From a virus: 64,000 nt of DNA. Every line of letters begins with the position of its first letter. Positions within the stretch are counted from its first letter, which is position 1. This document shows positions 1 to 64,000 of this stretch, one piece after another. The notes beneath the pieces were generated by a model. The model was not told the origin of the DNA. It searched no databases and was given only the letters and a program-made list of their open reading frames with translations. A program made the position numbers and the translations under genes. Where the stretch lies: positions 1 to 64,000 of IMG/VR virus record IMGVR_UViG_3300043548_000582. One strand, given 5' to 3'.

Positions 1-129
1 ACAACACAGCATTCTGCGTATGAATTTGTTCTTTTTCAGTGTCCGCTCAGGGCGTCTTCTAATAAAAACAATTTCACACACATTCGACTTCAGCAAGTTT
101 GCCAACTCAATCCGATTAACCTTTCTCAT
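1..129 (-). CDS. Partial phage protein, DUF2693/WYL_2-like SH3-fold (runs off the left edge)
   Basis: Hand translation from the ATG at 129 gives MRKVNRIELANLLKSNVCEIVFIRRRPERTLKKNKFIRRMLCC. The L..NV.E..F...R.M.C pattern is typical of this family. Overlaps the GroES stop. Confidence 0.5.
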   Translation of the reverse strand, partial: MRKVNRIELANLLKSNVCEIVFIRRRPERTLKKNKFIRRMLCC

Positions 130-529
130 TTACTTTACAGATTCCAAACATTCTCTGTTCATTGATGAACAGTCCGTTTTTAAGTTTTCCGTAATCTTCA
201 ACTTCAAGATTGGTAATTGGAATTCCCATGTTGTTGGGGAATACTACAATTTCGCCAACCTTTGTATATTTTACATTGGGTCCAATCAGAATGACTTTGC
301 CTTTTCTCCAAGCATTGTGGACTTGATTAATCGGAACGGCGATTCCACCGCGTAGGATGTATTCAGACCCATCTTCTGAACCGTGAATATCACAATATTC
401 AATCAGAATTACATCATCGAAAACCTTCGATAGTTTGTAATCATCCAGACCGAAATCGCTTGGAAGTGCTCGATCTGCTAGATCGATGTGAGACTTTTGA
501 GGAGTTAATATATCTACAGATACTGACAT
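116..529 (-). CDS. groES: GroES-like co-chaperonin (T4 gp31-like)
   Basis: Cpn10 pattern GGIAVP...GKVILIGPNVKYTKVGEIVVF...FINEQRMFGI. Confidence 0.8.
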   Translation of the reverse strand: MSVSVDILTPQKSHIDLADRALPSDFGLDDYKLSKVFDDVILIEYCDIHGSEDGSEYILRGGIAVPINQVHNAWRKGKVILIGPNVKYTKVGEIVVFPNNMGIPITNLEVEDYGKLKNGLFINEQRMFGICKVNEKG

Positions 530-541
530 GTAAACATTTAA

Positions 542-889
542 TTACATTTCAGTATTTGTCAACATATTCCATTCTCTCTTTGAATAAAAGTCAGGAACCT
601 GATGCTCGATTTTATCTGATGCCTGTTGTTTTTTGTTTTTCTTCACGTAATCAATTTTACGCTTTTTAACCTTTGGTAGTACATGCTCGAAAAACCTATA
701 TGTGTCTTCGTCTGAATTGAAGATATCATGATATGTGTTTGTCGTGGCGTTGATATAATCAACATAGGCTCCATTGCTGTAAAACGAAAAATATCGATTT
801 ACCATATAAGGAGAAAATTCATCAAGAGCCGATGCATCTATTTCGGGGGACGGCTTTTCGAAAAGCAAGTGGTTTATAGCGCTGAACAT
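542..889 (-). CDS. Clamp loader small subunit (gp62-like)
   Basis: FSPYMVNRYFS...YRFFEHVLPKVKKRKIDYVKK resembles the gp62 Y.PY..NR.LS...F....PK.KR pattern; 115 aa. Confidence 0.65.
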   Translation of the reverse strand: MFSAINHLLFEKPSPEIDASALDEFSPYMVNRYFSFYSNGAYVDYINATTNTYHDIFNSDEDTYRFFEHVLPKVKKRKIDYVKKNKKQQASDKIEHQVPDFYSKREWNMLTNTEM

Positions 890-1701
890 TGTGTAGTATT
901 AGACTCTACCAAGAATTCTGAACTTTGCAAGATCAATCGGCCATTCGCAAGATCGAAAATGTGATTTTTACATCTTGCCATTTCCGATTTCAAATCATCA
1001 ATGTTCAAGTTTACATCTCTTGTGTTATCTATCCCGCCTTTGCAACTGATTAAAAATTCAAATTTCGAAGATGGTATTATAGTAACATCCCTAGTATTAA
1101 AATAATAATTTAAATAGCTCTCATCATTTACAGCCGGTTCGTAATTTTTTGATTTGTTGATCTCCATCAACTCATTCAATTCTGACAACATGTTTAGAAC
1201 CTTTTCATAACGACCACCAAAAAATGCACCATAACAATAAGTTAAATGTTCTTCTGATCCGCCTAAACAGCAAGATGAAATTGGATTTCTATCGAATGGT
1301 TTTTTATATACATCTGGATTATCGGGATCGAATGCCATGTATGTCGAATTTCCGAAATGTTCTCCAGCTACGATATTGCCGCCGATGAACCAATCCCCAA
1401 ACTCCTTATTTATGTTCGTATCTGCATCAAAATAATAAAGATAATCAACGTCGATATTATCTTTATTGTCTAGTATATTATGAAATTTCGAATTAGTTCC
1501 TTCCAACCAGCTATTGTGTTTAGTCTCAAAATATTTGTAATTTATATAGTCTGGTAAGCATTCAGAAGGATCAGAATCTGAAAATATAAAAAACTGTAGG
1601 TAGAAATTTCCCTTATAATACTTGTAAAACTTCTTTATAAATCTTATAGCTAAAACTATATAGGCGTTTGTCCCTATGACATAAATTCCAAGTTTTTTCA
1701 T
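874..1701 (-). CDS. Glycosyltransferase family 6 (ABO/alpha-Gal transferase family)
   Basis: YLYYFDAD (DxD), YCYGAFFGG and NDESYLNYYF are GT6 hallmark motifs. Confidence 0.85.
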   Translation of the reverse strand: MKKLGIYVIGTNAYIVLAIRFIKKFYKYYKGNFYLQFFIFSDSDPSECLPDYINYKYFETKHNSWLEGTNSKFHNILDNKDNIDVDYLYYFDADTNINKEFGDWFIGGNIVAGEHFGNSTYMAFDPDNPDVYKKPFDRNPISSCCLGGSEEHLTYCYGAFFGGRYEKVLNMLSELNELMEINKSKNYEPAVNDESYLNYYFNTRDVTIIPSSKFEFLISCKGGIDNTRDVNLNIDDLKSEMARCKNHIFDLANGRLILQSSEFLVESNTTQCSAL

Positions 1702-1717
1702 TTCAATGGTTGTAACT

Positions 1718-2476
1718 TTAAGTTAGGATTCTCAGTTTTATAAATTCATCTCTATGTATGTCACGGCTATACTCACCATTCATCCAATATTCTGGAACTA
1801 TTATTTTATTTTTGTTAGTTCCTAAAAAACTACCCCACCACGAAAATGAACTATTGCTACACACTATATTTTTATATTTACTCAATAAAATTAAATCATC
1901 TAACGCCGGTCTGGATCGATGTAAATTAAATTTATAGCCTTTAAATTCGTTAGAAATATACTCCGGCGAATCTGAGAAGATGTCTATATTATATCCATCA
2001 AATATTTCAAAACATTTGTTGAAATATTTTGTATTACATATTTTATATGCATTTTCTATTGTCAGGTAGTCACCCCTCCTTATATGAAAGGCTACCCTAT
2101 CAGAATTCATAGAATCTATGTCGGAAGGTGTGTATAGTAAATTTTTAAAATCATCGGCATAATTTTGAAAATATTTCAAAGATTGAAAATATCCATTTAA
2201 ATGTATATCTTTATCTTTTTCAGGGTCTGGAATCTTAACATATTTATAAGCATTATGCTCTGTAAATTCGCATTCTTTTGATAATGGAATTTCATAGTTG
2301 AAGTTTTTAAATATTGTTCTTGAATATGGATCGGATGCAGATTCACCATCATATGGAAAATTTTCAGTATTAATTTTTAAATCTAAGTTATAATCTCTGC
2401 AATATGCATATGCGGCAGCAATTTGAAACAATTGATTGCCCAATCTGCCGCGTAATTTTATATAACACTTATTCAT
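1718..2476 (-). CDS. Glycosyltransferase family 11 (alpha-1,2-fucosyltransferase-like)
   Basis: GRLGNQLFQ, GYFQS, HIRRGDY, NSSFSWWG. Confidence 0.9.
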   Translation of the reverse strand: MNKCYIKLRGRLGNQLFQIAAAYAYCRDYNLDLKINTENFPYDGESASDPYSRTIFKNFNYEIPLSKECEFTEHNAYKYVKIPDPEKDKDIHLNGYFQSLKYFQNYADDFKNLLYTPSDIDSMNSDRVAFHIRRGDYLTIENAYKICNTKYFNKCFEIFDGYNIDIFSDSPEYISNEFKGYKFNLHRSRPALDDLILLSKYKNIVCSNSSFSWWGSFLGTNKNKIIVPEYWMNGEYSRDIHRDEFIKLRILT

Positions 2477-2480
2477 AATA

Positions 2481-3182
2481 TTAATATTTCAATCTTGCAC
2501 CGTGGAATGGATATTCATCATCAAACAAATATCCATTCTGATCTAATGCCATCCATATTTCATTTTGCAATAACAGCACATTTTTAGTTTTACATATAAG
2601 GGAAAATATAGATTGATCATGTCTATGATCGATGAAATCAGGGTGATTTTGAATAATTGACGGACTATCATCTATCAGATGATAGTCCGAAGCCAACTTA
2701 ATCCATGTATTTATTATATCTACAGTATTGGGAGTTTTTTTAATGATGAAAGAGGTCGCGGCTACTTGACCAGTGTTTAAGAACCTTTCAGCATTTAATT
2801 GAACCACTAAATCCATTTTACAATACTGACATTCTAAATGAGGCGTTTGAAACGCCAACATGTCTACCTCGCGCAACAATTCTTTATATTCATTAAATCT
2901 ACGAATGCCTTTTGGATTAATAATGCATCCAATATCGCAATATACTAATATATCCCCGGCCTCCATATTATCCAAACATTTCCCGACTATTGTTGGTTTC
3001 CACGACCAATATCCAAACCCTCTAGAATTGGTATTGCAATAATTTAACATATCGGATGATAAATCTTCCTCTCCGAATAGTTTTATATGATCGAAAAATT
3101 TTGAATTTACGGCTTCATCATATATTCTAGTTTTAGTTTTAGAATATTTCGAATCTGCAAATGAAGAAAACCAGACTTTCAT
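2481..3182 (-). CDS. Putative GT-A fold glycosyltransferase
   Basis: RGFGYWSWKP, YCDIG and DHRHDQSIFSL motifs; lies inside the GT operon. Confidence 0.65.
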   Translation of the reverse strand: MKVWFSSFADSKYSKTKTRIYDEAVNSKFFDHIKLFGEEDLSSDMLNYCNTNSRGFGYWSWKPTIVGKCLDNMEAGDILVYCDIGCIINPKGIRRFNEYKELLREVDMLAFQTPHLECQYCKMDLVVQLNAERFLNTGQVAATSFIIKKTPNTVDIINTWIKLASDYHLIDDSPSIIQNHPDFIDHRHDQSIFSLICKTKNVLLLQNEIWMALDQNGYLFDDEYPFHGARLKY

Positions 3183-3709
3183 TTTTTAGCCTCCACATTC
3201 AAACTCATAAGCATTCCATTATCTTTATCTAAATGCGGTAGATAACATTGACTGAAATCGTCTATATTAGAATGCTCTGTATTTCTCCAATCATATCTTT
3301 GAACATCCGAAAACCCGACATCAATGAGATCATTTTTCAATGTTTCGAAATCCCATCCACAATAATGATAATTTTGTGGATAAGTTTGACCGCCCCATAA
3401 AAATCCTCTAAGTATTTTGAGATCTTTATATTTTAAATAGTGATTGCATACCGATTCGATATCAGGAACTGCCAATCTCAAAATTCCACCATCGGATAAT
3501 ACATCATACCAATTTTTCAAAATATTTATATATTCGTATCTATTAAAATGTTCCAACACATGAGAACAATATATCAATTCAATATTTTTATCTTTAAAAC
3601 TATATAAGTCTTTGATATCCTTAACTACATCGACTCCTTCACTTGGACGGATATCTACATTTATGAATCCCTTTAAAATTTTATCACCACACCCAATATG
3701 TAATTTCAT
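3179..3709 (-). CDS. Class I SAM-dependent methyltransferase (likely acts on a glycan)
   Basis: LHIGCG...NVDI, SHVLEHF, L..GG.LRLAVPD. Confidence 0.85.
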   Translation of the reverse strand: MKLHIGCGDKILKGFINVDIRPSEGVDVVKDIKDLYSFKDKNIELIYCSHVLEHFNRYEYINILKNWYDVLSDGGILRLAVPDIESVCNHYLKYKDLKILRGFLWGGQTYPQNYHYCGWDFETLKNDLIDVGFSDVQRYDWRNTEHSNIDDFSQCYLPHLDKDNGMLMSLNVEAKK

Positions 3710-4500
3710 ATATATTTATTATATATTAGCCAATCTTCCACTGTCAAGTACTTATTTGCTATCTCAAAATTTTGCTTTACATAAGATAGTTTAGAATTAT
3801 ATAACTCCAAGGTTAGACTATTCAAAATACTTTCTAATTCTTCGAAAGTATTAAATATTAAAAGTCCTTCAGGGTTAAAGAAATGTGATATATTTTCACA
3901 CCCCCAGTAAATGGGAATGGTACCAGTTTTAAAACAGTCTATTATTTTTTCAGTAAAATACCAAGGAGATTTAGTATTTTCTATAACTATAGAAAACATA
4001 TAATCTTTAAGCGCATCTACTTTATGGTCAACTGGATTATAATAATATCCAAATTTATCAAATCCATTAAAATTATTAGCGATATAATGCCTCAACCTAT
4101 GCCCCTTTAATTGCATTTTCCCAGATGCTATCAAATTACATATTTTATTTTTTGGATATATATATTGATCATTTGGGGAAATCCAACATCCGCCCCACGG
4201 TACAACTTTACTATTGGGTAATTTTAAAATATCTGCATCATGTGTCCATATTTTAGAAAAATTGCTATAGTGTTTCTCTAACCATTCATAATATGGTGAA
4301 TGGTATTCTCTGGGCTCGATCAACCATGCAATATTATTAGGATTTTTTTCACGATATTCAGTTAAATTGCAATCAGTATATACCACAATATCATCATCTG
4401 ATATTGTGGATGTTCTATCCCATTCTAATAATAGTGAATTATTGTATGGTGTAGAGAATTCTTGATGACTGAATATAGAATCTTTAATTTTTAGTTTCAT
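3706..4500 (-). CDS. Glycosyltransferase family 10 (alpha-1,3-fucosyltransferase-like)
   Basis: GT10 signature YMFSIVIEN...YFTEKIIDCF..GTIPIYWG. Start placed at 4500 (MKLKIK) because of an ATGA overlap with the extended upstream frame. Confidence 0.85.
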   Translation of the reverse strand: MKLKIKDSIFSHQEFSTPYNNSLLLEWDRTSTISDDDIVVYTDCNLTEYREKNPNNIAWLIEPREYHSPYYEWLEKHYSNFSKIWTHDADILKLPNSKVVPWGGCWISPNDQYIYPKNKICNLIASGKMQLKGHRLRHYIANNFNGFDKFGYYYNPVDHKVDALKDYMFSIVIENTKSPWYFTEKIIDCFKTGTIPIYWGCENISHFFNPEGLLIFNTFEELESILNSLTLELYNSKLSYVKQNFEIANKYLTVEDWLIYNKYI

Positions 4501-4565
4501 ATGAAATTCCATGTTTTAACTTCATTTAATAAAGCATTTGTATACATTGATAATATTCTATTATA

Positions 4566-5228
4566 TTATTTAATATTATCATTTATATATGGATTATTAT
4601 CATAGGCGGTTTCTGTTCTGATATGATTCAAATGGTATAATGGTCCAGAAACTCGCGCAATCTTGTATGCTAATTTGGAATATCTTGTATAAATTTCATT
4701 ATCTTCATAACCAAGCCCTTTGAAGTTTTCATTAGCTCCTCCCCCATTTATAAAAACATCCCTTTTGAAAAATACAACTCCTCCAACAGAATCGGAATTG
4801 AATAAAGTACACTCATTCAATGGTATTTCTTCTATTTTAGAAGTATATTCATGATATTTTTTAGGAACATCATAAAATCTACCATCATAAGGGTATACTA
4901 TATCATACTCTCCAGAATTTATAAGATTAAATGCTTTTATCAATTGAGCAGGATTCATAAAAATATCAGCATCATAATGTGCTATAATGGGAGCATTCGA
5001 GTGTTTTACACCAATATTCAAACCTTTTTGCCTATTGAAGAACTCATCAACCTGATTGAATATATAATCACATTCGTATCTATCCTTTAACTTTGGAGAA
5101 GTGTCTGATTCAGTTAAAATAATATTACATTCAATATTATTTTTTAGAAATTCCATAATAATATCTAAATTATTAATTCTATCAACACTATCTACCTTCA
5201 AAGATATTATAATATCTAACTTATTCAT
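4566..5228 (-). CDS. GT2/GT7C-type (galactosyltransferase-like) glycosyltransferase; stop may be premature
   Basis: FNRQKGLNIG, HYDAD, GGVVFF, GGANENFKGLGYEDNE, LYHLNH. After TAA at 4566-4568 the frame stays open for 22 more codons to TGA at 4497-4499. Confidence 0.8.
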   Translation of the reverse strand: MNKLDIIISLKVDSVDRINNLDIIMEFLKNNIECNIILTESDTSPKLKDRYECDYIFNQVDEFFNRQKGLNIGVKHSNAPIIAHYDADIFMNPAQLIKAFNLINSGEYDIVYPYDGRFYDVPKKYHEYTSKIEEIPLNECTLFNSDSVGGVVFFKRDVFINGGGANENFKGLGYEDNEIYTRYSKLAYKIARVSGPLYHLNHIRTETAYDNNPYINDNIK

Positions 5229-6037
5229 TTTTTTAAAAATTTTAATAGTTCTAACACTTCTGATTGTGATGTATCTGGAACTCCATTAGGTCCATAAGGT
5301 GATATGTTGTGTTTTTTCTCAAACAACTGTATCGATTTTTTTATATTTGAACTCCACTCTTCCATTTTTTTGGAAGTTTTTATAGTTGAAGATTCTTCTG
5401 AACAGGCTTGTTCAGTGATATATTCATATGAATTAGCTATATCAGCCCACCACCAGTAAGGAGTTGAATATTTATTCAATGATAATGTATAACTATGCGA
5501 AACATGATCAAATGCATTTTTGAAATTTTCATCAATCAATCCACACATTTCAAGAGCTTGTTTTGTATAGTAACAAAACGCTCCGACACAGTGCATATTC
5601 AAAGCTATCGAAACATCATCCGCGTAATTTACAATAAGTCTAGGAGTTGGGATTCCTTTAGAAACGCCATTTTTATTCGCGGGGCCATGATAGCCAAACA
5701 TCATATGTTGAATACCTGATATTTTAGATGCTTTTATGTATGTATGAAAAATACTATCATCTAATATCAACATATCGTCCTCTATTATAAATATATGATC
5801 ACACCCTTCATCTAAAAGATGCCTCATAGCTATATTTTTAGATTTGGCAACGCCTAAATTAACCTCATTATTTACAAGATAATAATTGTAACCTTCTAAG
5901 TTATCAATTCGATCTCCATCATTCACAATAATGAGATCGACGAAATTGCAATATGCGATACTATTTAATAAGTTTTTGAGAAATTCGGGTCTGTTACATG
6001 TAACAATCCCAACCCCTATTCGTTCTTCACTTGCCAT
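5225..6037 (-). CDS. Glycosyltransferase family 2
   Basis: VGIVTCNRPEFL, IIVNDG, NLGVAKSKN, IFIIEDD, GLIDENF. Confidence 0.85.
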   Translation of the reverse strand: MASEERIGVGIVTCNRPEFLKNLLNSIAYCNFVDLIIVNDGDRIDNLEGYNYYLVNNEVNLGVAKSKNIAMRHLLDEGCDHIFIIEDDMLILDDSIFHTYIKASKISGIQHMMFGYHGPANKNGVSKGIPTPRLIVNYADDVSIALNMHCVGAFCYYTKQALEMCGLIDENFKNAFDHVSHSYTLSLNKYSTPYWWWADIANSYEYITEQACSEESSTIKTSKKMEEWSSNIKKSIQLFEKKHNISPYGPNGVPDTSQSEVLELLKFLKK

Positions 6038-6761
6038 TTTTTTTAATTTGTTTCATTAATTTTCCAACAGCAGCATCCATCTTCGTAGCCTTTTGTTGGT
6101 CTTTGAGAAGAGATTCTATCAACTGTAAATTTTCTTCGCTGAAGAAATTTGAATCGGGTTCGATCAGTGCGCCAGATTCATCAATGAACTGTGATATATA
6201 GAATAGCCTGTCATCAACTGTCTTACCTTCAACTGGAATGATCGCAGGGCAATCATCCTTTGGATAAAATATATCAGTCTCCAAGTTTTCTGAGTAATGC
6301 TCATATAGTTGAGCGAACACGCCATCAACTTCCTTTAGGTGTTCAAGATTTACATCACGGATACCATCATCTACAACTTTAATTTCATCATCGAATGGCA
6401 ACCAAAAAATAATATCAAGGTGCTTCATACTTTCTCTAACCAGCGATATACTTGCAGCAGTAACTTCATCTGAAATTTGATCATACGAGTTTGCAACAAG
6501 CGTGTACGCCAAATTATCCCAAGGACATCTATCATAAATGATGTTGGTATCTTTCGGGATACTTTCCTGCGTTTTTAGCATCCAATCCAAAATTAATAAC
6601 TGGGTTTCTTCATTTGTATTTGAAGAATGTTCCAAATTATTCTCTTCGAGAATATCTCGATATGTTTTGGCAGGGGTTTCAAACATTGGCCATTTTTGCA
6701 TGAAAGCTCTTACTAATGTTGACTTCCCTGAATTTTGGGTACCGCTAATTGCAATTCTCAT
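6027..6761 (-). CDS. P-loop nucleotide kinase-like ATPase (AAA_28/NadR-TMK-like)
   Basis: Walker A RIAISGTQNSGKSTL; IIYDRCPWDNLAY. Confidence 0.75.
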   Translation of the reverse strand: MRIAISGTQNSGKSTLVRAFMQKWPMFETPAKTYRDILEENNLEHSSNTNEETQLLILDWMLKTQESIPKDTNIIYDRCPWDNLAYTLVANSYDQISDEVTAASISLVRESMKHLDIIFWLPFDDEIKVVDDGIRDVNLEHLKEVDGVFAQLYEHYSENLETDIFYPKDDCPAIIPVEGKTVDDRLFYISQFIDESGALIEPDSNFFSEENLQLIESLLKDQQKATKMDAAVGKLMKQIKKNGK

Positions 6762-6780
6762 ATTTTTAATTTATCAAAGA

Positions 6781-7446
6781 TTATTCAGATTTCAAGAACA
6801 TTTCCCAATCTTCTAGAAAATCTACGAAAACATATCCATTTTTCGGTTTTGTTGGTGGTTTCATCAGCTTCAGTTTCTTTCCTTGTGTTGATACCCAAGC
6901 CTTTAAATCGGGATCTGATGGCTTGAATTTCGAAAGATCACACTCATCGAGAAGTCTATCCGCCTTCCACATATTAAGCTCTCTATGGCACGTAATCTGG
7001 TTATCCCATGTATTTGCGTTGCCGGGATGTTTTGATTTCGGATATATATGATCCACTGTCATTGTGCCAACGCTCAACTTCAATCCTGAATATCCGCATG
7101 TATAGTTATCCCGTTTGAATATGTTGTATTTCGTCGGGAAAATCACTCTTTTATGGGGTATTCCTTCATAGTTTGAACATACCACAACAGATGGCACTCT
7201 TACATCTCCACGGATCGTTTTTATTTTTTTGTCATAGCTACGCACGGGCAGCTTCATCCATTCTTGAGCGCTTTTAACGACGTTGAAATACGATATTTCG
7301 TCCAGCTTGTTGCCGTTTTCATCGAATTCATAAATCAAGTCCAATGGATATACAACTTCGGAAAAAATATTCCCGAATGTTTTCTTTTCATCACAAGTTC
7401 CGACAGGGAAATAGTGCTTGTTTAAGACTAAAATGCCTTTGCTCAT
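6781..7446 (-). CDS. HNH endonuclease (McrA-like)
   Basis: VLN..Y.P N-terminus, RVPSVV, IFKRDNYTCGYSG, TVDHIYPKS, WDNQITC..N..KADR. Confidence 0.85.
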   Translation of the reverse strand: MSKGILVLNKHYFPVGTCDEKKTFGNIFSEVVYPLDLIYEFDENGNKLDEISYFNVVKSAQEWMKLPVRSYDKKIKTIRGDVRVPSVVVCSNYEGIPHKRVIFPTKYNIFKRDNYTCGYSGLKLSVGTMTVDHIYPKSKHPGNANTWDNQITCHRELNMWKADRLLDECDLSKFKPSDPDLKAWVSTQGKKLKLMKPPTKPKNGYVFVDFLEDWEMFLKSE

Positions 7447-7452
7447 TGCATG

Positions 7453-7480
7453 ATGATAATGAGCGGATTGGCTTTGTCAA
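7453..7480 (-). promoter_or_regulatory. Sigma70-type early promoter TTGACA-N16-TATCAT, 6 nt before the HNH start codon
   Basis: Read directly from the sequence. Confidence 0.65.
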
Positions 7481-7541
7481 GTGTATATATTTAGTAAAAA
7501 AACCAAATCTAAAAGATTCCACTACCCCTAACAGATTTTGA

Positions 7542-7547
7542 TAAATA
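7542..7547 (+). promoter_or_regulatory. Late promoter core TAAATA upstream of phoH
   Basis: TAAATA-N6-ATG(7554); one of about 21 such sites. Confidence 0.55.
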
Positions 7548-7550
7548 CTA

Positions 7551-8294
7551 ATGATGAGCGTAAAACGTGCTACGCGAAAGCGTAAAGAAGTGCCGGATCT
7601 CGAAAGAGAATTTATGGAGTCATATAAAAAGAATTTCGATTTAAACAATTTGAAATTGAAAAAACACTTCCCGTTTACAGACAACCAAACGAGATGTTAT
7701 TATACGATAAATGATAACAATACCAACATGGTATTTATTGATGGACTAGCTGGAAGCAATAAAACATACCTGTCTGTATATGCAGCCCTTGAGCATTTGA
7801 AAGAGGGTAAATGTGAACAGATCATTTATATCAGATCCGTCGTCGAAAGCTCTTCAAGAAGCTTGGGAGCGCTTCCCGGTGAACTTGATGAAAAGTTCAG
7901 TCCTTACACATTACCTCTAATGGACAAGCTATCAGAGATAGTAGATGAAGGAAGCACTCACGCATTGTTCAATCAAAAATATATCAAAGCGATTCCCGTG
8001 AACTTTGTACGAGGATTGACATTTCACGATTCATTTGTGATCATTGATGAAGCCCAGAACCTAACTAGAGGTGAATTGACCACAATCTTAACCAGATTCG
8101 GGAGAAACAGCAAATACATTATATGCGGTGATGCCAATCAGAGTGACATCAAAGACTCTGGTTTCTCAAAAGTGTTTCAATTATTCAATACCGATCACTC
8201 ATATAAAAACAACATACACTGCGTCAAATTCGACGTTGACGATGTTGTAAGAAGCCCAATACTCAAGCATATTACTCAAATTTTGGGCGTTTGA
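7551..8294 (+). CDS. phoH: PhoH-like ATPase
   Basis: GLAGSNKT, LGALPGELDEKFSPY, RGLTF, IIDEAQN, LTRFG, GDANQSD, DVVRS. Confidence 0.92.
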   Translation: MMSVKRATRKRKEVPDLEREFMESYKKNFDLNNLKLKKHFPFTDNQTRCYYTINDNNTNMVFIDGLAGSNKTYLSVYAALEHLKEGKCEQIIYIRSVVESSSRSLGALPGELDEKFSPYTLPLMDKLSEIVDEGSTHALFNQKYIKAIPVNFVRGLTFHDSFVIIDEAQNLTRGELTTILTRFGRNSKYIICGDANQSDIKDSGFSKVFQLFNTDHSYKNNIHCVKFDVDDVVRSPILKHITQILGV

Positions 8295-8522
8295 TCAGTT
8301 GTTACCCCAACTAGTTCCGTTGAACCAGTCCAGCCCCCTTTGATTCTCAATCGGGGCTGGTTTTGGTGCAGGGTAATGAATTACTTCAGGCTGAATCTCG
8401 ACGGGTGGTTCTTCTTTTTGAACTTCTTCTTTTTCAATCTTTCCGAATTCGGATGTTTCGATGGTAGAGGTTCCAAAAACTTTAAACGATTCGTCCTCGA
8501 TTGCTGATACTTCAATTTTCAT
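8295..8522 (-). CDS. Hypothetical protein
   Basis: Fills the gap; TTGACA-N16-TATATT at 8532-8559 favours the MKIEV start. Confidence 0.5.
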   Translation of the reverse strand: MKIEVSAIEDESFKVFGTSTIETSEFGKIEKEEVQKEEPPVEIQPEVIHYPAPKPAPIENQRGLDWFNGTSWGNN

Positions 8523-8565
8523 ATACTCAGCAATATACATGAATAAAAATAAATGTCAATCTAGA

Positions 8566-8964
8566 TTATTGCAATTGATTGCCTTTAGAATCGACATATA
8601 TCATCTGCTCTTTGCCGGTTGTTGGATCTACAATATAAGCAGAATATATATTTCTCTTAGAAGCCTGATCGTATGACTGGTATTGTATACGTCTCCATGA
8701 AGGTTTTTTATTTGCTGCGATCAGACCTGCTTTTATAGATCGTTCAACTTCAGGTGTGACTTTCACCTCTCCGGGATTTGTTTCACCTGTAACAGCACTC
8801 TTCACGCCCTTCACAAAATTTTTCGGAGTGCTTAACAATGCGTGTGTCTTTGGAGCAATTGCCTTCATGGCATAATTGCCAGCTCTCCAAGCTCCCCTCG
8901 CTGTGTTTTTAAGAGCGTTCCAAACACCTTCTGATAATAGTTCTCTTTGTGAATATTTTTTCAT
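8566..8964 (-). CDS. Hypothetical basic protein, probably head-internal
   Basis: N-terminus MKKYSQRELLSEG resembles a capsid-targeting leader. Confidence 0.5.
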   Translation of the reverse strand: MKKYSQRELLSEGVWNALKNTARGAWRAGNYAMKAIAPKTHALLSTPKNFVKGVKSAVTGETNPGEVKVTPEVERSIKAGLIAANKKPSWRRIQYQSYDQASKRNIYSAYIVDPTTGKEQMIYVDSKGNQLQ

Positions 8965-9407
8965 AAATCTACTTCTATGTTTTTTCCAGCAACATTGACT
9001 AAACTTACATCGATCAATGCATCGAGTGATTTTTCTATGAAATCTTTACCTATCAATATTTTTTGATTGTTGCTGCTTCTATTACCAACACTAAATGGAA
9101 TATTCTCAAAACTTCTCTTTCCAATTTTTATGTCGAAATTTACAACAGGTCTTGGCTCTTGCTTGCCAGCACCTATGTTGATTACAATTTCATCAACAAG
9201 TTCTTTTTCCAGCGATATGGCATTGACTGTTGTAAATCGGACTAATTTTTGTTTTTTGTCAATTTGAATGTCTTCACCATGGATTACATTGAATGCACCG
9301 TTACCGCTGTCGATTTTTGAAGATATTTTTCCAAGACCGTCGATGTATACATCTTCGATCAAACCTATAACATACTTCTCAAAAAAGAACTGGTCGAACT
9401 TTATCAT
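8961..9407 (-). CDS. RimB/RimK-associated retropepsin-like protease (PF05618-like)
   Basis: KIDSGN (D[ST]G), EPRPVV.FDIKIG, FSVGNRS, ILIGKDF. Confidence 0.75.
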   Translation of the reverse strand: MIKFDQFFFEKYVIGLIEDVYIDGLGKISSKIDSGNGAFNVIHGEDIQIDKKQKLVRFTTVNAISLEKELVDEIVINIGAGKQEPRPVVNFDIKIGKRSFENIPFSVGNRSSNNQKILIGKDFIEKSLDALIDVSLVNVAGKNIEVDL

Positions 9408-9409
9408 GT

Positions 9410-9862
9410 TTATTCTCCGCAACCACAATTGGCGTAATCTGCTTTGGTAGACAATCTAAAATACACATCGCTTGTATAGTCAGATGCTTTGGTGATCTTT
9501 GCGGCCATCCATTCTTCGAAATCCGCGTCTTTTGACATTTCACTCAAACGATTTGCAAATTCAACTAATTTAGCCAATTCGCTTCTGATCATATCATTAC
9601 GTTCTGTTGTCGCATAATCGTCGTGATCATCTTCATGAGAATGTTCTTGATCAATTTCTAAAGGCTCATCTGTATCAAATGACATCACCACAGCACCTCC
9701 TTCAGAATCATCCATGTCGTTAAAATCAGCGTTGTCTGAATAATCATCATCGTGAACCTCATAATCTTGGTGTTGCTCGTCTCTGTCTTCGTCATCCTGA
9801 GATCCGAAGTTTGTCATATAATTTTCCCAAATGAGGGAGTGTTCTTTTAGTTTGAAGTCCAT
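9410..9862 (-). CDS. Acidic hypothetical protein, probably head-internal
   Basis: Late promoter at 9868-9873; leader LKEHSLIWENY; C-terminal EWMAAKITKASDY motif. Confidence 0.55.
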   Translation of the reverse strand: MDFKLKEHSLIWENYMTNFGSQDDEDRDEQHQDYEVHDDDYSDNADFNDMDDSEGGAVVMSFDTDEPLEIDQEHSHEDDHDDYATTERNDMIRSELAKLVEFANRLSEMSKDADFEEWMAAKITKASDYTSDVYFRLSTKADYANCGCGE

Positions 9863-9866
9863 AATG

Positions 9867-10253
9867 TTATTTAATGTTTCCAAGTAATGTTCTCATCTCA
9901 TCAGGCATGTGAGGATTCATTATTTTTTGATACTGCTTGTAAAACTCACGACCATTGACTTGTCCGCTCTTTAATGCGTCATCAAATGCATTTGCAATTT
10001 GATCTATTTGATCTTTGTCTTCCAGATTGCCAACAGCGTCTAAATACAACTTGCTCAATTCGAGAATGCTTTTGATGTATTCATTTTCCCCTTGTTGGGT
10101 CATCTTCAACGATTCTGGTGCAGCGGGGGGTTCCGCTGGCGGTGCTTCTTCTGGAGGAGGTGGTGCCGCCATTGGATCAACAGCGCCTTGTTCGTCCTGC
10201 TCTTTTAAAATTTTGTAGTAAGAGCTTATCAAGCTTAATGTTTTGCTTTTCAT
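9867..10253 (-). CDS. Hypothetical protein with Pro/Ala linker, probably virion-internal
   Basis: KILKEQDE leader followed by AAPPPPEEAPPAEPPAAPE. Confidence 0.55.
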   Translation of the reverse strand: MKSKTLSLISSYYKILKEQDEQGAVDPMAAPPPPEEAPPAEPPAAPESLKMTQQGENEYIKSILELSKLYLDAVGNLEDKDQIDQIANAFDDALKSGQVNGREFYKQYQKIMNPHMPDEMRTLLGNIK

Positions 10254-10254
10254 A

Positions 10255-10722
10255 TTAATAAGTTGAATTTATTGCGTTTGTATTGACTGCTTGCAACCCT
10301 TTTTTAATTCTTTCCGATCCTTTTTTATAAGCTTGTATGGCATCTTTTGCCAACTTTTGCCTCTCCGCGACTGCTCCTTTAGCTGCTTGTGCAGAAGTTC
10401 CAAATAATCTAGCGGCCATTCCTTTCAAACCACTGGATGCAGTATCTGCAAGTTTTTGAACTTCCTTATCAATTTCATATGTACCAGTTCCAGCATTTAT
10501 ACTTTCGGCATCTTCTTCTTCCGAATTGAATCCTTCAGAACCTTTCAATTGCAAAACGTAGGTTTTGTTATTTTCAACATCATCTATGTAAAAATTACCG
10601 TCTCCACTCATTCCAAATTTAACGCCAACACCTTTTAAAAATGATTTAAAATCATGTAAATCCGTAAAAAATTCACTATTTTCTGGATTATATTCCTCTA
10701 CGAGATCTAAAAACTTACTCAT
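10255..10722 (-). CDS. Hypothetical late protein
   Basis: TAAATA-N6-ATG; MSKFLDLVEEY leader. Confidence 0.55.
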   Translation of the reverse strand: MSKFLDLVEEYNPENSEFFTDLHDFKSFLKGVGVKFGMSGDGNFYIDDVENNKTYVLQLKGSEGFNSEEEDAESINAGTGTYEIDKEVQKLADTASSGLKGMAARLFGTSAQAAKGAVAERQKLAKDAIQAYKKGSERIKKGLQAVNTNAINSTY

Positions 10723-10731
10723 GCATAATAT

Positions 10732-11274
10732 TTAGACAAATAGGCACAGCTTGTTTGTAAAATCTTGGAAATAAGAATCATTTAAGAATTTATATCCGTG
10801 CTTTTCAAAATATTTTTTGACATGTTTGTATGATTTGCATTTTCTAGGCTGATTTAAAAAGTTTTCAATCATTGTAACCGTTTCACAGTCCCCGTTTTGA
10901 AAATTATCAAATATCGTGGTCATATCATGACAGGTTTCAAGTATGTTGAAGCCAAACATTGTCTTCAATTTTTTTACAAGCCTGTTTCTAAACGCATCCT
11001 TTGTCAAGATATTGCTGTATATATTAAGTTTTTCTGTTCTTTTTCGACTTTTTATAAATTCCACGAATGTTTGTATGAATTCATTGGTGTATAAACGAAC
11101 ATTATTCTTATTTTTAAAATTAAAATCGACTTCCATCGATAGGGATGTCAATAATTTTGCAAAATTTCTGTTGGTTTGCTTAAAAATCTCATCAATATCC
11201 AAAATTTCTTGATTTCTAGACTCAAAAATCATAGATGTTACGTAATTTTCAATGTTTTCTAGGTTGACAGGCAT
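10732..11274 (-). CDS. Hypothetical protein
   Basis: 180-aa ORF coupled to the upstream nuclease gene. Confidence 0.55.
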   Translation of the reverse strand: MPVNLENIENYVTSMIFESRNQEILDIDEIFKQTNRNFAKLLTSLSMEVDFNFKNKNNVRLYTNEFIQTFVEFIKSRKRTEKLNIYSNILTKDAFRNRLVKKLKTMFGFNILETCHDMTTIFDNFQNGDCETVTMIENFLNQPRKCKSYKHVKKYFEKHGYKFLNDSYFQDFTNKLCLFV

Positions 11275-11704
11275 AAAAATTAAAGTTTTTGTATTTTTCT
11301 TTCAGAGATTTTGGAACAGAATTGATCCTGACATTGATGATTCCATTGTATGAAGAATCATCGAACAAAACATTGTGACGCATTTGCTCCAACATTTCAA
11401 GGAATTTCATTTCCCATTGTGTTTCGCACATATGTATCACCTCTTTTTCAAAAAAGTCAAGCCCATATTTAGCAATATCAGCTTTTAATTCCTCTGAAGA
11501 ACCCCAATATTCTTCAACATTATTGTCGATATATGCTATACGATGACGCTTTTTACCCTTTAAAGGCTTTCTTTTGACACGTTTTAGCAGTTTTTTACAC
11601 CCAATATAGTATTTTTTCTCACTTTCTGGATGATTATTGCGCACTTTGTACACAAATCCATGATAATTATCAGTACATTCAGGCATTCCAATCCATTTTG
11701 ACAT
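11249..11704 (-). CDS. GIY-YIG family nuclease (Seg-like)
   Basis: GFVYKVRN...KYYIGCK...YWGSS...F.KEVI...E...YN. Confidence 0.75.
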   Translation of the reverse strand: MSKWIGMPECTDNYHGFVYKVRNNHPESEKKYYIGCKKLLKRVKRKPLKGKKRHRIAYIDNNVEEYWGSSEELKADIAKYGLDFFEKEVIHMCETQWEMKFLEMLEQMRHNVLFDDSSYNGIINVRINSVPKSLKEKYKNFNFYACQPRKH

Positions 11705-11737
11705 ACATTAATTATACAAAGTATGATATATATCAAT

Positions 11738-11762
11738 AAAAAACGGATTACTATCGTAATCC
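11738..11762 (-). terminator. Intrinsic terminator GGATTAC-gata-GTAATCC-G-TTTTTT
   Basis: Perfect 7-bp stem followed by a U-tract on the minus strand. Confidence 0.65.
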
Positions 11763-11880
11763 TTTAAATGACATTACACCTGTATTACCTATATTAGTAC
11801 ATATATAATATATATTAATAATAATAGGATCTTAACCCACCCACCTCCCTATAATTATAATCATTATATTCAAATGTCAA
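11763..11880 (-). other. Candidate replication origin or short non-coding transcript (promoter, G-tract, AT-rich tract)
   Basis: On the minus strand: TTGACA (11875-80), TATAAT (11854-59), GGGAGGTGGGTGGG (11836-49), then a nearly pure A/T stretch. No ORF. Confidence 0.4.
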
Positions 11881-11909
11881 TGGGTGTATAGGTAATAAAT
11901 CAAAAAATA

Positions 11910-12182
11910 TTACATTTTCTTATTCTTCTTACCATTTTTCTTACTCTTAGCACCTTTTTGATGTTTTAAAGGATCGAATATATTGTTTATTTTATTTCTT
12001 CTACTAATCCCTAACACTTTAGGAATAACAGTAGACCCAGTTGCATAACTATCAGTGTTTTCAATAGAACCGCCTTCTAAACCGGGACTATCACCAAGAA
12101 CATCAGCAGCCATCATGTTTTCAATATACATAGATTCATATATATCTTGTAATTTATCCATTTCATGTCTTGACATTCTCAT
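11910..12182 (-). CDS. Hypothetical late protein with a basic tail
   Basis: TAAATA-N5-ATG; KLQDIYESMYIEN leader. Confidence 0.55.
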   Translation of the reverse strand: MRMSRHEMDKLQDIYESMYIENMMAADVLGDSPGLEGGSIENTDSYATGSTVIPKVLGISRRNKINNIFDPLKHQKGAKSKKNGKKNKKM

Positions 12183-12197
12183 ATCTTTATTTACTAT
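12170..12197 (+). promoter_or_regulatory. Sigma70-type promoter TTGACA-N16-TACTAT for the uvsY-uvsW-gp55 operon
   Basis: Read directly; overlaps a divergent late promoter at 12188-12193. Confidence 0.6.
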
Positions 12198-12208
12198 AAA
12201 AGATATTT

Positions 12209-12613
12209 ATGGATGTTTTAGAGAATAAAAATGATTTGGTCAAACGATATCGTGATTTCGTATCGGATATTAATGACCTTACACTACGCGATAAATTAAA
12301 TCAAGTGCCTAGTGAAAAAGCATATTGGGCGCAGATTCTTTCTGATTATGAGAAGGCTTTATACAAGCTCCAAGTAAAACAAAAGACAATTATTAAGGAT
12401 TTAAGCGCTAAGTTGATTGAAAAATCACCGGTAAATCTAACAAAGAGTGTGTTGGATGGGGTAAAAGATGATGCATCTCTCGATGGTATCAATTCTGACA
12501 TACATGAACTGGAACTTGCTATAAAACATTTCTCTAGAATTTACGAAAATGTTAAATACATAGCAAAAGATTTCGAAAATATATTGAAATATAAACAATT
12601 ACAAGATTCCTGA
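12209..12613 (+). CDS. uvsY: Recombination mediator, UvsY-like
   Basis: 134-aa helical protein directly before uvsW; C-terminal F.NI..Y..L pattern; T4-like synteny. Confidence 0.6.
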   Translation: MDVLENKNDLVKRYRDFVSDINDLTLRDKLNQVPSEKAYWAQILSDYEKALYKLQVKQKTIIKDLSAKLIEKSPVNLTKSVLDGVKDDASLDGINSDIHELELAIKHFSRIYENVKYIAKDFENILKYKQLQDS

Positions 12614-12615
12614 CC

Positions 12616-14061
12616 TTGATAACGTTCCATTACGATAGCAATACTAGAAAAGGCCAGATCATTTGCGACATGGTTGTAATGACTCTTCTTAAAAAGAAGT
12701 TCAGTGTCAAAAATGAATCTGCAAAATTCATGAAAAAATTTGGAAGAACCATTCCAGATAAGAAATTTGCTATCGATAAGATGGGAAGATTCGATTTCGG
12801 CTTGTATAAGGATATTTTGAAGTTTCTGAAGGATCAAAACTTCAACACTATAGATTTCACAGATGAGTTCAAAACACACTTGCGATGTGGTATTGGAGTG
12901 GATGAGATTTTTGACGGTTTTGCGTACCCTCACAGGGACTTTCAGAAGGAAATAGTGTCTTTGTGCCTAAAACACGGTAGAGGCACTGTAAAGAGCGCTA
13001 CAGGCTCAGGAAAGAGCTTCTGTGTAGCATCTCTGATTGAGAATTTCTGGAGAAACAGAAAGAGCAGATCATTCAAAGCATTGGTGATCGTGCCGGGAAT
13101 ATCATTAGCTTCCCAATTAGTGGGTGATTTCTCTGATTACAAGGTGAATTTCACTTACAGCAAGTGGACAGGCACATCAAAACTTGAAGATACCGACGTT
13201 GTAATAGTCAATAGTGAGAACTTGACATCTAAAGTCAAGGACAACCCTTGGATTTATGATGTTGATTTATTGATAGTTGATGAGTGTCACCGTGTCACCA
13301 CAACCAGCAAGCTATCAAAGATCATCCCGAAGTTCAAAACACCCAACAGGTTTGGTTTTACAGGAACATTTCCAAAGGATGTTTACGAAACTTGGAAAAT
13401 AATAGGAACATTCGGTCCTCTGTTGTTCGAAAAGAACAGCAAAGATCTGAGAGATGAGAAAATACTAACAGATGTTAGTGTAAAAATGATAAAACTCATT
13501 CATCCAGAGATGAACAAGCCTAAAAAAAGCAAAAAGAAGGATAAAACTCCAACGGAAGATTATAATAATGAGCTTTCATTCATATACAATTCATCTTCTC
13601 GAAATAATATAATCAAAAAATTAGCAAAGGGGCTTTCGAACAACACATTGATTCTGGTAAACCATTTGGAACATGGTGATATTTTATATGAAAACTTGAA
13701 TTCCTTGGAAGGAAAAGAAGTGTTGTACATAAAAGGTGATGTGGATATTCAAAATAGACTCGAAGGCATCCAAAATATGGAAACTTCGGATAATATTATA
13801 TGTATAGCCATGAGTAGTATATTCTCAACTGGTGTAAATATTAAAAATCTCCACAATATCATATTCACTGCCGGTGGAAAAAGCTTTATACGAATAGTTC
13901 AAGGCATAGGACGAGGACTAAGACTCCATGAGAACAAACAGTCGTTGCGCATATTGGATATAAATGACAATTTGAAATATTCAGAATCACATTCTCAACA
14001 AAGAAAAGATATTTACGACGAGGAAAAGATCCCGTGGAGTGAAAAAGAAATAATTTTATGA
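12616..14061 (+). CDS. uvsW: SF2 DNA helicase UvsW
   Basis: SATGSGKS, IVDECH, FGFTGT, FSTGVNIKNLHNIIF, QGIGRGLR. Confidence 0.93.
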   Translation: MITFHYDSNTRKGQIICDMVVMTLLKKKFSVKNESAKFMKKFGRTIPDKKFAIDKMGRFDFGLYKDILKFLKDQNFNTIDFTDEFKTHLRCGIGVDEIFDGFAYPHRDFQKEIVSLCLKHGRGTVKSATGSGKSFCVASLIENFWRNRKSRSFKALVIVPGISLASQLVGDFSDYKVNFTYSKWTGTSKLEDTDVVIVNSENLTSKVKDNPWIYDVDLLIVDECHRVTTTSKLSKIIPKFKTPNRFGFTGTFPKDVYETWKIIGTFGPLLFEKNSKDLRDEKILTDVSVKMIKLIHPEMNKPKKSKKKDKTPTEDYNNELSFIYNSSSRNNIIKKLAKGLSNNTLILVNHLEHGDILYENLNSLEGKEVLYIKGDVDIQNRLEGIQNMETSDNIICIAMSSIFSTGVNIKNLHNIIFTAGGKSFIRIVQGIGRGLRLHENKQSLRILDINDNLKYSESHSQQRKDIYDEEKIPWSEKEIIL

Positions 14062-14510
14062 AAGTAAACAAGGAAGTAATTAAGCAATATTATGTAAAGC
14101 CGTCTGAATTTTCAAAACAGATTCAGGAATATTATGACACTGATAAAATGACCAACGAGTTGGCTATGAATATATTGAAAATTGCTGAAAATCTCAGCTA
14201 CAATTGGAGATTTATAAATTATACCAAATCGTGGAAGGAAGAAATGATTGGAGATGCTGTTATTAAAATGTATTCAGCGTTGGATGGAAAGAAATACAAG
14301 CCGGGATTTGGATTTAGTCCATTTAGTTATTTCAACCAGATTGCGTGGAATGCATTTACCAATAGAATAAAGAAAGAAAACAAGCAACACGAAGGCTTGC
14401 AAGAGTATAAGCAGATGATGTACGAGCAACATTTAATGGAATCAGAGGGTGATATTTACGTCAAGCAAGCCAATTTTGATGACGATGATTACGAGTATTC
14501 AGACGATTGA
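14058..14510 (+). CDS. gp55: Late-transcription sigma factor gp55
   Basis: YYV...F, FINYT..WKEEMIGDA, SPFSYFNQIAWNAF.NRIKKE.KQ. Confidence 0.9.
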   Translation: MKVNKEVIKQYYVKPSEFSKQIQEYYDTDKMTNELAMNILKIAENLSYNWRFINYTKSWKEEMIGDAVIKMYSALDGKKYKPGFGFSPFSYFNQIAWNAFTNRIKKENKQHEGLQEYKQMMYEQHLMESEGDIYVKQANFDDDDYEYSDD

Positions 14511-14534
14511 CTTTCGTATTTTTCGGTTTATCAT
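14507..14534 (+). promoter_or_regulatory. Sigma70-type promoter TTGACT-N16-TATCAT
   Basis: Read directly; immediately upstream of gp47. Confidence 0.55.
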
Positions 14535-14543
14535 TTGGCAGGT

Positions 14544-15563
14544 ATGATAAAGAAAACTAAAATCGCCATGTTCAGCGATCTCCATTTAGGGATCTATGGC
14601 AATTCTGAAAAGTGGCATGAAACCGCGCTGAACTGGGCTGATTGGATCGTTGCTGAACTAACAAGCAAAAAAATCAGCGACATCGTATTCTTGGGTGATT
14701 TTTTCGATAATAGAACAGAAATCAGTGTTCAAACACTACATATTGCTTCTATTATCATAGAAAAATTCAAAAAGTTCAATATGTTCATGATAATTGGCAA
14801 CCACGATGCCTATTATAAGAACAGAAGTGATGTTCATAGTCTTGGAATGGTAAATGGTCATGAAAATATCACATTGGTTGATAAAAATTTGGAATTTAAA
14901 GCCTTCGACAAGGCATTTTTGATGGTTCCATGGAATAATTCCCTTCCAGAGGGCAAATATGACTATGTTTTCGGGCATTTTGAGATTCAAACGTTCAAAA
15001 TGAACAATTTTACAGTTTGCAGCCATGGTTTGTCGCCCATGGACATTCTGAGTCGTGGAAAACTGGCGTTTTCTGGTCATTTCCACAACAGAAATAGTAA
15101 AGTATACTCCGAAGGCAGTATCAATTACATCGGAAGTTGCTTTTCGATGGATTTTTCAGACGTTGATAATACAAAAGGATATCACATTTTAGATGTTGAG
15201 GATGGATCGGTTGAGTTTTTTGAAAACACCAAGTCTCCTGTCTTTAAAAAGTTCTATACAAGCTCATTAAAATCTCTCGACAAAGAAACAATTGAAAATA
15301 ACATAGTCAAGTTGCTCGTCGATACGGATATTGAAGAGAAGAAGCTTGAAAAACTCCAAGCAGCCATTGCAAAGCTGCAACCTTGGCAGTTTACGACAGA
15401 GCATAACGTCGCTTCGAAAACATTAGAAGATGTCGAAGTTGTTGATTCCATCAATATCTCAGATATGTTCGATGAATTTTATGAAAAGCTCGGTCTGAGT
15501 GAAGATCAATTGGAGCGAGTTAAGAAAATCAACGAAGAACTTTACAAATTGAATAAAATTTAA
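14544..15563 (+). CDS. gp47: Recombination nuclease subunit gp47 (Mre11/SbcD-like)
   Basis: SDLHLG, LGDFFDNR, GNHD, GHFE, FSGHFH. Confidence 0.92.
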   Translation: MIKKTKIAMFSDLHLGIYGNSEKWHETALNWADWIVAELTSKKISDIVFLGDFFDNRTEISVQTLHIASIIIEKFKKFNMFMIIGNHDAYYKNRSDVHSLGMVNGHENITLVDKNLEFKAFDKAFLMVPWNNSLPEGKYDYVFGHFEIQTFKMNNFTVCSHGLSPMDILSRGKLAFSGHFHNRNSKVYSEGSINYIGSCFSMDFSDVDNTKGYHILDVEDGSVEFFENTKSPVFKKFYTSSLKSLDKETIENNIVKLLVDTDIEEKKLEKLQAAIAKLQPWQFTTEHNVASKTLEDVEVVDSINISDMFDEFYEKLGLSEDQLERVKKINEELYKLNKI

Positions 15564-17362
15564 TGAAAAAAATCAAATACAACAAATTATCAGTTCAAAA
15601 CTTTCTTAGTATTGGCAACGATACAATCGAGATTGATTTCAAGAAAGGTTTAAATCTAATAACAGGTGAAAATATCGACAATCCTGAAAGAAAAAATGCT
15701 GTTGGGAAGAGCGCACTGATGTCTGCTTACTTTTTTGCTCTTTTTGGAGAGACGATAGGTAAAATTAAAAATGAATACATCGTCAACAACATCACAAAGG
15801 GCAAAGGCAAGATTCAATTGCTGTTCGATGTTGAAACTTCAACAGGTACACAGAGTTATAAAATCATCAGACAAGTAAAACCTTCTAAAGTTGAACTTTG
15901 GAAGGGTGATGAGGATATAACCAGAGACAGCATTGCAAATACAAACAAATATATCTGCGATCTACTAGGCACCAACCCGACGATTCATAAAAGCTGCGAC
16001 ATTATGACTCTGAGTGAAACAACTCCATTCATGTTGAAGACAGCAGCCGAAAAACGCAAGTTCATTGAAGACATTTTCGGCATTGAGATTTTCGGATTGA
16101 TGCTGAAGGATTTGAAAAAATACATATCTGAAAATAAGAACGAGATGAACGTATCATCCGCCGTTCTTGAAGAGTTGAACAACTCAATATCATCATATAC
16201 AACGCAGTTGGAAATGATTAAAAAGCAGATCGAGGAGCGAGACGCGCTATTGGAGTCTAGAAAAAATGAAATTTTGGAAAAGATTAAGTCTGCCCAACTA
16301 AAGTTAGACAACCTACCGCCTGATGTTGATCTGAACAAGCTCTCTGAACAGTCGAACAAATTAACAAACGGTTGCGACAAAATAAATTCTAAAATATCGG
16401 ATATACTTTTGAAAGTGAACGGTCTTCGTAAGGATTTATCTTACGTAAAAACAGAACTGTCGAAATTGGATGTCGATGGAGATGTGAAGTGTGATAAATG
16501 TTTACAAGACATACCACACTCTCATGTGGAATTACTCGAAGGCATCAAAGCAGAAAAGAAAGCGAAAATAACAAGTATTGAAGATGAAATAACCAAGATT
16601 GAACATGAGAGACATGATTGGGTTTCAAAGAAAACCAGATTGGAAGATAATATTAAATTGATAAATCTCCAAATAAGAAATCAACAAGAAGTAACTAGAA
16701 AGAAAGAAAACTTAATCGAATTAATCAATGAATATAACAATTCATTGGCGAATGTTGAAAATGATAGCAAAAGCTCATCCTTAAATCCAGAATTTATCGA
16801 AGATAACATTGATAAATCAAAGAAAAGACAAGATGAATATTCTGAAACTTTGAAAAATTGCAAAATCAAAGAATCAGATTACGATGTTTGTAAATTTGTT
16901 CTTGGAGAAGAAGGTGTGAAGAGTTTTGTAATTAAAAAGCTGTTGGAAATGCTCAACCAGACTATAAAAAAATACATAACACAATTGGGCATGAATATCA
17001 CTTGCAAATTTGATGAATATTTTGATGAAGAAATAACAAACAATAAAGGCAGCAAGTTTTCTTACAGTAATTTGTCAGGAGCCGAAAGACGAAGCGTTGA
17101 TATAGCATGTGTGTTGAGCTTCTCAGACATGAGAAGAAAAATAAGCGGCATATCCAGCAATCTAGAATTCTATGATGAGATTTTCGACAGCGCTTTTGAT
17201 GAAAGAGGATTGGATCTATTGATCGAAGTTCTGAAACAGCGCATCGTTAAAAATAATATGTGTGTGTATGCCATCTCACATAGAAAAGAAACCATGAAGC
17301 ATGTGGATGGGGAAATCATCAATCTTCAAAAAGAGAATAATATTACTCGGCGCGTTAAATAA
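15563..17362 (+). CDS. gp46: Recombination ATPase gp46 (Rad50/SbcC-like)
   Basis: NFLSIGN, NAVGKS, zinc hook CDKC, LSGAE, YDEIFDS, ISH. Confidence 0.93.
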   Translation: MKKIKYNKLSVQNFLSIGNDTIEIDFKKGLNLITGENIDNPERKNAVGKSALMSAYFFALFGETIGKIKNEYIVNNITKGKGKIQLLFDVETSTGTQSYKIIRQVKPSKVELWKGDEDITRDSIANTNKYICDLLGTNPTIHKSCDIMTLSETTPFMLKTAAEKRKFIEDIFGIEIFGLMLKDLKKYISENKNEMNVSSAVLEELNNSISSYTTQLEMIKKQIEERDALLESRKNEILEKIKSAQLKLDNLPPDVDLNKLSEQSNKLTNGCDKINSKISDILLKVNGLRKDLSYVKTELSKLDVDGDVKCDKCLQDIPHSHVELLEGIKAEKKAKITSIEDEITKIEHERHDWVSKKTRLEDNIKLINLQIRNQQEVTRKKENLIELINEYNNSLANVENDSKSSSLNPEFIEDNIDKSKKRQDEYSETLKNCKIKESDYDVCKFVLGEEGVKSFVIKKLLEMLNQTIKKYITQLGMNITCKFDEYFDEEITNNKGSKFSYSNLSGAERRSVDIACVLSFSDMRRKISGISSNLEFYDEIFDSAFDERGLDLLIEVLKQRIVKNNMCVYAISHRKETMKHVDGEIINLQKENNITRRVK

Positions 17363-17409
17363 TATGTTTTATATGAATTGACATGCGAATGGTTTGATAT
17401 AATTATGGT

Positions 17410-18603
17410 ATGTTTGTCAAACCATTCGCATCTCCTTTTCCAAAAGCTCCGACTTTTAAAAACCAAACTGTTTCAAAAAGAAACGTAAAAAATACATCCA
17501 CTAGATACGTCAACTATATGGCGGATCGTCAAGGATGCGGTATGTGGAGAATAGGATGGCCTGAAATGCACCTAAATATGTGTTCGATGGGTGACAGTAC
17601 ATCCCTTACAGCCATGGTTCTTAACAAGGAATGGTATAGAAATTTACGTGTCGTTAAATTACAGCGTCAAGCTTCATCAGAACAGAAGGAATTCGTTAAG
17701 TTCCTAAAGAGTATACAGCCCGAATGCGGATTTAAACTGATGTATGAAGTTGACGATGTTGTCTTCAGGGAGGATATCCCGGATTATAATGTCTACAAGC
17801 CTTCCTTTGATAATGATGAGATTCGACAGAATTGCATCGATATAATCAATATGTGTGATGAGGTTACAGTAACATGTAACTATATGCGGGATCTTTATAA
17901 ACTAAGAACTGGTAAAAAAGAGATCACAACAGTTCCTAATTTCCCACCGTATTGGTGGATTGGGCATCATTATAACTATAGAGAAATTGTAGATAACTTC
18001 GATAAGAATAAGAAGAAGCCAAGAATCGTATATGCTGGATCTGGAGCGCATTTCGATGTCGCAAACAAGACAGGACAACAAGACGATTTCACTCATGTTA
18101 TAAAGTTTATAACCGACAATGTTGACAAATATCAGTTTGTTTTCATAGGAGCCGTTCCACCTCCGCTACAGAAATTTGTATTCGATAAGAAAATTGAATA
18201 CCATCCTTGGAAAAATTTAATGCAATATCCGAACTTCTTGAGAAGTCTCAAAGCTCAATTGTTTATTGCGCCATTACAAGATAACAATTTCAATAGAAGC
18301 AAATCGGACATCAAATACATTGAAGCCGCTTGTCTGGGAATTCCTTGCTTATGCCAAGACATGGCAACATATGCAAACGCACTTGATGATTTGAAATTCA
18401 CAGATGGCGAAGACCTTGCAAACAAGGTTGAGAAAATTCTAAATTGGAAAAATCGAAACAAGTATTACAAGCTTATCCCGGAACTCAGAAACATAGGATC
18501 TCAAAGATTCCTAGAATTGGATGAAAATATCGGAGCGTTTATGGAAGCCCTGAATACGGATTACGGAGATCCTTCCAGAGTGTTTTTGAAACGGTGGAAT
18601 TGA
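17410..18603 (+). CDS. GT-B fold glycosyltransferase
   Basis: GCGMWRI.WP, LQRQ, YEVDD, IAPLQDNNFNRSKSDIKYIEAACLGIP. Confidence 0.8.
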   Translation: MFVKPFASPFPKAPTFKNQTVSKRNVKNTSTRYVNYMADRQGCGMWRIGWPEMHLNMCSMGDSTSLTAMVLNKEWYRNLRVVKLQRQASSEQKEFVKFLKSIQPECGFKLMYEVDDVVFREDIPDYNVYKPSFDNDEIRQNCIDIINMCDEVTVTCNYMRDLYKLRTGKKEITTVPNFPPYWWIGHHYNYREIVDNFDKNKKKPRIVYAGSGAHFDVANKTGQQDDFTHVIKFITDNVDKYQFVFIGAVPPPLQKFVFDKKIEYHPWKNLMQYPNFLRSLKAQLFIAPLQDNNFNRSKSDIKYIEAACLGIPCLCQDMATYANALDDLKFTDGEDLANKVEKILNWKNRNKYYKLIPELRNIGSQRFLELDENIGAFMEALNTDYGDPSRVFLKRWN

Positions 18604-18611
18604 ATAATTGA

Positions 18612-18887
18612 TTATTTGAATTCTGAATATTGTGCCAGTGTTGGTCGGAGTCGTTCAAACATACCTTTTAATTCATTGAAGCTATTCATATCAGATGGAT
18701 CTTTAAAAAAATCAGCCTTGGTGGTTTTGTAAAAAGCTATAGTCCCTTGTAAATATTTCTCAATGGCGCTGCAAATCTGATTGGCTTCAGCCTTGACTTT
18801 TTCGATCTGCGGATTATAGTTCGCGTACGATGATTCAAAATCGAGATTTTCATAAATCTCGCTCAATTCATTGATATAGTCTGTCAT
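18612..18887 (-). CDS. Hypothetical late protein
   Basis: TAAATA-N5-ATG; ELSEIYEN leader. Confidence 0.5.
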   Translation of the reverse strand: MTDYINELSEIYENLDFESSYANYNPQIEKVKAEANQICSAIEKYLQGTIAFYKTTKADFFKDPSDMNSFNELKGMFERLRPTLAQYSEFK

Positions 18888-18904
18888 AATTATATTTAAC
18901 AATA

Positions 18905-21490
18905 ATGTATCGAAACTGCGTTTACAACAACAGGGAGCAATGCGTCCATTTATTCACATGGGATTCCGATGGGAATAGAGTGAAATTTGATTTGGATTTC
19001 AATCCATATATTTTGATGGAGCATAAAGATGGTGAATTTGAAAGCATCTTCAATACAAAATTAAAGAAGAAAGAGTTCAACACACAATTCGATAGAAGTA
19101 AATTCATCAAAGAATCCAAACTCAGAAAGATCTTTGAAAATCTACCCGCCAATCAGCAGTTCCTGATTGATAACTATTGGATGACAAATACAGATCCTGA
19201 GTTCTCCAAGTTCCCTCTCAAGGTCATGTTCATAGACATCGAAACTTTCAGCAACAAAGGAAAGTTTCCAGACATTCAGAATCCTGAAGACGTAATCAAT
19301 TTGATTACCTGCTATGATGCGATCAACAACAGATATGTTTCATTTGGACTGAAACCATTTGATACCTCTCACATAAAGGATAAAAAAGTGAAATATATCC
19401 ACTGCAAGAGTGAAGAAATTCTACTGAAATCGTTTATTAAATTCTGGGAGATAGACTATCCTGATGTTGTTTCGGGTTGGAATTCGAGCGGATTCGACAT
19501 GCCGTATATTATAAATCGAATCGCCGTCGTTTTGGATGAAGAATGGCAGAAGAGATTGTCCCCGATTGGAAGAATATACGAAAAAGTCAAGAAGAAAGTC
19601 AAGTTTGGAGAACCTCCGATACAGATTGTAATTGAAGGTGTTTCATCGGTTGACTACAAGGTTCTTTATCAAAAGTTTAAATTAGACAAACAGGAATCAT
19701 ACAAGCTTGATTATATTGCAGAGGTTGAGCTAGGAGAGCAAAAGCTTGAATACGAAGGCCAACTGTGGCAACTTGCCCTGAATGATTGGAACACGTTTGT
19801 AGAATACAACATCAAAGACGTTGAGCTTCTTGTAAAGCTTGATGACAAGCTGCGATACATGAAGACTTTGAGATTCCTGTCCAATATCGGACTTACCAAT
19901 ATTGAAAAGGCCATCGACACAGTTCCTATTATGAATGGCGCATTGGCAGTTCAGGCTAGAAAAAGAAATCAGCACATCCCAACATTTGTCAGACCTTTGA
20001 AAGAAGGTAAAAATCCGGGTGCTTATGTAAGAGTTCCAAAAATCGGATTCAGTGAAAACATCGTCAGTTTCGATGCGAATTCTCTATATCCGAGTGTGAT
20101 GATTTCTCTCAATCTTTCACCTGAAACTAAAATTGGGAAGTGTGAAGAGATCGATGGATTATATAAGATCCATCATGTCAGTGGAACGACCTATGAATTA
20201 TCCAAGACAAACTTTGAAAAGTATGTCAATCAAGAAAGTATTTGTATAACAGAGTCCGGCTTTCTTTTTTCTCAGAAAAAGCGAGGTATCGTTCCCGAGT
20301 ATCTGGATTGGCTTTATACAGAGCGTAAAAAAATGCAAAAGCTGTATAAGGAATGTAAAAGCCGTTTGGAAAAGGGAGAAATGGCAGGTGATGAAGTTGA
20401 AAGATTGAAAGATGATATGAATAGATACGACTCTGTTCAGTATGCATACAAAATTAATCTCAACTCTCTGTATGGATATATGGGAAATGCATATGCTCCG
20501 ATGGGTGACGATGATATCGCATCTTCCGTTACTCTCACAGGACAATCGGTTATTAAAAAATCGGCTGATCTTTTCGTGGAGTCGATCTTGAAAAAAGATG
20601 CATCGATATCTGAAAAGGAAGCATTTGATTCAATCATATATGGCGACACGGACAGTATTTATGTCTCTCTGAAATGTCTGGAAAATCGGGGCGTTCCTTT
20701 GAGAGATGGGAAATCAATATCATCTGTTTTTTATGAGTGCTGCGATTACATTGAAAACTATTTGAATGATGGAATGTCGAAATGGGCGATTGAGTATTTG
20801 AAAAGCTCAGATCCAAGGTTTGTTTTCAAACGAGAAACGATATGCGATTCTGGTATCTTTTTAAAGAAAAAATATTACGTGTTGCATGTTATCGATGATG
20901 AAGGATTCGAAGCTGATAAATTCAAATACAAAGGCGTGTCTGTAGTTAAAACAACAATGCCGAAAAAACTAAAACCCTATCTTAAAGAGATTGTCGAAAC
21001 AATGATCGTTTCGAAAAATAAAAACATGACAGATGATCTGTTTAAGCAAGCATACGAGACGTTCAAGACACTCCCGATTGAAGTGATATCCAGATTGAGT
21101 GGTATCAATACCTTTGATAAGTATTCACAAAATTGTGATGGATTACAATCAATGGCGAGCGGTATGCAAGAACACATGCGTGCGGCTCATTACCATAATG
21201 AATTGCTGAAGATGCTATCAATAGAAGGCAAGTATCCAACTCTGAAACAGGGCGATAAAATACGATACGTTTCAGTTCAAAAGCCGAATAGATTCAACAT
21301 TGATACCATTGCATATGCTTCAAAATATCCACAGGAATTTTCAGATGTTTTCAAGATTGATTACGAGAAAATGTTCGAGAATCTGATGTACAGAAACATT
21401 GAATTTTTCTACAAAGCAGTTGGTTGGATTTTGAGGAAGCCGAATGAAAATCTAAAGACCGATCTTTTGGAATTTTTCGCAGAGGATTGA
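18905..21490 (+). CDS. gp43: Family B DNA polymerase gp43
   Basis: Exonuclease motifs DIET, GWNSSGFD, YNIKDV; polymerase motifs SFDANSLYPS, KINLNSLYG, YGDTDS; no intein visible. Confidence 0.97.
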   Translation: MYRNCVYNNREQCVHLFTWDSDGNRVKFDLDFNPYILMEHKDGEFESIFNTKLKKKEFNTQFDRSKFIKESKLRKIFENLPANQQFLIDNYWMTNTDPEFSKFPLKVMFIDIETFSNKGKFPDIQNPEDVINLITCYDAINNRYVSFGLKPFDTSHIKDKKVKYIHCKSEEILLKSFIKFWEIDYPDVVSGWNSSGFDMPYIINRIAVVLDEEWQKRLSPIGRIYEKVKKKVKFGEPPIQIVIEGVSSVDYKVLYQKFKLDKQESYKLDYIAEVELGEQKLEYEGQLWQLALNDWNTFVEYNIKDVELLVKLDDKLRYMKTLRFLSNIGLTNIEKAIDTVPIMNGALAVQARKRNQHIPTFVRPLKEGKNPGAYVRVPKIGFSENIVSFDANSLYPSVMISLNLSPETKIGKCEEIDGLYKIHHVSGTTYELSKTNFEKYVNQESICITESGFLFSQKKRGIVPEYLDWLYTERKKMQKLYKECKSRLEKGEMAGDEVERLKDDMNRYDSVQYAYKINLNSLYGYMGNAYAPMGDDDIASSVTLTGQSVIKKSADLFVESILKKDASISEKEAFDSIIYGDTDSIYVSLKCLENRGVPLRDGKSISSVFYECCDYIENYLNDGMSKWAIEYLKSSDPRFVFKRETICDSGIFLKKKYYVLHVIDDEGFEADKFKYKGVSVVKTTMPKKLKPYLKEIVETMIVSKNKNMTDDLFKQAYETFKTLPIEVISRLSGINTFDKYSQNCDGLQSMASGMQEHMRAAHYHNELLKMLSIEGKYPTLKQGDKIRYVSVQKPNRFNIDTIAYASKYPQEFSDVFKIDYEKMFENLMYRNIEFFYKAVGWILRKPNENLKTDLLEFFAED

Positions 21491-21519
21491 CATATTCTAA
21501 ACCGTGGCTAAATCGAAAT

Positions 21520-21771
21520 ATGACCTTGCAAGAAGCTTACAATAAAGGGCTTGATGACGCTGAAACAAACATCATCAGGCAAATAGCGTCACTGATCAGA
21601 AGTAATCAAATGGAAGAATTGCAAAATCCAAAACTGAAAGAACTTCAGGAAATCTTATCCGAGTGGGGTGATTATTTCCATACTCAAAGTAAATTGCTGA
21701 CCATGACAGGAAAGAAACACAAGAAAATGCTAGTCAGACACATTCAAAAACTTGACAATAACCAACTATAA
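21520..21771 (+). CDS. Hypothetical protein
   Basis: TTGACA-N16-TAAATC-N5-ATG supports the MTLQEAY start. Confidence 0.55.
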   Translation: MTLQEAYNKGLDDAETNIIRQIASLIRSNQMEELQNPKLKELQEILSEWGDYFHTQSKLLTMTGKKHKKMLVRHIQKLDNNQL

Positions 21772-21779
21772 TATACTAT
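21752..21779 (+). promoter_or_regulatory. Sigma70-type promoter TTGACA-N16-TACTAT
   Basis: Read directly. Confidence 0.55.
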
Positions 21780-21787
21780 AAAAACAT

Positions 21788-22135
21788 ATGAGTAAACAGC
21801 ATATCGCAATACAAGACCAAATCGGAAGAACCATCATTGGAATTCTCGACTCTGAAACCGAAACAACCGTAACAATTGAAAATCCAGTAGTGCTTCATCT
21901 GGAGCTTGAAGAAAACGGTCGGATTCAAGTGCAGACATTCCCAGTGTTCTTCTTCGAGCTTATCGATAAGGATCGTAGAGATACCAACAAGTGGACATAT
22001 TCGAAGTCAAATGTAACTCTGAGTGAAGTTATCCTTTCCGAAGATATCATCTCTCAATACAAGAGACTAAACAACCCAGTACCACAAGCACCAGTTCCAA
22101 ATTCACCAAAGGTTATTTCAATTGATGATCTATAA
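21788..22135 (+). CDS. Hypothetical protein, possible Sm-like fold
   Basis: beta-rich GRTIIG....ETTVTIENPVVL pattern. Confidence 0.55.
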   Translation: MSKQHIAIQDQIGRTIIGILDSETETTVTIENPVVLHLELEENGRIQVQTFPVFFFELIDKDRRDTNKWTYSKSNVTLSEVILSEDIISQYKRLNNPVPQAPVPNSPKVISIDDL

Positions 22136-22140
22136 AAAAT

Positions 22141-23271
22141 ATGGAAGATATTAAACAAAAAGATTTAGATTCCCTTTGGGAGAGTATATCTGATATCACT
22201 CCGTTTTCATCATATCTGAGTGAAAACAGAGTGACTGATGATGACTGGATTGATACAGGATCAATGGTTCTCAACGCGCTGATTTCTGGATCAATGTACA
22301 AGGGAATTCCGAAAGGAAGAGTAACACAATTCGCCGGTCCTTCCCAAACATACAAGACTGGTTTCGTTTTAAAGATTCTGGCAAATGCTCAGAAACGAGG
22401 AATGAACGTTGTCATCTATGATACAGAAGGCGCTATCGATGCGGATGCAGCCAAGTCCGCTGGATTGGACGACAAAAAAGTTCGATACATTAAAACGCAA
22501 ACTGCTGAAACCACTAGAAATTCTATCTTTAAACTCCTTACTAAGATCAAGGAGAATAAATGGGACGGTAAATTCATCATTGCAATCGATTCAATTGCAA
22601 ACCTTCAAAGTGAAATGGAATTGAATCGAATGGATAAGGAAAACACATCGGCTGATATGGGAACCTTTGCAAAAAGTGTCAAATCACTGCTTAAAACATG
22701 CACTGTAATGAGTACTTTAACAAATACTCCGATTGTAGTGACAAACCACGTTTATGATGATCCTAGTCAGATGTATCCAACTCTGGAAAAGAACATCGCT
22801 GGCGGAAAAGCAGCAGTGTATCTTCCTTCAGTAACCGTTCAGTTGGCTAGAAAGCCAATGAAAGATGATGGGGGAAAAACAATCGATGATACTAAAGCAG
22901 CCTCTCAAAAGAGTTTCACTGGTGTTGTTATAAGAGCACTCACTGTGAAGAATCGCTTCGTCAAGCAATATCTTGAAGGTGAGATGTTCCTGTCCTTCGC
23001 AAAGGGTCTCGATAAGTATTTCGGTCTGGTTGATATTATGAAGGGTGTTGGTGTTGTTGTTGCCAACGGTGCTACATACACAGACTGGAAAGGTGAAAAG
23101 CTTGGATTTTTCAAACAATGGAGAAAGAAACCGGAAGTTTGGGAATATCTGTTGCCAGAACTGGAAAAGAGAATAAAGAGTGAATGGGCTTATAGTAATA
23201 AGCTGAACGATGATGACCCGACAGAGGGTGAGCATGATGACTTCGAAGACGGAGAAGTCGAAGATGCATAA
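22141..23271 (+). CDS. uvsX: RecA-like recombinase UvsX
   Basis: IDTGSMVLNALISG, AGPSQTYKT, YDTEGA, IDSIANL, VTNHVY, GGKA. Confidence 0.92.
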   Translation: MEDIKQKDLDSLWESISDITPFSSYLSENRVTDDDWIDTGSMVLNALISGSMYKGIPKGRVTQFAGPSQTYKTGFVLKILANAQKRGMNVVIYDTEGAIDADAAKSAGLDDKKVRYIKTQTAETTRNSIFKLLTKIKENKWDGKFIIAIDSIANLQSEMELNRMDKENTSADMGTFAKSVKSLLKTCTVMSTLTNTPIVVTNHVYDDPSQMYPTLEKNIAGGKAAVYLPSVTVQLARKPMKDDGGKTIDDTKAASQKSFTGVVIRALTVKNRFVKQYLEGEMFLSFAKGLDKYFGLVDIMKGVGVVVANGATYTDWKGEKLGFFKQWRKKPEVWEYLLPELEKRIKSEWAYSNKLNDDDPTEGEHDDFEDGEVEDA

Positions 23272-23302
23272 AAAAGGGCGGGGTCAACCCCGCCCTTTTT
23301 TT
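23271..23302. terminator. Bidirectional intrinsic terminator
   Basis: AAAAA-GGGCGGGG-tcaa-CCCCGCCC-TTTTTTT between convergent genes. Confidence 0.9.
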
Positions 23303-25079
23303 ATTTTGTATTTCGCCAATGCCAGTAATTTAATGGCTTTGTTATATTTTTATTTTCGTAAACAACTGAACGTCCTTTGAATTTGCTATCTGCTTTGATT
23401 TGCGTGTCCATGTAATCCAGTGTGTAATCATATGATTCCTGAACAGGTGGTTGTTGCACGGGTTCAGCGCCCGCTTGCATCATTTCTTTATCTTGTCTGA
23501 CGAGAAGTTTATTCATTCTTTCTGTGATCATTTCTTGTATGGCCTTTAATTCCATTAGAATTACATTTTTAACAGCGTCTAACTTGCCTTGGTTTTCTGG
23601 TTTATTGAAAACTGCACGAACAACTGAGTTTTCAATACCCGGAATTATTGATTTATCAGGATCGATGTCAGCTTTACCCAACGAACTATTGGTCATACCT
23701 TCGTAAATACTTTCCAATACGATGGCTTCATTCGGGGCCGTTCCTAAAGATGCAATTTTATCAACAACTTTTGTTTTAAAATCATCCGCTGTAAATACTA
23801 ATCCCTTCGCTTCATATGAATCGTAATACTTATCCAAGAATGAGGTTATGAGATTATAACTAGACATCGTAATGTTGTTCACAGCTTCTCTTGGGAATTC
23901 AATGCTGGGTTCGATTGTTGATTTTATAGTCGGCTGTTTGGATGGATCATATGGTGTGTTTATGTGTTTTTTGACATCGACACCCCACACGCTGAGAATT
24001 GTGGAAAGATATTCATTCAGATCATATGATGATGTTTCTTCAATTTCATCTGCTACCGTTCCAGTGTCTTGATATTTTTTTAGAGTTGGTGAGATGGCCA
24101 TGGCATCTTTTCTCTTTGTTATAGTTTCTCTCTGGAGACGGTTTAAATGTTTCAACTCTTTGATAATTGGTTCGAGAGGAACTCGCATGGTGTTGTATTC
24201 GGATTTTGAAACACCAGCATTAGCGGTTGAGAAGATTCTGTCGGATGCAGTTGCCGAACTTGATCGGCTTCTGTCTGTTAATCTATAATGATCAAATATA
24301 TCAAGTGTCAAAGCCGCATCAAACGCTGGGCTTTGGATTACTTCGCGTCTTTTTAAGACTTCTGGATCAGTTGGATTTTTTATGAACAGTGTATTGAAAG
24401 CCGATTCAACTGCTCTTGTGTCTGTTTTCGGATCATCATTTACATACTTGACAATATCAAGCGGACCCATCAACGCGGCTTTTTTATTACCCGGATTTTC
24501 GAGCATATCGAAACGTTGTTGGATCAAATCATCCAATCTTCGTCCAGATGTGTATGTTTTTTTATTTGATATATTGTCTCCAATTTCAATCATTTGCTTT
24601 GTTACAGCCTTTGGCAATACAAGCGCTGCGAATTTATCACTTGATAGAGATTTGAAATCTGGGTAATATTTGCTATAAATAATAGATTCGATTAATTTTA
24701 TGGCAGAATCATAATGTGGATTTTCTTGAGAATTTGGAACCACATCTTCAAATGTGTCGATGTCGAATTTTTTGAAATCTTTATCCACATCTTTTAATAA
24801 ATTATCTACGAGTCTATTGATGACTGCACTTATTGATTGATTTGTGTATATGAATTCATTTGTCATGTCGTTGTAAACTCCAATGACAGTTTTTCTAAAT
24901 AAATTCGGCTTGGATGATGAACTTCCGCGAAGAGTTGGATCTAAATCTCCTAATTGCGGGCTTAATTGTGTAAATTTAGCATTTAATGGCCCGTATGCGG
25001 TTGCTGGTCTAGCCATTTCTTGCAATTCTTGCAAATCGCTTATGCATTCTAATAAATAATCAAATTTGATCTTCTCCAT
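23301..25079 (-). CDS. Large hypothetical late protein, probably head-internal
   Basis: TAAATA-N5-ATG; leader FDYLLE...LQEMARP; further xxE sites near the C-terminus. Confidence 0.6.
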   Translation of the reverse strand: MEKIKFDYLLECISDLQELQEMARPATAYGPLNAKFTQLSPQLGDLDPTLRGSSSSKPNLFRKTVIGVYNDMTNEFIYTNQSISAVINRLVDNLLKDVDKDFKKFDIDTFEDVVPNSQENPHYDSAIKLIESIIYSKYYPDFKSLSSDKFAALVLPKAVTKQMIEIGDNISNKKTYTSGRRLDDLIQQRFDMLENPGNKKAALMGPLDIVKYVNDDPKTDTRAVESAFNTLFIKNPTDPEVLKRREVIQSPAFDAALTLDIFDHYRLTDRSRSSSATASDRIFSTANAGVSKSEYNTMRVPLEPIIKELKHLNRLQRETITKRKDAMAISPTLKKYQDTGTVADEIEETSSYDLNEYLSTILSVWGVDVKKHINTPYDPSKQPTIKSTIEPSIEFPREAVNNITMSSYNLITSFLDKYYDSYEAKGLVFTADDFKTKVVDKIASLGTAPNEAIVLESIYEGMTNSSLGKADIDPDKSIIPGIENSVVRAVFNKPENQGKLDAVKNVILMELKAIQEMITERMNKLLVRQDKEMMQAGAEPVQQPPVQESYDYTLDYMDTQIKADSKFKGRSVVYENKNITKPLNYWHWRNTK

Positions 25080-25094
25080 GGATGTATTTAACCG

Positions 25095-25122
25095 TTGACA
25101 ACGCAAAAAAGGATGTTACCCT
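25095..25122 (+). promoter_or_regulatory. Sigma70-type promoter TTGACA-N16-TACCCT with extended -10 TG, 5 nt before ATG
   Basis: Read directly. Confidence 0.55.
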
Positions 25123-25127
25123 CCCGT

Positions 25128-25799
25128 ATGGGGAATAAAAAAATCGCTTTTTTCTCAGCAACTCAAAAAAACACAGCCGCTGAGACTTCACTTTTGAAAA
25201 GCACGCTGAATTTCGACATGGATGTGGATATCGCGTTTGCTTTGAGCAACACCGAACATCTCGCTGTGGTCTATAATAGAGCGATAGACGCCGCTCTTAA
25301 AGAAGATTGGGATGCTTTGGCATTTGTTCACGACGACGTTATTCTGGAACACGATCCAAGACCCAAATTATCGAAACTTTTCGACGAATACGATATGATT
25401 GGTGTTGCTGGAACATCTTCAATCGAGCTAAAATCTCCAGCGTTGTGGCATTTGATGGGTGGTGGCTTCGGTTCTGGTAAACTACATGGCGCTGTTGCTC
25501 ATGGAGACGAAAAACGGAAACACATGACATCATTTGGAGTGTACCCTCATCGTGTTGTCATGATTGATGGTGTATTTATTGCTATGAATAGAACTCTGAT
25601 GGAAAAACTAAGATTCGATGAAACCAATCCGTCCAAGTACCATTTTTACGACCTTGACATATCCTCTGCTGCCCATAAGATGGGTTGCCGAGTAGGAGTC
25701 GGTGACATCCACATCACACACCAATCAGAGGGATTGCGTGAATTCACTGATGATTGGAAAGCTGGCGAAAGTTGGTTCCTTAAAAAATATGAATCTTGA
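25128..25799 (+). CDS. GT2-like glycosyltransferase (Glyco_tranf_2_5-type)
   Basis: YNRAID, FVHDDV, IGVAG, IDGVFIA, FDE...HFYDLDIS, ITHQS.G. Confidence 0.8.
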   Translation: MGNKKIAFFSATQKNTAAETSLLKSTLNFDMDVDIAFALSNTEHLAVVYNRAIDAALKEDWDALAFVHDDVILEHDPRPKLSKLFDEYDMIGVAGTSSIELKSPALWHLMGGGFGSGKLHGAVAHGDEKRKHMTSFGVYPHRVVMIDGVFIAMNRTLMEKLRFDETNPSKYHFYDLDISSAAHKMGCRVGVGDIHITHQSEGLREFTDDWKAGESWFLKKYES

Positions 25800-27105
25800 T
25801 TTAGAATACTTTGAAAAAGTTATCGCCCGCCAATCGATGGTGGATTCGTCTTATTTGAACGCAATTGCTGATTATGTAAAGCCCGAATTCTTCGAAGACA
25901 AACGTATCGCCAAATATTTCGAAATTGTCAAGGATTTCCACGACAGGAGAAATGAACTTCCGACTATAACGGAAATAAAAACTTATCTAACTGATGATTC
26001 CTTGAAAGAAGGATTTAGACAGTTGGTGGCATCGTTCAAAGAAATCGACAAAAATCTCAATAAGGATGAACTGTATGAAAATACAGAACGCTTTCTGAAA
26101 GAAAAGAGTGTGTATAATACTCTTCTGAAAGTTGCATCTGAATTGTCCGAAGGAATTGTCGATACTTCGAAAATCCTAACACAATTTGAAAGCTCATGTA
26201 ATATAAACTTGATATCCGACAAAGGTATGGAGTTGTTCTGCGATGCTTCGTTGTTAATCGATGACATCTTGAATGTTGAATCATGCATATCGTCTGGTTG
26301 GGAATGGTTGGATAATGCGTTGGGAGGCGGATACAGGGAAAATGGTAAGGGGCTGTATGTATACGCTGGTCAGGCAAACATCGGCAAGAGTATTTTCTTG
26401 GGTAATACGGCTATCAACATAGCAAAGCAGAATAAGTCTGTTTTGGTCATTACTCTTGAGATGAGCGAAATGCTTTATGCCAAGAGAATGTCGTCGAATC
26501 TTACTTCAATTCCTTTGAATCAATTCGAAAGCTCAACTGATTCAATCAGAAGCATTCTAGCCAAACGAAAGAGGGAAATACCAGACGGTAAGATCTTCAT
26601 CAAAGAATTTCCGCCAAGCACGATAACACCAAAGCAATTGGCGGCGTTTGTTAAGAAGTTTAAAGAGAGCGGCGAGCGTGTAGATGCGATAGTGATCGAT
26701 TACATCAACCTATTGCATTCAACCATCGGATCTAATTCATACGAGCGTGTGAAATACATATGCGAGCAAGTTAGAGCGATGAGTTATCAATTTGCTTGCC
26801 CTATAATTTCAGCAACTCAGCTCAATAGATCTGCCTACAATACAAACAATCCCGGAATGGAAGGATTGTCAGAATCGATTGGTCTTGCTGCTACAGCCGA
26901 TGTTATTATATCCATCTTCCAAAACGAAGAAGATCAGGATATGAATATCATCAGACTTGGTATGATGAAAAATCGATATGGTCCAAGAGGAATGGTTCAA
27001 CTGATGAAAATCAATTATGATACTTTAACAATTGAACAAAGTGACGAAGACTGCACAATTCACGAAGATGAGAATATTTCATTACTTGAAAAATTTGCAA
27101 ATTAG
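25789..27105 (+). CDS. gp41: Replicative DnaB-like helicase gp41
   Basis: GQANIGKS, ITLEMSE, IKEFPP, IDYINLL, SATQLNRS, SESIGL..TAD, KNRYG. Confidence 0.93.
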   Translation: MNLDLEYFEKVIARQSMVDSSYLNAIADYVKPEFFEDKRIAKYFEIVKDFHDRRNELPTITEIKTYLTDDSLKEGFRQLVASFKEIDKNLNKDELYENTERFLKEKSVYNTLLKVASELSEGIVDTSKILTQFESSCNINLISDKGMELFCDASLLIDDILNVESCISSGWEWLDNALGGGYRENGKGLYVYAGQANIGKSIFLGNTAINIAKQNKSVLVITLEMSEMLYAKRMSSNLTSIPLNQFESSTDSIRSILAKRKREIPDGKIFIKEFPPSTITPKQLAAFVKKFKESGERVDAIVIDYINLLHSTIGSNSYERVKYICEQVRAMSYQFACPIISATQLNRSAYNTNNPGMEGLSESIGLAATADVIISIFQNEEDQDMNIIRLGMMKNRYGPRGMVQLMKINYDTLTIEQSDEDCTIHEDENISLLEKFAN

Positions 27106-27120
27106 ATTAAATTGTGTTAG

Positions 27121-27972
27121 ATGAACGTTTTTGTATGGGTAAATTCCGACTTGGATGGAGTGGGATCAACAGTATTACTTGGGAATATATTTAAAAATTT
27201 TGAATACAGACCTATATTCTTTGGCAATTTCGAAAAAGAATATCTGGAATGGTATGATGATAATTTCCAAAAATATGATAAGATATTCGTAGTTGGAATT
27301 CCATTATCTCAAGATATCGTCAACAAACTGGATGATAAGAAAGTCGTATTTGTATCAGACAAACTTGAAACAGTGAAAGTCGGAGAATCGACATTGATAC
27401 AAGAAGACACATCATCGTGTTCTAAATTGCTATACAAAAAGTTCAGTAAAAAATTCGAATTTCCGAAACCTTTGAAACTTTTGATAACGATTATAGATGA
27501 TTATAATAGTTACAATTTAAAGCTTTCGGAAAGTAAAATAATGAATGCTTTGTATAGAAGAAGCGGATCTAGACGGTTTTACAATTTTGTCAACAATTTC
27601 TGGAATGGATTTGAGCAATTCTCAGATAGTGAATTGAAAATATCCGAGTCATTTTATAAAGATCTCCAAACGGAATTGGAAAATTTAGACCTTTACAAAG
27701 GTACATATCGAGGACATTCAATCATAGCCACATTCTCATCTTTCAGCGCGTCGGAGGTCGCAGCATCTTTGTTGGACAACTACAATCCTGATGTAGCGAT
27801 TGTTGTGAATCTAGATACCAAATTTGTTTCTTTTAGAAAGAAAGCAGGATCACCAGCCGATATTATATTCATGGCTCAAAATTTATGCAACGGTGGTGGT
27901 AGTGAGTATTCATCGGGTGGTCAGTTGACATCGAAATTTTTAGAACTAACAACCCAATTATCTCCACTATGA
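27121..27972 (+). CDS. DHH/DHHA1-fold protein with degenerate catalytic motifs
   Basis: SDLDGVGS motif and VSFR...GGG..SSGG are present; the expected DHH triad reads SDK and GGGH reads GGGS. Confidence 0.7.
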   Translation: MNVFVWVNSDLDGVGSTVLLGNIFKNFEYRPIFFGNFEKEYLEWYDDNFQKYDKIFVVGIPLSQDIVNKLDDKKVVFVSDKLETVKVGESTLIQEDTSSCSKLLYKKFSKKFEFPKPLKLLITIIDDYNSYNLKLSESKIMNALYRRSGSRRFYNFVNNFWNGFEQFSDSELKISESFYKDLQTELENLDLYKGTYRGHSIIATFSSFSASEVAASLLDNYNPDVAIVVNLDTKFVSFRKKAGSPADIIFMAQNLCNGGGSEYSSGGQLTSKFLELTTQLSPL

Positions 27973-28268
27973 ACGCAGATCCATCCAACAGTATGATAGA
28001 AAATGAACAATGGCATTTGTTTTTATGCTATTGCACATTTATAGTAAACATTCAAGGTAAGAAAATGTCTGTGCAGAATGTTTTCGTACATACGCTACAA
28101 AATGATAAAATGCGAAACTTATTGAAAAAATTACTGTGCATGGACACTGACTTCGATGTTGTTAAAATGTTTTTGGATTTTGATCCCAGCCTTGTCAAGA
28201 GCAAGTATGTGACCAAATATCTAAATAATCGAACTAAAACTTCGAAAAAAGTTGGGAAAACATCTTGA
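27969..28268 (+). CDS. Hypothetical protein
   Basis: 99-aa ORF with ATGA overlap. Confidence 0.6.
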   Translation: MNADPSNSMIENEQWHLFLCYCTFIVNIQGKKMSVQNVFVHTLQNDKMRNLLKKLLCMDTDFDVVKMFLDFDPSLVKSKYVTKYLNNRTKTSKKVGKTS

Positions 28269-28317
28269 CTTATCGAGTTTTTGGATTAAATTAAATGGGT
28301 AAGAAGAATCTGACCGA

Positions 28318-28497
28318 ATGAAAACTCTAATATACTTTATTTTGATTTTGATACTACTGAAAGTGTTAAAATTGATTGAATTAAGTTGGTTTTGGATTTT
28401 GGCTCCGGTATTTTTACCAGTCTCCATCGTATCGGCACTTTGTCTAATTGCCGCTATTTGGACGACAATTCGCATATATAAACTAATAAAAGAATAA
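28318..28497 (+). CDS. Small two-TM membrane protein (59 aa, missing from the ORF track)
   Basis: Hand translation MKTLIYFILILILLKVLKLIELSWFWILAPVFLPVSIVSALCLIAAIWTTIRIYKLIKE; LK...I..SW.W.LAP is a common small phage membrane family. Confidence 0.7.
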   Translation: MKTLIYFILILILLKVLKLIELSWFWILAPVFLPVSIVSALCLIAAIWTTIRIYKLIKE

Positions 28498-28501
28498 AAA
28501 A

Positions 28502-29392
28502 ATGAGTACTAAAAATAAATTCAATGCTAGCATGTTTGAAAAGATTAAGGACGCCCTTAATAAAACCACTGAAACTTCCAATAGCGCATTTTCGAATGTG
28601 ATGAAGTTTCCCGCTGGGAAGACATACACGCTTCGTATAGTTCCTAATCTGGAAGACCCTGAGAAGACATTCTTCCATCACTATACACACGGTTGGAAGA
28701 GCAAGACTACCGGTAGTTATATCTCAACGCTATCACTGCAAACATTCGGTGAGCGCGATCCAATCACCGAAACATTCTGGTCACTCATCAAGAGTGATGA
28801 CAAGAATGAGAAAGAACTTGGTAAAGTTATTCGCCGCAAGGAGAATTGGTTTGTCAATGTTTATGTAATCGATGATCCATCAAATCCTGACAACAATGGA
28901 ACTGTCAAGATTTTGAAAATTGGACCACAGATCAAAAAGATCATCGATGATGCCCTTACCGGAGATGGCGCAGAAGAATTCGGTTATCGAATCTTCGATC
29001 TTGGTGAAGATGGTGCAAACCTCAAGATCAAAGCTGAAACCAGTGGAGATTTCGTAACATTTGCATCTTCTGGCTTCTACAACAAGCCTCAGATCAAGCT
29101 ATCAGATGAACAAATCGATAAGATTTACGAATCTGCACATGATCTGGAAGCCATCTATCCCAAGAAGACAGTTGATGAGCTTCAAGAAATCTTGGATGTT
29201 CATTTTTACGGAAAGAGTGGTGGAAAGACTTCCACACCCAAGACTACAAATGCAACACTGAAGCAACCACCAGTTCTAGATGATGACGATGTGAATGATG
29301 ATATTCCATTCGATTTCCCATCCAAAACAAGTGGTTCAAGTGAACCAAGTGAAGATGATATCGATAAAATGCTAGCCGACCTAGAAGACTAA
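28502..29392 (+). CDS. gp32: Single-stranded DNA-binding protein gp32
   Basis: RIVPN, HYTHGW, TFGERDPI, NVYVIDDPSNPDNNGTVKI, acidic C-terminal tail. Confidence 0.88.
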   Translation: MSTKNKFNASMFEKIKDALNKTTETSNSAFSNVMKFPAGKTYTLRIVPNLEDPEKTFFHHYTHGWKSKTTGSYISTLSLQTFGERDPITETFWSLIKSDDKNEKELGKVIRRKENWFVNVYVIDDPSNPDNNGTVKILKIGPQIKKIIDDALTGDGAEEFGYRIFDLGEDGANLKIKAETSGDFVTFASSGFYNKPQIKLSDEQIDKIYESAHDLEAIYPKKTVDELQEILDVHFYGKSGGKTSTPKTTNATLKQPPVLDDDDVNDDIPFDFPSKTSGSSEPSEDDIDKMLADLED

Positions 29393-29395
29393 TAT

Positions 29396-29836
29396 ATGTT
29401 AACACCTGAAGATAAAAAAGTATTATTGGATTTTGCTGGCCCACTCTTTGCTCAAAGTAAAGAGATCGATTCGATGTATTACAACGACTCGAAGCCAAAA
29501 ACTGATGGTATTGAAGATTCAGGTATCGCGTATGGAATTCAAAAGGCGCTTGAGAGAGATTTCGCAAACTCTCAAGCGCCTCGTCGCGTCGAAGCTGCTC
29601 ATGTACCCATGCCTCAGTATATTCCAATTCCACAGCATATACCAGCTCCGATGCCTCAATACGCGCCTCCTGTTCCTCAACAAGATCCAGACCAGTTGGA
29701 GTTTAAGTTCAACGTAACCGAGCAAGAAAAAACAAACACGTTGTTGGAAGCTCAAAATAAACTCATCAAACAGTTGATAACCAAGATCGATAAGCTAATA
29801 TCCATTTCAAATGAAAGCACAAAAGCTAAAACTTAA
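29396..29836 (+). CDS. Hypothetical protein with Pro/Gln linker
   Basis: ORF within the replication operon. Confidence 0.6.
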   Translation: MLTPEDKKVLLDFAGPLFAQSKEIDSMYYNDSKPKTDGIEDSGIAYGIQKALERDFANSQAPRRVEAAHVPMPQYIPIPQHIPAPMPQYAPPVPQQDPDQLEFKFNVTEQEKTNTLLEAQNKLIKQLITKIDKLISISNESTKAKT

Positions 29837-30536
29837 CAAATCTGATTTCTTATTCTTTCTGGATTCACTATCCAAGCTCAGCGATTCCGCCATTCTAACT
29901 ATTAAAGATGGCGGAATTTCCGCATTAAGTACTAATATAGATGCGTCGTTGTTTTTGTGGAATTCAATGCCAGTCGAGTGTGACGATGATATAAGCACTC
30001 TCAATATACCTTCACTATCAAAGCTTAAATCAGCGTTGGATTTGTGTGAATCGTCCGAGTTTATTGAGTTGACCCTCAATAGAAACAACCTTGAGTATCG
30101 GGGATCTTCTGTGAAGTTTAAATATCACCTCCACGAAGATGGGGTTCTCATGAAGAGCAAGACCAGTCTGGAAAAGCTCAAGAGTTTGAAGTATGATATA
30201 TCCACAGTCTTTTCAAGAAGCTTTTTGAAATCTTTCTTGAAGGCAGCTACTTCTTTTTCAAAAATCACCAAATTACACTTGTATACTGATGATGATCATC
30301 TGATGTGGTCATTAAAGGATTCAACCATAGCAAACAGCGATGTATTCACTATGAAAGGCAACGAAGTTGACTTTGAGTTGGATTCTTTAATTCTGAACAT
30401 AGACAATATACGTCTAATGCAGTTCCCAACTGATAATATCAATTTAAAAATAAACACATCACTTGGAATTGCTAAAATTGAGTTGAAATATGGGAGCGTC
30501 GATCTAAATTATACTATATCAAGTTTAATAAAATGA
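29811..30536 (+). CDS. gp45: DNA sliding clamp gp45
   Basis: 241 aa with a PCNA/gp45-like beta-alpha-beta pattern (LNIPSLSKL...FKYHL...LNIDNIRL); replication context. Confidence 0.65.
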   Translation: MKAQKLKLNKSDFLFFLDSLSKLSDSAILTIKDGGISALSTNIDASLFLWNSMPVECDDDISTLNIPSLSKLKSALDLCESSEFIELTLNRNNLEYRGSSVKFKYHLHEDGVLMKSKTSLEKLKSLKYDISTVFSRSFLKSFLKAATSFSKITKLHLYTDDDHLMWSLKDSTIANSDVFTMKGNEVDFELDSLILNIDNIRLMQFPTDNINLKINTSLGIAKIELKYGSVDLNYTISSLIK

Positions 30537-30871
30537 TTAAAAACAAAGTATCAACACTGGGTTATTTTTTAAAGCGTCTGCGTGATTGTGGATTCATAGC
30601 TATAAAAGTATATGACAAGTATTCATTTCAAGATTCACGAAAGTGGACTGTTATGGTCGATCCCGGTGGCAGAAGCGTTGGTATAACTTGCTACCAAAAC
30701 AAAGATTACAAGGGTGATGTGTTTTTTGAAATAAACGACGGCGGCACCCTCTTTCCAAAGAATTACAATTTGAAAACAAATTCCATGGAAATTGTGATTA
30801 CTTCTCTTCTGGAAAAGGGAGTAAATCAAAAGAGCGAGGATAATGAATTTCTAAAAAAAGAAAAGGTTTAA
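30533..30871 (+). CDS. Hypothetical protein
   Basis: Coupled ORF. Confidence 0.6.
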   Translation: MIKNKVSTLGYFLKRLRDCGFIAIKVYDKYSFQDSRKWTVMVDPGGRSVGITCYQNKDYKGDVFFEINDGGTLFPKNYNLKTNSMEIVITSLLEKGVNQKSEDNEFLKKEKV

Positions 30872-30884
30872 TTTAAATACTATT

Positions 30885-31169
30885 ATGAACGATGACGAAT
30901 CGGATTATACGGAAGACGATATAAAGAAACTTTTAATTGATTCGTTAAAAATAAAATTAAAAGATGATAGGAAAAAACCTAGTCGGGTTAAAATGAATCA
31001 GGCTATAATTTCGTCTTTAAGTGAGTTCATGAGTTGCTTTGCCCTCATAGGTTATGATTTAGAAGGCAATTACGTCAATCTAAGGATAAGCAAAACACCT
31101 ATGGATAAATCTGCTTTGGAGCATTCCTTTATAAAGGAGTTTAGTAAATTTATAAATGAGTCAATGTAA
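30885..31169 (+). CDS. Hypothetical protein
   Basis: TAAATA-N5-ATG. Confidence 0.6.
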   Translation: MNDDESDYTEDDIKKLLIDSLKIKLKDDRKKPSRVKMNQAIISSLSEFMSCFALIGYDLEGNYVNLRISKTPMDKSALEHSFIKEFSKFINESM

Positions 31170-31450
31170 TGTTGAAGGGTTTATTCAAGAAAAAACTAAG
31201 ATTTGGAGACGCATATGCGGTGCAAACTGGTGATTATGCGGGTCAAATGTACATTTTCATAGAAAAAACAAAGGACAGCTATGAATTCTTGTCAAGTCCG
31301 CTGATGGAAAATCGATCAGTGCCTGTGGAAAAGTTTGACTTTGCGTTGCAGGAAGGTATAATTGAGTATGTCGAAAGGTTGCCTAGATATGTCCGCAATA
31401 TTACGCGGGCTAAATTCAAAGAAAACGAATCATTTTATAAATCTGCCTGA
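31169..31450 (+). CDS. Hypothetical protein
   Basis: TAATG coupling. Confidence 0.6.
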   Translation: MLKGLFKKKLRFGDAYAVQTGDYAGQMYIFIEKTKDSYEFLSSPLMENRSVPVEKFDFALQEGIIEYVERLPRYVRNITRAKFKENESFYKSA

Positions 31451-32456
31451 GAGTTATGTGGTTTCCAAGTTTTTTGAACTGGGACCATATCCAACGCAGA
31501 ACGCATACAACAACACATATCAATGTTGCTGCCCTATATGTAAAGAAGGTAAAAGTTTTGGAAAAAAACAGAGATGTTTCTACATCCCATCAAACGATTT
31601 GATATTTTGCCACAATTGTGGATGGTCTAGCAAGCCTCTGAAGTGGATTACCACAGTCTCCGGGATGTCGGTATCTGAAGTTTATGCAGAAATACAACAG
31701 GGTGAGTTTGATATGATTAATATATCAGATGGCGAAGTTCCAACCTCTGTTGAAGTGCCATCATTACCTCAAGATTGCATCAATTTATACGACAAAACTC
31801 AAGTCTCGTTCTACATTAAAAATAATATAGTTGTAAATGCCTTCAAATATTTAAAATCTAGAAATCTGCTGAAGGCCATCAACAAACCAGACTCCATGTA
31901 TATATCTTTGAAGGATTATGGACACAAAAACAGATTGGTTCTACCATTCAAGGACGTTGATGGTAAAATTGTATTCTACCAAAGCCGTAAAATATTTGAT
32001 TGGGACGAAAAATGCAGATACTTATCAAAGCGTGATTCAGATAAATCGCTATTCAACATAGATAAGGTCGATTCATCGAATGGTGATGTCATTTACATGT
32101 TTGAAGGCCCGATTGATGCGTGTTTTATAAAAAACGGAGTCGCGGTCGCTGGCATTAATGAAGGTAATGTGCTGTTTACAAATAAACAAGAAGAACAACT
32201 AAGGCAGTTTAAGTTTTTCAAAGTTGTTTGGTGTTTGGATAGCCAATATTTGGATTCAGCGAGTAGAGAAAAAACCAAAGTGTTGCTAGAATCTGGACAA
32301 ACTGTATTTATTTGGCCTGAAAATTACGGCAAAAGATACAAAGACTTCAATGAAATGTGTATAGATAGAGATATTTTTGAAATAGATCAAGAATTTGTCA
32401 ATAAAAATACATATTCTGGTAAATTGGGTCTTACAAGATTAAGAATGATCAATTAA
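31389..32456 (+). CDS. gp61: DNA primase gp61 (start uncertain)
   Basis: Zn finger CPIC.EG...FCHNCG; TOPRIM FEGPIDA, WCLDSQ, KDFNE. Confidence 0.9.
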   Translation: MSAILRGLNSKKTNHFINLPESYVVSKFFELGPYPTQNAYNNTYQCCCPICKEGKSFGKKQRCFYIPSNDLIFCHNCGWSSKPLKWITTVSGMSVSEVYAEIQQGEFDMINISDGEVPTSVEVPSLPQDCINLYDKTQVSFYIKNNIVVNAFKYLKSRNLLKAINKPDSMYISLKDYGHKNRLVLPFKDVDGKIVFYQSRKIFDWDEKCRYLSKRDSDKSLFNIDKVDSSNGDVIYMFEGPIDACFIKNGVAVAGINEGNVLFTNKQEEQLRQFKFFKVVWCLDSQYLDSASREKTKVLLESGQTVFIWPENYGKRYKDFNEMCIDRDIFEIDQEFVNKNTYSGKLGLTRLRMIN

Positions 32457-32458
32457 AC

Positions 32459-32491
32459 AAAAAACCCATGGATAACCATGGGTTTTTTTTT
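32459..32491. terminator. Bidirectional intrinsic terminator
   Basis: AAAAAACCCATGG-ataa-CCATGGGTTTTTTTTT between convergent genes. Confidence 0.85.
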
Positions 32492-32512
32492 GATTTTTAG
32501 GGTTTTTAAAAT

Positions 32513-32956
32513 TCAGACATACTTGTATTTCGCATTCTTGGTCTGCGCCATGAATCCGAGGAATCCTTGGTGCAACGCAGCCAAGTCAGAAGCAACACGG
32601 GATATCTTCGTTTGCTGTGATTGTTTCATCTTATCAAACACTGTATCAGGCTCCGCATTAGCTAATCTGCTTTGAATGCTTGTTGGGTCTTCGCTATTCA
32701 AGACCTTTAAGAATTGATCGATTGAATCAATCCATGTTTGCAGTTCACCTACGATTTGCTGGTTTCTTTTTGAGAGGATATCAGCTAATTCGCTTTGTGT
32801 AGTGTCCATATCAGTCGATGCGTCGAATGCAGTTGGGTCAGTTCCATCATCTAGAGAGTTTTCCATAGCATCTCTTTCGAGATCGTCATCCATCATATCA
32901 ATATCATCGGCTTCTAATAAAACCTTCTTAAATCTAGCAGCGTATAGATTGGTCAT
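32513..32956 (-). CDS. Hypothetical late protein, probably head-internal or scaffold-like
   Basis: TAAATA-N5-ATG; FKKVLLEADD leader. Confidence 0.6.
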   Translation of the reverse strand: MTNLYAARFKKVLLEADDIDMMDDDLERDAMENSLDDGTDPTAFDASTDMDTTQSELADILSKRNQQIVGELQTWIDSIDQFLKVLNSEDPTSIQSRLANAEPDTVFDKMKQSQQTKISRVASDLAALHQGFLGFMAQTKNAKYKYV

Positions 32957-32961
32957 AGCAG

Positions 32962-32986
32962 TATTTAGTGCTTTGATGAATAAATA
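32962..32986. promoter_or_regulatory. Back-to-back divergent late promoters
   Basis: TATTTA at 32962-67 (minus, N5 to ATG 32956) and TAAATA at 32981-86 (plus, N5 to ATG 32992). Confidence 0.65.
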
Positions 32987-32991
32987 TACAC

Positions 32992-33354
32992 ATGGCAAGC
33001 AAAGATTCCCCATATTCTACAGGTTTCATGTCTTCAAATATTAATTTTGATACTGATACCGAACAAATGTTTAGACAGATCAAAAGAGAAGAAAACGAAA
33101 CACACGAAGCTATTCCAACTTTGCCATATGAAATGACAATGTTGCCACAATACTGCGCGAATATTGTCGATAATGCCATGAATGCATCAATTAACATAGA
33201 AAATGTACTAAAATCTAAGAATTTTAAAAATAAAGACGACCTTTTAAAGTTAAAGAACAATTTGGATAAAATGATAAAATATCTCATCAGAAATGTCGAT
33301 CCAACTCTTGACAAATTCGCAATAAGGCGTAGTATGGACTCAAATGACGAGTAA
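32992..33354 (+). CDS. Hypothetical late protein
   Basis: TAAATA-N5-ATG. Confidence 0.6.
   Translation: MASKDSPYSTGFMSSNINFDTDTEQMFRQIKREENETHEAIPTLPYEMTMLPQYCANIVDNAMNASINIENVLKSKNFKNKDDLLKLKNNLDKMIKYLIRNVDPTLDKFAIRRSMDSNDE
33308..33335 (+). promoter_or_regulatory. Sigma70-type promoter TTGACA-N16-TAGTAT
   Basis: Read directly. Confidence 0.6.
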
Positions 33355-33832
33355 AACAGTGTATAGTTCCATACTGGCATCGCTAGTATCCATCGTATTG
33401 TTATCATATGGACTCAGTACTTGGGTTCCTTTTACAAACACATTATCCTTACTTGGATCGATTTTGATCATCGCTGGTTGCGTTGTATATGCCAAATATA
33501 CGGGGGTTCTTTCAAAGAAAGAAGAAAAACCATCCAGTGATATGGATGATATTGCAAATATGATTTCTGAAATGGATGAAGTCATATCTGAATATGAAAA
33601 CATGCTTTCAGAGCAACTGGTAAAACTTCCATGCAACTGCGGTCAGACTTTATTCGAGGGTATTTTGATACCAAATGCCGAGAATATGTGTAAATGTCCA
33701 TCTTGCAAAGAGACATACAAGGTTATGGTAAGCTATGATTCAATTCTGGTTACAGAACCTCTGGAACCAGCTACCATTTATGAAAATTTAACAAAAGCTG
33801 CTTCGACCGACATTAATAAAACGCTAGAGTAA
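33344..33832 (+). CDS. Membrane protein with two TM helices, a coiled coil and a Zn ribbon
   Basis: Two hydrophobic N-terminal segments; PCNCG...CKCPSC. Confidence 0.65.
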   Translation: MTSKTVYSSILASLVSIVLLSYGLSTWVPFTNTLSLLGSILIIAGCVVYAKYTGVLSKKEEKPSSDMDDIANMISEMDEVISEYENMLSEQLVKLPCNCGQTLFEGILIPNAENMCKCPSCKETYKVMVSYDSILVTEPLEPATIYENLTKAASTDINKTLE

Positions 33833-33841
33833 ACTGGTCGC

Positions 33842-34081
33842 ATGCAAAACGTAAATATAAAACTGAAAAACGGCAAAGTCGAAATCATGGATGCAGTTTC
33901 ATTCTCCAGATGGGTTTGTCTGGTCGAAGCTTTCGACATTATTTTTGAAAAAGCCGCTCAGCTCAATTTGGATATTGAGAGCTTTATAAAACCCGTCGCC
34001 ATCGAACACTACATCAACGAAAGATTCGATTCTGTTCTGTGTGATGTGAAGTATGAATTGGAGAATGGTTTATTGAACTGA
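33842..34081 (+). CDS. Hypothetical protein
   Basis: 79-aa ORF. Confidence 0.6.
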   Translation: MQNVNIKLKNGKVEIMDAVSFSRWVCLVEAFDIIFEKAAQLNLDIESFIKPVAIEHYINERFDSVLCDVKYELENGLLN

Positions 34082-34897
34082 TAACTCTCGCTCAATTCGT
34101 TCAATTGTCTCTTTACCAAGAGAAGGTTCGAAGTGTGCTTTTAGTTCAGTTGTATCCAAATCTAGTTCTTTGAATCCGATGAGATAATTTTTGAATCTTT
34201 GGTCTAGCTGATTTGGGTACGACACACCTTCTGGTCTATAAAATCGATGGCACCACCTTAAAAACGGCAGGCATAGTGTTCGCTTGCCGTTTTTTCTGTA
34301 TTTTTCGTGGATGTATCCTTCTTCACCACCAAATCCCCTGAACTTTGTATTGAATCCTAACCATGAATCTTTTCTACATGAAAATAATCCAAGACCCTGC
34401 GCGGGTATCTCAAAAGGAACTCCGTTAGGATCTTCGCCTCGCTCATCATTACCCCACACCCCCCACATATTTGACCTCCAAACGAGATCAAAATGGGTAG
34501 AAGTTCCTTTAAGATTGTCATAAACCAATGGTCCTTGTAATAAATTGCCGTCATCTTCATTGTTATCATAAAAGTCTATTAATTTTTTAAGAGATCCCGG
34601 TTCTAGAAGAACATGACTGTCTATACTTAGCACATAAGGTGTCTCAGCAAGATCAAAAATTTTATTTCTGACAATAGTCGATTTATAATTTGTGAAAGGA
34701 AAGTATTGCACTGGTTCATCAACCCAATCTAAAAATTCCCGTATGCATTTGGAATGTGTTCCAGATGGATTATTGTCAATCACGACAAATTCGACATTAT
34801 CCATCACTTCTTTGTGAAATAATCTGATTGATTGTATTGTGAAATACAAACCGTCCAGATCATCATGAACTGCCATCCCAATTGTAAGTTTCCTCAT
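34070..34897 (-). CDS. Glycosyltransferase family 2
   Basis: LTIGMAVHDD, VIDNNP, VLSIDSHV (the DxH also seen in polypeptide GalNAc-transferase-like enzymes), GLGLF, FRGFGGEEGY, W.HRF.R. Confidence 0.85.
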   Translation of the reverse strand: MRKLTIGMAVHDDLDGLYFTIQSIRLFHKEVMDNVEFVVIDNNPSGTHSKCIREFLDWVDEPVQYFPFTNYKSTIVRNKIFDLAETPYVLSIDSHVLLEPGSLKKLIDFYDNNEDDGNLLQGPLVYDNLKGTSTHFDLVWRSNMWGVWGNDERGEDPNGVPFEIPAQGLGLFSCRKDSWLGFNTKFRGFGGEEGYIHEKYRKNGKRTLCLPFLRWCHRFYRPEGVSYPNQLDQRFKNYLIGFKELDLDTTELKAHFEPSLGKETIERIERELSVQ

Positions 34898-34908
34898 ATT
34901 TTAATTTA

Positions 34909-35223
34909 TTAAAAATTGAGTTTTTTGCAAGTATTTTCAACACATTCAGATGTTGTCGATGTGTTTAATGGAATTATCGTGGTGGTTGTAGTTGTGGTAG
35001 TAGTTGCTGGGAGGGTTGTGTTTATAGTCGATGGATCTGTTAATGAAGGAGACGGGGGGATTCTTACTTTCATTATCGGAGGTAGTGGAAACGGTGATTT
35101 TGTTGTATTTTCGACCGGAGGAGGGAATATATACTTTATTTTAGGAGGACAGCACGGTATTTTTGGAGTTGCCGTTGTTGTCGAAGTAGTGGTCGGTTCT
35201 GGTGTTGTACCTGTCGTTTCCAT
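34909..35223 (-). CDS. Mucin-like Thr/Pro-rich small protein with Cys clusters
   Basis: Poly-Thr runs; shares TTK.P.PLP....V..PPS..LTDPS.I and C...C..KL.[FY] with its neighbour. Confidence 0.7.
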   Translation of the reverse strand: METTGTTPEPTTTSTTTATPKIPCCPPKIKYIFPPPVENTTKSPFPLPPIMKVRIPPSPSLTDPSTINTTLPATTTTTTTTTIIPLNTSTTSECVENTCKKLNF

Positions 35224-35225
35224 AA

Positions 35226-35699
35226 TTAATATCCTAATTTATTAACACATGGTTTGCAAATTATACTGACTGTTGTGGATGTTGATGTCGATGTTGTAGT
35301 TATCGGCTGTATCGTAGTTGGAGTGATAGTTGTAGTTGATATAATCGAAGATGGGTCCGTCAATGGATAGCTCGGAGGAACTTTGACGGTTATGGCTTCA
35401 GGAAGAGGCGTCGGGGTTTTCGTAGTTACTATTACCGGTTCAGGAGGATGCTCTATAATCAACTCAGGGCAACTTAAACATGGGTAGCATGTCGTAGATC
35501 CCGGAATTGGGGGTGGTGTCGTGGCTGTAGTTCCAGTGGTAGTACTTGTTGTTGTACTTGTGAGTGGGGGGGTAGTTGTAGTGGTAGTAGTTGTAGTGGT
35601 AGTAGTTGTGGTACTACCTGAAGGTGGCGGGGTAGTTGTAGACGAACCCTCTGGTGGAGGTGTAGTTTCGTCTGGTGGAGGTGTAGTTTCGTCTGGCAT
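35226..35699 (-). CDS. Mucin-like Thr/Pro-rich protein (paralogue of the neighbouring gene)
   Basis: PDETTPPP repeat, long Thr homopolymer, CYPCLSC, C-terminal CKPCVNKLGY. Confidence 0.7.
   Translation of the reverse strand: MPDETTPPPDETTPPPEGSSTTTPPPSGSTTTTTTTTTTTTTTPPLTSTTTSTTTGTTATTPPPIPGSTTCYPCLSCPELIIEHPPEPVIVTTKTPTPLPEAITVKVPPSYPLTDPSSIISTTTITPTTIQPITTTSTSTSTTVSIICKPCVNKLGY
35650..35696. repeat. 21-bp tandem repeat, about 2.2 copies (encodes DETTPPP)
   Basis: TCTGGTGGAGGTGTAGTTTCG twice plus TCTGG; 15-bp Thr-coding repeats lie nearby at about 35572-35612. Confidence 0.85.
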
Positions 35700-35701
35700 A
35701 C

Positions 35702-36466
35702 TTACATCCTGTTAAATTCGACTGTTTCTACAGTTGTTGCATTTTCGGTTCCTTGTGTGTGAAAATTTTTCAAAAACAAAACACTTGGAGCACTTAATGA
35801 CGAGATAGGAGATGAATATGAAAAACCGGGTCTAAATATGTCAGCGGAATCAGGATTGAAATTTATATTAATCGAAGTTAATTCTATGAATTCAGTTGAT
35901 CCGTCTGGTTTAAAATCTATAGTGATCTTATCAGTGTTTGTATATTTAAATCGCATGGTTTTGTACGACTTGCCACTTGATAATATCTTAAATTCTGGAT
36001 TTATATTTGAAAGTTCATTATAGTATGTAACATTATCATTAAAATCTCTTATAATTAAACTATTTCGTTTTATACTACCTAAACCAACACCGCTTCGAGT
36101 ATTTGATGATAAAGCAAACAATCCAGTGGTGTCAAATGCTATACAAATCCCTAGAATTGAATCACTTTCCCCATTACCTTCGAGTATTATGCGTTCATAA
36201 TTTTCAGTTAATATGTAATTTCCATCTTCATCTAGTAAAAAACCAGATAAGGGAACAGTTCCGCTATATCCCAAATAATGACCCGGAATTGAAGACAGAG
36301 ATGGTTTTGTTGATGTTAAGAAAGTTGCAAATGCAGCTTCATTACCAGATATAGCATACTGAAAACTCCAAATTATGTCATAATTTGGGTTGTAGTTCTT
36401 TTTTTCATCTACAAATGCTATATATTTTGCATTTGCTGGTAATTTAACATCAGATGGAAAGCTCAT
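35702..36466 (-). CDS. Virion protein, possible ConA/L-lectin-like beta-sandwich
   Basis: LGICIAFDT.G, RFKYTN..ITIDF, PGFSYS pattern; structural operon. Confidence 0.5.
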   Translation of the reverse strand: MSFPSDVKLPANAKYIAFVDEKKNYNPNYDIIWSFQYAISGNEAAFATFLTSTKPSLSSIPGHYLGYSGTVPLSGFLLDEDGNYILTENYERIILEGNGESDSILGICIAFDTTGLFALSSNTRSGVGLGSIKRNSLIIRDFNDNVTYYNELSNINPEFKILSSGKSYKTMRFKYTNTDKITIDFKPDGSTEFIELTSININFNPDSADIFRPGFSYSSPISSLSAPSVLFLKNFHTQGTENATTVETVEFNRM

Positions 36467-36467
36467 A

Positions 36468-38012
36468 TTATAAAGTATAACCGATTAGTCGCACGCTACC
36501 ATTCTCGTCAGAGTTTCCTATCGACACTCGAAGTGCAAAAGATGAAGAATTTCCGTTTGAACTCAGGGGAATCATGCATTGAGTGGTTGAAGTGGAACCT
36601 CCGTAAAATTTTGTGCTTGATTTATTTATCAAATATTCATTTACACCAACAACGTAGAGATTTGTTGGTGTATTTAAAAGTGATGTATTTAAAGCAGCAC
36701 ATATTATGCCTTGCTGACCATTATTCGTTAAATTCAACGTACTTTCCAGCAAGACCGTTTTCGCATTCGCTGGTAATGTTTGCGGCAATGCTAATATGGT
36801 AGGATAAACTGTAATAGTTGACGTTTCAGACATATTACTAGTTACAGTTTTTACAGTGATTGGAGTTTTCAAGAATTTCACATATCCTGAAGAATTTACT
36901 ATCTCTGTACCTGAAAGCGTGGTTACAACACCAGCTGATACAAATGGAACTGAGCTTACTCTTCCATAATCATCAACAATAAATGGAGTTTCCACAGTTG
37001 TTGATGGTATAATTGGCGGTAAACCAATTTGTATATTGCCACTCAACGTGCTGACAGGAGTTCCAGTTACAGTAACTCCATTCAATGTTCCAGATAGTGT
37101 ATTTCTAACAGTGAGGGTCGATGTTACTAAATTATCAGCGATAGCTTTGATAATGAAATTGGTCCCGACTGCACTCAAGGATACATTAGTTCCACTGTTC
37201 AAGCTAAACGTTGTCGAAGATGCTGGGTCTCCAGTTACCCCATACAATGTTTTATTTGTTAAATTAGGAACATTGAAGTTTCCACCAGAGCCTCCGTAAG
37301 TGGTGCCTATGGCGGCGGATAGATCTGGGTATACTGATCCTGAAACACTCTGACCATTGCATAGAAGCCATCCATAAGGAACAGTTCCTCCAGAAACAAA
37401 CGGTGTTATCATACCTACAGGTATTCTGGATGCAGAATTACTTACATAAAATGTATTAAGAGAAAGCGGAGTCGCCCAAGATAGATTTCCATAGATATCT
37501 GTTGATAAAAAGAAATCATTTTGTAATCCACCAGATGGCCATTTATAATTGACAGATTCTATCGATAGTTTGGACGGCAATGATAGATATTCAGAGTTAT
37601 ATGGTGAAATTCTGTTTGTTGAGATCCCACCACCGCTCAAGTTTAAAGTATTCGTGGATGCGTCGATGTCAATACTGTTACCTGCTGTGTAAACAGATCC
37701 TACAACTCTCCAATTATTGATATCTGTATATAAATTCCCATTGAATTTACATAAAGTTTTGTTCACAGTATTGAATACCAAGTCTCCTACCTGTGCATAT
37801 GAGAAAGTAATGGGATTACCTTCGCCCAAATATTTATTACCAGCGACTAGACCACCGAGAGTTGAGCCATCTCCGATAAACAATCTATCAATGTCGGTTG
37901 CATATCCAAGTTCACCGCTATCTAGAAGTATAAGTTTTCTGTCTGAATCCTGTCCTTGACGAACGATGAGTTTCAGAAGAGTATTTTGGAGGATTTCAAT
38001 TGAATTTGACAT
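36468..38012 (-). CDS. Tail fibre protein with Mtd-N-type module and tail-collar domain
   Basis: LIVRQG.....LDSGELGYATDIDRLFIGDG; IPVGMITPF....PYGWLLCNGQSVS...YPDL..AIGTTYGG....FNVPNL. Confidence 0.85.
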   Translation of the reverse strand: MSNSIEILQNTLLKLIVRQGQDSDRKLILLDSGELGYATDIDRLFIGDGSTLGGLVAGNKYLGEGNPITFSYAQVGDLVFNTVNKTLCKFNGNLYTDINNWRVVGSVYTAGNSIDIDASTNTLNLSGGGISTNRISPYNSEYLSLPSKLSIESVNYKWPSGGLQNDFFLSTDIYGNLSWATPLSLNTFYVSNSASRIPVGMITPFVSGGTVPYGWLLCNGQSVSGSVYPDLSAAIGTTYGGSGGNFNVPNLTNKTLYGVTGDPASSTTFSLNSGTNVSLSAVGTNFIIKAIADNLVTSTLTVRNTLSGTLNGVTVTGTPVSTLSGNIQIGLPPIIPSTTVETPFIVDDYGRVSSVPFVSAGVVTTLSGTEIVNSSGYVKFLKTPITVKTVTSNMSETSTITVYPTILALPQTLPANAKTVLLESTLNLTNNGQQGIICAALNTSLLNTPTNLYVVGVNEYLINKSSTKFYGGSTSTTQCMIPLSSNGNSSSFALRVSIGNSDENGSVRLIGYTL

Positions 38013-38023
38013 ATTTTATATAT

Positions 38024-39106
38024 TTAAAACTTGAATACTGGTATCGCATATGAACCAGTCCCATATGAGGTTTCTATAACTATAAATCCAGCGGATGATA
38101 ATAAGATATTATTACTAGTCAACCCGTTTGATGAGATTGCACTTATAAGGGTTTGATTTGTGTATGTTGTCTGTAAAGGATTCCCGTTGAATACAGATAA
38201 CATGGAAGTGTTTGTCTCATTTCCAGTAAACGATTGTGTTATAGTCGAAGACAGTGATGTAATTTGACCCTTTGAATTGTATGTGAAGTTGGAAAAACTA
38301 GCATTTCCTCCACTACCCAATATGTCTTTCAATGAAATTACATTGGAGTTATTTTGAATAGTTGCGCCATCAACACTTGCGATGATGGAGACTAACTTCC
38401 CAGCACTTAAACTTAATCCATTTCCAATAGCGTCAGGGCCGATGGAACTCAAACCAACAGAACCCAAAGGCACGCTCGTCAAGGACAGAACACCACTATT
38501 GAACGAGAAACCAGATCCCACATTTAATCTTATGGTATTGCCGCTTCCACCTGTCAATCCGTCGCCAAATGAGCTTGATGCTATGTGGTTTTGATTGATT
38601 TGAAGGACGGATAATTGATTTGTTGTGGAAATCGTGAGGGTAACTCTATCTACATTGGCAGATAATCCATTGGAAGCGGTTGCAACCAACCCACCTTGGT
38701 TATAGGCAGCGCTTTGATCAAAATTAGCGCCACTTATCGCGTTATTTTTGATGCTTAATTGTCTCGATGTGTTATAGTATAGACTTGTGTTATCAGGATT
38801 GGTTCCAATAAATACCCAAGAAGACAATTGACTATAATCCGATCCAGATAATTGATACAAGAACCCGTTTTCATTTACAATATCCCCTCGAACTGCATTT
38901 TGGAGAGTGTTTCTTGTATTTGAAACAGTCAAAGGATCGTGATTTAAGTTGCCAGCAACCACACCTCCAGATAGAATACCATTCCCTATGAATAAACGTT
39001 TAGTATCAACTGTAAATCCAAGCTCTCCTTGCTCAAGTATGATTCTCTGACGTTGTGAATCCGTTCCTCTTCTTACTTTAAGTTTGATTATTGAAATATC
39101 TGCCAT
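38024..39106 (-). CDS. Fibre-like virion protein with Mtd-N-type module
   Basis: KLKVRRGTD...LEQGELGFTVDTKRLFIGNG; G.GL repeats. Confidence 0.75.
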   Translation of the reverse strand: MADISIIKLKVRRGTDSQRQRIILEQGELGFTVDTKRLFIGNGILSGGVVAGNLNHDPLTVSNTRNTLQNAVRGDIVNENGFLYQLSGSDYSQLSSWVFIGTNPDNTSLYYNTSRQLSIKNNAISGANFDQSAAYNQGGLVATASNGLSANVDRVTLTISTTNQLSVLQINQNHIASSSFGDGLTGGSGNTIRLNVGSGFSFNSGVLSLTSVPLGSVGLSSIGPDAIGNGLSLSAGKLVSIIASVDGATIQNNSNVISLKDILGSGGNASFSNFTYNSKGQITSLSSTITQSFTGNETNTSMLSVFNGNPLQTTYTNQTLISAISSNGLTSNNILLSSAGFIVIETSYGTGSYAIPVFKF

Positions 39107-39108
39107 AA

Positions 39109-39792
39109 TTATGAAATTCTATTCCAAACATACACACCGTATGATGGATTTGTTAGTGTTATAGGGGTTATTTGTGAAGCTCCAACCACTCCAGAAGTTC
39201 TTCCAACAGAAGGTACCACTGCGTTTCCCTCTAATCTATAAGAAACTGGGTTGGTTTGTAACCTTCCACCTCTCGCTAAGTAATTTGTAGAAATCAAAGA
39301 ATCTTTATCTGCGGAAAAGTCTTCAATTTCGTTTGCTATGAAGTGAAAGTGATCCGGTATATTAGAAGAAGATAATGTTTGTTGATAAAAACCCCCAGTA
39401 TTAGCACCTACGGTCACAGTTTTGGAAACACCCCCAGCATCAGTTCCGGTGCCGACTCCTGTTATCACCATTCCCTGTGATACTTGAACCCACGACGTTC
39501 CTATAAAGCGGGTAGCGGGGTTTGTGGAATCCAATGTTAATAAGCACGACCCTACTGGATAAATGTAATCAATTAATTTGATTAGATTTGGCTGAGATGG
39601 GAAAATTATGTTTCCTGCGCTCAAGGAACCCGTTACGACAGCCCCATTGTTCTCCATACCCAGAGAAAGAGATGATTTGTTGCCTAAACCGTCATAAACA
39701 TCGGTTATATTTGCAGATGAAAGCGATTCTGCTTCCACATGCAACAAAGATCCGTATAAATCAGATATGAACTGATCGGTGAGTGATTTCAT
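39109..39792 (-). CDS. Baseplate/short-fibre protein with gp10 C-terminal-like domain
   Basis: IYPVGS.....NPA....TSW.....G...GVG; HFH; PSYGVYVWNRI. Confidence 0.75.
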   Translation of the reverse strand: MKSLTDQFISDLYGSLLHVEAESLSSANITDVYDGLGNKSSLSLGMENNGAVVTGSLSAGNIIFPSQPNLIKLIDYIYPVGSCLLTLDSTNPATRFIGTSWVQVSQGMVITGVGTGTDAGGVSKTVTVGANTGGFYQQTLSSSNIPDHFHFIANEIEDFSADKDSLISTNYLARGGRLQTNPVSYRLEGNAVVPSVGRTSGVVGASQITPITLTNPSYGVYVWNRIS

Positions 39793-39821
39793 TAGTTATA
39801 TTTATGCTTAAAAATTGCTTT

Positions 39822-41531
39822 TCAAGATAAATCCACTAGTTTCTTTTGCAGATCATTTATCAATGTGAATATTCGCTGCAAAGATACAACATTTACATTC
39901 TCGTTACCGTTTAATATCAAGTTAGTCAACTCATAAGTTAATTCAGGCGTTGGAATTACAGATAATGTTGGATTTGCCAAATCTCCAGTGCTTGATTTCA
40001 CCTTTTCAACGATGGTTGCGATGTTGATGGTATCAATTAGGAGATTTGTGATGATTGAATTGAAAGAAATACCAACGCTGCTCGTATTACATTTTATCCC
40101 CGTGAATGCTTTTGATACATTTAATGGCACATAGGTTTCATACAACGAAGATCTGGTTTTAGATATGTATATACGCCCGATGTTATGCATTATGTAATAC
40201 AGATATCCATTTTTTTGGATTGTATTGTACGTCAAGTTGTTGTAACTGTTTGACAACATCTTGTTTGAATTGAACTTTATTTGGATATCGTTTATGTTTT
40301 CTTCGGTTTTGTTTATGATATAATCATTTAAATAGAAGAAATTTGAAGATCTAGCTTTAGCCAATCTGTTATTTATGTTTAAAAGCGGGCGAATTTCGGT
40401 TTCCGCTCTAGGTTGATCCGATTGTTCTATCTGGGTGATGGTCTTTTTCAGATAAAAGAAGTCAGAGTCCTCTGTTGAAAACTCAATTCCTGTAGCTTCG
40501 TCGGCATATAACAATTCTTCACGACGAAATGTGTTTGTGTAATCATCGCTATCGAAAAATATGAAATAATAGAGTCCATTCTTCTGACCGACTGCTATTA
40601 CATTGTCGTCTTCTTTTCTTATGTCAATTGCTATGAGATTATCTAGATCCAAATCACTCAATGATAGTTGTAATAGGATTTCATTTGAATATTTGTTTTT
40701 CAAATACAGAACATTCCCACTGTATTCTGTTCGCTTGTTGAATCCTATCGTATATAATCCTATATTTTCAGAGTTGGCCGAAATTGAAATGCTATCTTTT
40801 AAAAATAGATTGCTACAATCTTCGTATTTTGATAAATTATATATTAAAAGTTCAGAATTTGTATAAAAATACAATTCATCAGAATCATAATCCTGTTCAA
40901 TTTTTAAATTTACTGAGTTTTCAGCCTGACTGACTATTGTTAATTTCTTAGATGGATCGTTGAAAGTCCCGCTTAGAGCGTATGTGATATTATCAGACAC
41001 ACAATAGTATATGAAATTGTCATTGGCGTCTATTATGAAAGAACCAGACTCCACTCTATCCAAGAATGCCCATTCTTTAGAATAACTAAATGGATCGCTG
41101 TGTGTATACACGTTTTTCCCATACATTTCATCATCCGGTGTTCTAGAATCAGCCTCTGTTGAAGTTAATGTATAAAAGTAGGTGTTTTTGTAGTCGTAAG
41201 GAACATTGTTTGGATTTATGAAAATTGAATTTTTATAAATTTTCAAATTATTCTCATCAATGCGTCCGAATAACTCATTCAAGGTGTTGTCGTTTAGTAT
41301 ATCCAACGCATTTGGAACTGCTAAATCGATAGTTGGTGTGATTCCATCGAAAACAGCATAATTTAAATACAAATCACTTAAAAAGTTTGATTTTGGAGTC
41401 AATTCTCTGGATTCATAGCTTGGTTTTTTACCAGAATATGCAACGCCGCTCAACACATGGAAATAGCCACTGTAAGGAGCTGAATCCAGTGTGAATGCAT
41501 TGCCATCATCATATTTGAAATAAGAAATCAT
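39822..41531 (-). CDS. Hypothetical structural protein
   Basis: 569 aa in the late structural operon; YSGYFHV..G.AYSGK N-terminus. Confidence 0.6.
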   Translation of the reverse strand: MISYFKYDDGNAFTLDSAPYSGYFHVLSGVAYSGKKPSYESRELTPKSNFLSDLYLNYAVFDGITPTIDLAVPNALDILNDNTLNELFGRIDENNLKIYKNSIFINPNNVPYDYKNTYFYTLTSTEADSRTPDDEMYGKNVYTHSDPFSYSKEWAFLDRVESGSFIIDANDNFIYYCVSDNITYALSGTFNDPSKKLTIVSQAENSVNLKIEQDYDSDELYFYTNSELLIYNLSKYEDCSNLFLKDSISISANSENIGLYTIGFNKRTEYSGNVLYLKNKYSNEILLQLSLSDLDLDNLIAIDIRKEDDNVIAVGQKNGLYYFIFFDSDDYTNTFRREELLYADEATGIEFSTEDSDFFYLKKTITQIEQSDQPRAETEIRPLLNINNRLAKARSSNFFYLNDYIINKTEENINDIQIKFNSNKMLSNSYNNLTYNTIQKNGYLYYIMHNIGRIYISKTRSSLYETYVPLNVSKAFTGIKCNTSSVGISFNSIITNLLIDTINIATIVEKVKSSTGDLANPTLSVIPTPELTYELTNLILNGNENVNVVSLQRIFTLINDLQKKLVDLS

Positions 41532-43741
41532 ATGTAATTTGTGAATTTTATGTTATTTATAATTGAAGTTGCTGGAATGTTTTGTTGGATCTTGTCCAAC
41601 ATGACGTTTTTCAGATATTCCAGAGTATCAGAGTTACTGATTCCTAAATTATCAATCGATACATTGATATAATTACTCTTATTTGAATTCCCATTGCAAA
41701 TTGTCTGGATATGTTTGATATCATCGAGAGAATTTCTCATTCCACATGGTAGAGTGATAACAATATCATCAACCGCTTGCCTGTTTTGTATAAATGGAAT
41801 TATAAATGCTAAATTCTCATCAATTTTTTGATCTGCTATTATTATATCGGTTGTTATACCATTCGGCTCTAAAAGATCTTGATCGTTGTAATAAAATTTA
41901 CCATATATGATCGATTTGTTGGAAAATTGAGCGATTTCAGTTGATATATCCAACACTTTGGCGTTATTTAAAAAGAAGAATCCTTTTCCAGTCAGGGCAT
42001 CATAACTGAAACAAACGAAATTATCTTTGTACTTCTTATAAAGTGTCGTTGCGTCGAATATCAAGGTTTGATTATTTGAATTATTGAATAATTTCAATTC
42101 AAATGTTATATCATCCGCTGTTTTTGTAATTTTTACCCCAGCATCTATATTATTTCGAAGACTTTGGATAGTCCACTCTGGATCAGATCCATTAAAGTAA
42201 AACGATAGCGTTATCTTGCCAGCATCATTGATCAAATTTTGATAATTTAATGGGATTTGATTTGCTCCACCACAATCGACAGTGTTTGTTGCTGTAATAA
42301 TATCGAATAATTCATTGTTATTGAATCTGTGGTATTCGTATTTTCTATTAGGTTGAAAGCTCAGATCACTACGCTTGTCAAAAATCACATATTTCGAAAC
42401 ATTTGAACTCAATGTTGCGTTTGTTGTGATTAAATTTTCAATTGCCTGATCATATGTGATATCAAACACGCCTTTTTCAGACAATGCATTCTTCTTGGAT
42501 ATCAAATCCGGGTAGAAGTATCGATCAACCCATGTTTTAGTTTCACCTACACCTGATAACCATGTGCATAGATAAACCTTTCCATCTTCTGAATAGTTGT
42601 TTGTGTCTATTTGATAGATTTTATCAGCATATTGTGGAGTGTCGTATCCATATGATCCACAATCCACGAATCTGGTGTCATTTATATTCAGATTGCTGAA
42701 TGGATACATACTTGAAGGAGCCTGAAATTCAGTGATACCTCGTCTTATTAAATAAGGTTTGTTGTAAAATACGTAATTTAAAGAAAGTTCAGATGAATTT
42801 TCAGAATCAATTGTGTTTGTTATATTTGTATAATTTCTGAAATCATCAACCGCTATGTCATATCCAGATGATAGAAGATTCTGACCGTTTGTGAATACAT
42901 CACTTACAGTTAGTTGATTTTTTAAAACGATAATGTCTTTATATTCAGATGAGTATGGAGAATGAATTAAAAAGTTGTTGCTTAAATCAAACTCACTTTT
43001 AGAAGAATCGATTATATTCGAAGCATTCTGATATGTCACGAATGATGTGTTTGGAGATACTTCAAGTTTATATTCTTTAGGTCTAGCGACTTTGAAATTG
43101 CTTGTTAGGATTGTATTTTTGTTTTCATCATTCAATTCAATCAATACAAGCCCATCGCCTTCTTTCTTTACCAGTTTATTACTGGAAAGAGCCTTTATAA
43201 GAAATAGTTCTTTCTTGTCGTTGTATATGTATTTGAAAAATTGAGGATTTTGCTCATCCTCTTCATCGGGAAGTAGAACATCCCATTTAAATAACAGATC
43301 GCCACTATCTTCACTTAGTAGATAAGTTTTTCCAGATTCTATAAATGATATTGTGCATAAATTATTTTGATAAAAGTCCAAATCAAAATATGTTCGTTCG
43401 CTTAATTCATCATCGAATGTTATGGAATAAGTATTTGCATTTGCAATCGGTGTTGATCTTGACAAATAAACAGATCCAGATTGCAAATAAGTCAGAAGTT
43501 TTTCTGATTTTAAAGTATTTGTGTTGAATTTTAAAAAAGTATCTGCTCTTGTATTATTCGTCAGATAAAAGTTTGAATATTCTTTGGTTTTGAAATCATT
43601 AAAACCGGAAAGCGCCAAAGGGAAATTGAAAGAAAATCCGTTTTGATATGTTCGTCTTACTTGTTTATAAGAAGTATTATCCATCGTTGACTTCCATGAT
43701 TTAGAAGTCAACGATGATAGAGATTTTATGATCGTTTCCAT
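41528..43741 (-). CDS. Hypothetical structural protein, possible LamG-like C-terminal domain
   Basis: 737 aa; FVCFSYDALTGKGFFFLN; late promoter. Confidence 0.6.
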   Translation of the reverse strand: METIIKSLSSLTSKSWKSTMDNTSYKQVRRTYQNGFSFNFPLALSGFNDFKTKEYSNFYLTNNTRADTFLKFNTNTLKSEKLLTYLQSGSVYLSRSTPIANANTYSITFDDELSERTYFDLDFYQNNLCTISFIESGKTYLLSEDSGDLLFKWDVLLPDEEDEQNPQFFKYIYNDKKELFLIKALSSNKLVKKEGDGLVLIELNDENKNTILTSNFKVARPKEYKLEVSPNTSFVTYQNASNIIDSSKSEFDLSNNFLIHSPYSSEYKDIIVLKNQLTVSDVFTNGQNLLSSGYDIAVDDFRNYTNITNTIDSENSSELSLNYVFYNKPYLIRRGITEFQAPSSMYPFSNLNINDTRFVDCGSYGYDTPQYADKIYQIDTNNYSEDGKVYLCTWLSGVGETKTWVDRYFYPDLISKKNALSEKGVFDITYDQAIENLITTNATLSSNVSKYVIFDKRSDLSFQPNRKYEYHRFNNNELFDIITATNTVDCGGANQIPLNYQNLINDAGKITLSFYFNGSDPEWTIQSLRNNIDAGVKITKTADDITFELKLFNNSNNQTLIFDATTLYKKYKDNFVCFSYDALTGKGFFFLNNAKVLDISTEIAQFSNKSIIYGKFYYNDQDLLEPNGITTDIIIADQKIDENLAFIIPFIQNRQAVDDIVITLPCGMRNSLDDIKHIQTICNGNSNKSNYINVSIDNLGISNSDTLEYLKNVMLDKIQQNIPATSIINNIKFTNYI

Positions 43742-43749
43742 TTAAATAT

Positions 43750-44391
43750 TTAAGGCGGTAGCGTAGTTGTTGTCGTAACCGGACCCGGTGTGGTTGTTGA
43801 TGTTGGACCCGGTGTGGTTGTTGGGGACGGTGTGGTTGTGGATGCTGGTATCGGGGGTGTTGGTGGTGGGGTTGTCGTATTTAAGCTTTCAGCTTCTACT
43901 AAGAACCCTCCTTTATCCACAGAAAATATAAACTGTTTGTTGTTATCAGATACTTGCATAATATTTGCATATATATGCTTCATATCCCCGATACTTTCAA
44001 AATAATCGGATGTTATTATTTTGAAAGGTTGCACTATTGAACATTTGTCACCATTTATATATTCTATATTGACTTCGGCAGATAATAATTTATATCTGGA
44101 TGTTTCTGATGGATAATAGAGGTGGGATACTTCATTTGAAAGTATTGAACTTATTTTATTATAAAGTATTTCTGGAATTATACTGTCAACTCTGTAGTCT
44201 TTACTGAATGAATTTTCAAAAATAGCAGACTCTCCATCACCCCAATTGATTCTTAGATACATGGGAATTTCAGACTCTGATATCCCACTCAATACAAAGG
44301 TCACAGAAGTCAAATCATACAGTTTGACTTCTGGTAATGTTGAAGATAGTGCGGTTGCTGAACTAGCAAATCCAATTGTGTAAGTATTCAT
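43750..44391 (-). CDS. PKD-like virion protein with a mucin-like C-terminal tail
   Basis: INWGDG...SHLY; tail TTTPPPTPPIPASTTTPSPTTTPGPTSTTTPGPVTTTTTLPP. Confidence 0.65.
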   Translation of the reverse strand: MNTYTIGFASSATALSSTLPEVKLYDLTSVTFVLSGISESEIPMYLRINWGDGESAIFENSFSKDYRVDSIIPEILYNKISSILSNEVSHLYYPSETSRYKLLSAEVNIEYINGDKCSIVQPFKIITSDYFESIGDMKHIYANIMQVSDNNKQFIFSVDKGGFLVEAESLNTTTPPPTPPIPASTTTPSPTTTPGPTSTTTPGPVTTTTTLPP

Positions 44392-47096
44392 AGAGTTAAT
44401 TCTTCGTTTATCAATGATACTGGTCCTGATGATAGATAAACATTCAGTATAGTGCTATAATTAGTTGTGAATAGGTTTGAGTAACTCTCAAACGATCCAA
44501 AATACACATCGTGTTTCAAGAATGACACATTCGGATTAATGATGAAATCATATTCATTCAATGCGATCATTTCATTTTGATCTTTTATCAAAAACGAGAT
44601 GTTGTATATATTATTGGTGCTATTATACACCAGAACTGGTTTATCTACAATATCAAACCGAACATTGCCACCAGAAACACTGAAAAATTGAGTGTTTGAA
44701 GTGTAATCTGTGTCATTTATTGGGAATATTTTCAAGTTTTTACTTGTCAACGTATCATACTTATAAATCTCTGGATATATGATGTAATTATTTGTTGAGA
44801 TTGTCGGAGTTGTACTGTTGAGAACACAATAATATACATCGGTTCCCACTTTAAATCTATTCGACAGTTGATTTACATCATTTGTTGAGTGTTCGATCAC
44901 ATAAGCTGTCGTATTTGGATTTACGAAACTTGAATTTTCATATTTTATCTTTTCGAAAATGAGATAATTGTCGGTTTCGATGGATAGTGTATCATATGCA
45001 ATCTCAAATTTATTAACGCTTGATAATTGAGCGAATACAGCGGAATTGTACTTGGAACTGAGATAAGAAAATTCACTCAGAAGAGCTGATACTCTATTGG
45101 TAGAGCCGTTTCTCACAAAAATCTTACCATTCAAGTCAATTCTGTCGTTGTAAGTGTTTCTATCAAAAGAATCCACTTCAAATGAGGTAGCATTATCGGT
45201 TTGATTGATATATGTGTAATTTACTTTATCAAATTGATAATCATAGACAAATTCTGTTGTAAATTTACCTCCATCCACATTCAAGACTGAATTTCCAGAA
45301 AGTGGTCGTAGTGTTTGTGTAAAATCGGCTGTTAATGTTGGATAAGCGGCATCTAAAAGAGCGCGTTGGAGCGGTGATTTCGTATTTAACGCAGCTTCAA
45401 ACAGAGTATTGTAGTAATACACTCCAGAACCCGGAAAACTGTTTAAATCGGAGTTTATAGGATCACTTAGAAACTCCGTATCATTTTTCATGAAGAGTCC
45501 GCCATCTCTTATTTTAAATGAAGGTTTTAAATTGGACTCCGTTGGCGCTTTTAATTCTTGATAAGGTGAGAAAAACCTGAAGAAGAGGGTCCAAGCACCT
45601 GAAGTTGAAGAAAATGAATTGGTGTATGATGATAACCCAGATCTTATTGTTTCGGTATATGATGTATCATCATATGTGAAATAATTAAAAGCATATTCTT
45701 CACCATATAAATCATCGTAGAACTGATAACCATTTAATATCAGACTTTTGATGTATGATGGTGTCCTTACTTGGATGTTTGATTTGAAATTGTCGTCTAT
45801 TTTAAATAGACCAAACTTATTTCCATACACATCTCCTTTTTGATCTGCAATATATCCAGATTCGAATATTGATTCGAATGATTGATCAAACGAATCGGAT
45901 TTCTCAGCAACATATCCGTAGTATTTTGTATCTGATTTATTAGATATCGCTTGATTGACAGCGTTTCCAGATGATGTGTTTCGTTTTAGATATTCACCAT
46001 CTACGAAAAATGTCAAAACCTCATCATTACTTCCAAATATGTTTGGATCAGGGAAAAAGTATAACGAATTTGGTTGTAAATTGGCGGTATTTATTAAAAA
46101 CGATTCGTTTTTACCATCTACAAAGACAATACTTGTTTTACTTGGCTTGAAGAACCCCAAGTCTTCTTTAGTTATTAAAGATCCTTTGTGTGTGGATGCT
46201 GTCGTCGGGTAGTTTCGGTTTAATACATTGCCGCTTTTAGCAGAAGCTTTGAAAAGCTGACCTGATACAAAATCGGTTGATGTCGAACCAGTTGAAATGT
46301 AATAAAAATCACTACTGACGCTCTTTTCAGTTAGTTTTCTTTTATTATCAAAGAGCTGATCAACTTCTTTCAGAGCTTTAATTTCATCCGATACACCTAC
46401 AAATACTTCAGAAATCAATTCTTCATTTGATTTAAGGAAAATGTTTTGATTATAATCCAAGTCCTTGTAATCATATACATATTGATCAGGGGTTTGATCG
46501 AAATATGTGCCATATACATTGTATAGCTCTTCAATATCAATTTTCAGCTTTGTTTTTATCGCTTCGATATCATATTCTATTGGTCCAAGCTCTTGATTTT
46601 CTAAGAATTCGAGGGTTTTTTCAAAAATTACCTTTTCAACTCCAAGTACGCTACCCTTTAGCTTTTTTCTAGTTATTTCGTATTTTACATCACTTCTTTT
46701 AGAATTGTAATATTTGCAAATATCTACAAGTTTTCTACTGTAAAACCCTAAAACTGTATCAAGATCGTACTCATCATTGAAATCAATCTTGGAAATGAAT
46801 TCTTTTTCTTCCAGAGTTGTATATTTCAGATTTATATCCTTTATAAACTCTCTGTATTTCTCAACTATCAGGTTGTTTTCCGTGGAATTTGAGTTTTTCT
46901 TTTTGGTATTCCAACGCTTCAAGTATTCATTGTAATACGTTTGTAATACATCGGGTTCAAAGCTTATCGAAACGGTTTTGATAAACAATAAAAACGACAT
47001 TGGAGTACTAACATCCAATGCATTAATTTCTAAAACGTTTGGGTTTGTTATACTCTTTGGTACTTCGGGATACCCGTACTGTAGCGTCGATGACAT
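44388..47096 (-). CDS. Large hypothetical structural (baseplate-associated) protein
   Basis: 902 aa; late promoter; adjacent to the gp6 block. Confidence 0.6.
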   Translation of the reverse strand: MSSTLQYGYPEVPKSITNPNVLEINALDVSTPMSFLLFIKTVSISFEPDVLQTYYNEYLKRWNTKKKNSNSTENNLIVEKYREFIKDINLKYTTLEEKEFISKIDFNDEYDLDTVLGFYSRKLVDICKYYNSKRSDVKYEITRKKLKGSVLGVEKVIFEKTLEFLENQELGPIEYDIEAIKTKLKIDIEELYNVYGTYFDQTPDQYVYDYKDLDYNQNIFLKSNEELISEVFVGVSDEIKALKEVDQLFDNKRKLTEKSVSSDFYYISTGSTSTDFVSGQLFKASAKSGNVLNRNYPTTASTHKGSLITKEDLGFFKPSKTSIVFVDGKNESFLINTANLQPNSLYFFPDPNIFGSNDEVLTFFVDGEYLKRNTSSGNAVNQAISNKSDTKYYGYVAEKSDSFDQSFESIFESGYIADQKGDVYGNKFGLFKIDDNFKSNIQVRTPSYIKSLILNGYQFYDDLYGEEYAFNYFTYDDTSYTETIRSGLSSYTNSFSSTSGAWTLFFRFFSPYQELKAPTESNLKPSFKIRDGGLFMKNDTEFLSDPINSDLNSFPGSGVYYYNTLFEAALNTKSPLQRALLDAAYPTLTADFTQTLRPLSGNSVLNVDGGKFTTEFVYDYQFDKVNYTYINQTDNATSFEVDSFDRNTYNDRIDLNGKIFVRNGSTNRVSALLSEFSYLSSKYNSAVFAQLSSVNKFEIAYDTLSIETDNYLIFEKIKYENSSFVNPNTTAYVIEHSTNDVNQLSNRFKVGTDVYYCVLNSTTPTISTNNYIIYPEIYKYDTLTSKNLKIFPINDTDYTSNTQFFSVSGGNVRFDIVDKPVLVYNSTNNIYNISFLIKDQNEMIALNEYDFIINPNVSFLKHDVYFGSFESYSNLFTTNYSTILNVYLSSGPVSLINEELTL

Positions 47097-47129
47097 TGAT
47101 AATATTTACTTGTCAGATGCCGACTTTGA

Positions 47130-49256
47130 TCATATTGACAAAGATTGATAAAGAGAATCCAAGAACATATTATTAAACACGCCATCCGAAGCAAATAAAT
47201 AAGAATTATCAACTGTCGGACCAAGTATTGTTGTTTTTGAATTTTCGAAATTTATGATGTTATCAGTCACGGTGCCATCATAACCATCAACATATTCAAA
47301 AAACACATAATATTTTTCGAAATCTTGTGGGCTGAATGATGATGGCAGAACGAGCGGCCAACCCCAGTCTGATGTATATTGAGACAAGTTGTATGTTTGT
47401 CCTGATCCAGCACACAGCGGTTGATATGTATTCAGCAATGTGTAAGAATTGCTGAATTTCTCCAGAGCAACGATTGGAGTTCCAGCGGTTATGGTATAAG
47501 TCAGTGTATCTATCTGATCACCAATGTTCGTTCCATATTTGTCTTTTTGAGTGTATCCTCTGGTATCGAAATTTTGATTGAATTTATTCGTTGTTCCGAT
47601 TAGTTTGTTTAGACTGACAGATGCCAGATTCGCAATTCGATCTATGTCTTCAGGATAATTCGTGGATGCTCTGTTGAATACAAGCTCTTCATTATCAACA
47701 AGCCTCATATCTGAAATAAGAGCCTGAATGTTTTTAGTGTCGATATCTGTATTGTTTGCTATGAAGTTTGCTATCTTTTCATAAGTCTTGACACCTATTG
47801 AATTGTGATCATAGTTATCAGATCCAAATATACTTCCTAAGAAATCATTAAACAGTATAGGATTGTTTTTGATTTTTTCTTGGAAAGCTAAATCGGTGAA
47901 CGTTTGAGCAGCATTGAAATCCTCATTGACTTTGTATATGTCGTAATAATTATGTGAGTATATATCAAAGTAACTTGAACTTGCACTCAGTGTGAATGCT
48001 GATAGATTATCATTTGTGAGCGTTGCGACACAAGATAACTGTACTGCTGTTGTTATCGAGCTAAGATATGGGAATTGGATATATCCTCTGAAAGATCCAC
48101 CGTGATCCAGTTGATCTATAGTATAGTTTAAAGAAGATATTGTATAATACGTTGATGGTATCAATGCTGTATTCGCTACAAGTCTCTCGTTGGCTTGGGT
48201 TAATATATAGAATCCGTTATTATCGATTAGATAATCTCCAGATAATACACTTATAGAAAGAGCCGATAATTGAATATTATTGAAGTTTTTGAGAGAATAT
48301 TGAGCTGAATCTTTAACCTTTACAACAAATGGTATCTTGCTATTGATAAATTTTGTATGATATATATCGAATGAGCTTATGGGGGTGCTTTCCCCATCGA
48401 TACCATTGGATGTTATGCTGAGTCTGAACGCATCATTGTTGGGGGTTATATTTGCACTCAGCAAGACTCCCAGATTGTTTAGGTAATCGGTTGTTTTTTC
48501 TGCAACTATTGTGTTTGTATTGCTAAACTTGAATAATATCGATGTATTACCAACCGTATCATCTTTGTAATACACGTATTTCGTAGCTGAAGTTCCAACA
48601 AAGAATGAACCAGCATCTGTTTTAGAGCATGGAACTATTGATCCGTTGTCAATCTTGGCGTACAATGCATCTCCTGATGTTATTTTGATATCTGGAACCT
48701 CGTAATATTGCACATTTTGTATTGCAATATTTGATGTGGAATCAAATATGGAATATGTTGGACGTAAATGTACGAATTTATCAGATTGAATTTCGAAGAA
48801 GTTCGTACTTCCCGAATTATTCACTGAATATACAACATTCGTTATGGGCTGATACCACGGATATGTGACATTCAAGGTCCAAGGACCGTGAATAACACTC
48901 TGTGTCAATTCCAAGTAGCCTTTATTGGATGATAGATTGGTAAATTCGAGAGTGTATGGTATGTAATCTTTAACTTCTACGTTTTGAGAATAAGACGATA
49001 TCAATGCATTGTTTTGGCAGTCGAATACCAATAGATTTACTGTGTAAACCCCCGGAAAATTGTAATATTTGATTGCTGTGAGCGCTTTTGATGTTGTACC
49101 ATCACCAAAAGACCAAACAACATCTTTGTTTGGAAACAAATCCAAATCAGGTATGAACTTGAATGGTGTTGACGATAAGCTATAAGAACTCAATACATTC
49201 TCATTCTTGAAATCGTATACATCAAAAGTCGTATATGTTGTTTTTAAATCAGGCAT
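47130..49256 (-). CDS. PKD-domain baseplate-associated protein
   Basis: VWSFGDGTTS....YNFPGVYTVNL. Confidence 0.7.
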   Translation of the reverse strand: MPDLKTTYTTFDVYDFKNENVLSSYSLSSTPFKFIPDLDLFPNKDVVWSFGDGTTSKALTAIKYYNFPGVYTVNLLVFDCQNNALISSYSQNVEVKDYIPYTLEFTNLSSNKGYLELTQSVIHGPWTLNVTYPWYQPITNVVYSVNNSGSTNFFEIQSDKFVHLRPTYSIFDSTSNIAIQNVQYYEVPDIKITSGDALYAKIDNGSIVPCSKTDAGSFFVGTSATKYVYYKDDTVGNTSILFKFSNTNTIVAEKTTDYLNNLGVLLSANITPNNDAFRLSITSNGIDGESTPISSFDIYHTKFINSKIPFVVKVKDSAQYSLKNFNNIQLSALSISVLSGDYLIDNNGFYILTQANERLVANTALIPSTYYTISSLNYTIDQLDHGGSFRGYIQFPYLSSITTAVQLSCVATLTNDNLSAFTLSASSSYFDIYSHNYYDIYKVNEDFNAAQTFTDLAFQEKIKNNPILFNDFLGSIFGSDNYDHNSIGVKTYEKIANFIANNTDIDTKNIQALISDMRLVDNEELVFNRASTNYPEDIDRIANLASVSLNKLIGTTNKFNQNFDTRGYTQKDKYGTNIGDQIDTLTYTITAGTPIVALEKFSNSYTLLNTYQPLCAGSGQTYNLSQYTSDWGWPLVLPSSFSPQDFEKYYVFFEYVDGYDGTVTDNIINFENSKTTILGPTVDNSYLFASDGVFNNMFLDSLYQSLSI

Positions 49257-51063
49257 CGATTACTTCTATTTTATTTATTAGCGATTGAGGAGAATAGAAA
49301 TATGGGAATTTATAAAACGGAAGCGTTGTCGTTTGATTTACGATATCATTGTCACTATCGACATATATCGGATTCCATGATAAGAAAGATACTCCGTTGA
49401 AGAATGTATTTTCCTTTGTATTTTCCGTTCTTATTGAAGATACACCCTCAATTCCCAATATCGATGCTGTCAAGTCTGTTAAGTTTAATGTCTGCCCCAA
49501 TACGTTATTGGATGGCTTGAAAAAATTCAAGATTGTATCATTTATCTTGGATTTCAACACCCCTTTGTTGATTTTATTCGTTTTACTTCTAACAACAACG
49601 AGTTTTGATTCATCAACAACACTTCGAAGTGAATTTATTGTACTGAATCCAATATCAAATGCCACGTAGATAGGATCTCTAGGTACAATTTCATTGGATA
49701 TCATCTTTTTGTCTCTGGTGATGTCAATTATGAGATTTTTAAATGATTCACTGAGATAATTCGGATATGTACCATCTTGCGTTACTTCAAATTTCGGCAC
49801 ACAGAATATGTTGACGTTGTTGAAATCACAACTATCTGCAAAGTTGACCTGATTTATTAAAACACGGTTGACTTTATTCGGATCTACACATATGCGGTAG
49901 TAATAGTCGATGTATTCGTTTATAAATCTGTCATTATCAACAACCTTGACAGTATTCAAGATGTTTGGTATGCTCTTGCTCAAGAATTTCTCATAGTCGG
50001 CTTCAGTTACAAGTCTGTTTTGTGCAGCGATCAGGAACGGTGCATTGTTTTTGATAGACTCAACAGTTTCAGCTTCACTTATGGTTGTTGAATTCAGAGG
50101 ATTGTTGAATGTCAATGAAGGACTCAGAACAGTTGTTATGATTTGAGAGTTTGAAGATGTTGTATCCTCATAGATTTCGCTGAATGTATTTGAAGCGTAT
50201 GTAAAGAGCTTATTTCCATTGATTGCGTTTTTGCTTATGATACCTTTATCACCATCGCTCAAGATATACATTATCTTAACCTCATCACCGGATTCCAGTC
50301 GTTTTCCGAATGTGTTGTTTCCGAATTTTACTTCGTAATGTCCATTTTCATTCAATCTAAGCTCATATGCTCTCTCGGTTGCATTTGAAAGATACAAGCT
50401 GTCGCTTTCTTTGTATTCATACCAAGTATCGGTATTCACTTCCTTGACATACACGCTTATTGTACCATCTGCTATGAATCTACTGTCATTTGTGTTGACC
50501 AAGTTATCAACAACAATCGGAAGAGTTTCAAAATCCAGACCTTCTGATGTATAAGTCGGATATTCTTGAACTGTACCTTGATATAAGATCAGATTGTTGT
50601 TGATCGAATCTATAGTTTCATTCGATGTTGTGGTTTTTTCAAAAAGTGTATCTTCCAAAACGGTGTATTGGATATTATCCACTAGAAAGTAGCTGTACTT
50701 TCTAATCATATAGCTACCAACAGCCAGATTGGATGATGCGGTGCAGTTGATTGGAACAATTGATGTTTGTCTGCCTGTAGGCTTGTATCCTATCAGTTTA
50801 ACAATACGATTCATGTTCTCATAAATCGAAGCCTGATCAAAAAGCGATTCTGAGCTATTTTGATTCAAATAAAACATCAATACATGTGTGTAATATGCCA
50901 ATATCTCGATGAGAAACGACATGTTACTACCTTCATAATTTTGATCTGTGAATGTTGAGTTCTCATTCAGTCTCTGGATTATGAAATTCTTTAAAGAAAC
51001 AGCATCGAAATTGATGTATGCGTTTTGTGGAAGATTATATTCCAATGTATCTTTATCGCTCAT
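49249..51063 (-). CDS. gp6: Baseplate wedge protein gp6
   Basis: FTDQNYEGSN, LAYYTH, KLIGYKP, YEVKFGN..FGKRL, ETVESIKNNAP, QNRLVTEADYE. Confidence 0.9.
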   Translation of the reverse strand: MSDKDTLEYNLPQNAYINFDAVSLKNFIIQRLNENSTFTDQNYEGSNMSFLIEILAYYTHVLMFYLNQNSSESLFDQASIYENMNRIVKLIGYKPTGRQTSIVPINCTASSNLAVGSYMIRKYSYFLVDNIQYTVLEDTLFEKTTTSNETIDSINNNLILYQGTVQEYPTYTSEGLDFETLPIVVDNLVNTNDSRFIADGTISVYVKEVNTDTWYEYKESDSLYLSNATERAYELRLNENGHYEVKFGNNTFGKRLESGDEVKIMYILSDGDKGIISKNAINGNKLFTYASNTFSEIYEDTTSSNSQIITTVLSPSLTFNNPLNSTTISEAETVESIKNNAPFLIAAQNRLVTEADYEKFLSKSIPNILNTVKVVDNDRFINEYIDYYYRICVDPNKVNRVLINQVNFADSCDFNNVNIFCVPKFEVTQDGTYPNYLSESFKNLIIDITRDKKMISNEIVPRDPIYVAFDIGFSTINSLRSVVDESKLVVVRSKTNKINKGVLKSKINDTILNFFKPSNNVLGQTLNLTDLTASILGIEGVSSIRTENTKENTFFNGVSFLSWNPIYVDSDNDIVNQTTTLPFYKFPYFYSPQSLINKIEVIDA

Positions 51064-51077
51064 TAAGAAATATTTAA

Positions 51078-51563
51078 TCAGGAGATCGTGTAACCCGTTG
51101 CGGCGAGTTCTGATTTTATACTCAATCCGTAAACATCCAACGAAGGCACATCAATTTTAAGTTCGATGTTGTATTGATTATTATCTTCATCTGCAACAAC
51201 CACAACATCTTGCAGTGTTATTCTGGGTTCCATCAAAGGAAGCTTCGTTTCAATGTCATCTTGTATCAATTCCGTTGTGAAATCGTCGATTGGCTCGAAG
51301 AGATATTGTCTTAAATCGACACCGTAAGTCGGATTGAGTAGTTTTTCTCCGGGTGAAGTGAGTAATGCATTTACAATGCTATTTTTAACAGCTTCTATGT
51401 CAAAAAGAGCTTGTACATCTTTCAATACTTCATTTCGATTGAGTTGACTGTTGTAACTATAGGATGGAGATAAATCCAATGCTATATCTTTGTATAAAAA
51501 CCCGCTTTCAAGCGCTTTTTTAGATACTGCTGGTGCTTCTAGTGATTTTATCTTAATAGCCAT
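51078..51563 (-). CDS. gp25: Baseplate wedge subunit gp25
   Basis: AVKNSIVNALLTSPGEKLLNPTYGVDLRQYLFEP, EPRI. Confidence 0.92.
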   Translation of the reverse strand: MAIKIKSLEAPAVSKKALESGFLYKDIALDLSPSYSYNSQLNRNEVLKDVQALFDIEAVKNSIVNALLTSPGEKLLNPTYGVDLRQYLFEPIDDFTTELIQDDIETKLPLMEPRITLQDVVVVADEDNNQYNIELKIDVPSLDVYGLSIKSELAATGYTIS

Positions 51564-51585
51564 CGTTAATATTTAACAGATGGAC

Positions 51586-53394
51586 TCAATCAGATTTCTT
51601 TTTGCGTTTTTCCCAGCTAACTCTTTTAGAGCTTTTCTTTTTATACATTCGGCCTTTGATTTTATTGCATTCAGCTTTTGTTGCCCTACAAGCTGGATAA
51701 CTTCCTTTTGAAGTGTCATTTCTTCCACAAGGACCGCCTGTTTTGCAATTAATCCAACCTCTGAATTTGCGACCTTTTTTATCTGTTTGAGGAGCGAACC
51801 AATCACGAAGATTTTCAAGTAGTTCCAATTGAGTAAATTTGCGGTTTTCTTTTAGCATGGATTTGGCCTTTTTGATACGGCTTTCTTCCATAGCTTCTTC
51901 TATATCTTCGCTAGAAAATTCAACCCCGTTTTTTTGTGGAGAGCAATCGAAAGTTCCTTCTACGCTACTTGGAGCACCTTCTAAACTAGTTAAATTGTTG
52001 CCGCTGCAATCGAAATATCCTCCAACACTACTTGGAGCACCTTTTAAACTAGTTAAATTGTTGTAGCTGCAATCGAAAATTCCTTCTACACTATCTGGAG
52101 CACCTTTTAAACTAGTTAAATTGTTTTTTTTGCAATAGAAACCCTCTCCAACACTACTTGGAGCACCTTCTAAACTAGTTAAATTGTTGTCGTCGCAATA
52201 GAAACCCTCTCCAACACTACTTGGAGCACCTTCTAAACTAGTTAAATTGTTGCCACCACAATCGAAAATTCCTTCTACACTATCTGGAGTACCTTCCAAA
52301 CTAGTTAAATTGTTGTTGTTGCAATGGAAATTTCCTTCTACGCTACTTGGTATATTCTCAGGCAACTTAATAATAAACAATTTGCTAAGATTAAAATAAC
52401 CCTCAGCGACACGATCATATGCTTCTTTTTGACCTTCATTAATACGATCTTTGATTTTTTGAACATTTATATCATGTTTATTAAATTTATAGTACTGGGT
52501 GGTATCCAACTGATCATAAGATATTTCTCTTGTTTTAACATATCTCTGAACTTGATTCGGTTTTAAAGAATCTGCCTGATGTGGAGTTAAATTAGGACCA
52601 ATTGATAAAAATTCATTTATTAAGTATGAATCTAACACATCAAAAATATCATCAGGCAAATTAATAGTCGATTTCAGAAGTTTTGATTGTGTTTGATAAT
52701 CAACCGATTTAAACTTTTCAAGGGTTGGTTCTCTAGTAAAATCTTCAATAGTTTCGATTTCTTTTTTTTCAGAATCGTCCAGTTTTTTATTTACAAGTAA
52801 TTTTTCATACGGTTTTAATTCAGGATATTTTGAAACAATTTCATCCCAACCACCTTCAACATGTTTTGTATTATTATTTTTAAATGTCCACATGTATCCA
52901 TTTTTTGTATGATCCAATACCATTATATGGTCATTTTCAGTTACTGGTTTTTTCTTAAAGTAAATAAAGTAAAATGTTGACTCTTGGCCAAGTCTATAGT
53001 TGGAATACATATTACCACCAGCGGATCGAGATATACAAAAAGTGTATCCTCTCCCGTATAATATACACTTATCTTGTGAATCACCTCTATAAATAACTAC
53101 ATTTTCGTCTTCGGCTACGATATCATCTTGTTGAACATCAATTTCGACTTTTTTCTGATCTCCCTTCTTAACATTTCTTTTACCTTCAGCAGCATCAACT
53201 GCTTGCTCAAGCTCTTGGAATGTTTTGTATTGAAATGGATCTTTCTTTTCAAGTGCGTTTTTAAATATTTCAAATTTATCCAAATAAAAGCGAACGGTTT
53301 GTTCTTCAGTATCAGAAAATTTCGCTATTAATTTTTTAATAGCTCCTTCGCTGAATTCTAATAAAAGATTAGTATACAATTCGTTGAAATTCAT
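51586..53394 (-). CDS. Multi-domain protein: head-targeting-like leader, conserved phage domain, 21-aa LRR array, C-terminal basic Cys domain
   Basis: MNFNELYTNLLLEF; CILYGRGYTFCIS; six NNLTSLxG[AT]P repeats; LLENLRDWF..GWINCKTGGPCGR..YPACR. Confidence 0.75.
   Translation of the reverse strand: MNFNELYTNLLLEFSEGAIKKLIAKFSDTEEQTVRFYLDKFEIFKNALEKKDPFQYKTFQELEQAVDAAEGKRNVKKGDQKKVEIDVQQDDIVAEDENVVIYRGDSQDKCILYGRGYTFCISRSAGGNMYSNYRLGQESTFYFIYFKKKPVTENDHIMVLDHTKNGYMWTFKNNNTKHVEGGWDEIVSKYPELKPYEKLLVNKKLDDSEKKEIETIEDFTREPTLEKFKSVDYQTQSKLLKSTINLPDDIFDVLDSYLINEFLSIGPNLTPHQADSLKPNQVQRYVKTREISYDQLDTTQYYKFNKHDINVQKIKDRINEGQKEAYDRVAEGYFNLSKLFIIKLPENIPSSVEGNFHCNNNNLTSLEGTPDSVEGIFDCGGNNLTSLEGAPSSVGEGFYCDDNNLTSLEGAPSSVGEGFYCKKNNLTSLKGAPDSVEGIFDCSYNNLTSLKGAPSSVGGYFDCSGNNLTSLEGAPSSVEGTFDCSPQKNGVEFSSEDIEEAMEESRIKKAKSMLKENRKFTQLELLENLRDWFAPQTDKKGRKFRGWINCKTGGPCGRNDTSKGSYPACRATKAECNKIKGRMYKKKSSKRVSWEKRKKKSD
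51943..52350. repeat. 63-bp tandem repeat, about 6.5 copies (LRR-coding)
   Basis: GGAGCACCTT recurs at 51971 and 52034 and onward with a 63-bp period; core CTAGTTAAATTGTT is invariant. Confidence 0.92.
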
Positions 53395-53395
53395 A

Positions 53396-53581
53396 TTAAT
53401 TCATTTTTCCTTTTCTTTTAACGCACTTCTGAACGTAACCACTGGCATAAGCACTAGGCCAGACATCGTACTTAGCTTTCGCTTTTGCTTGACACTTAGA
53501 TCTTAAAGGAGATACCTTTTTCTTCTTTTTCTTTGAAAATTTTTCAAGAAGAATATTGTAAAGTTCGTTAAATTCGTTCAT
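53396..53581 (-). CDS. Small basic conserved phage protein
   Basis: KAKAKYDVWPSAYASGYVQKC motif, common in T4-like phages; ILLEK leader. Confidence 0.7.
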   Translation of the reverse strand: MNEFNELYNILLEKFSKKKKKKVSPLRSKCQAKAKAKYDVWPSAYASGYVQKCVKRKGKMN

Positions 53582-53694
53582 AATTTGGTTATAGTATTAC
53601 AACTATTCCTATTTAACACAATTGAAGTCTGCATTATAAAAAATAATATAGCAAAAGTTTATTTAATACCAATCTTCACATGCTAAATAATGGT

Positions 53695-54492
53695 ATGGAT
53701 AATAAATATTATGTCTATGGTTTATATGAAGAAGGAAACGAATTTCCATTTTATATCGGTAAGGGTAGTGGTAGACGAGTTGAACGATATGCTCTAGATG
53801 ATACTAGACATGGGTATATGCTAATATGCAAATTTAAAAATTTAAAAAATAAAAATATTAAATTGGAGCGCAAAATATTACATGATGGGTTATCTGAAAG
53901 TGAATCATTGAAAATTGAAATGGATTTAATAAAGCACTACGGTAAACGATGTGATAATACTGGGATATTGTTTAATTTTACAGATGGTGGAAATCAACCA
54001 CCATCTGTTGAGGTAGTTCGAAAATTATACGGAGAAGAAAAATATATTCAAATGCAAATGAGACGTAATAAAACATTTTATGAAAATCATTTTGTTAAAA
54101 ATTTTGAAAATATTGCAAGGGTTCAAGAATTATTAAATCAAAATTTTTTAATTAAAGAAGTCGCAGAAATTTTAGGGTTTGATAGAAATACCATTTCTCG
54201 CTGGATTAAATTGTATGATTTGAATTACGACGACACCAAAAAGAAGGTTTTGGAAATTGAAAGATTGGTGTCTTTTCGCGAATCTAATAGTAAAAAAGTT
54301 CAAAAAACAGCAAAAAAATATTTAGTATTATGTCCTGATGGAGATGAAGTTTGGGTATCGAAATTGGTCAATTTCTGCAAAGATAATCAATTAGATTATA
54401 GAGGATTGAGGAATACATTCAATAAACGTAAAAAGAACGGAACCCGATGTGCGTATAAGGGGTATTCTATAATAAATGTTATAGACCCCTGA
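53695..54492 (+). mobile_element. Free-standing GIY-YIG (LEM-3-like) homing endonuclease with HTH
   Basis: YYVYGL....PFYIGKGSGRR, E..LIKHYG, LFNFTDGG; HTH IKEVAEILGFDRNTISRW; antisense to its neighbours and more AT-rich. Confidence 0.8.
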
Positions 54493-54499
54493 TTGGATA

Positions 54500-54832
54500 T
54501 CACCAATCGCGACAACTTTCGTAATTTGCAGTTCCAGCCTTGGCACTTGAACATTTATGCCTTGCACGGAATGATTTTTTTCTCTTGGTATTGCCACTCT
54601 TACCAGTCACACGAACACCTGCTTGTCCCCAGTGTATTCTCTTATAAGAACCATCGGGTTGACGAGCACACTTGGTCCACTTTTTACCTTTTCTGTCACT
54701 ACTGGCCTTTTTGGTTGGCCCTGTGCATTTGTTGGATTTCTTTTCCATGATCTCAATTAGATCAATATCAAATTCGTCTTGATCAAATTCCAGCGATTCC
54801 AAAATTGATGATGCTACTTTATCAAAATTCAT
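54500..54832 (-). CDS. Small basic conserved phage protein (DUF6321-like)
   Basis: KRIHWGQAG...RKKSFRARHKC...TANY.SC..W; TAAATA-N5-ATG. Confidence 0.7.
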   Translation of the reverse strand: MNFDKVASSILESLEFDQDEFDIDLIEIMEKKSNKCTGPTKKASSDRKGKKWTKCARQPDGSYKRIHWGQAGVRVTGKSGNTKRKKSFRARHKCSSAKAGTANYESCRDW

Positions 54833-54865
54833 AACTTTATTTACCATTTAGGCTAAATAATTTGC

Positions 54866-55426
54866 ATGGGAAAGCTATTTGATGAAATTTTTGAAAGCGT
54901 TGTGGGTCGTTATGAGGCGGGTGGTTATTTACCCGGTGATCTTGTAAAGTTCAGATCCAACTACAAGACATGCGCTGCTTATAAAGCAATGCCAACTGAT
55001 ATGCAACGAGAAGTTGATGATTTAGCCAACTGCAAGCTCAATATATCAGTTATCCAAGTTGGTGATAAGTTATCAGGCAACAGTGCTGGCAACCAATTCA
55101 AAACCGCTGACAATGCAGTTATCACAATCGCCGCTGATCAGGGTGGTGGTAGAACTTATGGCAGAGTTACAGTTTCTCCTGAAATGATTGACCGAATTCA
55201 GATGGATAATATCAATCATCCTCCGGTTCCAGATGAATGGAAGCGCAAAGACAACATCAACATCAAGCCAAAACCAGTTGAAGATTTCAGCAACGCCGAT
55301 AATCGCAAAACGGATAAAGGAAATGGTAAAAATACCCCAACCGATCTTAAATTAGCAGGTGAAAGCACCGTCATAAGAAAAGATATGGATAACCTTGCTG
55401 CGATATATGAACAGACAGTTCAATAA
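54866..55426 (+). CDS. Hypothetical late protein
   Basis: TAAATA-N6-ATG; KLFDEIFES leader. Confidence 0.65.
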   Translation: MGKLFDEIFESVVGRYEAGGYLPGDLVKFRSNYKTCAAYKAMPTDMQREVDDLANCKLNISVIQVGDKLSGNSAGNQFKTADNAVITIAADQGGGRTYGRVTVSPEMIDRIQMDNINHPPVPDEWKRKDNINIKPKPVEDFSNADNRKTDKGNGKNTPTDLKLAGESTVIRKDMDNLAAIYEQTVQ

Positions 55427-55430
55427 TATT

Positions 55431-55688
55431 ATGAAAACCGAAATTGAAGAATTATCAGACATATACGAGGAATCTGTGTTGGAAGAAGGATTACTCAGAA
55501 GAGTAGGGAATAAAATAGTCGGGAGTCTTTCCAGATCCTCTCTCAAAGATACAAACAAAAAGCATGAATTTGCAAAATCTGTTGCATATGATGTTGGAAA
55601 AGATATATCCAAAGTGTTTGGGGGAGATTTAAACACTCATACTCAAAATATATACAGCATGATTTTAAATTATACAAAAACACTATAA
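55431..55688 (+). CDS. Hypothetical protein, probably head-internal
   Basis: LSDIYEESVLEEGLL leader. Confidence 0.55.
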   Translation: MKTEIEELSDIYEESVLEEGLLRRVGNKIVGSLSRSSLKDTNKKHEFAKSVAYDVGKDISKVFGGDLNTHTQNIYSMILNYTKTL

Positions 55689-55706
55689 TAATAACTAAAT
55701 AATCTC

Positions 55707-56372
55707 ATGAGTAAATTTACTAAACTTGACACCATGCTTATTTCAGAAGCATATTCATCACAACTACTAATGGAATCTGCACCAAACATGACAATTGAAG
55801 AAATTCAAAGCAGATTACCAAACATGACAATTGCAGAAGCTCAAGTAATTGAAGAATTATTTGGAAAAATGGGTCAAAAACTTGGAAGAATTGGCTCAGG
55901 TATCGCCAATGTCGGTGGGGCTGCTGCAAAAGGACTAAAAGCAGCAGGCCAATCCGCTGTGGGTGCTATTGATAAAGGTATTCAATCTGCTGTTGATGTA
56001 GGCAAGGGTGTTGCAGGAGCCGCTTCAAATGTTGCACAAAATGTTAGTAACATGTATAGAGCAGGAGCTAATGAAAAGGAAGCCGCGCAGGCAATCGAAC
56101 AGGCTCAAGCTTCAGTTGAAGAACTCGTCAATCTGATCAATTCTGCAAAATCCAAATATGGTCCCGGAAGTGCTTTTAATAAGTATTTTTCAGACGATCC
56201 TATGAAGATGACTCTGAACACCATTGCAAATCAATTGAACATGGCATCACAAACCGCGCAAGATGTGAATGCGGATGTCAAGGACAGAGGATTCTTCGGC
56301 GGAACAAAAGCAGCATACAGCGCTGGCAAGCAAGGTGCAGGTGCTCCACAAGGAGTTCCAGTCGTTCCTTAA
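55707..56372 (+). CDS. Ala/Gly-rich late protein, probably head-internal or ejected
   Basis: TAAATA-N5-ATG; LISEAY...LLMES, IEELFG. Confidence 0.6.
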   Translation: MSKFTKLDTMLISEAYSSQLLMESAPNMTIEEIQSRLPNMTIAEAQVIEELFGKMGQKLGRIGSGIANVGGAAAKGLKAAGQSAVGAIDKGIQSAVDVGKGVAGAASNVAQNVSNMYRAGANEKEAAQAIEQAQASVEELVNLINSAKSKYGPGSAFNKYFSDDPMKMTLNTIANQLNMASQTAQDVNADVKDRGFFGGTKAAYSAGKQGAGAPQGVPVVP

Positions 56373-57283
56373 TCCACAACATTCTCAAGGGCGAGGAGAC
56401 AGGCAAATGCATTGATCTCCTTGTCCATGACAATCGAACTTTTAAACAGGCTATCTGCTATCTGCAAGATAGCCTGTTTCTTTTGAATCTCATCAAAATC
56501 TACATTGTAGATGTAGTTCAATAGACCACTAAGCAACTGCTCGTAATCATTATCAAACAGAGCATCATTTTCAATGAGATACTTTCTAGTTTGTAATGAT
56601 GATTTGTTTTGTATGCCAGCCCAAATGTAAGAATATAGATCTTCTGAGCTTGTTTTTACACCAATGTTCAGGGTTCCTGACACTGAATGCTTTTGAAGCT
56701 CATTGATGCACTTTCTCAAGTCTGGAAAGAAACCCTTAACTAATCTTACAACCTCTTTATTCTGCTCTGGGGGAACAACAACACCTTCATTGTTCAGAAT
56801 ATACAGACATCTCTTTACAGCACCTTTAAGAGTCGGCTTGACATCGACGCTTTGACATCTGGATTGCAATGCATCCATGATTTTGTGTCGATAATTGGCT
56901 GTTAGAATGAATCTCGCAACCGCAGAGTATTCTTCGATCAAGTTTCGCAGGCATTTCTGTGATTCTTTCGAAAGACCATCCGCTTCATCGAGAACAACAA
57001 CTTTAATTCCCCCGTTAAAGCTTTTGGTCCTTATGAAACCCGTTACTTTAGTTCGAATGTTATCAATACCAGTCTCATCTGAAGCGTTTATATACAAATA
57101 ATCACACTTCAAGATGTCTTGGACCAAGATTCTTGAAATTGTCGTTTTCCCTGTGCCTGCTGCCCCTGTAAAGAGGAAATGTGGTATTTCATCAGTGAAT
57201 GACTCGAAGAATTCTCTGGTATTATCAGAGATGCACATGTCATTCAATGTTTGCGGTCTGTATTTTTCAATCCATAAATTCAT
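56369..57283 (-). CDS. gp44: Clamp loader large subunit gp44 (RFC-like AAA+)
   Basis: LWIEKYRP, GAAGTGKTT, INASDE, LDEADGL, QSRC, FPDLRK. Confidence 0.95.
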   Translation of the reverse strand: MNLWIEKYRPQTLNDMCISDNTREFFESFTDEIPHFLFTGAAGTGKTTISRILVQDILKCDYLYINASDETGIDNIRTKVTGFIRTKSFNGGIKVVVLDEADGLSKESQKCLRNLIEEYSAVARFILTANYRHKIMDALQSRCQSVDVKPTLKGAVKRCLYILNNEGVVVPPEQNKEVVRLVKGFFPDLRKCINELQKHSVSGTLNIGVKTSSEDLYSYIWAGIQNKSSLQTRKYLIENDALFDNDYEQLLSGLLNYIYNVDFDEIQKKQAILQIADSLFKSSIVMDKEINAFACLLALENVVD

Positions 57284-58029
57284 AGTTCTTGCAATCCTAG
57301 TTTTTTGTCGGATCTATTCTCGATAGTGCGCACCAGATTGGCACAATCTAACAAACTATCGAATGATCCTACGTCGAACCAGAGGATATCATGAAGACAG
57401 CATACGTCAACCCCTTCTTTCTCATTCAATGCCTTGATCAGATCAACGATTTCAAGCTCGCCTCTCTTAGAGGGTTTGAGATGCTTTGCAATCGAGACTG
57501 CTTCTTTTGTGAAGACATAAAGACCAACAACAGCATCATTTCCAATGTATGTTTGGGGCTTTTCGATGATATCAATCAGTTCATTCTCTTCATTCAGTGT
57601 TGCAACGCCGTAATCATTTGGATTTTTAACTTTATAAGTAAAAATGGTGTTGGCAGGCGCATCTAGATTTTGATCTCCGATGAAAATATTATCCCCCAAT
57701 ATCAATGCAAGACGATCAGCATCATTTGCCCAATCCCCAGCTATCGTAAAGGCTTCAGGTAATCCATTTGGCTTATCTTGTATCTTGTATTGAAAGTTCA
57801 TGCCATATTTGGCACCATTTCCAAGATAATTGTAATACATCACCAGTTGTTCCTTGTCAGCACATATAATCAAAACATCGGTGTATCCCATCTTTTGCAA
57901 CGTTCCCAAACTGTATGAAATTACAGGTTTGTTGTATACTGGCAGCAATTGTTTTGATATACCGAACTGTGTTAGTGGATAGAGTCTAGTTGCTCGTCCT
58001 CCCGCTAAACATATCGCCTTTTTAATCAT
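57280..58029 (-). CDS. rmlA: Glucose-1-phosphate thymidylyltransferase
   Basis: LAGGRATRLYPLT, SKQLLPVYNKP, Q.KPNGLPEAF, LILGDNIF, EKP, SKRGELEI. Confidence 0.92.
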   Translation of the reverse strand: MIKKAICLAGGRATRLYPLTQFGISKQLLPVYNKPVISYSLGTLQKMGYTDVLIICADKEQLVMYYNYLGNGAKYGMNFQYKIQDKPNGLPEAFTIAGDWANDADRLALILGDNIFIGDQNLDAPANTIFTYKVKNPNDYGVATLNEENELIDIIEKPQTYIGNDAVVGLYVFTKEAVSIAKHLKPSKRGELEIVDLIKALNEKEGVDVCCLHDILWFDVGSFDSLLDCANLVRTIENRSDKKLGLQEL

Positions 58030-58921
58030 TTAATACCTCCTCTAAGATTTCTTGTTCGTCTCGCATTTTCATAATGGTGGATGCTTTTGTGTTATCCAAA
58101 ACACAATTGCTTCGACCAGCGATTATTGGAATTTCCGTGATATTTACGAATTCCCATTCCGGGTTGTTCCTGCGGAACTTTTCCATTATGTTTACAACTT
58201 CCTTGGTTGTTAATGGATTTGGATTCACTACATTGTATATCCTATGTGGGCAACCCATATTATATGATTCATGTATAAACAAGTCATGTATAAGTGTGTT
58301 TGTGAATTCGCAAAGATCAGGAATGTAAGTCTTGCTGTTTTTATAATCGATCAAAGTATTATACTTTTTGATTTTTGATAGATAGCTGCGAGCATCATGC
58401 AATCCGCTGATTGGCATCCTAATTCGGAGGATGCTGATCGGCAAGTGTTTTGAAAGAACCTCAAATGCGTGTTTGGTTTTGCTGTAGAATGAACTTTCAT
58501 CATTATACAATCCGAAGTTTGGAGCGTCGTCTTCGGTGAATTCTTTTTCGTAACCTGTGTATATACATCCGCTACCGATATGTATGTATCGTTTGCCCAA
58601 GTCTGTAGTCAATTTGGCACACATCAATGGAGATGTCACATTCAGCCGCCAACACTCTTCTTTTTTGCTTTCAGCTTCGTCGATGTTTGGTCTACCGGTG
58701 AATCCACTGCAATTGACGACAACATCTGGTTCAAAATTGAAATTTAATTCATACCAGAATGTTTTCGGATCGTGGTAATTGAGGGTTTTAGAGTCTAGGA
58801 CTTTGACAGTGTGACCCTCTGACATCAGATGGTTGCCAATATGATTTCCGATGTATCCGTTTCCTAGAATTAAAATCTTACGCTTGATCGTATTCTTCTT
58901 CAATAAATTCTTTGATGTCAT
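58022..58921 (-). CDS. NDP-4-keto-6-deoxyglucose 3,5-epimerase/4-reductase-like SDR (RmlD/NRS-ER type)
   Basis: LGNGYIG, GFTGRPNID.AE, SGCIY, F.E.D.PNF, SFYSKTK, LRIRMP, RSNCVLD. Confidence 0.8.
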   Translation of the reverse strand: MTSKNLLKKNTIKRKILILGNGYIGNHIGNHLMSEGHTVKVLDSKTLNYHDPKTFWYELNFNFEPDVVVNCSGFTGRPNIDEAESKKEECWRLNVTSPLMCAKLTTDLGKRYIHIGSGCIYTGYEKEFTEDDAPNFGLYNDESSFYSKTKHAFEVLSKHLPISILRIRMPISGLHDARSYLSKIKKYNTLIDYKNSKTYIPDLCEFTNTLIHDLFIHESYNMGCPHRIYNVVNPNPLTTKEVVNIMEKFRRNNPEWEFVNITEIPIIAGRSNCVLDNTKASTIMKMRDEQEILEEVLND

Positions 58922-59099
58922 GTATGTTTACATTATCATTCGTTTGGAGAAAGTCAACCATCGCAGATGCCAATTCATTGCCCATACTTGAAAGCTCCTC
59001 ATCTTCAGTGCTGTCCAAGAATATTTGCAGTTCTTCAATAGCATCTAGGATCTTGTCCTCTTTTTGATTGATAGTTTTCAACAGTTTGATTTTATTCAT
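58878..59099 (-). CDS. Hypothetical acidic protein
   Basis: 73-aa ORF at the head of the rml-gp44 operon. Confidence 0.55.
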   Translation of the reverse strand: MNKIKLLKTINQKEDKILDAIEELQIFLDSTEDEELSSMGNELASAMVDFLQTNDNVNIHDIKEFIEEEYDQA

Positions 59100-59139
59100 A
59101 ATTTGCAGTATTTACTTTGAGGGGTCACTAAATATAGTC

Positions 59140-60429
59140 ATGGGTTTAAAAATTTCAAGTCTGCCGGTAAATTCTCTGCCTTATTCAGGTTCAGAAAAAC
59201 TACCTTTAGTTCAATCAGGTGTTACAAAAGCAGGCACTCTCAGTTCTTTTGTAAATTATTTGTCGGGAGCTTTACCTTCTGGAGGCAGCAATGTGTCGTC
59301 TTTAACTGGTAATTGGCAAAGTACATATACCACATTTAGTTCAAACAGCGCTAATTATGCTGTTAAAAATGCTGATAATAATTTTAACACAAATCAAACA
59401 TTTACTGACGATATCACTATAGGTACAGGCACATATTTGAAAGAAATACCTGCCCCGTCTACAATCGATGCATATTCACTTATATTAGGTTATAATGCAG
59501 GTGCTAATGACGGTTCATCTACTACATATGATGATAATGTATTTATAGGGTATCAGAGTGGTAATGATAGCGGAAGTATTTTTGGAGCAACTTCTAAAAA
59601 TATAGGCATTGGTTACGGATCTTTGGATTCTGCTGGCTCTGGTACTTACGGATCCGCATCTAATAATATTGCCTTGGGAGAAAGTTCTGGTATTAATATT
59701 GGTTCCAATAACGTGTCTACCCCTAACACAACTAACAATATAATTTCTATTGGATCGAATGCTGGTAGTAATATAGGTTCTGGTAATGATAGTTCAAACG
59801 GAAATGCTGTAAATGTAATAGCGATAGGTAATACTGCTGGAACAGGTGTAGGATCAGCTACAAGCTATTCGGGTGATGCAGTAGATGTAATAGCAATTGG
59901 TTCAGAAGCTGGTATCGATGCAGGTAGCGGCGGTGTTGATAATAGTGGTAACATAAATTATTCAGTTTTCTTAGGTGTACAAGCTGGTCATAGCGTAGGT
60001 AAAGGGGATATTCTCGCTGGTAATGCTAGTGATATTATTGCTATAGGTAGACAATCTGGTTATGAAAGTAATATAGGCGCAACCACAAGTGATAATATCT
60101 ATATCGGTAGAGAGTCTGGTTATCGGAACGGATATAGTACTAATTCTCAGAATAACATTTTCATCGGATTATCTTCCGGCTATAATAAACAAGGCAGTAG
60201 AAATACATTCATCGGAGACCTAACTAATACAACACCAACAGACTCTGTAAATCTCAGTGGTTGTATAGCTATCGGTTATGGCGCTCAGCCAACAGCGAGA
60301 AATACCATCGCTCTTGGTTCTGCTTCAACTCCTTTGAGCGTTGTTCCCGGTGCATCAACGTATCAACAATTATCTGGATTGAAAGTGATGATAAACGGTA
60401 CTTATTACACGATACCGCTATTCTCTTGA
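59140..60429 (+). CDS. Fibre/spike protein with Gly-rich N.xIG..[AS]G repeats (trimeric autotransporter-head-like)
   Basis: Repeated NVFIGYQSG/NIGIGYGS/VIAIG; KISSLP N-terminal module; TAAATA-N5-ATG. Confidence 0.7.
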   Translation: MGLKISSLPVNSLPYSGSEKLPLVQSGVTKAGTLSSFVNYLSGALPSGGSNVSSLTGNWQSTYTTFSSNSANYAVKNADNNFNTNQTFTDDITIGTGTYLKEIPAPSTIDAYSLILGYNAGANDGSSTTYDDNVFIGYQSGNDSGSIFGATSKNIGIGYGSLDSAGSGTYGSASNNIALGESSGINIGSNNVSTPNTTNNIISIGSNAGSNIGSGNDSSNGNAVNVIAIGNTAGTGVGSATSYSGDAVDVIAIGSEAGIDAGSGGVDNSGNINYSVFLGVQAGHSVGKGDILAGNASDIIAIGRQSGYESNIGATTSDNIYIGRESGYRNGYSTNSQNNIFIGLSSGYNKQGSRNTFIGDLTNTTPTDSVNLSGCIAIGYGAQPTARNTIALGSASTPLSVVPGASTYQQLSGLKVMINGTYYTIPLFS

Positions 60430-60463
60430 TTTTTCATTTCTTTAAAATTTAATAAATACATAT

Positions 60464-60823
60464 ATGAGTATACTTAACAGCACCCCAACAGTCCAGACTG
60501 TATTAACAGATGAGCAAATTTTAAATAGCTTAGCAGCTGAAATTAAAAGATTTTCAAAAAGATCTTATGATTCTGTATTAGAAATACAAAACAAAGGTAT
60601 AAATCTTGTATGGAAACGTGGTAGATTCACACCGCAGCAAATTATAGATGCTCTTGGTCCAGATGCCGTTAAAATATTTCAAATGCATGCTATTTTAACA
60701 GATGCAATCAAACAAATAGCTGCCATTGATGGTATAGAAGCTCCAGTAGCATTACCAACAAATGCTTTTGAGATTGTAGATGGTGCTATTGTTGTATCTG
60801 AAGATCCATATATTACTCAATAA
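60464..60823 (+). CDS. Hypothetical late protein, fibre-associated
   Basis: TAAATA-N5-ATG; lies between two fibre genes. Confidence 0.6.
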   Translation: MSILNSTPTVQTVLTDEQILNSLAAEIKRFSKRSYDSVLEIQNKGINLVWKRGRFTPQQIIDALGPDAVKIFQMHAILTDAIKQIAAIDGIEAPVALPTNAFEIVDGAIVVSEDPYITQ

Positions 60824-60835
60824 CTTATAAATTTT

Positions 60836-63286
60836 ATGACAGGTATCAAAATTATAGACTTACCAAGCAGCACACTGCCTTATACGGGAACAGAACGTAT
60901 TCCTATAACACAAGATGGCGAAACACGAAATGGTACATTAAATTCATTCGTTAATTATATATCAGCTTTTACACCACCTCAACCTCCACTAACACAAGAT
61001 GGAATAGAGTCCGCAATCACTGATAACTCATCATTTCTAACTAATTTAGGCGCTGTTAGTTCTAACGGATCTGGTATTGTAGATAGTTCCAATTTTCGTG
61101 AAACTCTGCTATTAAATGATACAGCAATACCGGATTCACTTAATTGGCAACCGAATTGTTTTAATAAACTTGTATTATCAGGCGCACCTATACATGTATT
61201 GATTGCAGGTGACTCATTATCTACCCAACTAAGAATGCCTCCAAACGCAGCTTCCGCAGGTATAATAGGCGCTTCAAGATTAGCAGGATCTGTTAATGTC
61301 AGTGATTATAACGGACAAGATGGTAGACCTAGATTTGAGGATGTATGGTTAGCTCCTTATCATGTGATTTCAGCCGGTGGTAGTGCTGTTTATCATATAG
61401 GCGGTCAAGGAGCAGTTAGCCCTGTTGCTACAAGAGCTAACACAATATCCGTAATGTATATTGCTGAAAGTGGAGCTGCTACGTTTAATTTGATGTACTC
61501 TACAAACTTGGGTACCAATTGGACGATTGTATCGAGTATTAGTGCTAACAATGGTGGATCAAGAGAAGGTAAAGTATATATCAATTCTTCTTTACCTGCA
61601 TCAAATTCACCGACGTTCGTTGCAGGCATTAGCGGTGTTACAGGTGGTAATGTTCGTATTATAGGTGTTGGACTTTACCACAATACAGGATTGGGTGTTG
61701 TAGAGCTTCGAGCATTGGCAAATCTTGGAGGTATTGATATAACAAACTTTGGCGCTGTGCCTGATTCTATATTTACCCCGCTATGGTCTCACATGTCTCC
61801 TGATCTTGTAGTAAGTCATTTTGCTGATTCGCCAGAGGATTGGAAAGACGTTAAGTTAACACTTAATAATGTGGTTACAAATGGTACTAATACTATAACA
61901 TTTGATGCATATCCACCTACAGAGTATGCAAATGGAAATGCATATAGACCTTATCCTTTGGTAGGTGACTATATAACAGGTACTAATATACCGCCTAATA
62001 CTAGAATCACAGCACATACTAAAAACTCGCAAACAGCGACAATAAGCAACTCAGCTACAGGAAGTGGCACAAACTCTGCTAATATTCGAGGAGCGTTTGT
62101 ATCATTTTACGAACGCTGTAGTAGTATTAAGAGTAAAACGGATTGGATTCAGTTTTCAATGAATCCAACAATGTCACCAGCTCTCTCTCAACACCCTCGA
62201 TGGGAAAGTGGTGTGTCTTACCCTGTAGGTACTCGCGTTACTACATATAATGCAGATGCTACTATTGCAGTAGGTAGACTTGAACGAGTTTATGTTTCTA
62301 AAGCTAACCATACATCAGATTCAACCACGCTACCTAATGTAGGGGCATCTTGGCAAACAGTATGGGATGAAGACCTGCTTGATGCAGCATCAATATCTGC
62401 GGGGACAGGAAGAGCGAGACAGCAAGCAAAAGCTCAAAGAGAGTGGGCAATTAGATCTGGCCATTCATTCATCAACGGTTTTGATATTTTTAGAGATTAC
62501 AGATCAGCGTCTAGTGCAGGGTTAATGTCACCACCTGACATGATTCATCCTAATGACGTAGGACATCCATTTAAAAATGTTATGTTTTGGTCTAAAATCC
62601 CACTTGCTCAAATGAATTTGGGCTTAATTGGGAATGTCTACTCTAAAGATGGTAATGTACCTTTAATTTACACAACACCGGCAAGTAATATTTATGCTCC
62701 CGGAGATGCAGGTTTAGTTGAAATTAGCCGTCCGCTAAGAATGTCAGGACCGGGGGCTCAAATTAATTTAGGAGACCGTAATACCCCTGTTAGTTTCAAC
62801 GCTGATGTGGCATTTTCAAACACCGGTGGAGTTTTAACTATAAGTAACTTTAATACTAGTATTGTCGCTATTGGCGGAACATCTTCTTTTCTTGGATGGC
62901 ACCCCGGTTCTAATGGTGCTGTATTAGGCGGTCGTGGATCAAATTGGTGGAATCTTGGAGGAGCTGGAGTCAGACTTGAATATACACCTACGACAACAAA
63001 TTATACTATCGCTGCTACCGACTATACTGTTAATGTAACAAGTAATTCTGTAACCGTTCAATTACCACTAGCGGAAGCGCTAAATTCAAATACTAGTAAT
63101 TTCACTAATACTAGAGCAGGTGTAGAAGGTAAACTATATTGTATTAAAAATTCTGGAACAGGCACGACAGTTACATTATCAGCAAATGGTGCACAATTAA
63201 TTAATTCAACAAATACATTGTCAATATCATCAGGTCAAATGTTTAAAGTTCAATCAACAGGAACTGGTTGGATAACTGTAATGTAA
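60836..63286 (+). CDS. Virion spike with SGNH/GDSL esterase domain and CBM5/12-like insert
   Basis: IAGDSLS, DMIHPNDVGH, WESGVSYPVGTRV...YVSKANHTS...W; N-terminal module shared with 59140. Confidence 0.7.
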   Translation: MTGIKIIDLPSSTLPYTGTERIPITQDGETRNGTLNSFVNYISAFTPPQPPLTQDGIESAITDNSSFLTNLGAVSSNGSGIVDSSNFRETLLLNDTAIPDSLNWQPNCFNKLVLSGAPIHVLIAGDSLSTQLRMPPNAASAGIIGASRLAGSVNVSDYNGQDGRPRFEDVWLAPYHVISAGGSAVYHIGGQGAVSPVATRANTISVMYIAESGAATFNLMYSTNLGTNWTIVSSISANNGGSREGKVYINSSLPASNSPTFVAGISGVTGGNVRIIGVGLYHNTGLGVVELRALANLGGIDITNFGAVPDSIFTPLWSHMSPDLVVSHFADSPEDWKDVKLTLNNVVTNGTNTITFDAYPPTEYANGNAYRPYPLVGDYITGTNIPPNTRITAHTKNSQTATISNSATGSGTNSANIRGAFVSFYERCSSIKSKTDWIQFSMNPTMSPALSQHPRWESGVSYPVGTRVTTYNADATIAVGRLERVYVSKANHTSDSTTLPNVGASWQTVWDEDLLDAASISAGTGRARQQAKAQREWAIRSGHSFINGFDIFRDYRSASSAGLMSPPDMIHPNDVGHPFKNVMFWSKIPLAQMNLGLIGNVYSKDGNVPLIYTTPASNIYAPGDAGLVEISRPLRMSGPGAQINLGDRNTPVSFNADVAFSNTGGVLTISNFNTSIVAIGGTSSFLGWHPGSNGAVLGGRGSNWWNLGGAGVRLEYTPTTTNYTIAATDYTVNVTSNSVTVQLPLAEALNSNTSNFTNTRAGVEGKLYCIKNSGTGTTVTLSANGAQLINSTNTLSISSGQMFKVQSTGTGWITVM

Positions 63287-63294
63287 TTGTGTGA

Positions 63295-64000
63295 TTAATA
63301 ATAAGTGCCGTATATAGACGTGTCGTTGACGCTGTTGTCGAATATATTATCCTTAGAATATTCATCAACATCAAACGGATATGTTTTAGGATTGCTGCTC
63401 AATTGCACACTGGACAACTGATCAAGTAGAGTTATGCTGCTGCTCAATACACCACTGAATGAGTTATCATACACCTGAACGTTGTTATCTTCATCAGGAA
63501 ATCCAGCTTCAAAGCTGTAATCATATCTCTTCGCTGTAACTTTCCATATATAGTGGCCCATCAGTGGATTCAATGCCCCTCCATCTTCATCAATAACTTC
63601 AGTCACAACAAAAGTTTTCGGACCTCTACCACCCGGTCTATCACAACCAAAAGGTGTTAGAACAAAGCCATCATCAGCTTTCGGCTCCACCCTCTGACCA
63701 TTATTCGAGTGTATGTTTATTTGATTGAAAGCTGTTGTGAATGAGTCTATGTGGAAATACAGGGTGACACTATCATCAGGCTCCCATCCGTATGTTTGTA
63801 GAGGAACTCCGTTGTGTTGATATTCCACGTAAGCTCTTATAGCAACAGGTCCATAGTATGGCGTGACTGTATGTTCCCCGTAAAAGTTATTAGCAGCTGA
63901 TAAATTATACGTGTTGACGTAATAATTGATATCGACTCCGAAATTATTTATAAGTTCAGAAAATCCGCTGTTGTATAAAGCGCGTTCAGCTTGAAATTTA
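63295..64000 (-). CDS. gp14: Neck protein, gp14-like (5' end outside the window)
   Basis: Frame is open to the edge: SELINNFGVDINYYVNTYNLSAANNFYGEH...IRAYVEY...YGWEPDDSVTLYFH...EPKADD. Confidence 0.7.
   Translation of the reverse strand, partial: KFQAERALYNSGFSELINNFGVDINYYVNTYNLSAANNFYGEHTVTPYYGPVAIRAYVEYQHNGVPLQTYGWEPDDSVTLYFHIDSFTTAFNQINIHSNNGQRVEPKADDGFVLTPFGCDRPGGRGPKTFVVTEVIDEDGGALNPLMGHYIWKVTAKRYDYSFEAGFPDEDNNVQVYDNSFSGVLSSSITLLDQLSSVQLSSNPKTYPFDVDEYSKDNIFDNSVNDTSIYGTYY

Follow-up and report, generated by a model that had tools for sequence, protein, structure and literature searches.

What the glycosyltransferases of a bacterial virus modify is the question raised by a stretch of 64,000 nucleotides (the window) from the 89-kb record of a freshwater, tailed, T4-like phage of about 200 kb, which a sequence-only reading had taken to encode a nine-enzyme system for O-glycosylating the virion. 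As a whole, that proposal is partly supported; its strong core consists of the glycosyltransferase (GT) encoded at 34070 and the adjoining Thr/Pro-rich proteins, here called mini-mucins. In this phage and in approximately two thousand uncultured relatives, members of an aquatic (freshwater and marine) T4-like clade of about 200 kb, this GT27-like gene lies directly behind mini-mucin genes where the tail-fibre operon ends, and these phages therefore probably coat a protein of their own with sugar. A search of 50,697 GenBank records gave no cultured phage with a homologue of the gene.

A GT27-like enzyme and its mucin-like neighbours

The genes concerned all lie on the minus strand:

35702-36466, minus: L-type (legume) lectin-like jelly-roll protein, conserved upstream neighbour of the mini-mucins
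35226-35699, minus: mini-mucin A, 157 residues, 34% Thr and 20% Pro
34909-35223, minus: mini-mucin B, a Thr/Pro-rich paralogue of A, 104 residues, with the C-terminal Cys cap C..C.KLNF
34070-34897, minus: soluble GT-A glycosyltransferase (Pfam GT2, 39.6 bits, E 7e-10), core gene of the clade
43750-44391, minus: protein of the baseplate module, Thr/Pro-rich in its last 43 residues only

The 34070 protein comprises 275 residues, corresponding to a catalytic domain alone (258-309 residues in its homologues), and its AF2 model has a pLDDT of 95.3. When this model was compared with the PDB by Foldseek, the first 50 or so matches were all GT27 polypeptide GalNAc-transferases (ppGalNAc-Ts; E 2e-13, TMq 0.65-0.75). 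The independent all-against-all aligner VIA likewise returned Z-scores of 22.9 for GalNAc-T1 (rmsd 2.9, 255 of 274 residues) and 22.0 for TgGalNAc-T3, with every other GT-A fold at 18.7 or below. The protein contains the motifs D92-x-H94, GFGGEEGYIH and WxH216; the DxH motif, as well as His196 and His216, is invariant in 33 homologues. In mouse GALNT1, the metal ligands are Asp209, His211 and His344 (PMC4202792), and His196 and His216 are candidates for the counterpart of the third. There are 2261 homologues in all, the best 120 of which are at least 65% identical, and conservation of the enzyme (56-91% identity) is far above that of the accessory GTs.

The phage enzyme nevertheless differs from the GT27 family in several respects. 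Identity in structural alignments is 14-18%, or about 16%; the only PDB sequences that a profile of the protein retrieved were TarP, a weak match (E 0.003), and TarS (E 0.17), with no GalNAc-T among them; and Pfam places it in GT2, with no GT27-specific model. It lacks the C-terminal ricin-type lectin domain that is a feature of GT27 membership, a type II membrane anchor or stem, and any transmembrane segment (maximum 19-residue hydropathy 0.96); its predicted setting is cytoplasmic rather than Golgi, and a lectin fold is instead encoded by a separate gene of the module. As a general caveat on arguments from fold, GT-A enzymes all resemble one another. Predicted bacterial GT2+Glyco_transf_7C proteins, to which no acceptor has been assigned, overlay on the 34070 model with TM 0.83-0.95, compared with 0.82 for chordate ppGalNAc-Ts, and a resemblance at least as great as that to the chordate enzymes counts against the polypeptide-transferase reading.

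Mini-mucin A is laid out as a Thr run, a Cys cluster, a Pro-rich core, a second Thr run and the cap CKPCVNKLGY, while mini-mucin B ends 11 nt before the start of the GT gene. The family is conserved in relatives, and all four Thr codons are used in the Thr/Pro-rich genes. Neither the mini-mucins nor the GT has a signal peptide, and the mini-mucins contain no hydrophobic or transmembrane segment. The three Thr/Pro-rich genes of the sequence-only reading are thus confirmed, with the tail of the 43750 protein found in this phage alone among 15 homologues. Elsewhere, Thr/Pro tracts also serve as plain flexible linkers. The 35702 protein (AF2 pLDDT 82) is predicted to adopt the L-type lectin fold: its top Foldseek matches are legume lectins, ERGIC-53 and SraP, and VIA aligns the model to ConA-like jelly rolls with Z-scores of 13.7 (rmsd 3.0, 165 residues) and 13.4. 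A sugar-binding role for it is putative.

Gene order and Thr content among relatives

From 36466 down to 34070, the minus strand carries a conserved module composed of the lectin-fold protein, at least one Cys-capped Thr/Pro-rich mini-mucin and the soluble DxH GT-A enzyme; these are the last four genes of the baseplate/fibre operon, and the GT closes the run. In approximately 52 of 74 related loci, a Cys-capped Thr/Pro-rich reading frame, itself downstream of an L-type-lectin-fold protein, ends 11-14 nt before the GT start. A 30-residue window with at least 60% Thr plus Pro occurs in 68% of the distinct reading frames upstream of the GT, as opposed to at most 7% of other reading frames, and within the capped family the core and cap are kept while length spans 100 to 2062 residues. 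The remaining loci, approximately 22 of the 74 (for example L071, L079 and L057), possess the GT without an adjoining capped gene, implying that the mini-mucin is not the sole acceptor.

Seven distinct loci, one of them on a record of 171 kb and 81% completeness, show no match to the GT, while positive controls do match. These loci retain the capped protein, but in the segment adjacent to the cap, acidic residues replace the Thr run: the Thr fraction is 0.10-0.21 and the Asp/Glu fraction 0.17-0.26, whereas of 11 orthologues with the GT all but one, the Thr-poor L080, have a Thr fraction of 0.33-0.69 in the same segment. One or two evolutionary events probably underlie this co-variation.

The GT gene and the mini-mucin genes lack TAAATA boxes of their own, and since the module lies on the same strand behind the fibre genes, it would presumably be co-transcribed with them late in infection. 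A sigma-70-like site within gene 35702 (36135-36106, 11/12 match) could, judged from its sequence, promote transcription of the module independently of the late programme.

Together, the fold, the gene order and the loss of Thr runs in the absence of the GT make it very probable that the 34070 protein is an O-glycosyltransferase acting on protein, with the adjoining mucin-like proteins as its partners. In the mechanism that we propose, and to which we would give an even chance, the enzyme adds sugar to the Thr runs in the cytoplasm of the infected cell, yielding a brush-like accessory protein of the distal tail apparatus. The donor would probably be a HexNAc or hexose in the form of a UDP-sugar, and the transfer would resemble the reaction with which ppGalNAc-Ts start mucin glycans. 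The glycosylated protein would then probably be built into or onto the distal tail via its Pro-rich core and Cys cap, and in this phage the Thr/Pro tail of the 43750 protein may be a further acceptor. The earlier proposal of glycans on the fibres and baseplate themselves is not supported: a virion location for the mini-mucins is read only from operon position.

Virion glycosylation by mycobacteriophages, as far as the work of Freeman et al. (2023) is presented in PMC12619734 and PMC12801897, offers a parallel in that phage-encoded GTs adjoin structural genes, as the 34070 gene does here, and in that glycans are found on C-terminal extensions of virion proteins, comparable to the 43750 tail. 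However, on the same accounts the hosts are Actinobacteria rather than a freshwater bacterium, the GT families differ, and capsid and tail-tube subunits are modified instead of dedicated small mucin-like proteins, which here are putative acceptors known from their genes.

The other glycosyltransferases and alternative targets

The genes of the remaining GTs and of sugar supply are:

874-1701, minus: GT6 (35.7 bits, cut-off 25; NCBIfam Gltr_6 E 2e-18)
1718-2476, minus: GT11 (62.5 bits)
2481-3182, minus: formerly "GT-A", no family match
3179-3709, minus: methyltransferase (29 bits, cut-off 27)
3706-4512, minus: GT10 (32.1 bits)
4566-5228, minus: Glyco_transf_7C/GT2 (40.5 bits)
5225-6037, minus: GT2 (22.0 bits, under the Pfam cut-off; phrog_2456 E 4e-22)
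6027-6761: dNK/AAA_28 kinase-like protein, paired with the core GT2 at 5225
17410-18603, plus: GT-B-like (20.7 bits, under the Pfam cut-off; phrog_7162 E 1e-24), clade core
25095-25799, plus: GT2_5 (Glyco_tranf_2_5, 46.6 bits), clade core, upstream of a DnaB-like helicase gene
57280-58029, minus: RmlA-like glucose-1-phosphate thymidylyltransferase (E 1e-46; TIGR01207 E 4e-65, under the equivalog cut-off)
58022-58921, minus: SDR, NRS/ER-type 3,5-epimerase/4-reductase (best PDB match 4qqr, E 6e-24; second-best 7jid, an NRS/ER-type rhamnose synthase)
81725-82750 of the genome, outside the window: RmlB-like dehydratase (TIGR01181 E 5e-101, under the equivalog cut-off)

Eight of the nine GTs claimed are backed by profiles, two of them through PHROGs and under the Pfam cut-off. 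The ninth, at 2481-3182, drew no match from Pfam, NCBIfam, PHROGs or PDB sequences, and its assignment as a GT-A is therefore unsupported. The methyltransferase of the island is upheld, as are RmlA and the epimerase/reductase, to which RmlB can be added. RmlA, the plant/giant-virus-type epimerase/reductase and RmlB together make up a three-enzyme route to nucleotide-activated (dTDP/UDP) L-rhamnose; a separate RmlC was not detected in the 89-kb record. A sugar-nucleotide pathway of their own that includes an NRS/ER-type rhamnose synthase is shared with the giant viruses (Mimivirus fibrils, chlorovirus capsid), as are many GTs and machinery that works without the host ER/Golgi; in contrast, the present virus has a tail and a genome of about 200 kb, and a GT27-like/mini-mucin pair is not described in giant viruses.

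It does not follow that all of these enzymes form one virion-directed system, as had been supposed. Only four GTs (34070, 17410, 25095 and 5225) are core to the clade. Of the island at 874-6037, the gene at 5225-6037 alone is conserved in complete relatives, together with its kinase-like partner, so that the GT6, GT11, GT10, GT7C and methyltransferase genes are accessory. The island also lies behind sigma-70-like promoters of early type (one perfect, at 3747-3718, and one matching at 11 of 12 positions, at 7480-7453, both minus). Self-glycosylation by the phage is thus probable for the 34070 enzyme and its mini-mucins, and not supported for the remaining GTs; the three other core GTs, the five accessory ones and the rhamnose route may extend the same glycans or act elsewhere.

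One such destination is the host surface, where the GTs, the GT27-like one included, would build or alter a glycan of the LPS, capsule or S-layer, perhaps as a block to superinfection, the usual proposal for the "LPS" islands of T4-like cyanophages, with the Thr/Pro proteins as unglycosylated spacers or linkers. An accessory island behind sigma-70-like promoters is what early host-directed genes would look like, TTGACA/TATAAT-like sequences precede the sugar-nucleotide genes too, and the rhamnose route is present in genome G012 and absent from G004. GT11 homologues (about 29% identity) are found in the "LPS" islands of cyanomyoviruses (P-SSM2, S-SCSM1, S-SCSM2R and S-CAM7), which are likewise variable multi-GT islands with sugar-nucleotide enzymes in aquatic T4-like genomes and have been interpreted as cell-wall or LPS genes (PMC12801897); unlike those cyanophages, the complete relatives in this clade carry no psbA, and the DNA polymerase is only 30% identical. 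Host-surface remodelling nonetheless leaves unexplained why a fibre operon should hold a highly conserved core GT at a constant 11-14 nt from a preceding Thr/Pro-rich gene, why Thr runs are gone where that GT is missing, and why its closest solved fold is a polypeptide transferase. In addition, the 89-kb record showed no flippase, polymerase or membrane-anchored GT; only three of its proteins have a transmembrane-like segment, and no GT is among them. We consider this alternative unlikely.

Less probable still, indeed very doubtful, is that some or all of the GTs, chiefly those at 17410 (GT-B) and 25095 (GT2_5), glycosylate modified DNA bases in the manner of the T4 alpha- and beta-glucosyltransferases. 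Diverse DNA-glycosylating GTs are known from phages, as cited in PMC12619734 and PMC13326640, and both of these core genes lie among replication genes, the GT-B gene between Mre11/Rad50-like genes and the DNA polymerase, behind the early-type promoter sequence TTGACA-N17-TATAAT, and the GT2_5 gene before the DnaB-like helicase; the kinase-like gene beside the core GT2 points the same way. Yet a gene of the thymidylate-synthase/hydroxymethylase family (PF00303), which the control genomes do contain, was found neither in G000 nor in any of four relatives with a completeness rating of 100%, so that a T4-type hydroxymethyl-pyrimidine route is missing. Moreover, the GT-B profile has no sequence similarity to solved DNA glucosyltransferases, and DNA hypermodification cannot explain the pairing of mini-mucin and GT.

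The LS[AGS] tripeptide

The structural genes considered for this motif are:

36468-38012, minus: Collar-domain fibre protein, LS[AGS]-rich
38024-39106, minus: Mtd_N fibre protein, LS[AGS]-rich
39109-39792, minus: gp10_C protein, LS[AGS]-rich
39822-41531, 41528-43741 and 44388-47096 (also 43750-44391), minus: peripheral baseplate/fibre proteins, LS[AGS]-rich
47130-49256, minus: PKD-bearing protein, LS[AGS]-rich
49249-53394, minus: inner baseplate (gp6-like, gp25-like and 602-residue proteins), without enrichment
59068-60429 and 60836-63286, plus: structural proteins with LS[AGS] excess
63295-64095, minus: neck-like protein with LS[AGS] excess

The enrichment noticed in peripheral structural proteins is borne out: 12 such proteins contain 59 sites where 13.4 +/- 3.6 are expected (4.4-fold; none of 1000 within-protein shuffles reached 59), as against 18 observed and 24 expected in the other 100 or so proteins. 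Its Leu and Ser are written with every codon family, and T4 and one cyanomyovirus lack the motif, which is real at the protein level and clade-specific. Its proposed role as a sequon is not supported. In relatives without the GT27-like gene, 6-8 sites are observed per protein against 0.6-1.7 expected, and LS[AGS] is therefore not the sequon of that enzyme, but a separate motif selected in peripheral fibre proteins. The Bacteroidota O-glycosylation sequon D-[ST]-[AILVMT] shows no enrichment in 218 fibre/baseplate proteins (403 observed, 403.7 expected).

Whether LS[AGS] is a glycosylation signal at all, or rather a structural or assembly signal (a turn former, a fibre-chaperone site or the site of another modification), is evenly balanced in our estimation. 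The second reading is favoured by the full strength of the motif where the GT27-like gene is missing, by its strong preference for Ser, which ppGalNAc-T substrates do not share (LT[AGS] is enriched only 1.5x), and by the lack of any enzyme that can be linked to it. However, the motif is defined more sharply (LS[AGS] 5.0x; IS/VS/FS[AGS] 0.8-1.2x; LS[NDTV] 1.1x; reversed 1.0x) than is usual for a purely structural element, in which Ile, Leu and Val interchange. Its spacing is irregular and it is depleted in replication proteins. Some sites are much better conserved than the flanking sequence, with the third residue swapping among Ala, Gly and Ser, others come and go with the number per protein unchanged, and all five sites of the 35702 protein, the one protein modelled, lie in coil, which is the behaviour of modification sites. 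The core GT-B is also retained in every genome checked, including a relative without the GT27-like gene.

A broader scheme, which we regard as improbable in its entirety, would have the clade make mucin-like glycoproteins in the bacterial cytoplasm with a minimal ppGalNAc-T-like enzyme and mount them on the tail periphery with a lectin-fold partner, while another core GT independently decorates the Ser of LS[AGS] and variable islands of blood-group/Lewis-antigen-like GT6, GT11 and GT10 enzymes diversify the glycans. If true, it would represent a bacterial-virus counterpart of mucin-type O-glycosylation, with a possible bearing on the origin of GT27.

Bacterial adhesins are hyper-glycosylated by soluble GTs that act at many sites before export or assembly, as in HMW1C/HMW1, heptosylation of AIDA-I by TibC, and GtfA/B on serine-rich repeat proteins. 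Although no homology to HMW1C, TibC or GtfA/B was detected and the sequon differs, fibrous or beta-rich surface proteins modified at many sites may offer an analogy for LS[AGS].

The GT27-like enzyme and its Thr/Pro-rich neighbours

The baseplate and fibre operon ends with a soluble GT-A glycosyltransferase, hereafter the GT27-like enzyme, which is preceded by two short Thr/Pro-rich genes, the mini-mucins. The features concerned are the following:

35702-36466, gene before the mini-mucins, lectin-fold protein
35226-35699, mini-mucin A, 157 aa, 34% Thr and 20% Pro
34909-35223, mini-mucin B, 104-aa paralogue of 35226-35699
34070-34897, minus strand, GT27-like enzyme
43750-44391, minus strand, baseplate-module protein whose C-terminal 43 residues form a Thr/Pro tail

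The AlphaFold model of the enzyme is confident (pLDDT 95.3), and when it was compared with the PDB by Foldseek, the first ~50 matches were exclusively polypeptide GalNAc-transferases, among them human T2, T4, T7, T10 and T12, mouse T1, fly PGANT9 and Toxoplasma T3. A Foldseek-independent aligner similarly gave Z 22.9 for mouse GalNAc-T1 (rmsd 2.9 over 255 residues) and Z 22.0 for TgGalNAc-T3; no other GT-A enzyme, chondroitin polymerase, RmlT, TarS and SpsA included, scored above 18.7. Furthermore, D92-x-H94, GFGGEEGYIH196 and W214-x-H216 are invariant in an alignment of 33 homologues; a DxH motif is used by GT27 enzymes, the residues in mouse GALNT1 being Asp209, His211 and His344 (PMC4202792). 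Unlike GT27 enzymes, however, the phage protein is a catalytic domain alone, with neither lectin domain nor membrane anchor, and its identity to them is ~16%. Because of this low identity, because sequence profiles fell short of GT27, and because predicted bacterial GT2+Glyco_transf_7C proteins are structurally as near to it as chordate ppGalNAc-Ts or nearer, GT27 membership is not established, and the model supports describing the protein as ppGalNAc-T-like in architecture.

The three Thr/Pro-rich structural genes noticed in the sequence-only reading are real, that at 43750-44391 by its tail only. All four Thr codons are used in these genes, and the mini-mucin reading frame is confirmed by the conservation of Cys and Pro motifs in relatives. 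The tail at 43750-44391 is missing from all 15 homologues examined and is a recent gain in the present phage. The model of the lectin-fold protein is an L-type lectin-like jelly roll, with legume lectins, ERGIC-53 and SraP as its best structural matches (Z 13.7); the sequence profile of its family had no usable match in the PDB. No signal peptide or hydrophobic segment was found in the enzyme, the mini-mucins or the lectin-fold protein, and any glycosylation must therefore be cytoplasmic.

The surroundings of the enzyme gene are kept across related loci, with fibre genes on one side and replication genes, that for primase among them, on the other. Upstream sequence was long enough at 74 loci, and at ~52 of these the ORF ending 11-14 nt before the enzyme's start codon belongs to a family of Cys-capped relatives of the mini-mucins. 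These capped proteins have a Pro-rich core between two Thr runs, the first of which is followed by a Cys cluster, and close with a cap, C..C[N/K]xLx[F/Y], at the extreme C-terminus; their length lies anywhere between 100 and 2062 aa, and they often occur as tandem paralogues. A 30-residue window of at least 60% Thr plus Pro occurs in 68% of distinct upstream ORFs versus at most 7% of other ORFs, the latter figure being an overestimate since the background set still held some of the same genes. In one relative rated complete (G012), uncapped proteins with Thr/Pro tracts occupy the equivalent position. The enzyme is present with no adjoining capped gene at ~22 loci, so it needs at least one other acceptor, or else the capped gene lies elsewhere in the genome.

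The length of the capped proteins varies 20-fold between loci (L082:3790-9978, L045:6594-9983, L160:10849-16302 and others). In marine members the common core and cap are preceded by long Ala/Glu-rich stretches resembling coiled coils, by PPYTT repeats and by globular parts.

The enzyme family is abundant, with 277 confirmed IMG/VR relatives at 56-82% identity and 2261 homologues in a large protein collection, the best 120 of which are at least 65% identical; those in the collection are all metagenomic, with Tara among the sources. No homologue was found by tblastn in 50,697 GenBank phage records. The phage itself is a distant T4-like myovirus of ~35% GC in the window, which forms the first 64 kb of a linear, 89,234-nt IMG/VR record (~43% complete by CheckV). 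UvsW-, Mre11/Rad50-, gp43-, UvsX-, gp41-, gp32-, gp61- and gp44-like genes are present, as are the baseplate genes gp25, gp6 and gp10_C; the sheath and terminase genes lie further along the record. A close cultured relative is ruled out by a megablast of 25 kb, which found no relative, by a DNA polymerase at most 31% identical to those of cultured phages, cyanomyoviruses included, and by the tblastn search with the GT27-like protein. Four relatives rated 100% complete measure 202-212 kb, three of them with terminal repeats; psbA was not found in the complete relatives, nor any tRNA gene within the window. The public runs containing the whole stretch are freshwater metagenomes, which may include the source sample, and no RNA run is listed among them.

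Natural loss of the enzyme gene

A search with the lectin-fold family uncovered a subclade (L135, L137, L158, L160, L166, L167 and L170, and also L184) in which gene order is conserved but no glycosyltransferase gene separates that of the capped protein from the conserved gene that follows. One of these loci, L170, sits on a 171-kb record that is 81% complete, and the enzyme profile had no match anywhere on this record, while two complete control genomes matched at E 1e-143 or better. The phages lacking the enzyme keep the capped protein, with an identical PAP[VI]LPL..PF[LI] core and the Cys cap. Between these two elements, however, the Thr fraction is 0.10-0.21 and the Asp/Glu fraction 0.17-0.26, versus a Thr fraction of 0.33-0.69 at the same place in 10 of 11 orthologues from enzyme-bearing phages, the exception being L080. 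Such co-variation of the Thr run with the enzyme is what would be expected of an enzyme and its acceptor, although it probably stems from only one or two evolutionary events.

The comparative evidence speaks for one part of the earlier interpretation, which had the phage O-glycosylating its own virion with about nine glycosyltransferases, a sugar supply, mucin-like acceptors and a sequon. What stands is a conserved module, closing the fibre operon, in which a ppGalNAc-T-like enzyme would glycosylate the dedicated Thr/Pro-rich proteins encoded alongside it; judged from genomic comparison, we consider the chances that this is so to be evenly balanced. Nothing was found in support of nine cooperating enzymes, of complex glycans carried by fibres and baseplate, or of LS[AGS] as a sequon. 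Two of the conditions named in the sequence-only reading as counting against it are relevant to these parts: the motif bias outlasts loss of the GT27-like gene, and the glycosyltransferase island may have host glycans as its target.

Mucin-type O-glycosylation is held to be a eukaryotic process that takes place in the Golgi, and to our knowledge mycobacteriophages are the only tailed phages for which glycosylation of particle proteins has been demonstrated by experiment. No description of a GT27-like/mini-mucin pair in a phage was found in the literature searched. If the proposed module is real, virion glycosylation would reach into the abundant T4-like phages of aquatic habitats, with a compact, soluble glycosyltransferase hard-wired to dedicated Thr/Pro-rich acceptors in some two thousand phage sequences from the environment. 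It would also suggest why aquatic myoviruses carry at least some of their so far unexplained glycosyltransferases, and would offer a minimal enzyme/acceptor pair for bacterial glyco-engineering.

The LS[AGS] motif

The enrichment of the tripeptide L-S-[A/G/S] in peripheral structural proteins was borne out: 12 such proteins hold 59 occurrences, against 13.4 +/- 3.6 in shuffles, none of 1000 of which reached 59. The remaining proteins hold 18 where 24 are expected, and LS is the top over-represented dipeptide among the 12. The same tripeptide stands out in 218 distinct clade proteins homologous to the fibre and outer-baseplate proteins of the window.

Observed/expected ratios of the motif and its variants in 218 clade proteins
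LS[AGS], 5.0 (981 vs 198)
IS[AGS], 1.2
VS[AGS], 1.2
FS[AGS], 0.8
LT[AGS], 1.5
LS[NDTV], 1.1
reversed LS[AGS], 1.0
D[ST][AILVMT] (Bacteroidota sequon), 1.0

In two complete genomes the excess is limited to outer-baseplate and fibre ORFs. Replication proteins are depleted (gp32 has 0 versus 8 expected), as is the glycosyltransferase family (1 versus 12 expected). Some sites, in which A, G and S replace one another at the third position, are conserved far above their flanks; others come and go, yet the count per protein remains high. In the model of the lectin-fold protein, all five sites lie in coil.

Several origins of the bias can be set aside. A repeat, restriction or recombination site acting at the DNA level is rejected by codon usage, since Leu and Ser are each written with all six of their codons, in the same proportions as in the background, and a regular structural repeat is at odds with the irregular spacing and weak flanking context. 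Nor is the bias a general trait of T4-like fibres, with 7 versus 7.8 in T4 and 18 versus 18.6 in cyanomyovirus S-RIM2, and the Bacteroidota sequon, not being enriched, is rejected as a target signal. The motif is thus real, protein-level, clade-specific, particular to Leu and Ser, and selected in the fibre proteins.

The proposal that it is a glycosylation sequon fared less well. The enrichment is equally strong in the subclade that has lost the GT27-like gene, where the core GT-B is retained, and because it survives in these relatives LS[AGS] is not the sequon of the GT27-like enzyme; no evidence ties it to a sugar. It is a short linear motif of interest in its own right.

Other glycosyltransferases, sugar supply and promoters

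Eight of the nine proposed glycosyltransferases are backed by Pfam or PHROGs, while the putative GT-A at 2481-3182 has no match in any library tried. The methyltransferase of the glycosyltransferase island (874-6037, minus strand) was confirmed by a weak match, and the sugar supply, proposed as RmlA plus an epimerase/reductase, was both upheld and extended by an RmlB-like dehydratase.

Glycosyltransferase, methyltransferase and sugar-supply genes
874-1701, GT6, above Pfam's own cut-off
1718-2476, GT11, above Pfam's own cut-off
3179-3709, methyltransferase, weak match yet over the cut-off
3706-4512, GT10, above Pfam's own cut-off
4566-5228, Glyco_transf_7C/GT2, above Pfam's own cut-off
5225-6037, GT, under the Pfam cut-off, PHROGs GT family match E 4e-22
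17410-18603, GT-B, under the Pfam cut-off, PHROGs GT family match E 1e-24
25095-25799, GT2_5, above Pfam's own cut-off
34070-34897, minus strand, GT2, above Pfam's own cut-off
57280-58029, RmlA-like, E 1e-46
58022-58921, minus strand, SDR
genome 81725-82750, plus strand, RmlB-like dehydratase

The SDR is nearest to the bifunctional 3,5-epimerase/4-reductase NRS/ER (4qqr, E 6e-24), also matches mimivirus UDP-L-rhamnose synthase (7jid, E 1e-13), and is much more remote from bacterial RmlD (E 3e-6); RmlC was not found in the 89-kb record. A bifunctional NRS/ER enzyme of plant/giant-virus type replaces bacterial RmlC and RmlD in the rhamnose route, the three genes of which lie at two sites ~23 kb apart.

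Comparison with two complete relatives reduces the core to four glycosyltransferases (5225-6037, 17410, 25095 and 34070). The accessory set consists of GT6, GT11, GT10, the GT7C-like gene and the methyltransferase; GT11 occurs in one of four complete relatives, and the rhamnose genes are in G012 and missing from G004, another relative rated complete. The accessory island may instead act on host glycans: cyanomyovirus islands, which share GT11 homologues with the present one, have been ascribed to host cell-wall/LPS modification or to DNA protection (PMC12801897). As to DNA, T4-type glucosylation is unlikely, because no gene of the thymidylate-synthase/hydroxymethylase family was found in the 89-kb record or the four complete relatives, while the replication-module glycosyltransferases could serve other DNA-modification routes. 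The GT-B family profile had no usable match in the PDB, and in Atlas GT-B falls among viral GT-1-like clusters alone.

Within the island, the GT2 at 5225-6037 and an AAA_28/deoxynucleoside-kinase-like P-loop protein form a pair (5225-6761, minus strand) that is kept in both complete relatives, at identities of 66%/60% and 46%/37%. A 601-aa ORF at 23301-25106 (minus strand), on the opposite strand within the replication module, has no Pfam or PHROGs match and is without a homologue in either complete relative.

Promoter calls are consensus matches and not measurements. In window 39109-51563 and genome 60464-86234, at least 20 genes, most of them structural (gp6, gp25, sheath and terminase-side genes), have a TAAATA box that stops 5-6 nt short of the start codon. 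The box is reminiscent of a T4-type late promoter, and at so small a distance it would yield almost leaderless transcripts. Neither the mini-mucins nor the GT27-like gene has its own TAAATA box, and they are probably read through from upstream. An 11/12 sigma-70-like match at 36135-36106 (minus strand), inside the lectin-fold gene and directed at the mini-mucins and the enzyme, may be chance or an internal promoter. Replication and sugar genes are preceded by TTGACA-N17-TATAAT-like sequences, which also lie upstream of GT-B, RmlB and the SDR. The glycosyltransferase island stands behind two sigma-70-like promoter sequences, one perfect (3747-3718) and the other matching at 11/12 positions (7480-7453); just after the latter, between PhoH (7551-8294) and the island, lies an HNH endonuclease gene (6781-7446, minus strand), a hint that the island may be mobile or a recent insertion.

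Follow-up and report, generated by a model that had tools for sequence, protein, structure and literature searches.

Leu-Ser-(Ala/Gly/Ser) is enriched on the tail-periphery and neck proteins of a clade of marine T4-like phages: a putative O-glycosylation motif

The window considered here, that is, the whole stretch of 64,000 nucleotides that was analysed, comes from an uncultured marine T4-like phage. Between positions 35702 and 49256 it contains a block of nine minus-strand ORFs that begins next to the gene for the baseplate wedge protein gp6. The proteins of this block, together with two encoded further along, carry the tripeptide Leu-Ser-(Ala/Gly/Ser), hereafter LS[AGS], in the following observed and expected numbers:

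49249..51063 (-), gp6 baseplate wedge, which bounds the enriched block on its upstream side; 0 against 0.7 expected
47130..49256 (-), downstream neighbour of gp6, 708 aa; 9 against 1.2
44388..47096 (-), baseplate-periphery protein without family match, 902 aa; 5 against 1.4
43750..44391 (-), 213-aa protein; 3 against 0.4
41528..43741 (-), 737-aa protein; 6 against 1.0
39822..41531 (-), 569-aa protein; 2 against 1.0, individually not enriched
39109..39792 (-), tail or tail-fibre protein with PHROG tail-protein hits, 227 aa; 3 against 0.7
38024..39106 (-), fibre-module protein, 360 aa; 8 against 1.7
36468..38012 (-), tail-collar or tail-fibre domain protein, 514 aa; 7 against 1.9
35702..36466 (-), last enriched fibre-module ORF, 254 aa; 5 against 0.6
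59068..60429 (+), Ser/Gly-rich protein with no assigned family, 453 aa; 5 against 1.6
63295..64095 (-), gp14-like neck protein, which runs past the window end at 64000; 4 against 0.27

A preliminary description of this DNA had counted by eye about 48 LS[AGS] in some 4,480 aa of the nine-ORF block, and the exact recount gives 48 in 4,484 aa, where 9.95 are expected from per-protein composition; the counts per ORF (from 35702 upwards 5, 7, 8, 3, 2, 6, 3, 5 and 9) likewise reproduce those given earlier for ORFs 47130, 38024 and 36468. The same description held higher Ser/Gly content to be probably a partial cause only and proposed a composition-preserving shuffle test. When run, pooled residue shuffles of the nine ORFs yielded a mean of 10.0 (sd 3.06) and a maximum of 23 in 3000 (z=12.4), and dipeptide-preserving shuffles a mean of 23.9 and a maximum of 38 (z=6.5 for the 48 observed), so that Ser/Gly content accounts for only a small part of the excess. 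An unbiased scan that scored each of the 8,000 tripeptides in the nine ORFs places LSS (23 observed, 5.2 expected), LSG (14, 3.0) and LSA (11, 1.8) at ranks 1 to 3, so that the choice of motif does not reflect cherry-picking. The excess on baseplate-edge, fibre and neck proteins, at five to six times chance and clade-wide, is thus confirmed.

All enriched proteins to which a name could be given belong to the tail, neck or collar: those with a family match are tail, tail-fibre and neck proteins in this phage, where the neck protein weakly matches head closure Hc2 in PHROG, and gp13-like or gp15-like in its relatives. Sheath-like orthologs are mildly elevated, while gp6, which serves as an internal negative control, gp25-like and capsid-region ORFs lie at background, and the replication proteins contain 0-1 LS[AGS] each. 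The earlier counts of five in the ORF near 59140 and four in the neck fragment, the absence from gp6 and the near-absence from replication proteins have therefore all stood.

The motif is selective at each of its positions. In the nine ORFs position 1 is Leu only, with Ile (10/8.5, observed/expected here and below) and Val (8/6.4) close to expectation; position 2 is Ser only (Thr variant 13/7.8); and position 3 is Ala, Gly or Ser, with Thr, Pro and Tyr depleted. Among 120 homologs of the 708-aa protein Leu at position 1 is favoured 6.0x and Ile or Val 2x, and LT[AGS] reaches 1.3x. The reverse motif [AGS]SL is not enriched (323/319). The sites draw on all six Leu codons and on both Ser codon families, which places the signal at the level of protein and not of DNA. 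Position -2 favours Tyr, Val or Ile. The surroundings of the 57 sites are unrelated to one another, and the motif shows no extended flank context, periodicity or clustering; the lack of flank context and clustering indicates that LS[AGS] is not a repeat. Ser makes up 9-15% of the enriched proteins, some of which are Gly-rich too, and LS and SG are in excess as dipeptides in the nine ORFs. Neither D-(S/T)-(A/I/L/V/M/T) (676/677) nor N-x-(S/T) (2440/2550) is enriched in 270 enriched ORFs.

The enrichment is clade-specific, and its density is held while the positions turn over. The 120 homologs of the 708-aa protein carry 980 LS[AGS] against 163 expected, and orthologs at 33-47% identity remain enriched with sites at different positions; 534 instances are distributed over 88 alignment columns, of which 3 are occupied in over 50% of the sequences and 65 in under 10%, requiring at least 272 parsimony changes. 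In the relative G004, a genome 93% complete, nine enriched ORFs total 62/11.6. Orthologs of the 902-aa protein score 1/1.2 in G004 and 5/1.6 in a second relative, G005; those of the 737-aa protein 3/1.1 and 6/1.4, of the 360-aa protein (33-35% identity) 8/1.6 and 12/1.5, of the 514-aa protein 7/1.6 and 8/1.2, and of the 254-aa protein 2/0.6 and 5/0.9. The best matches of the 453-aa protein have 8/1.8 in G004, over only 98 aligned aa, and 10/1.7 in G005; the neck protein ortholog in G004 has 4/0.5, and the gp6 orthologs 0/0.7 and 1/0.7. Comparable baseplate and fibre proteins show no excess in T4 (0/3.1), pelagiphage HTVC008M (17/12.9) or a cyanophage (4/8.9).

The sites occur in unrelated folds, as the preliminary description had supposed, and in varied secondary-structure contexts. 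The 708-aa protein (AF2 model, pLDDT 84.3) consists of tandem Ig-like/PKD domains over residues 1-433 followed by a C-terminal alpha/beta domain; its homologs bear PKD Pfam tags, and its model matches S-layer, Hoc and adhesin Ig strings in Foldseek. The Leu of the motif is predicted in loop 28 times, in strand 23 times and in helix 4 times, which is near background; roughly half of all sites fall in predicted beta-strands, contrary to the earlier expectation of surface loops. In relatives that do not have the motif at a given site, position 1 is hydrophobic (L/I/V/F ~55%), position 2 polar and position 3 polar or small, and because positions 2 and 3 are mostly polar in these relatives, the alignment suggests that the Ser is surface-exposed.

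The window also encodes potential sugar-adding and sugar-supplying functions:

874..6037 (-), glycan-synthesis cluster by Pfam: GT6-like, GT11, uncharacterised ORF, methyltransferase, GT10, GT7C/GT2 and GT2-like
5225-6037 (-), the GT2-like gene of that cluster, a PHROG glycosyltransferase
34070..34897 (-), GT-A glycosyltransferase of 275 aa at the end of the fibre operon, Pfam GT2
34909..35699 (-), pair of Thr/Pro-rich mini-proteins of 104 aa (30 T, 19 P) and 157 aa (53 T, 31 P)
57280..58921 (-), RmlA-type nucleotidyltransferase and RmlD-like reductase (Pfam PF00483 1e-46, PF04321 4e-15), which would supply nucleotide sugars

The fibre-operon GT2 has an invariant D93-x-H95, GFGGEEGYIHEK and WxHRFxRP, and its AF2 model (pLDDT 93) finds GT27 in all of its best 50 Foldseek matches (E 3e-13, TMq 0.73). 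VIA-align places it with the polypeptide GalNAc-transferases at Z 22.8, over 257/275 residues, and 22.0, with the next family at 19.1. Membership of that family is not detectable by sequence, Pfam yielding GT2 only and a PDB profile search TarP. The gene keeps its place beside the enriched fibre ORFs through rearrangements, and most of 69 related loci have a T/P-rich ORF 11-14 nt upstream; such neighbours, which contain no LS[AGS] in this phage, are a more obvious substrate for the enzyme than the LS[AGS] proteins. The gene is absent from G004 (HMM --max, six frames, best E=0.11), nor did it turn up on two partial contigs, on which the protein next to gp6 has LS[AGS] sites private to them and G004; the three, we infer, though not from a tree, form one group. 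The GT at 5225-6037 is the sole GT common to all complete clade genomes (orthologs in G004, G005, G011, G001 and G003), and it has distant homologs annotated as glycosyltransferases in mycobacteriophages; a thymidylate-kinase-like gene adjoins it, and it might instead serve DNA modification.

What, then, maintains the motif? A site of recognition or modification is the best class of explanation, and this class is supported by the predictions of a sequon that are testable from sequence, which all hold: the motif is ordered, hydroxyl-centred, position-specific, spread over unrelated folds and clade-specific. We tentatively propose, as a real possibility, that LS[AGS] is a selected short recognition motif on tail-periphery and neck proteins whose Ser is the acceptor of a phage O-glycosyltransferase. 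An artefact of Ser, Gly and Leu content, of Ser-rich tracts or of internal domain duplications, to which the Ser-rich proteins and enriched dipeptides might point, is effectively refuted by both kinds of shuffle, by a reverse motif of identical composition that sits at expectation, by the unrelated contexts of the sites and by diverged orthologs that repeat the excess elsewhere in their sequences. A folding preference without any reader is unlikely, if not strongly so; here, in the beta-rich surface domains of the clade, strand edges and turns would favour a buried hydrophobic anchor with an exposed polar and then a small residue behind it, a slot that happens to be filled with Leu-Ser-small. 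The residue pattern of the motif-less relatives, the preference at -2, as expected of alternating strand faces, and the retention of the motif in G004 without the GalNAc-T-like GT are consistent with it, and the roughly twofold enrichment of IS[AGS] and VS[AGS] in the 120 homologs means that part of the signal may indeed be structural. Ile and Val, however, are the better strand formers, and yet Leu is three times as favoured; the sites share neither secondary structure nor fold, the order is not reversible, buried proteins of this phage's virion do not rise above background, and the counterparts in T4, HTVC008M and the cyanophage lack the excess.

Docking of a non-enzymatic partner, be it an assembly chaperone peculiar to the clade, a decoration or cement protein bound to exposed tail surfaces, or a ligand from the environment or the host, is quite improbable. 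Constant density with shifting positions on tail-periphery and neck proteins is the behaviour of a short linear motif, and no one enzyme emerged as the reader, but three residues without flank context can lend hardly any binding energy or specificity to a protein-protein contact, half of the sites fall inside strands of folded Ig-like domains, and no candidate partner gene was identified. We would give equally little credence to the Ser as acceptor for phosphorylation, acylation, ADP-ribosylation or phosphoglycosylation: the preference for Ser over Thr would be unusual for GalNAc-T-type enzymes and the motif outlasts the loss of the GalNAc-T-like GT in G004, but the conserved window ORFs that were tested yielded no kinase, acyltransferase or ADP-ribosyltransferase, whereas every complete relative is rich in GT and sugar-nucleotide genes. 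Of the modification site originally suggested, the recognition or modification class has thus been strengthened by the order, Ser-centring, turnover and clade-specificity of the motif, and O-glycosylation in particular stays presumptive.

Known glycosylation systems resemble the proposed one in part. Mycobacteriophages offer a precedent for virion glycosylation encoded by the phage itself (Freeman et al. 2023, Cell Host Microbe 31:1216, as cited in PMC12582341 and PMC10568470). Like these, the present phage is tailed and has GT genes of its own, and might decorate its own virion in the host cytoplasm; unlike theirs, its putative targets, read from sequence alone, lie on the tail periphery and neck and not on the capsid, and its signal is a defined ordered tripeptide. 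In the mycobacteriophages modification was reportedly demonstrated experimentally, on capsid and tail-tube subunits, and we know of no short sequon there. The GalNAc-Ts (CAZy GT27; mouse GalNAc-T1 8v9q, human GalNAc-T2 6nqt/2ffu, Toxoplasma GalNAc-T3 8uhv) provide the best fold match of the fibre-operon GT2 with two aligners, and the latter shares with them a D-x-H at the DxD position and adjoins mucin-like proteins, but it lacks lectin domain and membrane anchor. GalNAc-Ts have no strict sequon, usually prefer Thr and favour Pro in the vicinity; LS[AGS], by contrast, is specific for Ser and does not admit Pro at +1. In bacterial flagellins, which are surface-filament proteins glycosylated in the cytoplasm at exposed Ser/Thr by Maf and GT2-type enzymes, Leu or Ile beside the modified Ser is important, and the glycosites are set among small or apolar residues (PMC9290775, PMC11339370). 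One or two substrates are served in that system, as against a sharp three-residue pattern over a dozen unrelated virion proteins here. To our knowledge, flagellin O-glycosylation follows no fixed consensus. The sequons of general O-glycosylation in Bacteroidota and of N-x-(S/T) N-glycosylation, introduced above, are likewise three-residue acceptor motifs, with a hydroxyl or an amide as acceptor and a constrained neighbour, but neither is enriched here, and these systems operate in the periplasm or ER, compartments to which virions assembled in the cytoplasm have no access.

The evidence for glycosylation is circumstantial: we infer that the Ser carries a modification and that this is a sugar, and for the enzyme that reads the motif we name two candidates, the GalNAc-T-like GT2 (34070-34897) and the clade-core GT (5225-6037). 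Against the former stand the equally enriched proteins of G004, the Thr/Pro-rich composition of its tightly coupled neighbour and the strong Ser preference of the motif. LS[AGS] would then be a tag that another factor reads, the most plausible such factor being a phage enzyme that adds sugars. Selection would keep it dense on the tail-periphery and neck proteins of the clade, a phage-encoded cytoplasmic O-glycosyltransferase would add a sugar to its Ser and other GTs of the variable cassettes would subsequently lengthen it, such that glycan may come to coat the rim of the baseplate, the fibres, the neck and the outer sheath.

The excess of the tripeptide Leu-Ser-(Ala/Gly/Ser), or LS[AGS], in the minus-strand baseplate-edge and fibre block of the window is confirmed and highly significant. 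The proteins concerned are:

35702-49256, minus strand: nine ORFs directly downstream of the gp25-like and gp6 baseplate-wedge genes, some with tail-collar or tail-fibre domains, the remainder without a family match
47130-49256, minus strand: the 708-aa PKD protein of this block, neighbour of gp6

These ORFs carry 5, 7, 8, 3, 2, 6, 3, 5 and 9 sites respectively, a sum of 48 in 4,484 aa that reproduces every number of the by-eye counts in the preliminary description, against an expectation from per-protein composition of 9.95. Pooled residue shuffles gave 10.0 ± 3.1 (maximum 23 in 3000, z=12.4) and shuffles keeping all dipeptide counts gave 23.9 ± 3.7 (maximum 38, z=6.5), so that the excess, as had been supposed, goes beyond Ser and Gly composition. 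When all 8,000 tripeptides were scanned blind, LSS, LSG and LSA took ranks 1, 2 and 3. Among the xS[AGS] tripeptides of the nine ORFs L alone is enriched (I 10 observed against 8.5 expected, V 8 against 6.4), and among Lx[AGS] S alone (T 13 against 7.8), while in the position following LS there is a rise in A, G and S and a fall in T, P and Y.

Several trivial sources of such a signal can be set aside. The sites use all Leu codons (TTA, TTG and CTN) and both the TCN and AGY families of Ser codons, which rules out a motif at the DNA level, and selection for the signal therefore acts on the protein. The reverse tripeptide [AGS]SL, identical in composition, stands at expectation (323 against 319), and local compositional heterogeneity is thereby excluded. 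A longer repeat or periodic rung, such as a pentapeptide repeat, beta-helix rungs or a collagen-like array, was likewise rejected, there being neither regular spacing nor extended context: nearest-neighbour spacing of the sites is the same as random (P=0.45), and flank preferences lie mostly within about 2-fold. Nor are two established sequons enriched in the 270 enriched ORFs, where the Bacteroidota O-glycosylation sequon D-(S/T)-(A/I/L/V/M/T) occurs 676 times against 677 expected and the N-glycosylation sequon N-x-(S/T) 2440 times against 2550.

The window phage, whose source contig (G000) is 89 kb long and about 43% complete, is T4-like but very divergent. Identity is about 30% between its DNA polymerase and those of cyanomyophages, and 24-28% between its gp6 and those of the best cultured phages. 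In a search of INPHARED for a close cultured relative, neither the fibre genes nor the glycosyltransferase that closes their operon had a match at the DNA or protein level. Its relatives number hundreds in IMG/VR and other metagenome collections, Tara Oceans sequences among them, and two near-complete ones were assembled, namely G004 (197 kb, 93% complete) and G005 (202 kb, with terminal repeats).

Within the whole source contig only two further ORFs are enriched, 59068-60429 (5 observed, 1.6 expected) and the gp14-like neck protein 63295-64095 (4 observed, 0.27 expected), and LS[AGS] is at background in gp6, the gp25-like protein, the capsid-region ORFs, the replication proteins and the glycosyltransferases themselves. 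The near-complete relatives have nine significantly enriched ORFs each (62 sites against 11.6 in G004, 66 against 9.3 in G005), these being orthologs of the enriched window ORFs together with neck and collar proteins resembling gp13 and gp15; all three genomes show a mild rise in the sheath-like protein (3-4 sites against 1.1), with its sites confined to residues 119-418. Some half of the enriched ORFs are without a family match, and all that can be named are tail, neck or collar proteins. The earlier proposal that the motif favours peripheral structural proteins and is poor in gp6 and the replication proteins thus holds, with the latter two at background. As to an actual depletion in non-virion proteins, such as avoidance of a promiscuous enzyme would leave, 5 sites were counted in the non-virion proteins of the source contig against about 11.9 expected; in G004 and G005, however, the orthologous replication genes lie close to expectation, and depletion is therefore not claimed.

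Across the clade the excess persists as the sequences diverge. Orthologs at 33-47% identity carry 8, 8 and 12, 9, 12 and 10, and 7, 7 and 8 sites in three genomes, and 120 homologs of the 708-aa protein together contain 980 sites where 163 would be expected, an excess maintained at 4-7x down to 33% identity. Some branches of this protein family have low counts, of 2-5 sites. An alignment of 64 of these homologs holds 534 instances in 88 columns, of which 3 carry the motif in more than 50% of the sequences and 65 do so in fewer than 10%, and the tree requires a minimum of 272 gains or losses. At 33-50% sequence identity the retention of a site is 0.37, the control value being 0.23, so that single sites show slight conservation only, whereas their number is held about six-fold above expectation. 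Where a relative does not have the motif, position 1 is in most cases hydrophobic and the next two positions are polar. On these alignments, the density of LS[AGS] would be a clade trait under selection rather than a set of inherited sites. A generic property of fibre proteins was considered and rejected, the counts being 0 against 3.1 expected for T4 gp8-12 and wac, 17 against 12.9 for the baseplate and fibres of pelagiphage HTVC008M and 4 against 8.9 for cyanophage ACG-2014f. Within the clade, the large neighbour ORFs of one locus bearing the fibre-operon glycosyltransferase (L064, IMG/VR 3300034093_005458) show little excess (1043 aa, 2 against 1.8; 1091 aa, 3 against 0.8; 778 aa, 0 against 0.4), and this locus could represent a motif-poor branch.

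In its AF2 model (pLDDT 84.3) the 708-aa protein consists of an N-terminal string of Ig-like/PKD domains over 433 residues, with S-layer proteins, phage Hoc and adhesins as the closest folds, followed by a C-terminal alpha/beta domain. The Ig-like part holds 55 motif columns in its 433 aa and the C-terminal part 18 in its 275 aa, a two-fold difference in density, and the columns fall on both loop and strand in roughly background proportions. This bears on the main rival explanation, a purely structural preference for the tripeptide, which we regard as unlikely: in the model no single turn or strand geometry appears to account for the motif. The data fit best a linear motif read in trans on virion surfaces that are probably exposed. 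The preliminary description had gone further and read the tripeptide as a possible glycosylation sequon; an ordered, position-specific and hydroxyl-centred motif is indeed what the sequences contain, and the foremost mechanism, to be entertained tentatively, is O-glycosylation of its Ser. Its nearest precedents are flagellin O-glycosylation, in which Leu or Ile next to the modified Ser matter (PMC9290775, PMC11339370), and the glycosylation of mycobacteriophage virions, as cited within PMC12582341; neither is known to have a defined tripeptide. Our literature searches found no description of an L-S-small sequon or of virion glycosylation in T4-like marine phages.

One candidate enzyme lies at the end of the fibre operon itself:

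34070-34897, minus strand: GT2, a 275-aa glycosyltransferase closing the fibre operon
34909-35699, minus strand: two Thr/Pro-rich mini-proteins adjoining GT2, one of 104 aa (30 T, 19 P) and one of 157 aa (53 T, 31 P)

The family of this enzyme comprises 277 IMG/VR loci at 56-82% identity, and no homolog was found in cultured phages. D93 and H95 do not vary among 25 homologs and form a D-x-H motif (DSH or DCH) that aligns to the DxD position of TarP, and the blocks GFGGEEGYIHEK and W-x-H-R-F-x-R-P, including W-x-H217, are invariant in the family. By GalNAc-T2 numbering, GFGGEEGYIHEK and W-x-H217 may be the counterparts of the WGGEN-like Gal/GalNAc-T motif of GT27 and of its third His metal ligand. 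The AF2 model (pLDDT 93) has polypeptide GalNAc-transferases (GT27) as all of its top 50 Foldseek matches, and VIA-align, which is independent of Foldseek, gives GalNAc-T1 at Z 22.8 and TgGalNAc-T3 at Z 22.0 with the next family at 19.1; the GalNAc-T matches score 3-4 Z units above generic GT2 enzymes. The window enzyme thus shares with GT27 the GT-A catalytic fold, its closest match, and the D-x-H metal-binding motif, but has neither the C-terminal ricin-type lectin domain nor the type II membrane topology, the catalytic-domain model covering all 275 aa. At the sequence level Pfam assigns PF00535 alone, phmmer against the PDB gave no match and a profile search reached TarP at E=0.0015 and no GalNAc-T, so that the predicted link to GalNAc-transferases is one of fold only.

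In about 80 loci GT2 abuts enriched ORFs, and it stays beside the enriched fibre ORFs despite rearranged order and strand. In the window it lies 11 nt downstream of the two mini-proteins, which are Cys-capped, and in most of 69 related loci a T/P-rich ORF lies 11-14 nt upstream of it. These Thr/Pro-rich neighbours contain essentially no LS[AGS]; the enzyme and its neighbour look like a natural enzyme-substrate pair of the GalNAc-T type, separate from the LS[AGS] signal. The same slot holds very large ORFs of 1,125-2,058 aa (T+P 18-21%) in four loci (L082, L088, L090 and L119), one of them with 47 Cys, and these have almost no LS[AGS], unlike the adjoining fibre ORFs. An HMM search of all six frames of G004, itself 93% complete, found no GT2, and a 283-aa ORF at the corresponding position, considered as a divergent copy, proved unrelated (hhalign probability 0.1); there is also no Thr/Pro-rich mini-protein at this position. 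G004 has no GT2, yet is as motif-enriched as the other genomes, and its gp6-neighbour protein has sites in common only with two partial contigs, in which GT2 was likewise not found.

The window encodes further glycosylation genes, with GT6-, GT11-, GT10-, GT7C/GT2- and GT2-like enzymes, a methyltransferase, RmlA and an RmlD-like reductase, the last two at 57280-58921 on the minus strand. Most of the others are grouped:

874-6037, minus strand: GT cluster with GT6-like, GT11 and GT10 (fucosyltransferase / histo-blood-group-type families), GT7C/GT2 and methyltransferase genes
5225-6761, minus strand: GT2-like gene (5225-6037) overlapping a thymidylate-kinase-like / AAA_28 gene

The cassette varies among relatives, G004 having a GT15-like gene instead and G005 eight GT2 hits, seven of them at about 84-90 kb, and this variation resembles the diversity of O-antigen loci. 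The product of 5225-6037 is the only glycosyltransferase common to all complete clade genomes tested, a set that has no motif-negative member for contrast. It is a viral GT-A enzyme whose structural neighbours include Glyco_transf_7C/7N-type clusters, with distant homologs in lambdoid phages and mycobacteriophages, and G004 and G005 also have the overlapping kinase-like gene. The two genes could form a DNA hypermodification module; alternatively, the glycosyltransferase could be the conserved enzyme that acts on protein. Between the GT cluster and phoH lies an HNH endonuclease gene (6781-7446, minus strand) whose lack of an ortholog in both G004 and G005 points to a mobile insertion; a SegE-like GIY-YIG endonuclease is at 11249-11704 (minus strand), and a small minus-strand ORF at 8961-9428 matches, at 2.8e-8, the 'putative ATP-dependent zinc protease' family (PF05618) and has conserved counterparts, 56-63% identical, in G004 and G005.

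As to expression, a TAAATA box stands 11-12 nt upstream of the start codon in 26 of the 104 ORFs of the whole source contig, where about 2 would be expected, and nearly all of these are virion genes, for example those with the 36468, 41528, 44388, 49249, 51078 and 63295 starts in the window. This box looks like the late promoter of the clade, with leaders that would be very short or absent. The T4 late promoter TATAAATA is not over-represented (8 against 8.3 expected) and within the GT cluster the TAAATA box occurs only at the methyltransferase, and evidence on the timing of the cluster is therefore weak.

A joint reading of these observations is possible, if rather doubtful, and would make LS[AGS] a new Ser O-glycosylation sequon and a virion-surface code. 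A phage glycosyltransferase would read the tripeptide in the host cytoplasm and glycosylate its Ser; selection would place the motif on every outward-facing tail and neck protein of an abundant, uncultured marine T4-like clade; and interchangeable cassettes (GT6/10/11 in the window genome, GT15 in G004) would then build strain-specific glycan coats, which may be likened to O-antigen diversity. Tail fibres and baseplates set host range, and no other parts of a phage are as exposed to proteases, grazers and adhesion to the wrong surface. A tripeptide-directed glycan coat, if true, would account for the large and variable glycosyltransferase cassettes of marine T4-like phages, would give bacterial and viral glycobiology a new and easily scored sequon, and would offer a cytoplasmic three-residue tag usable in glyco-engineering. 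Even without glycosylation, a compartment-specific tripeptide selected through rapid turnover of its sites in hundreds of genomes would require some trans-acting reader.
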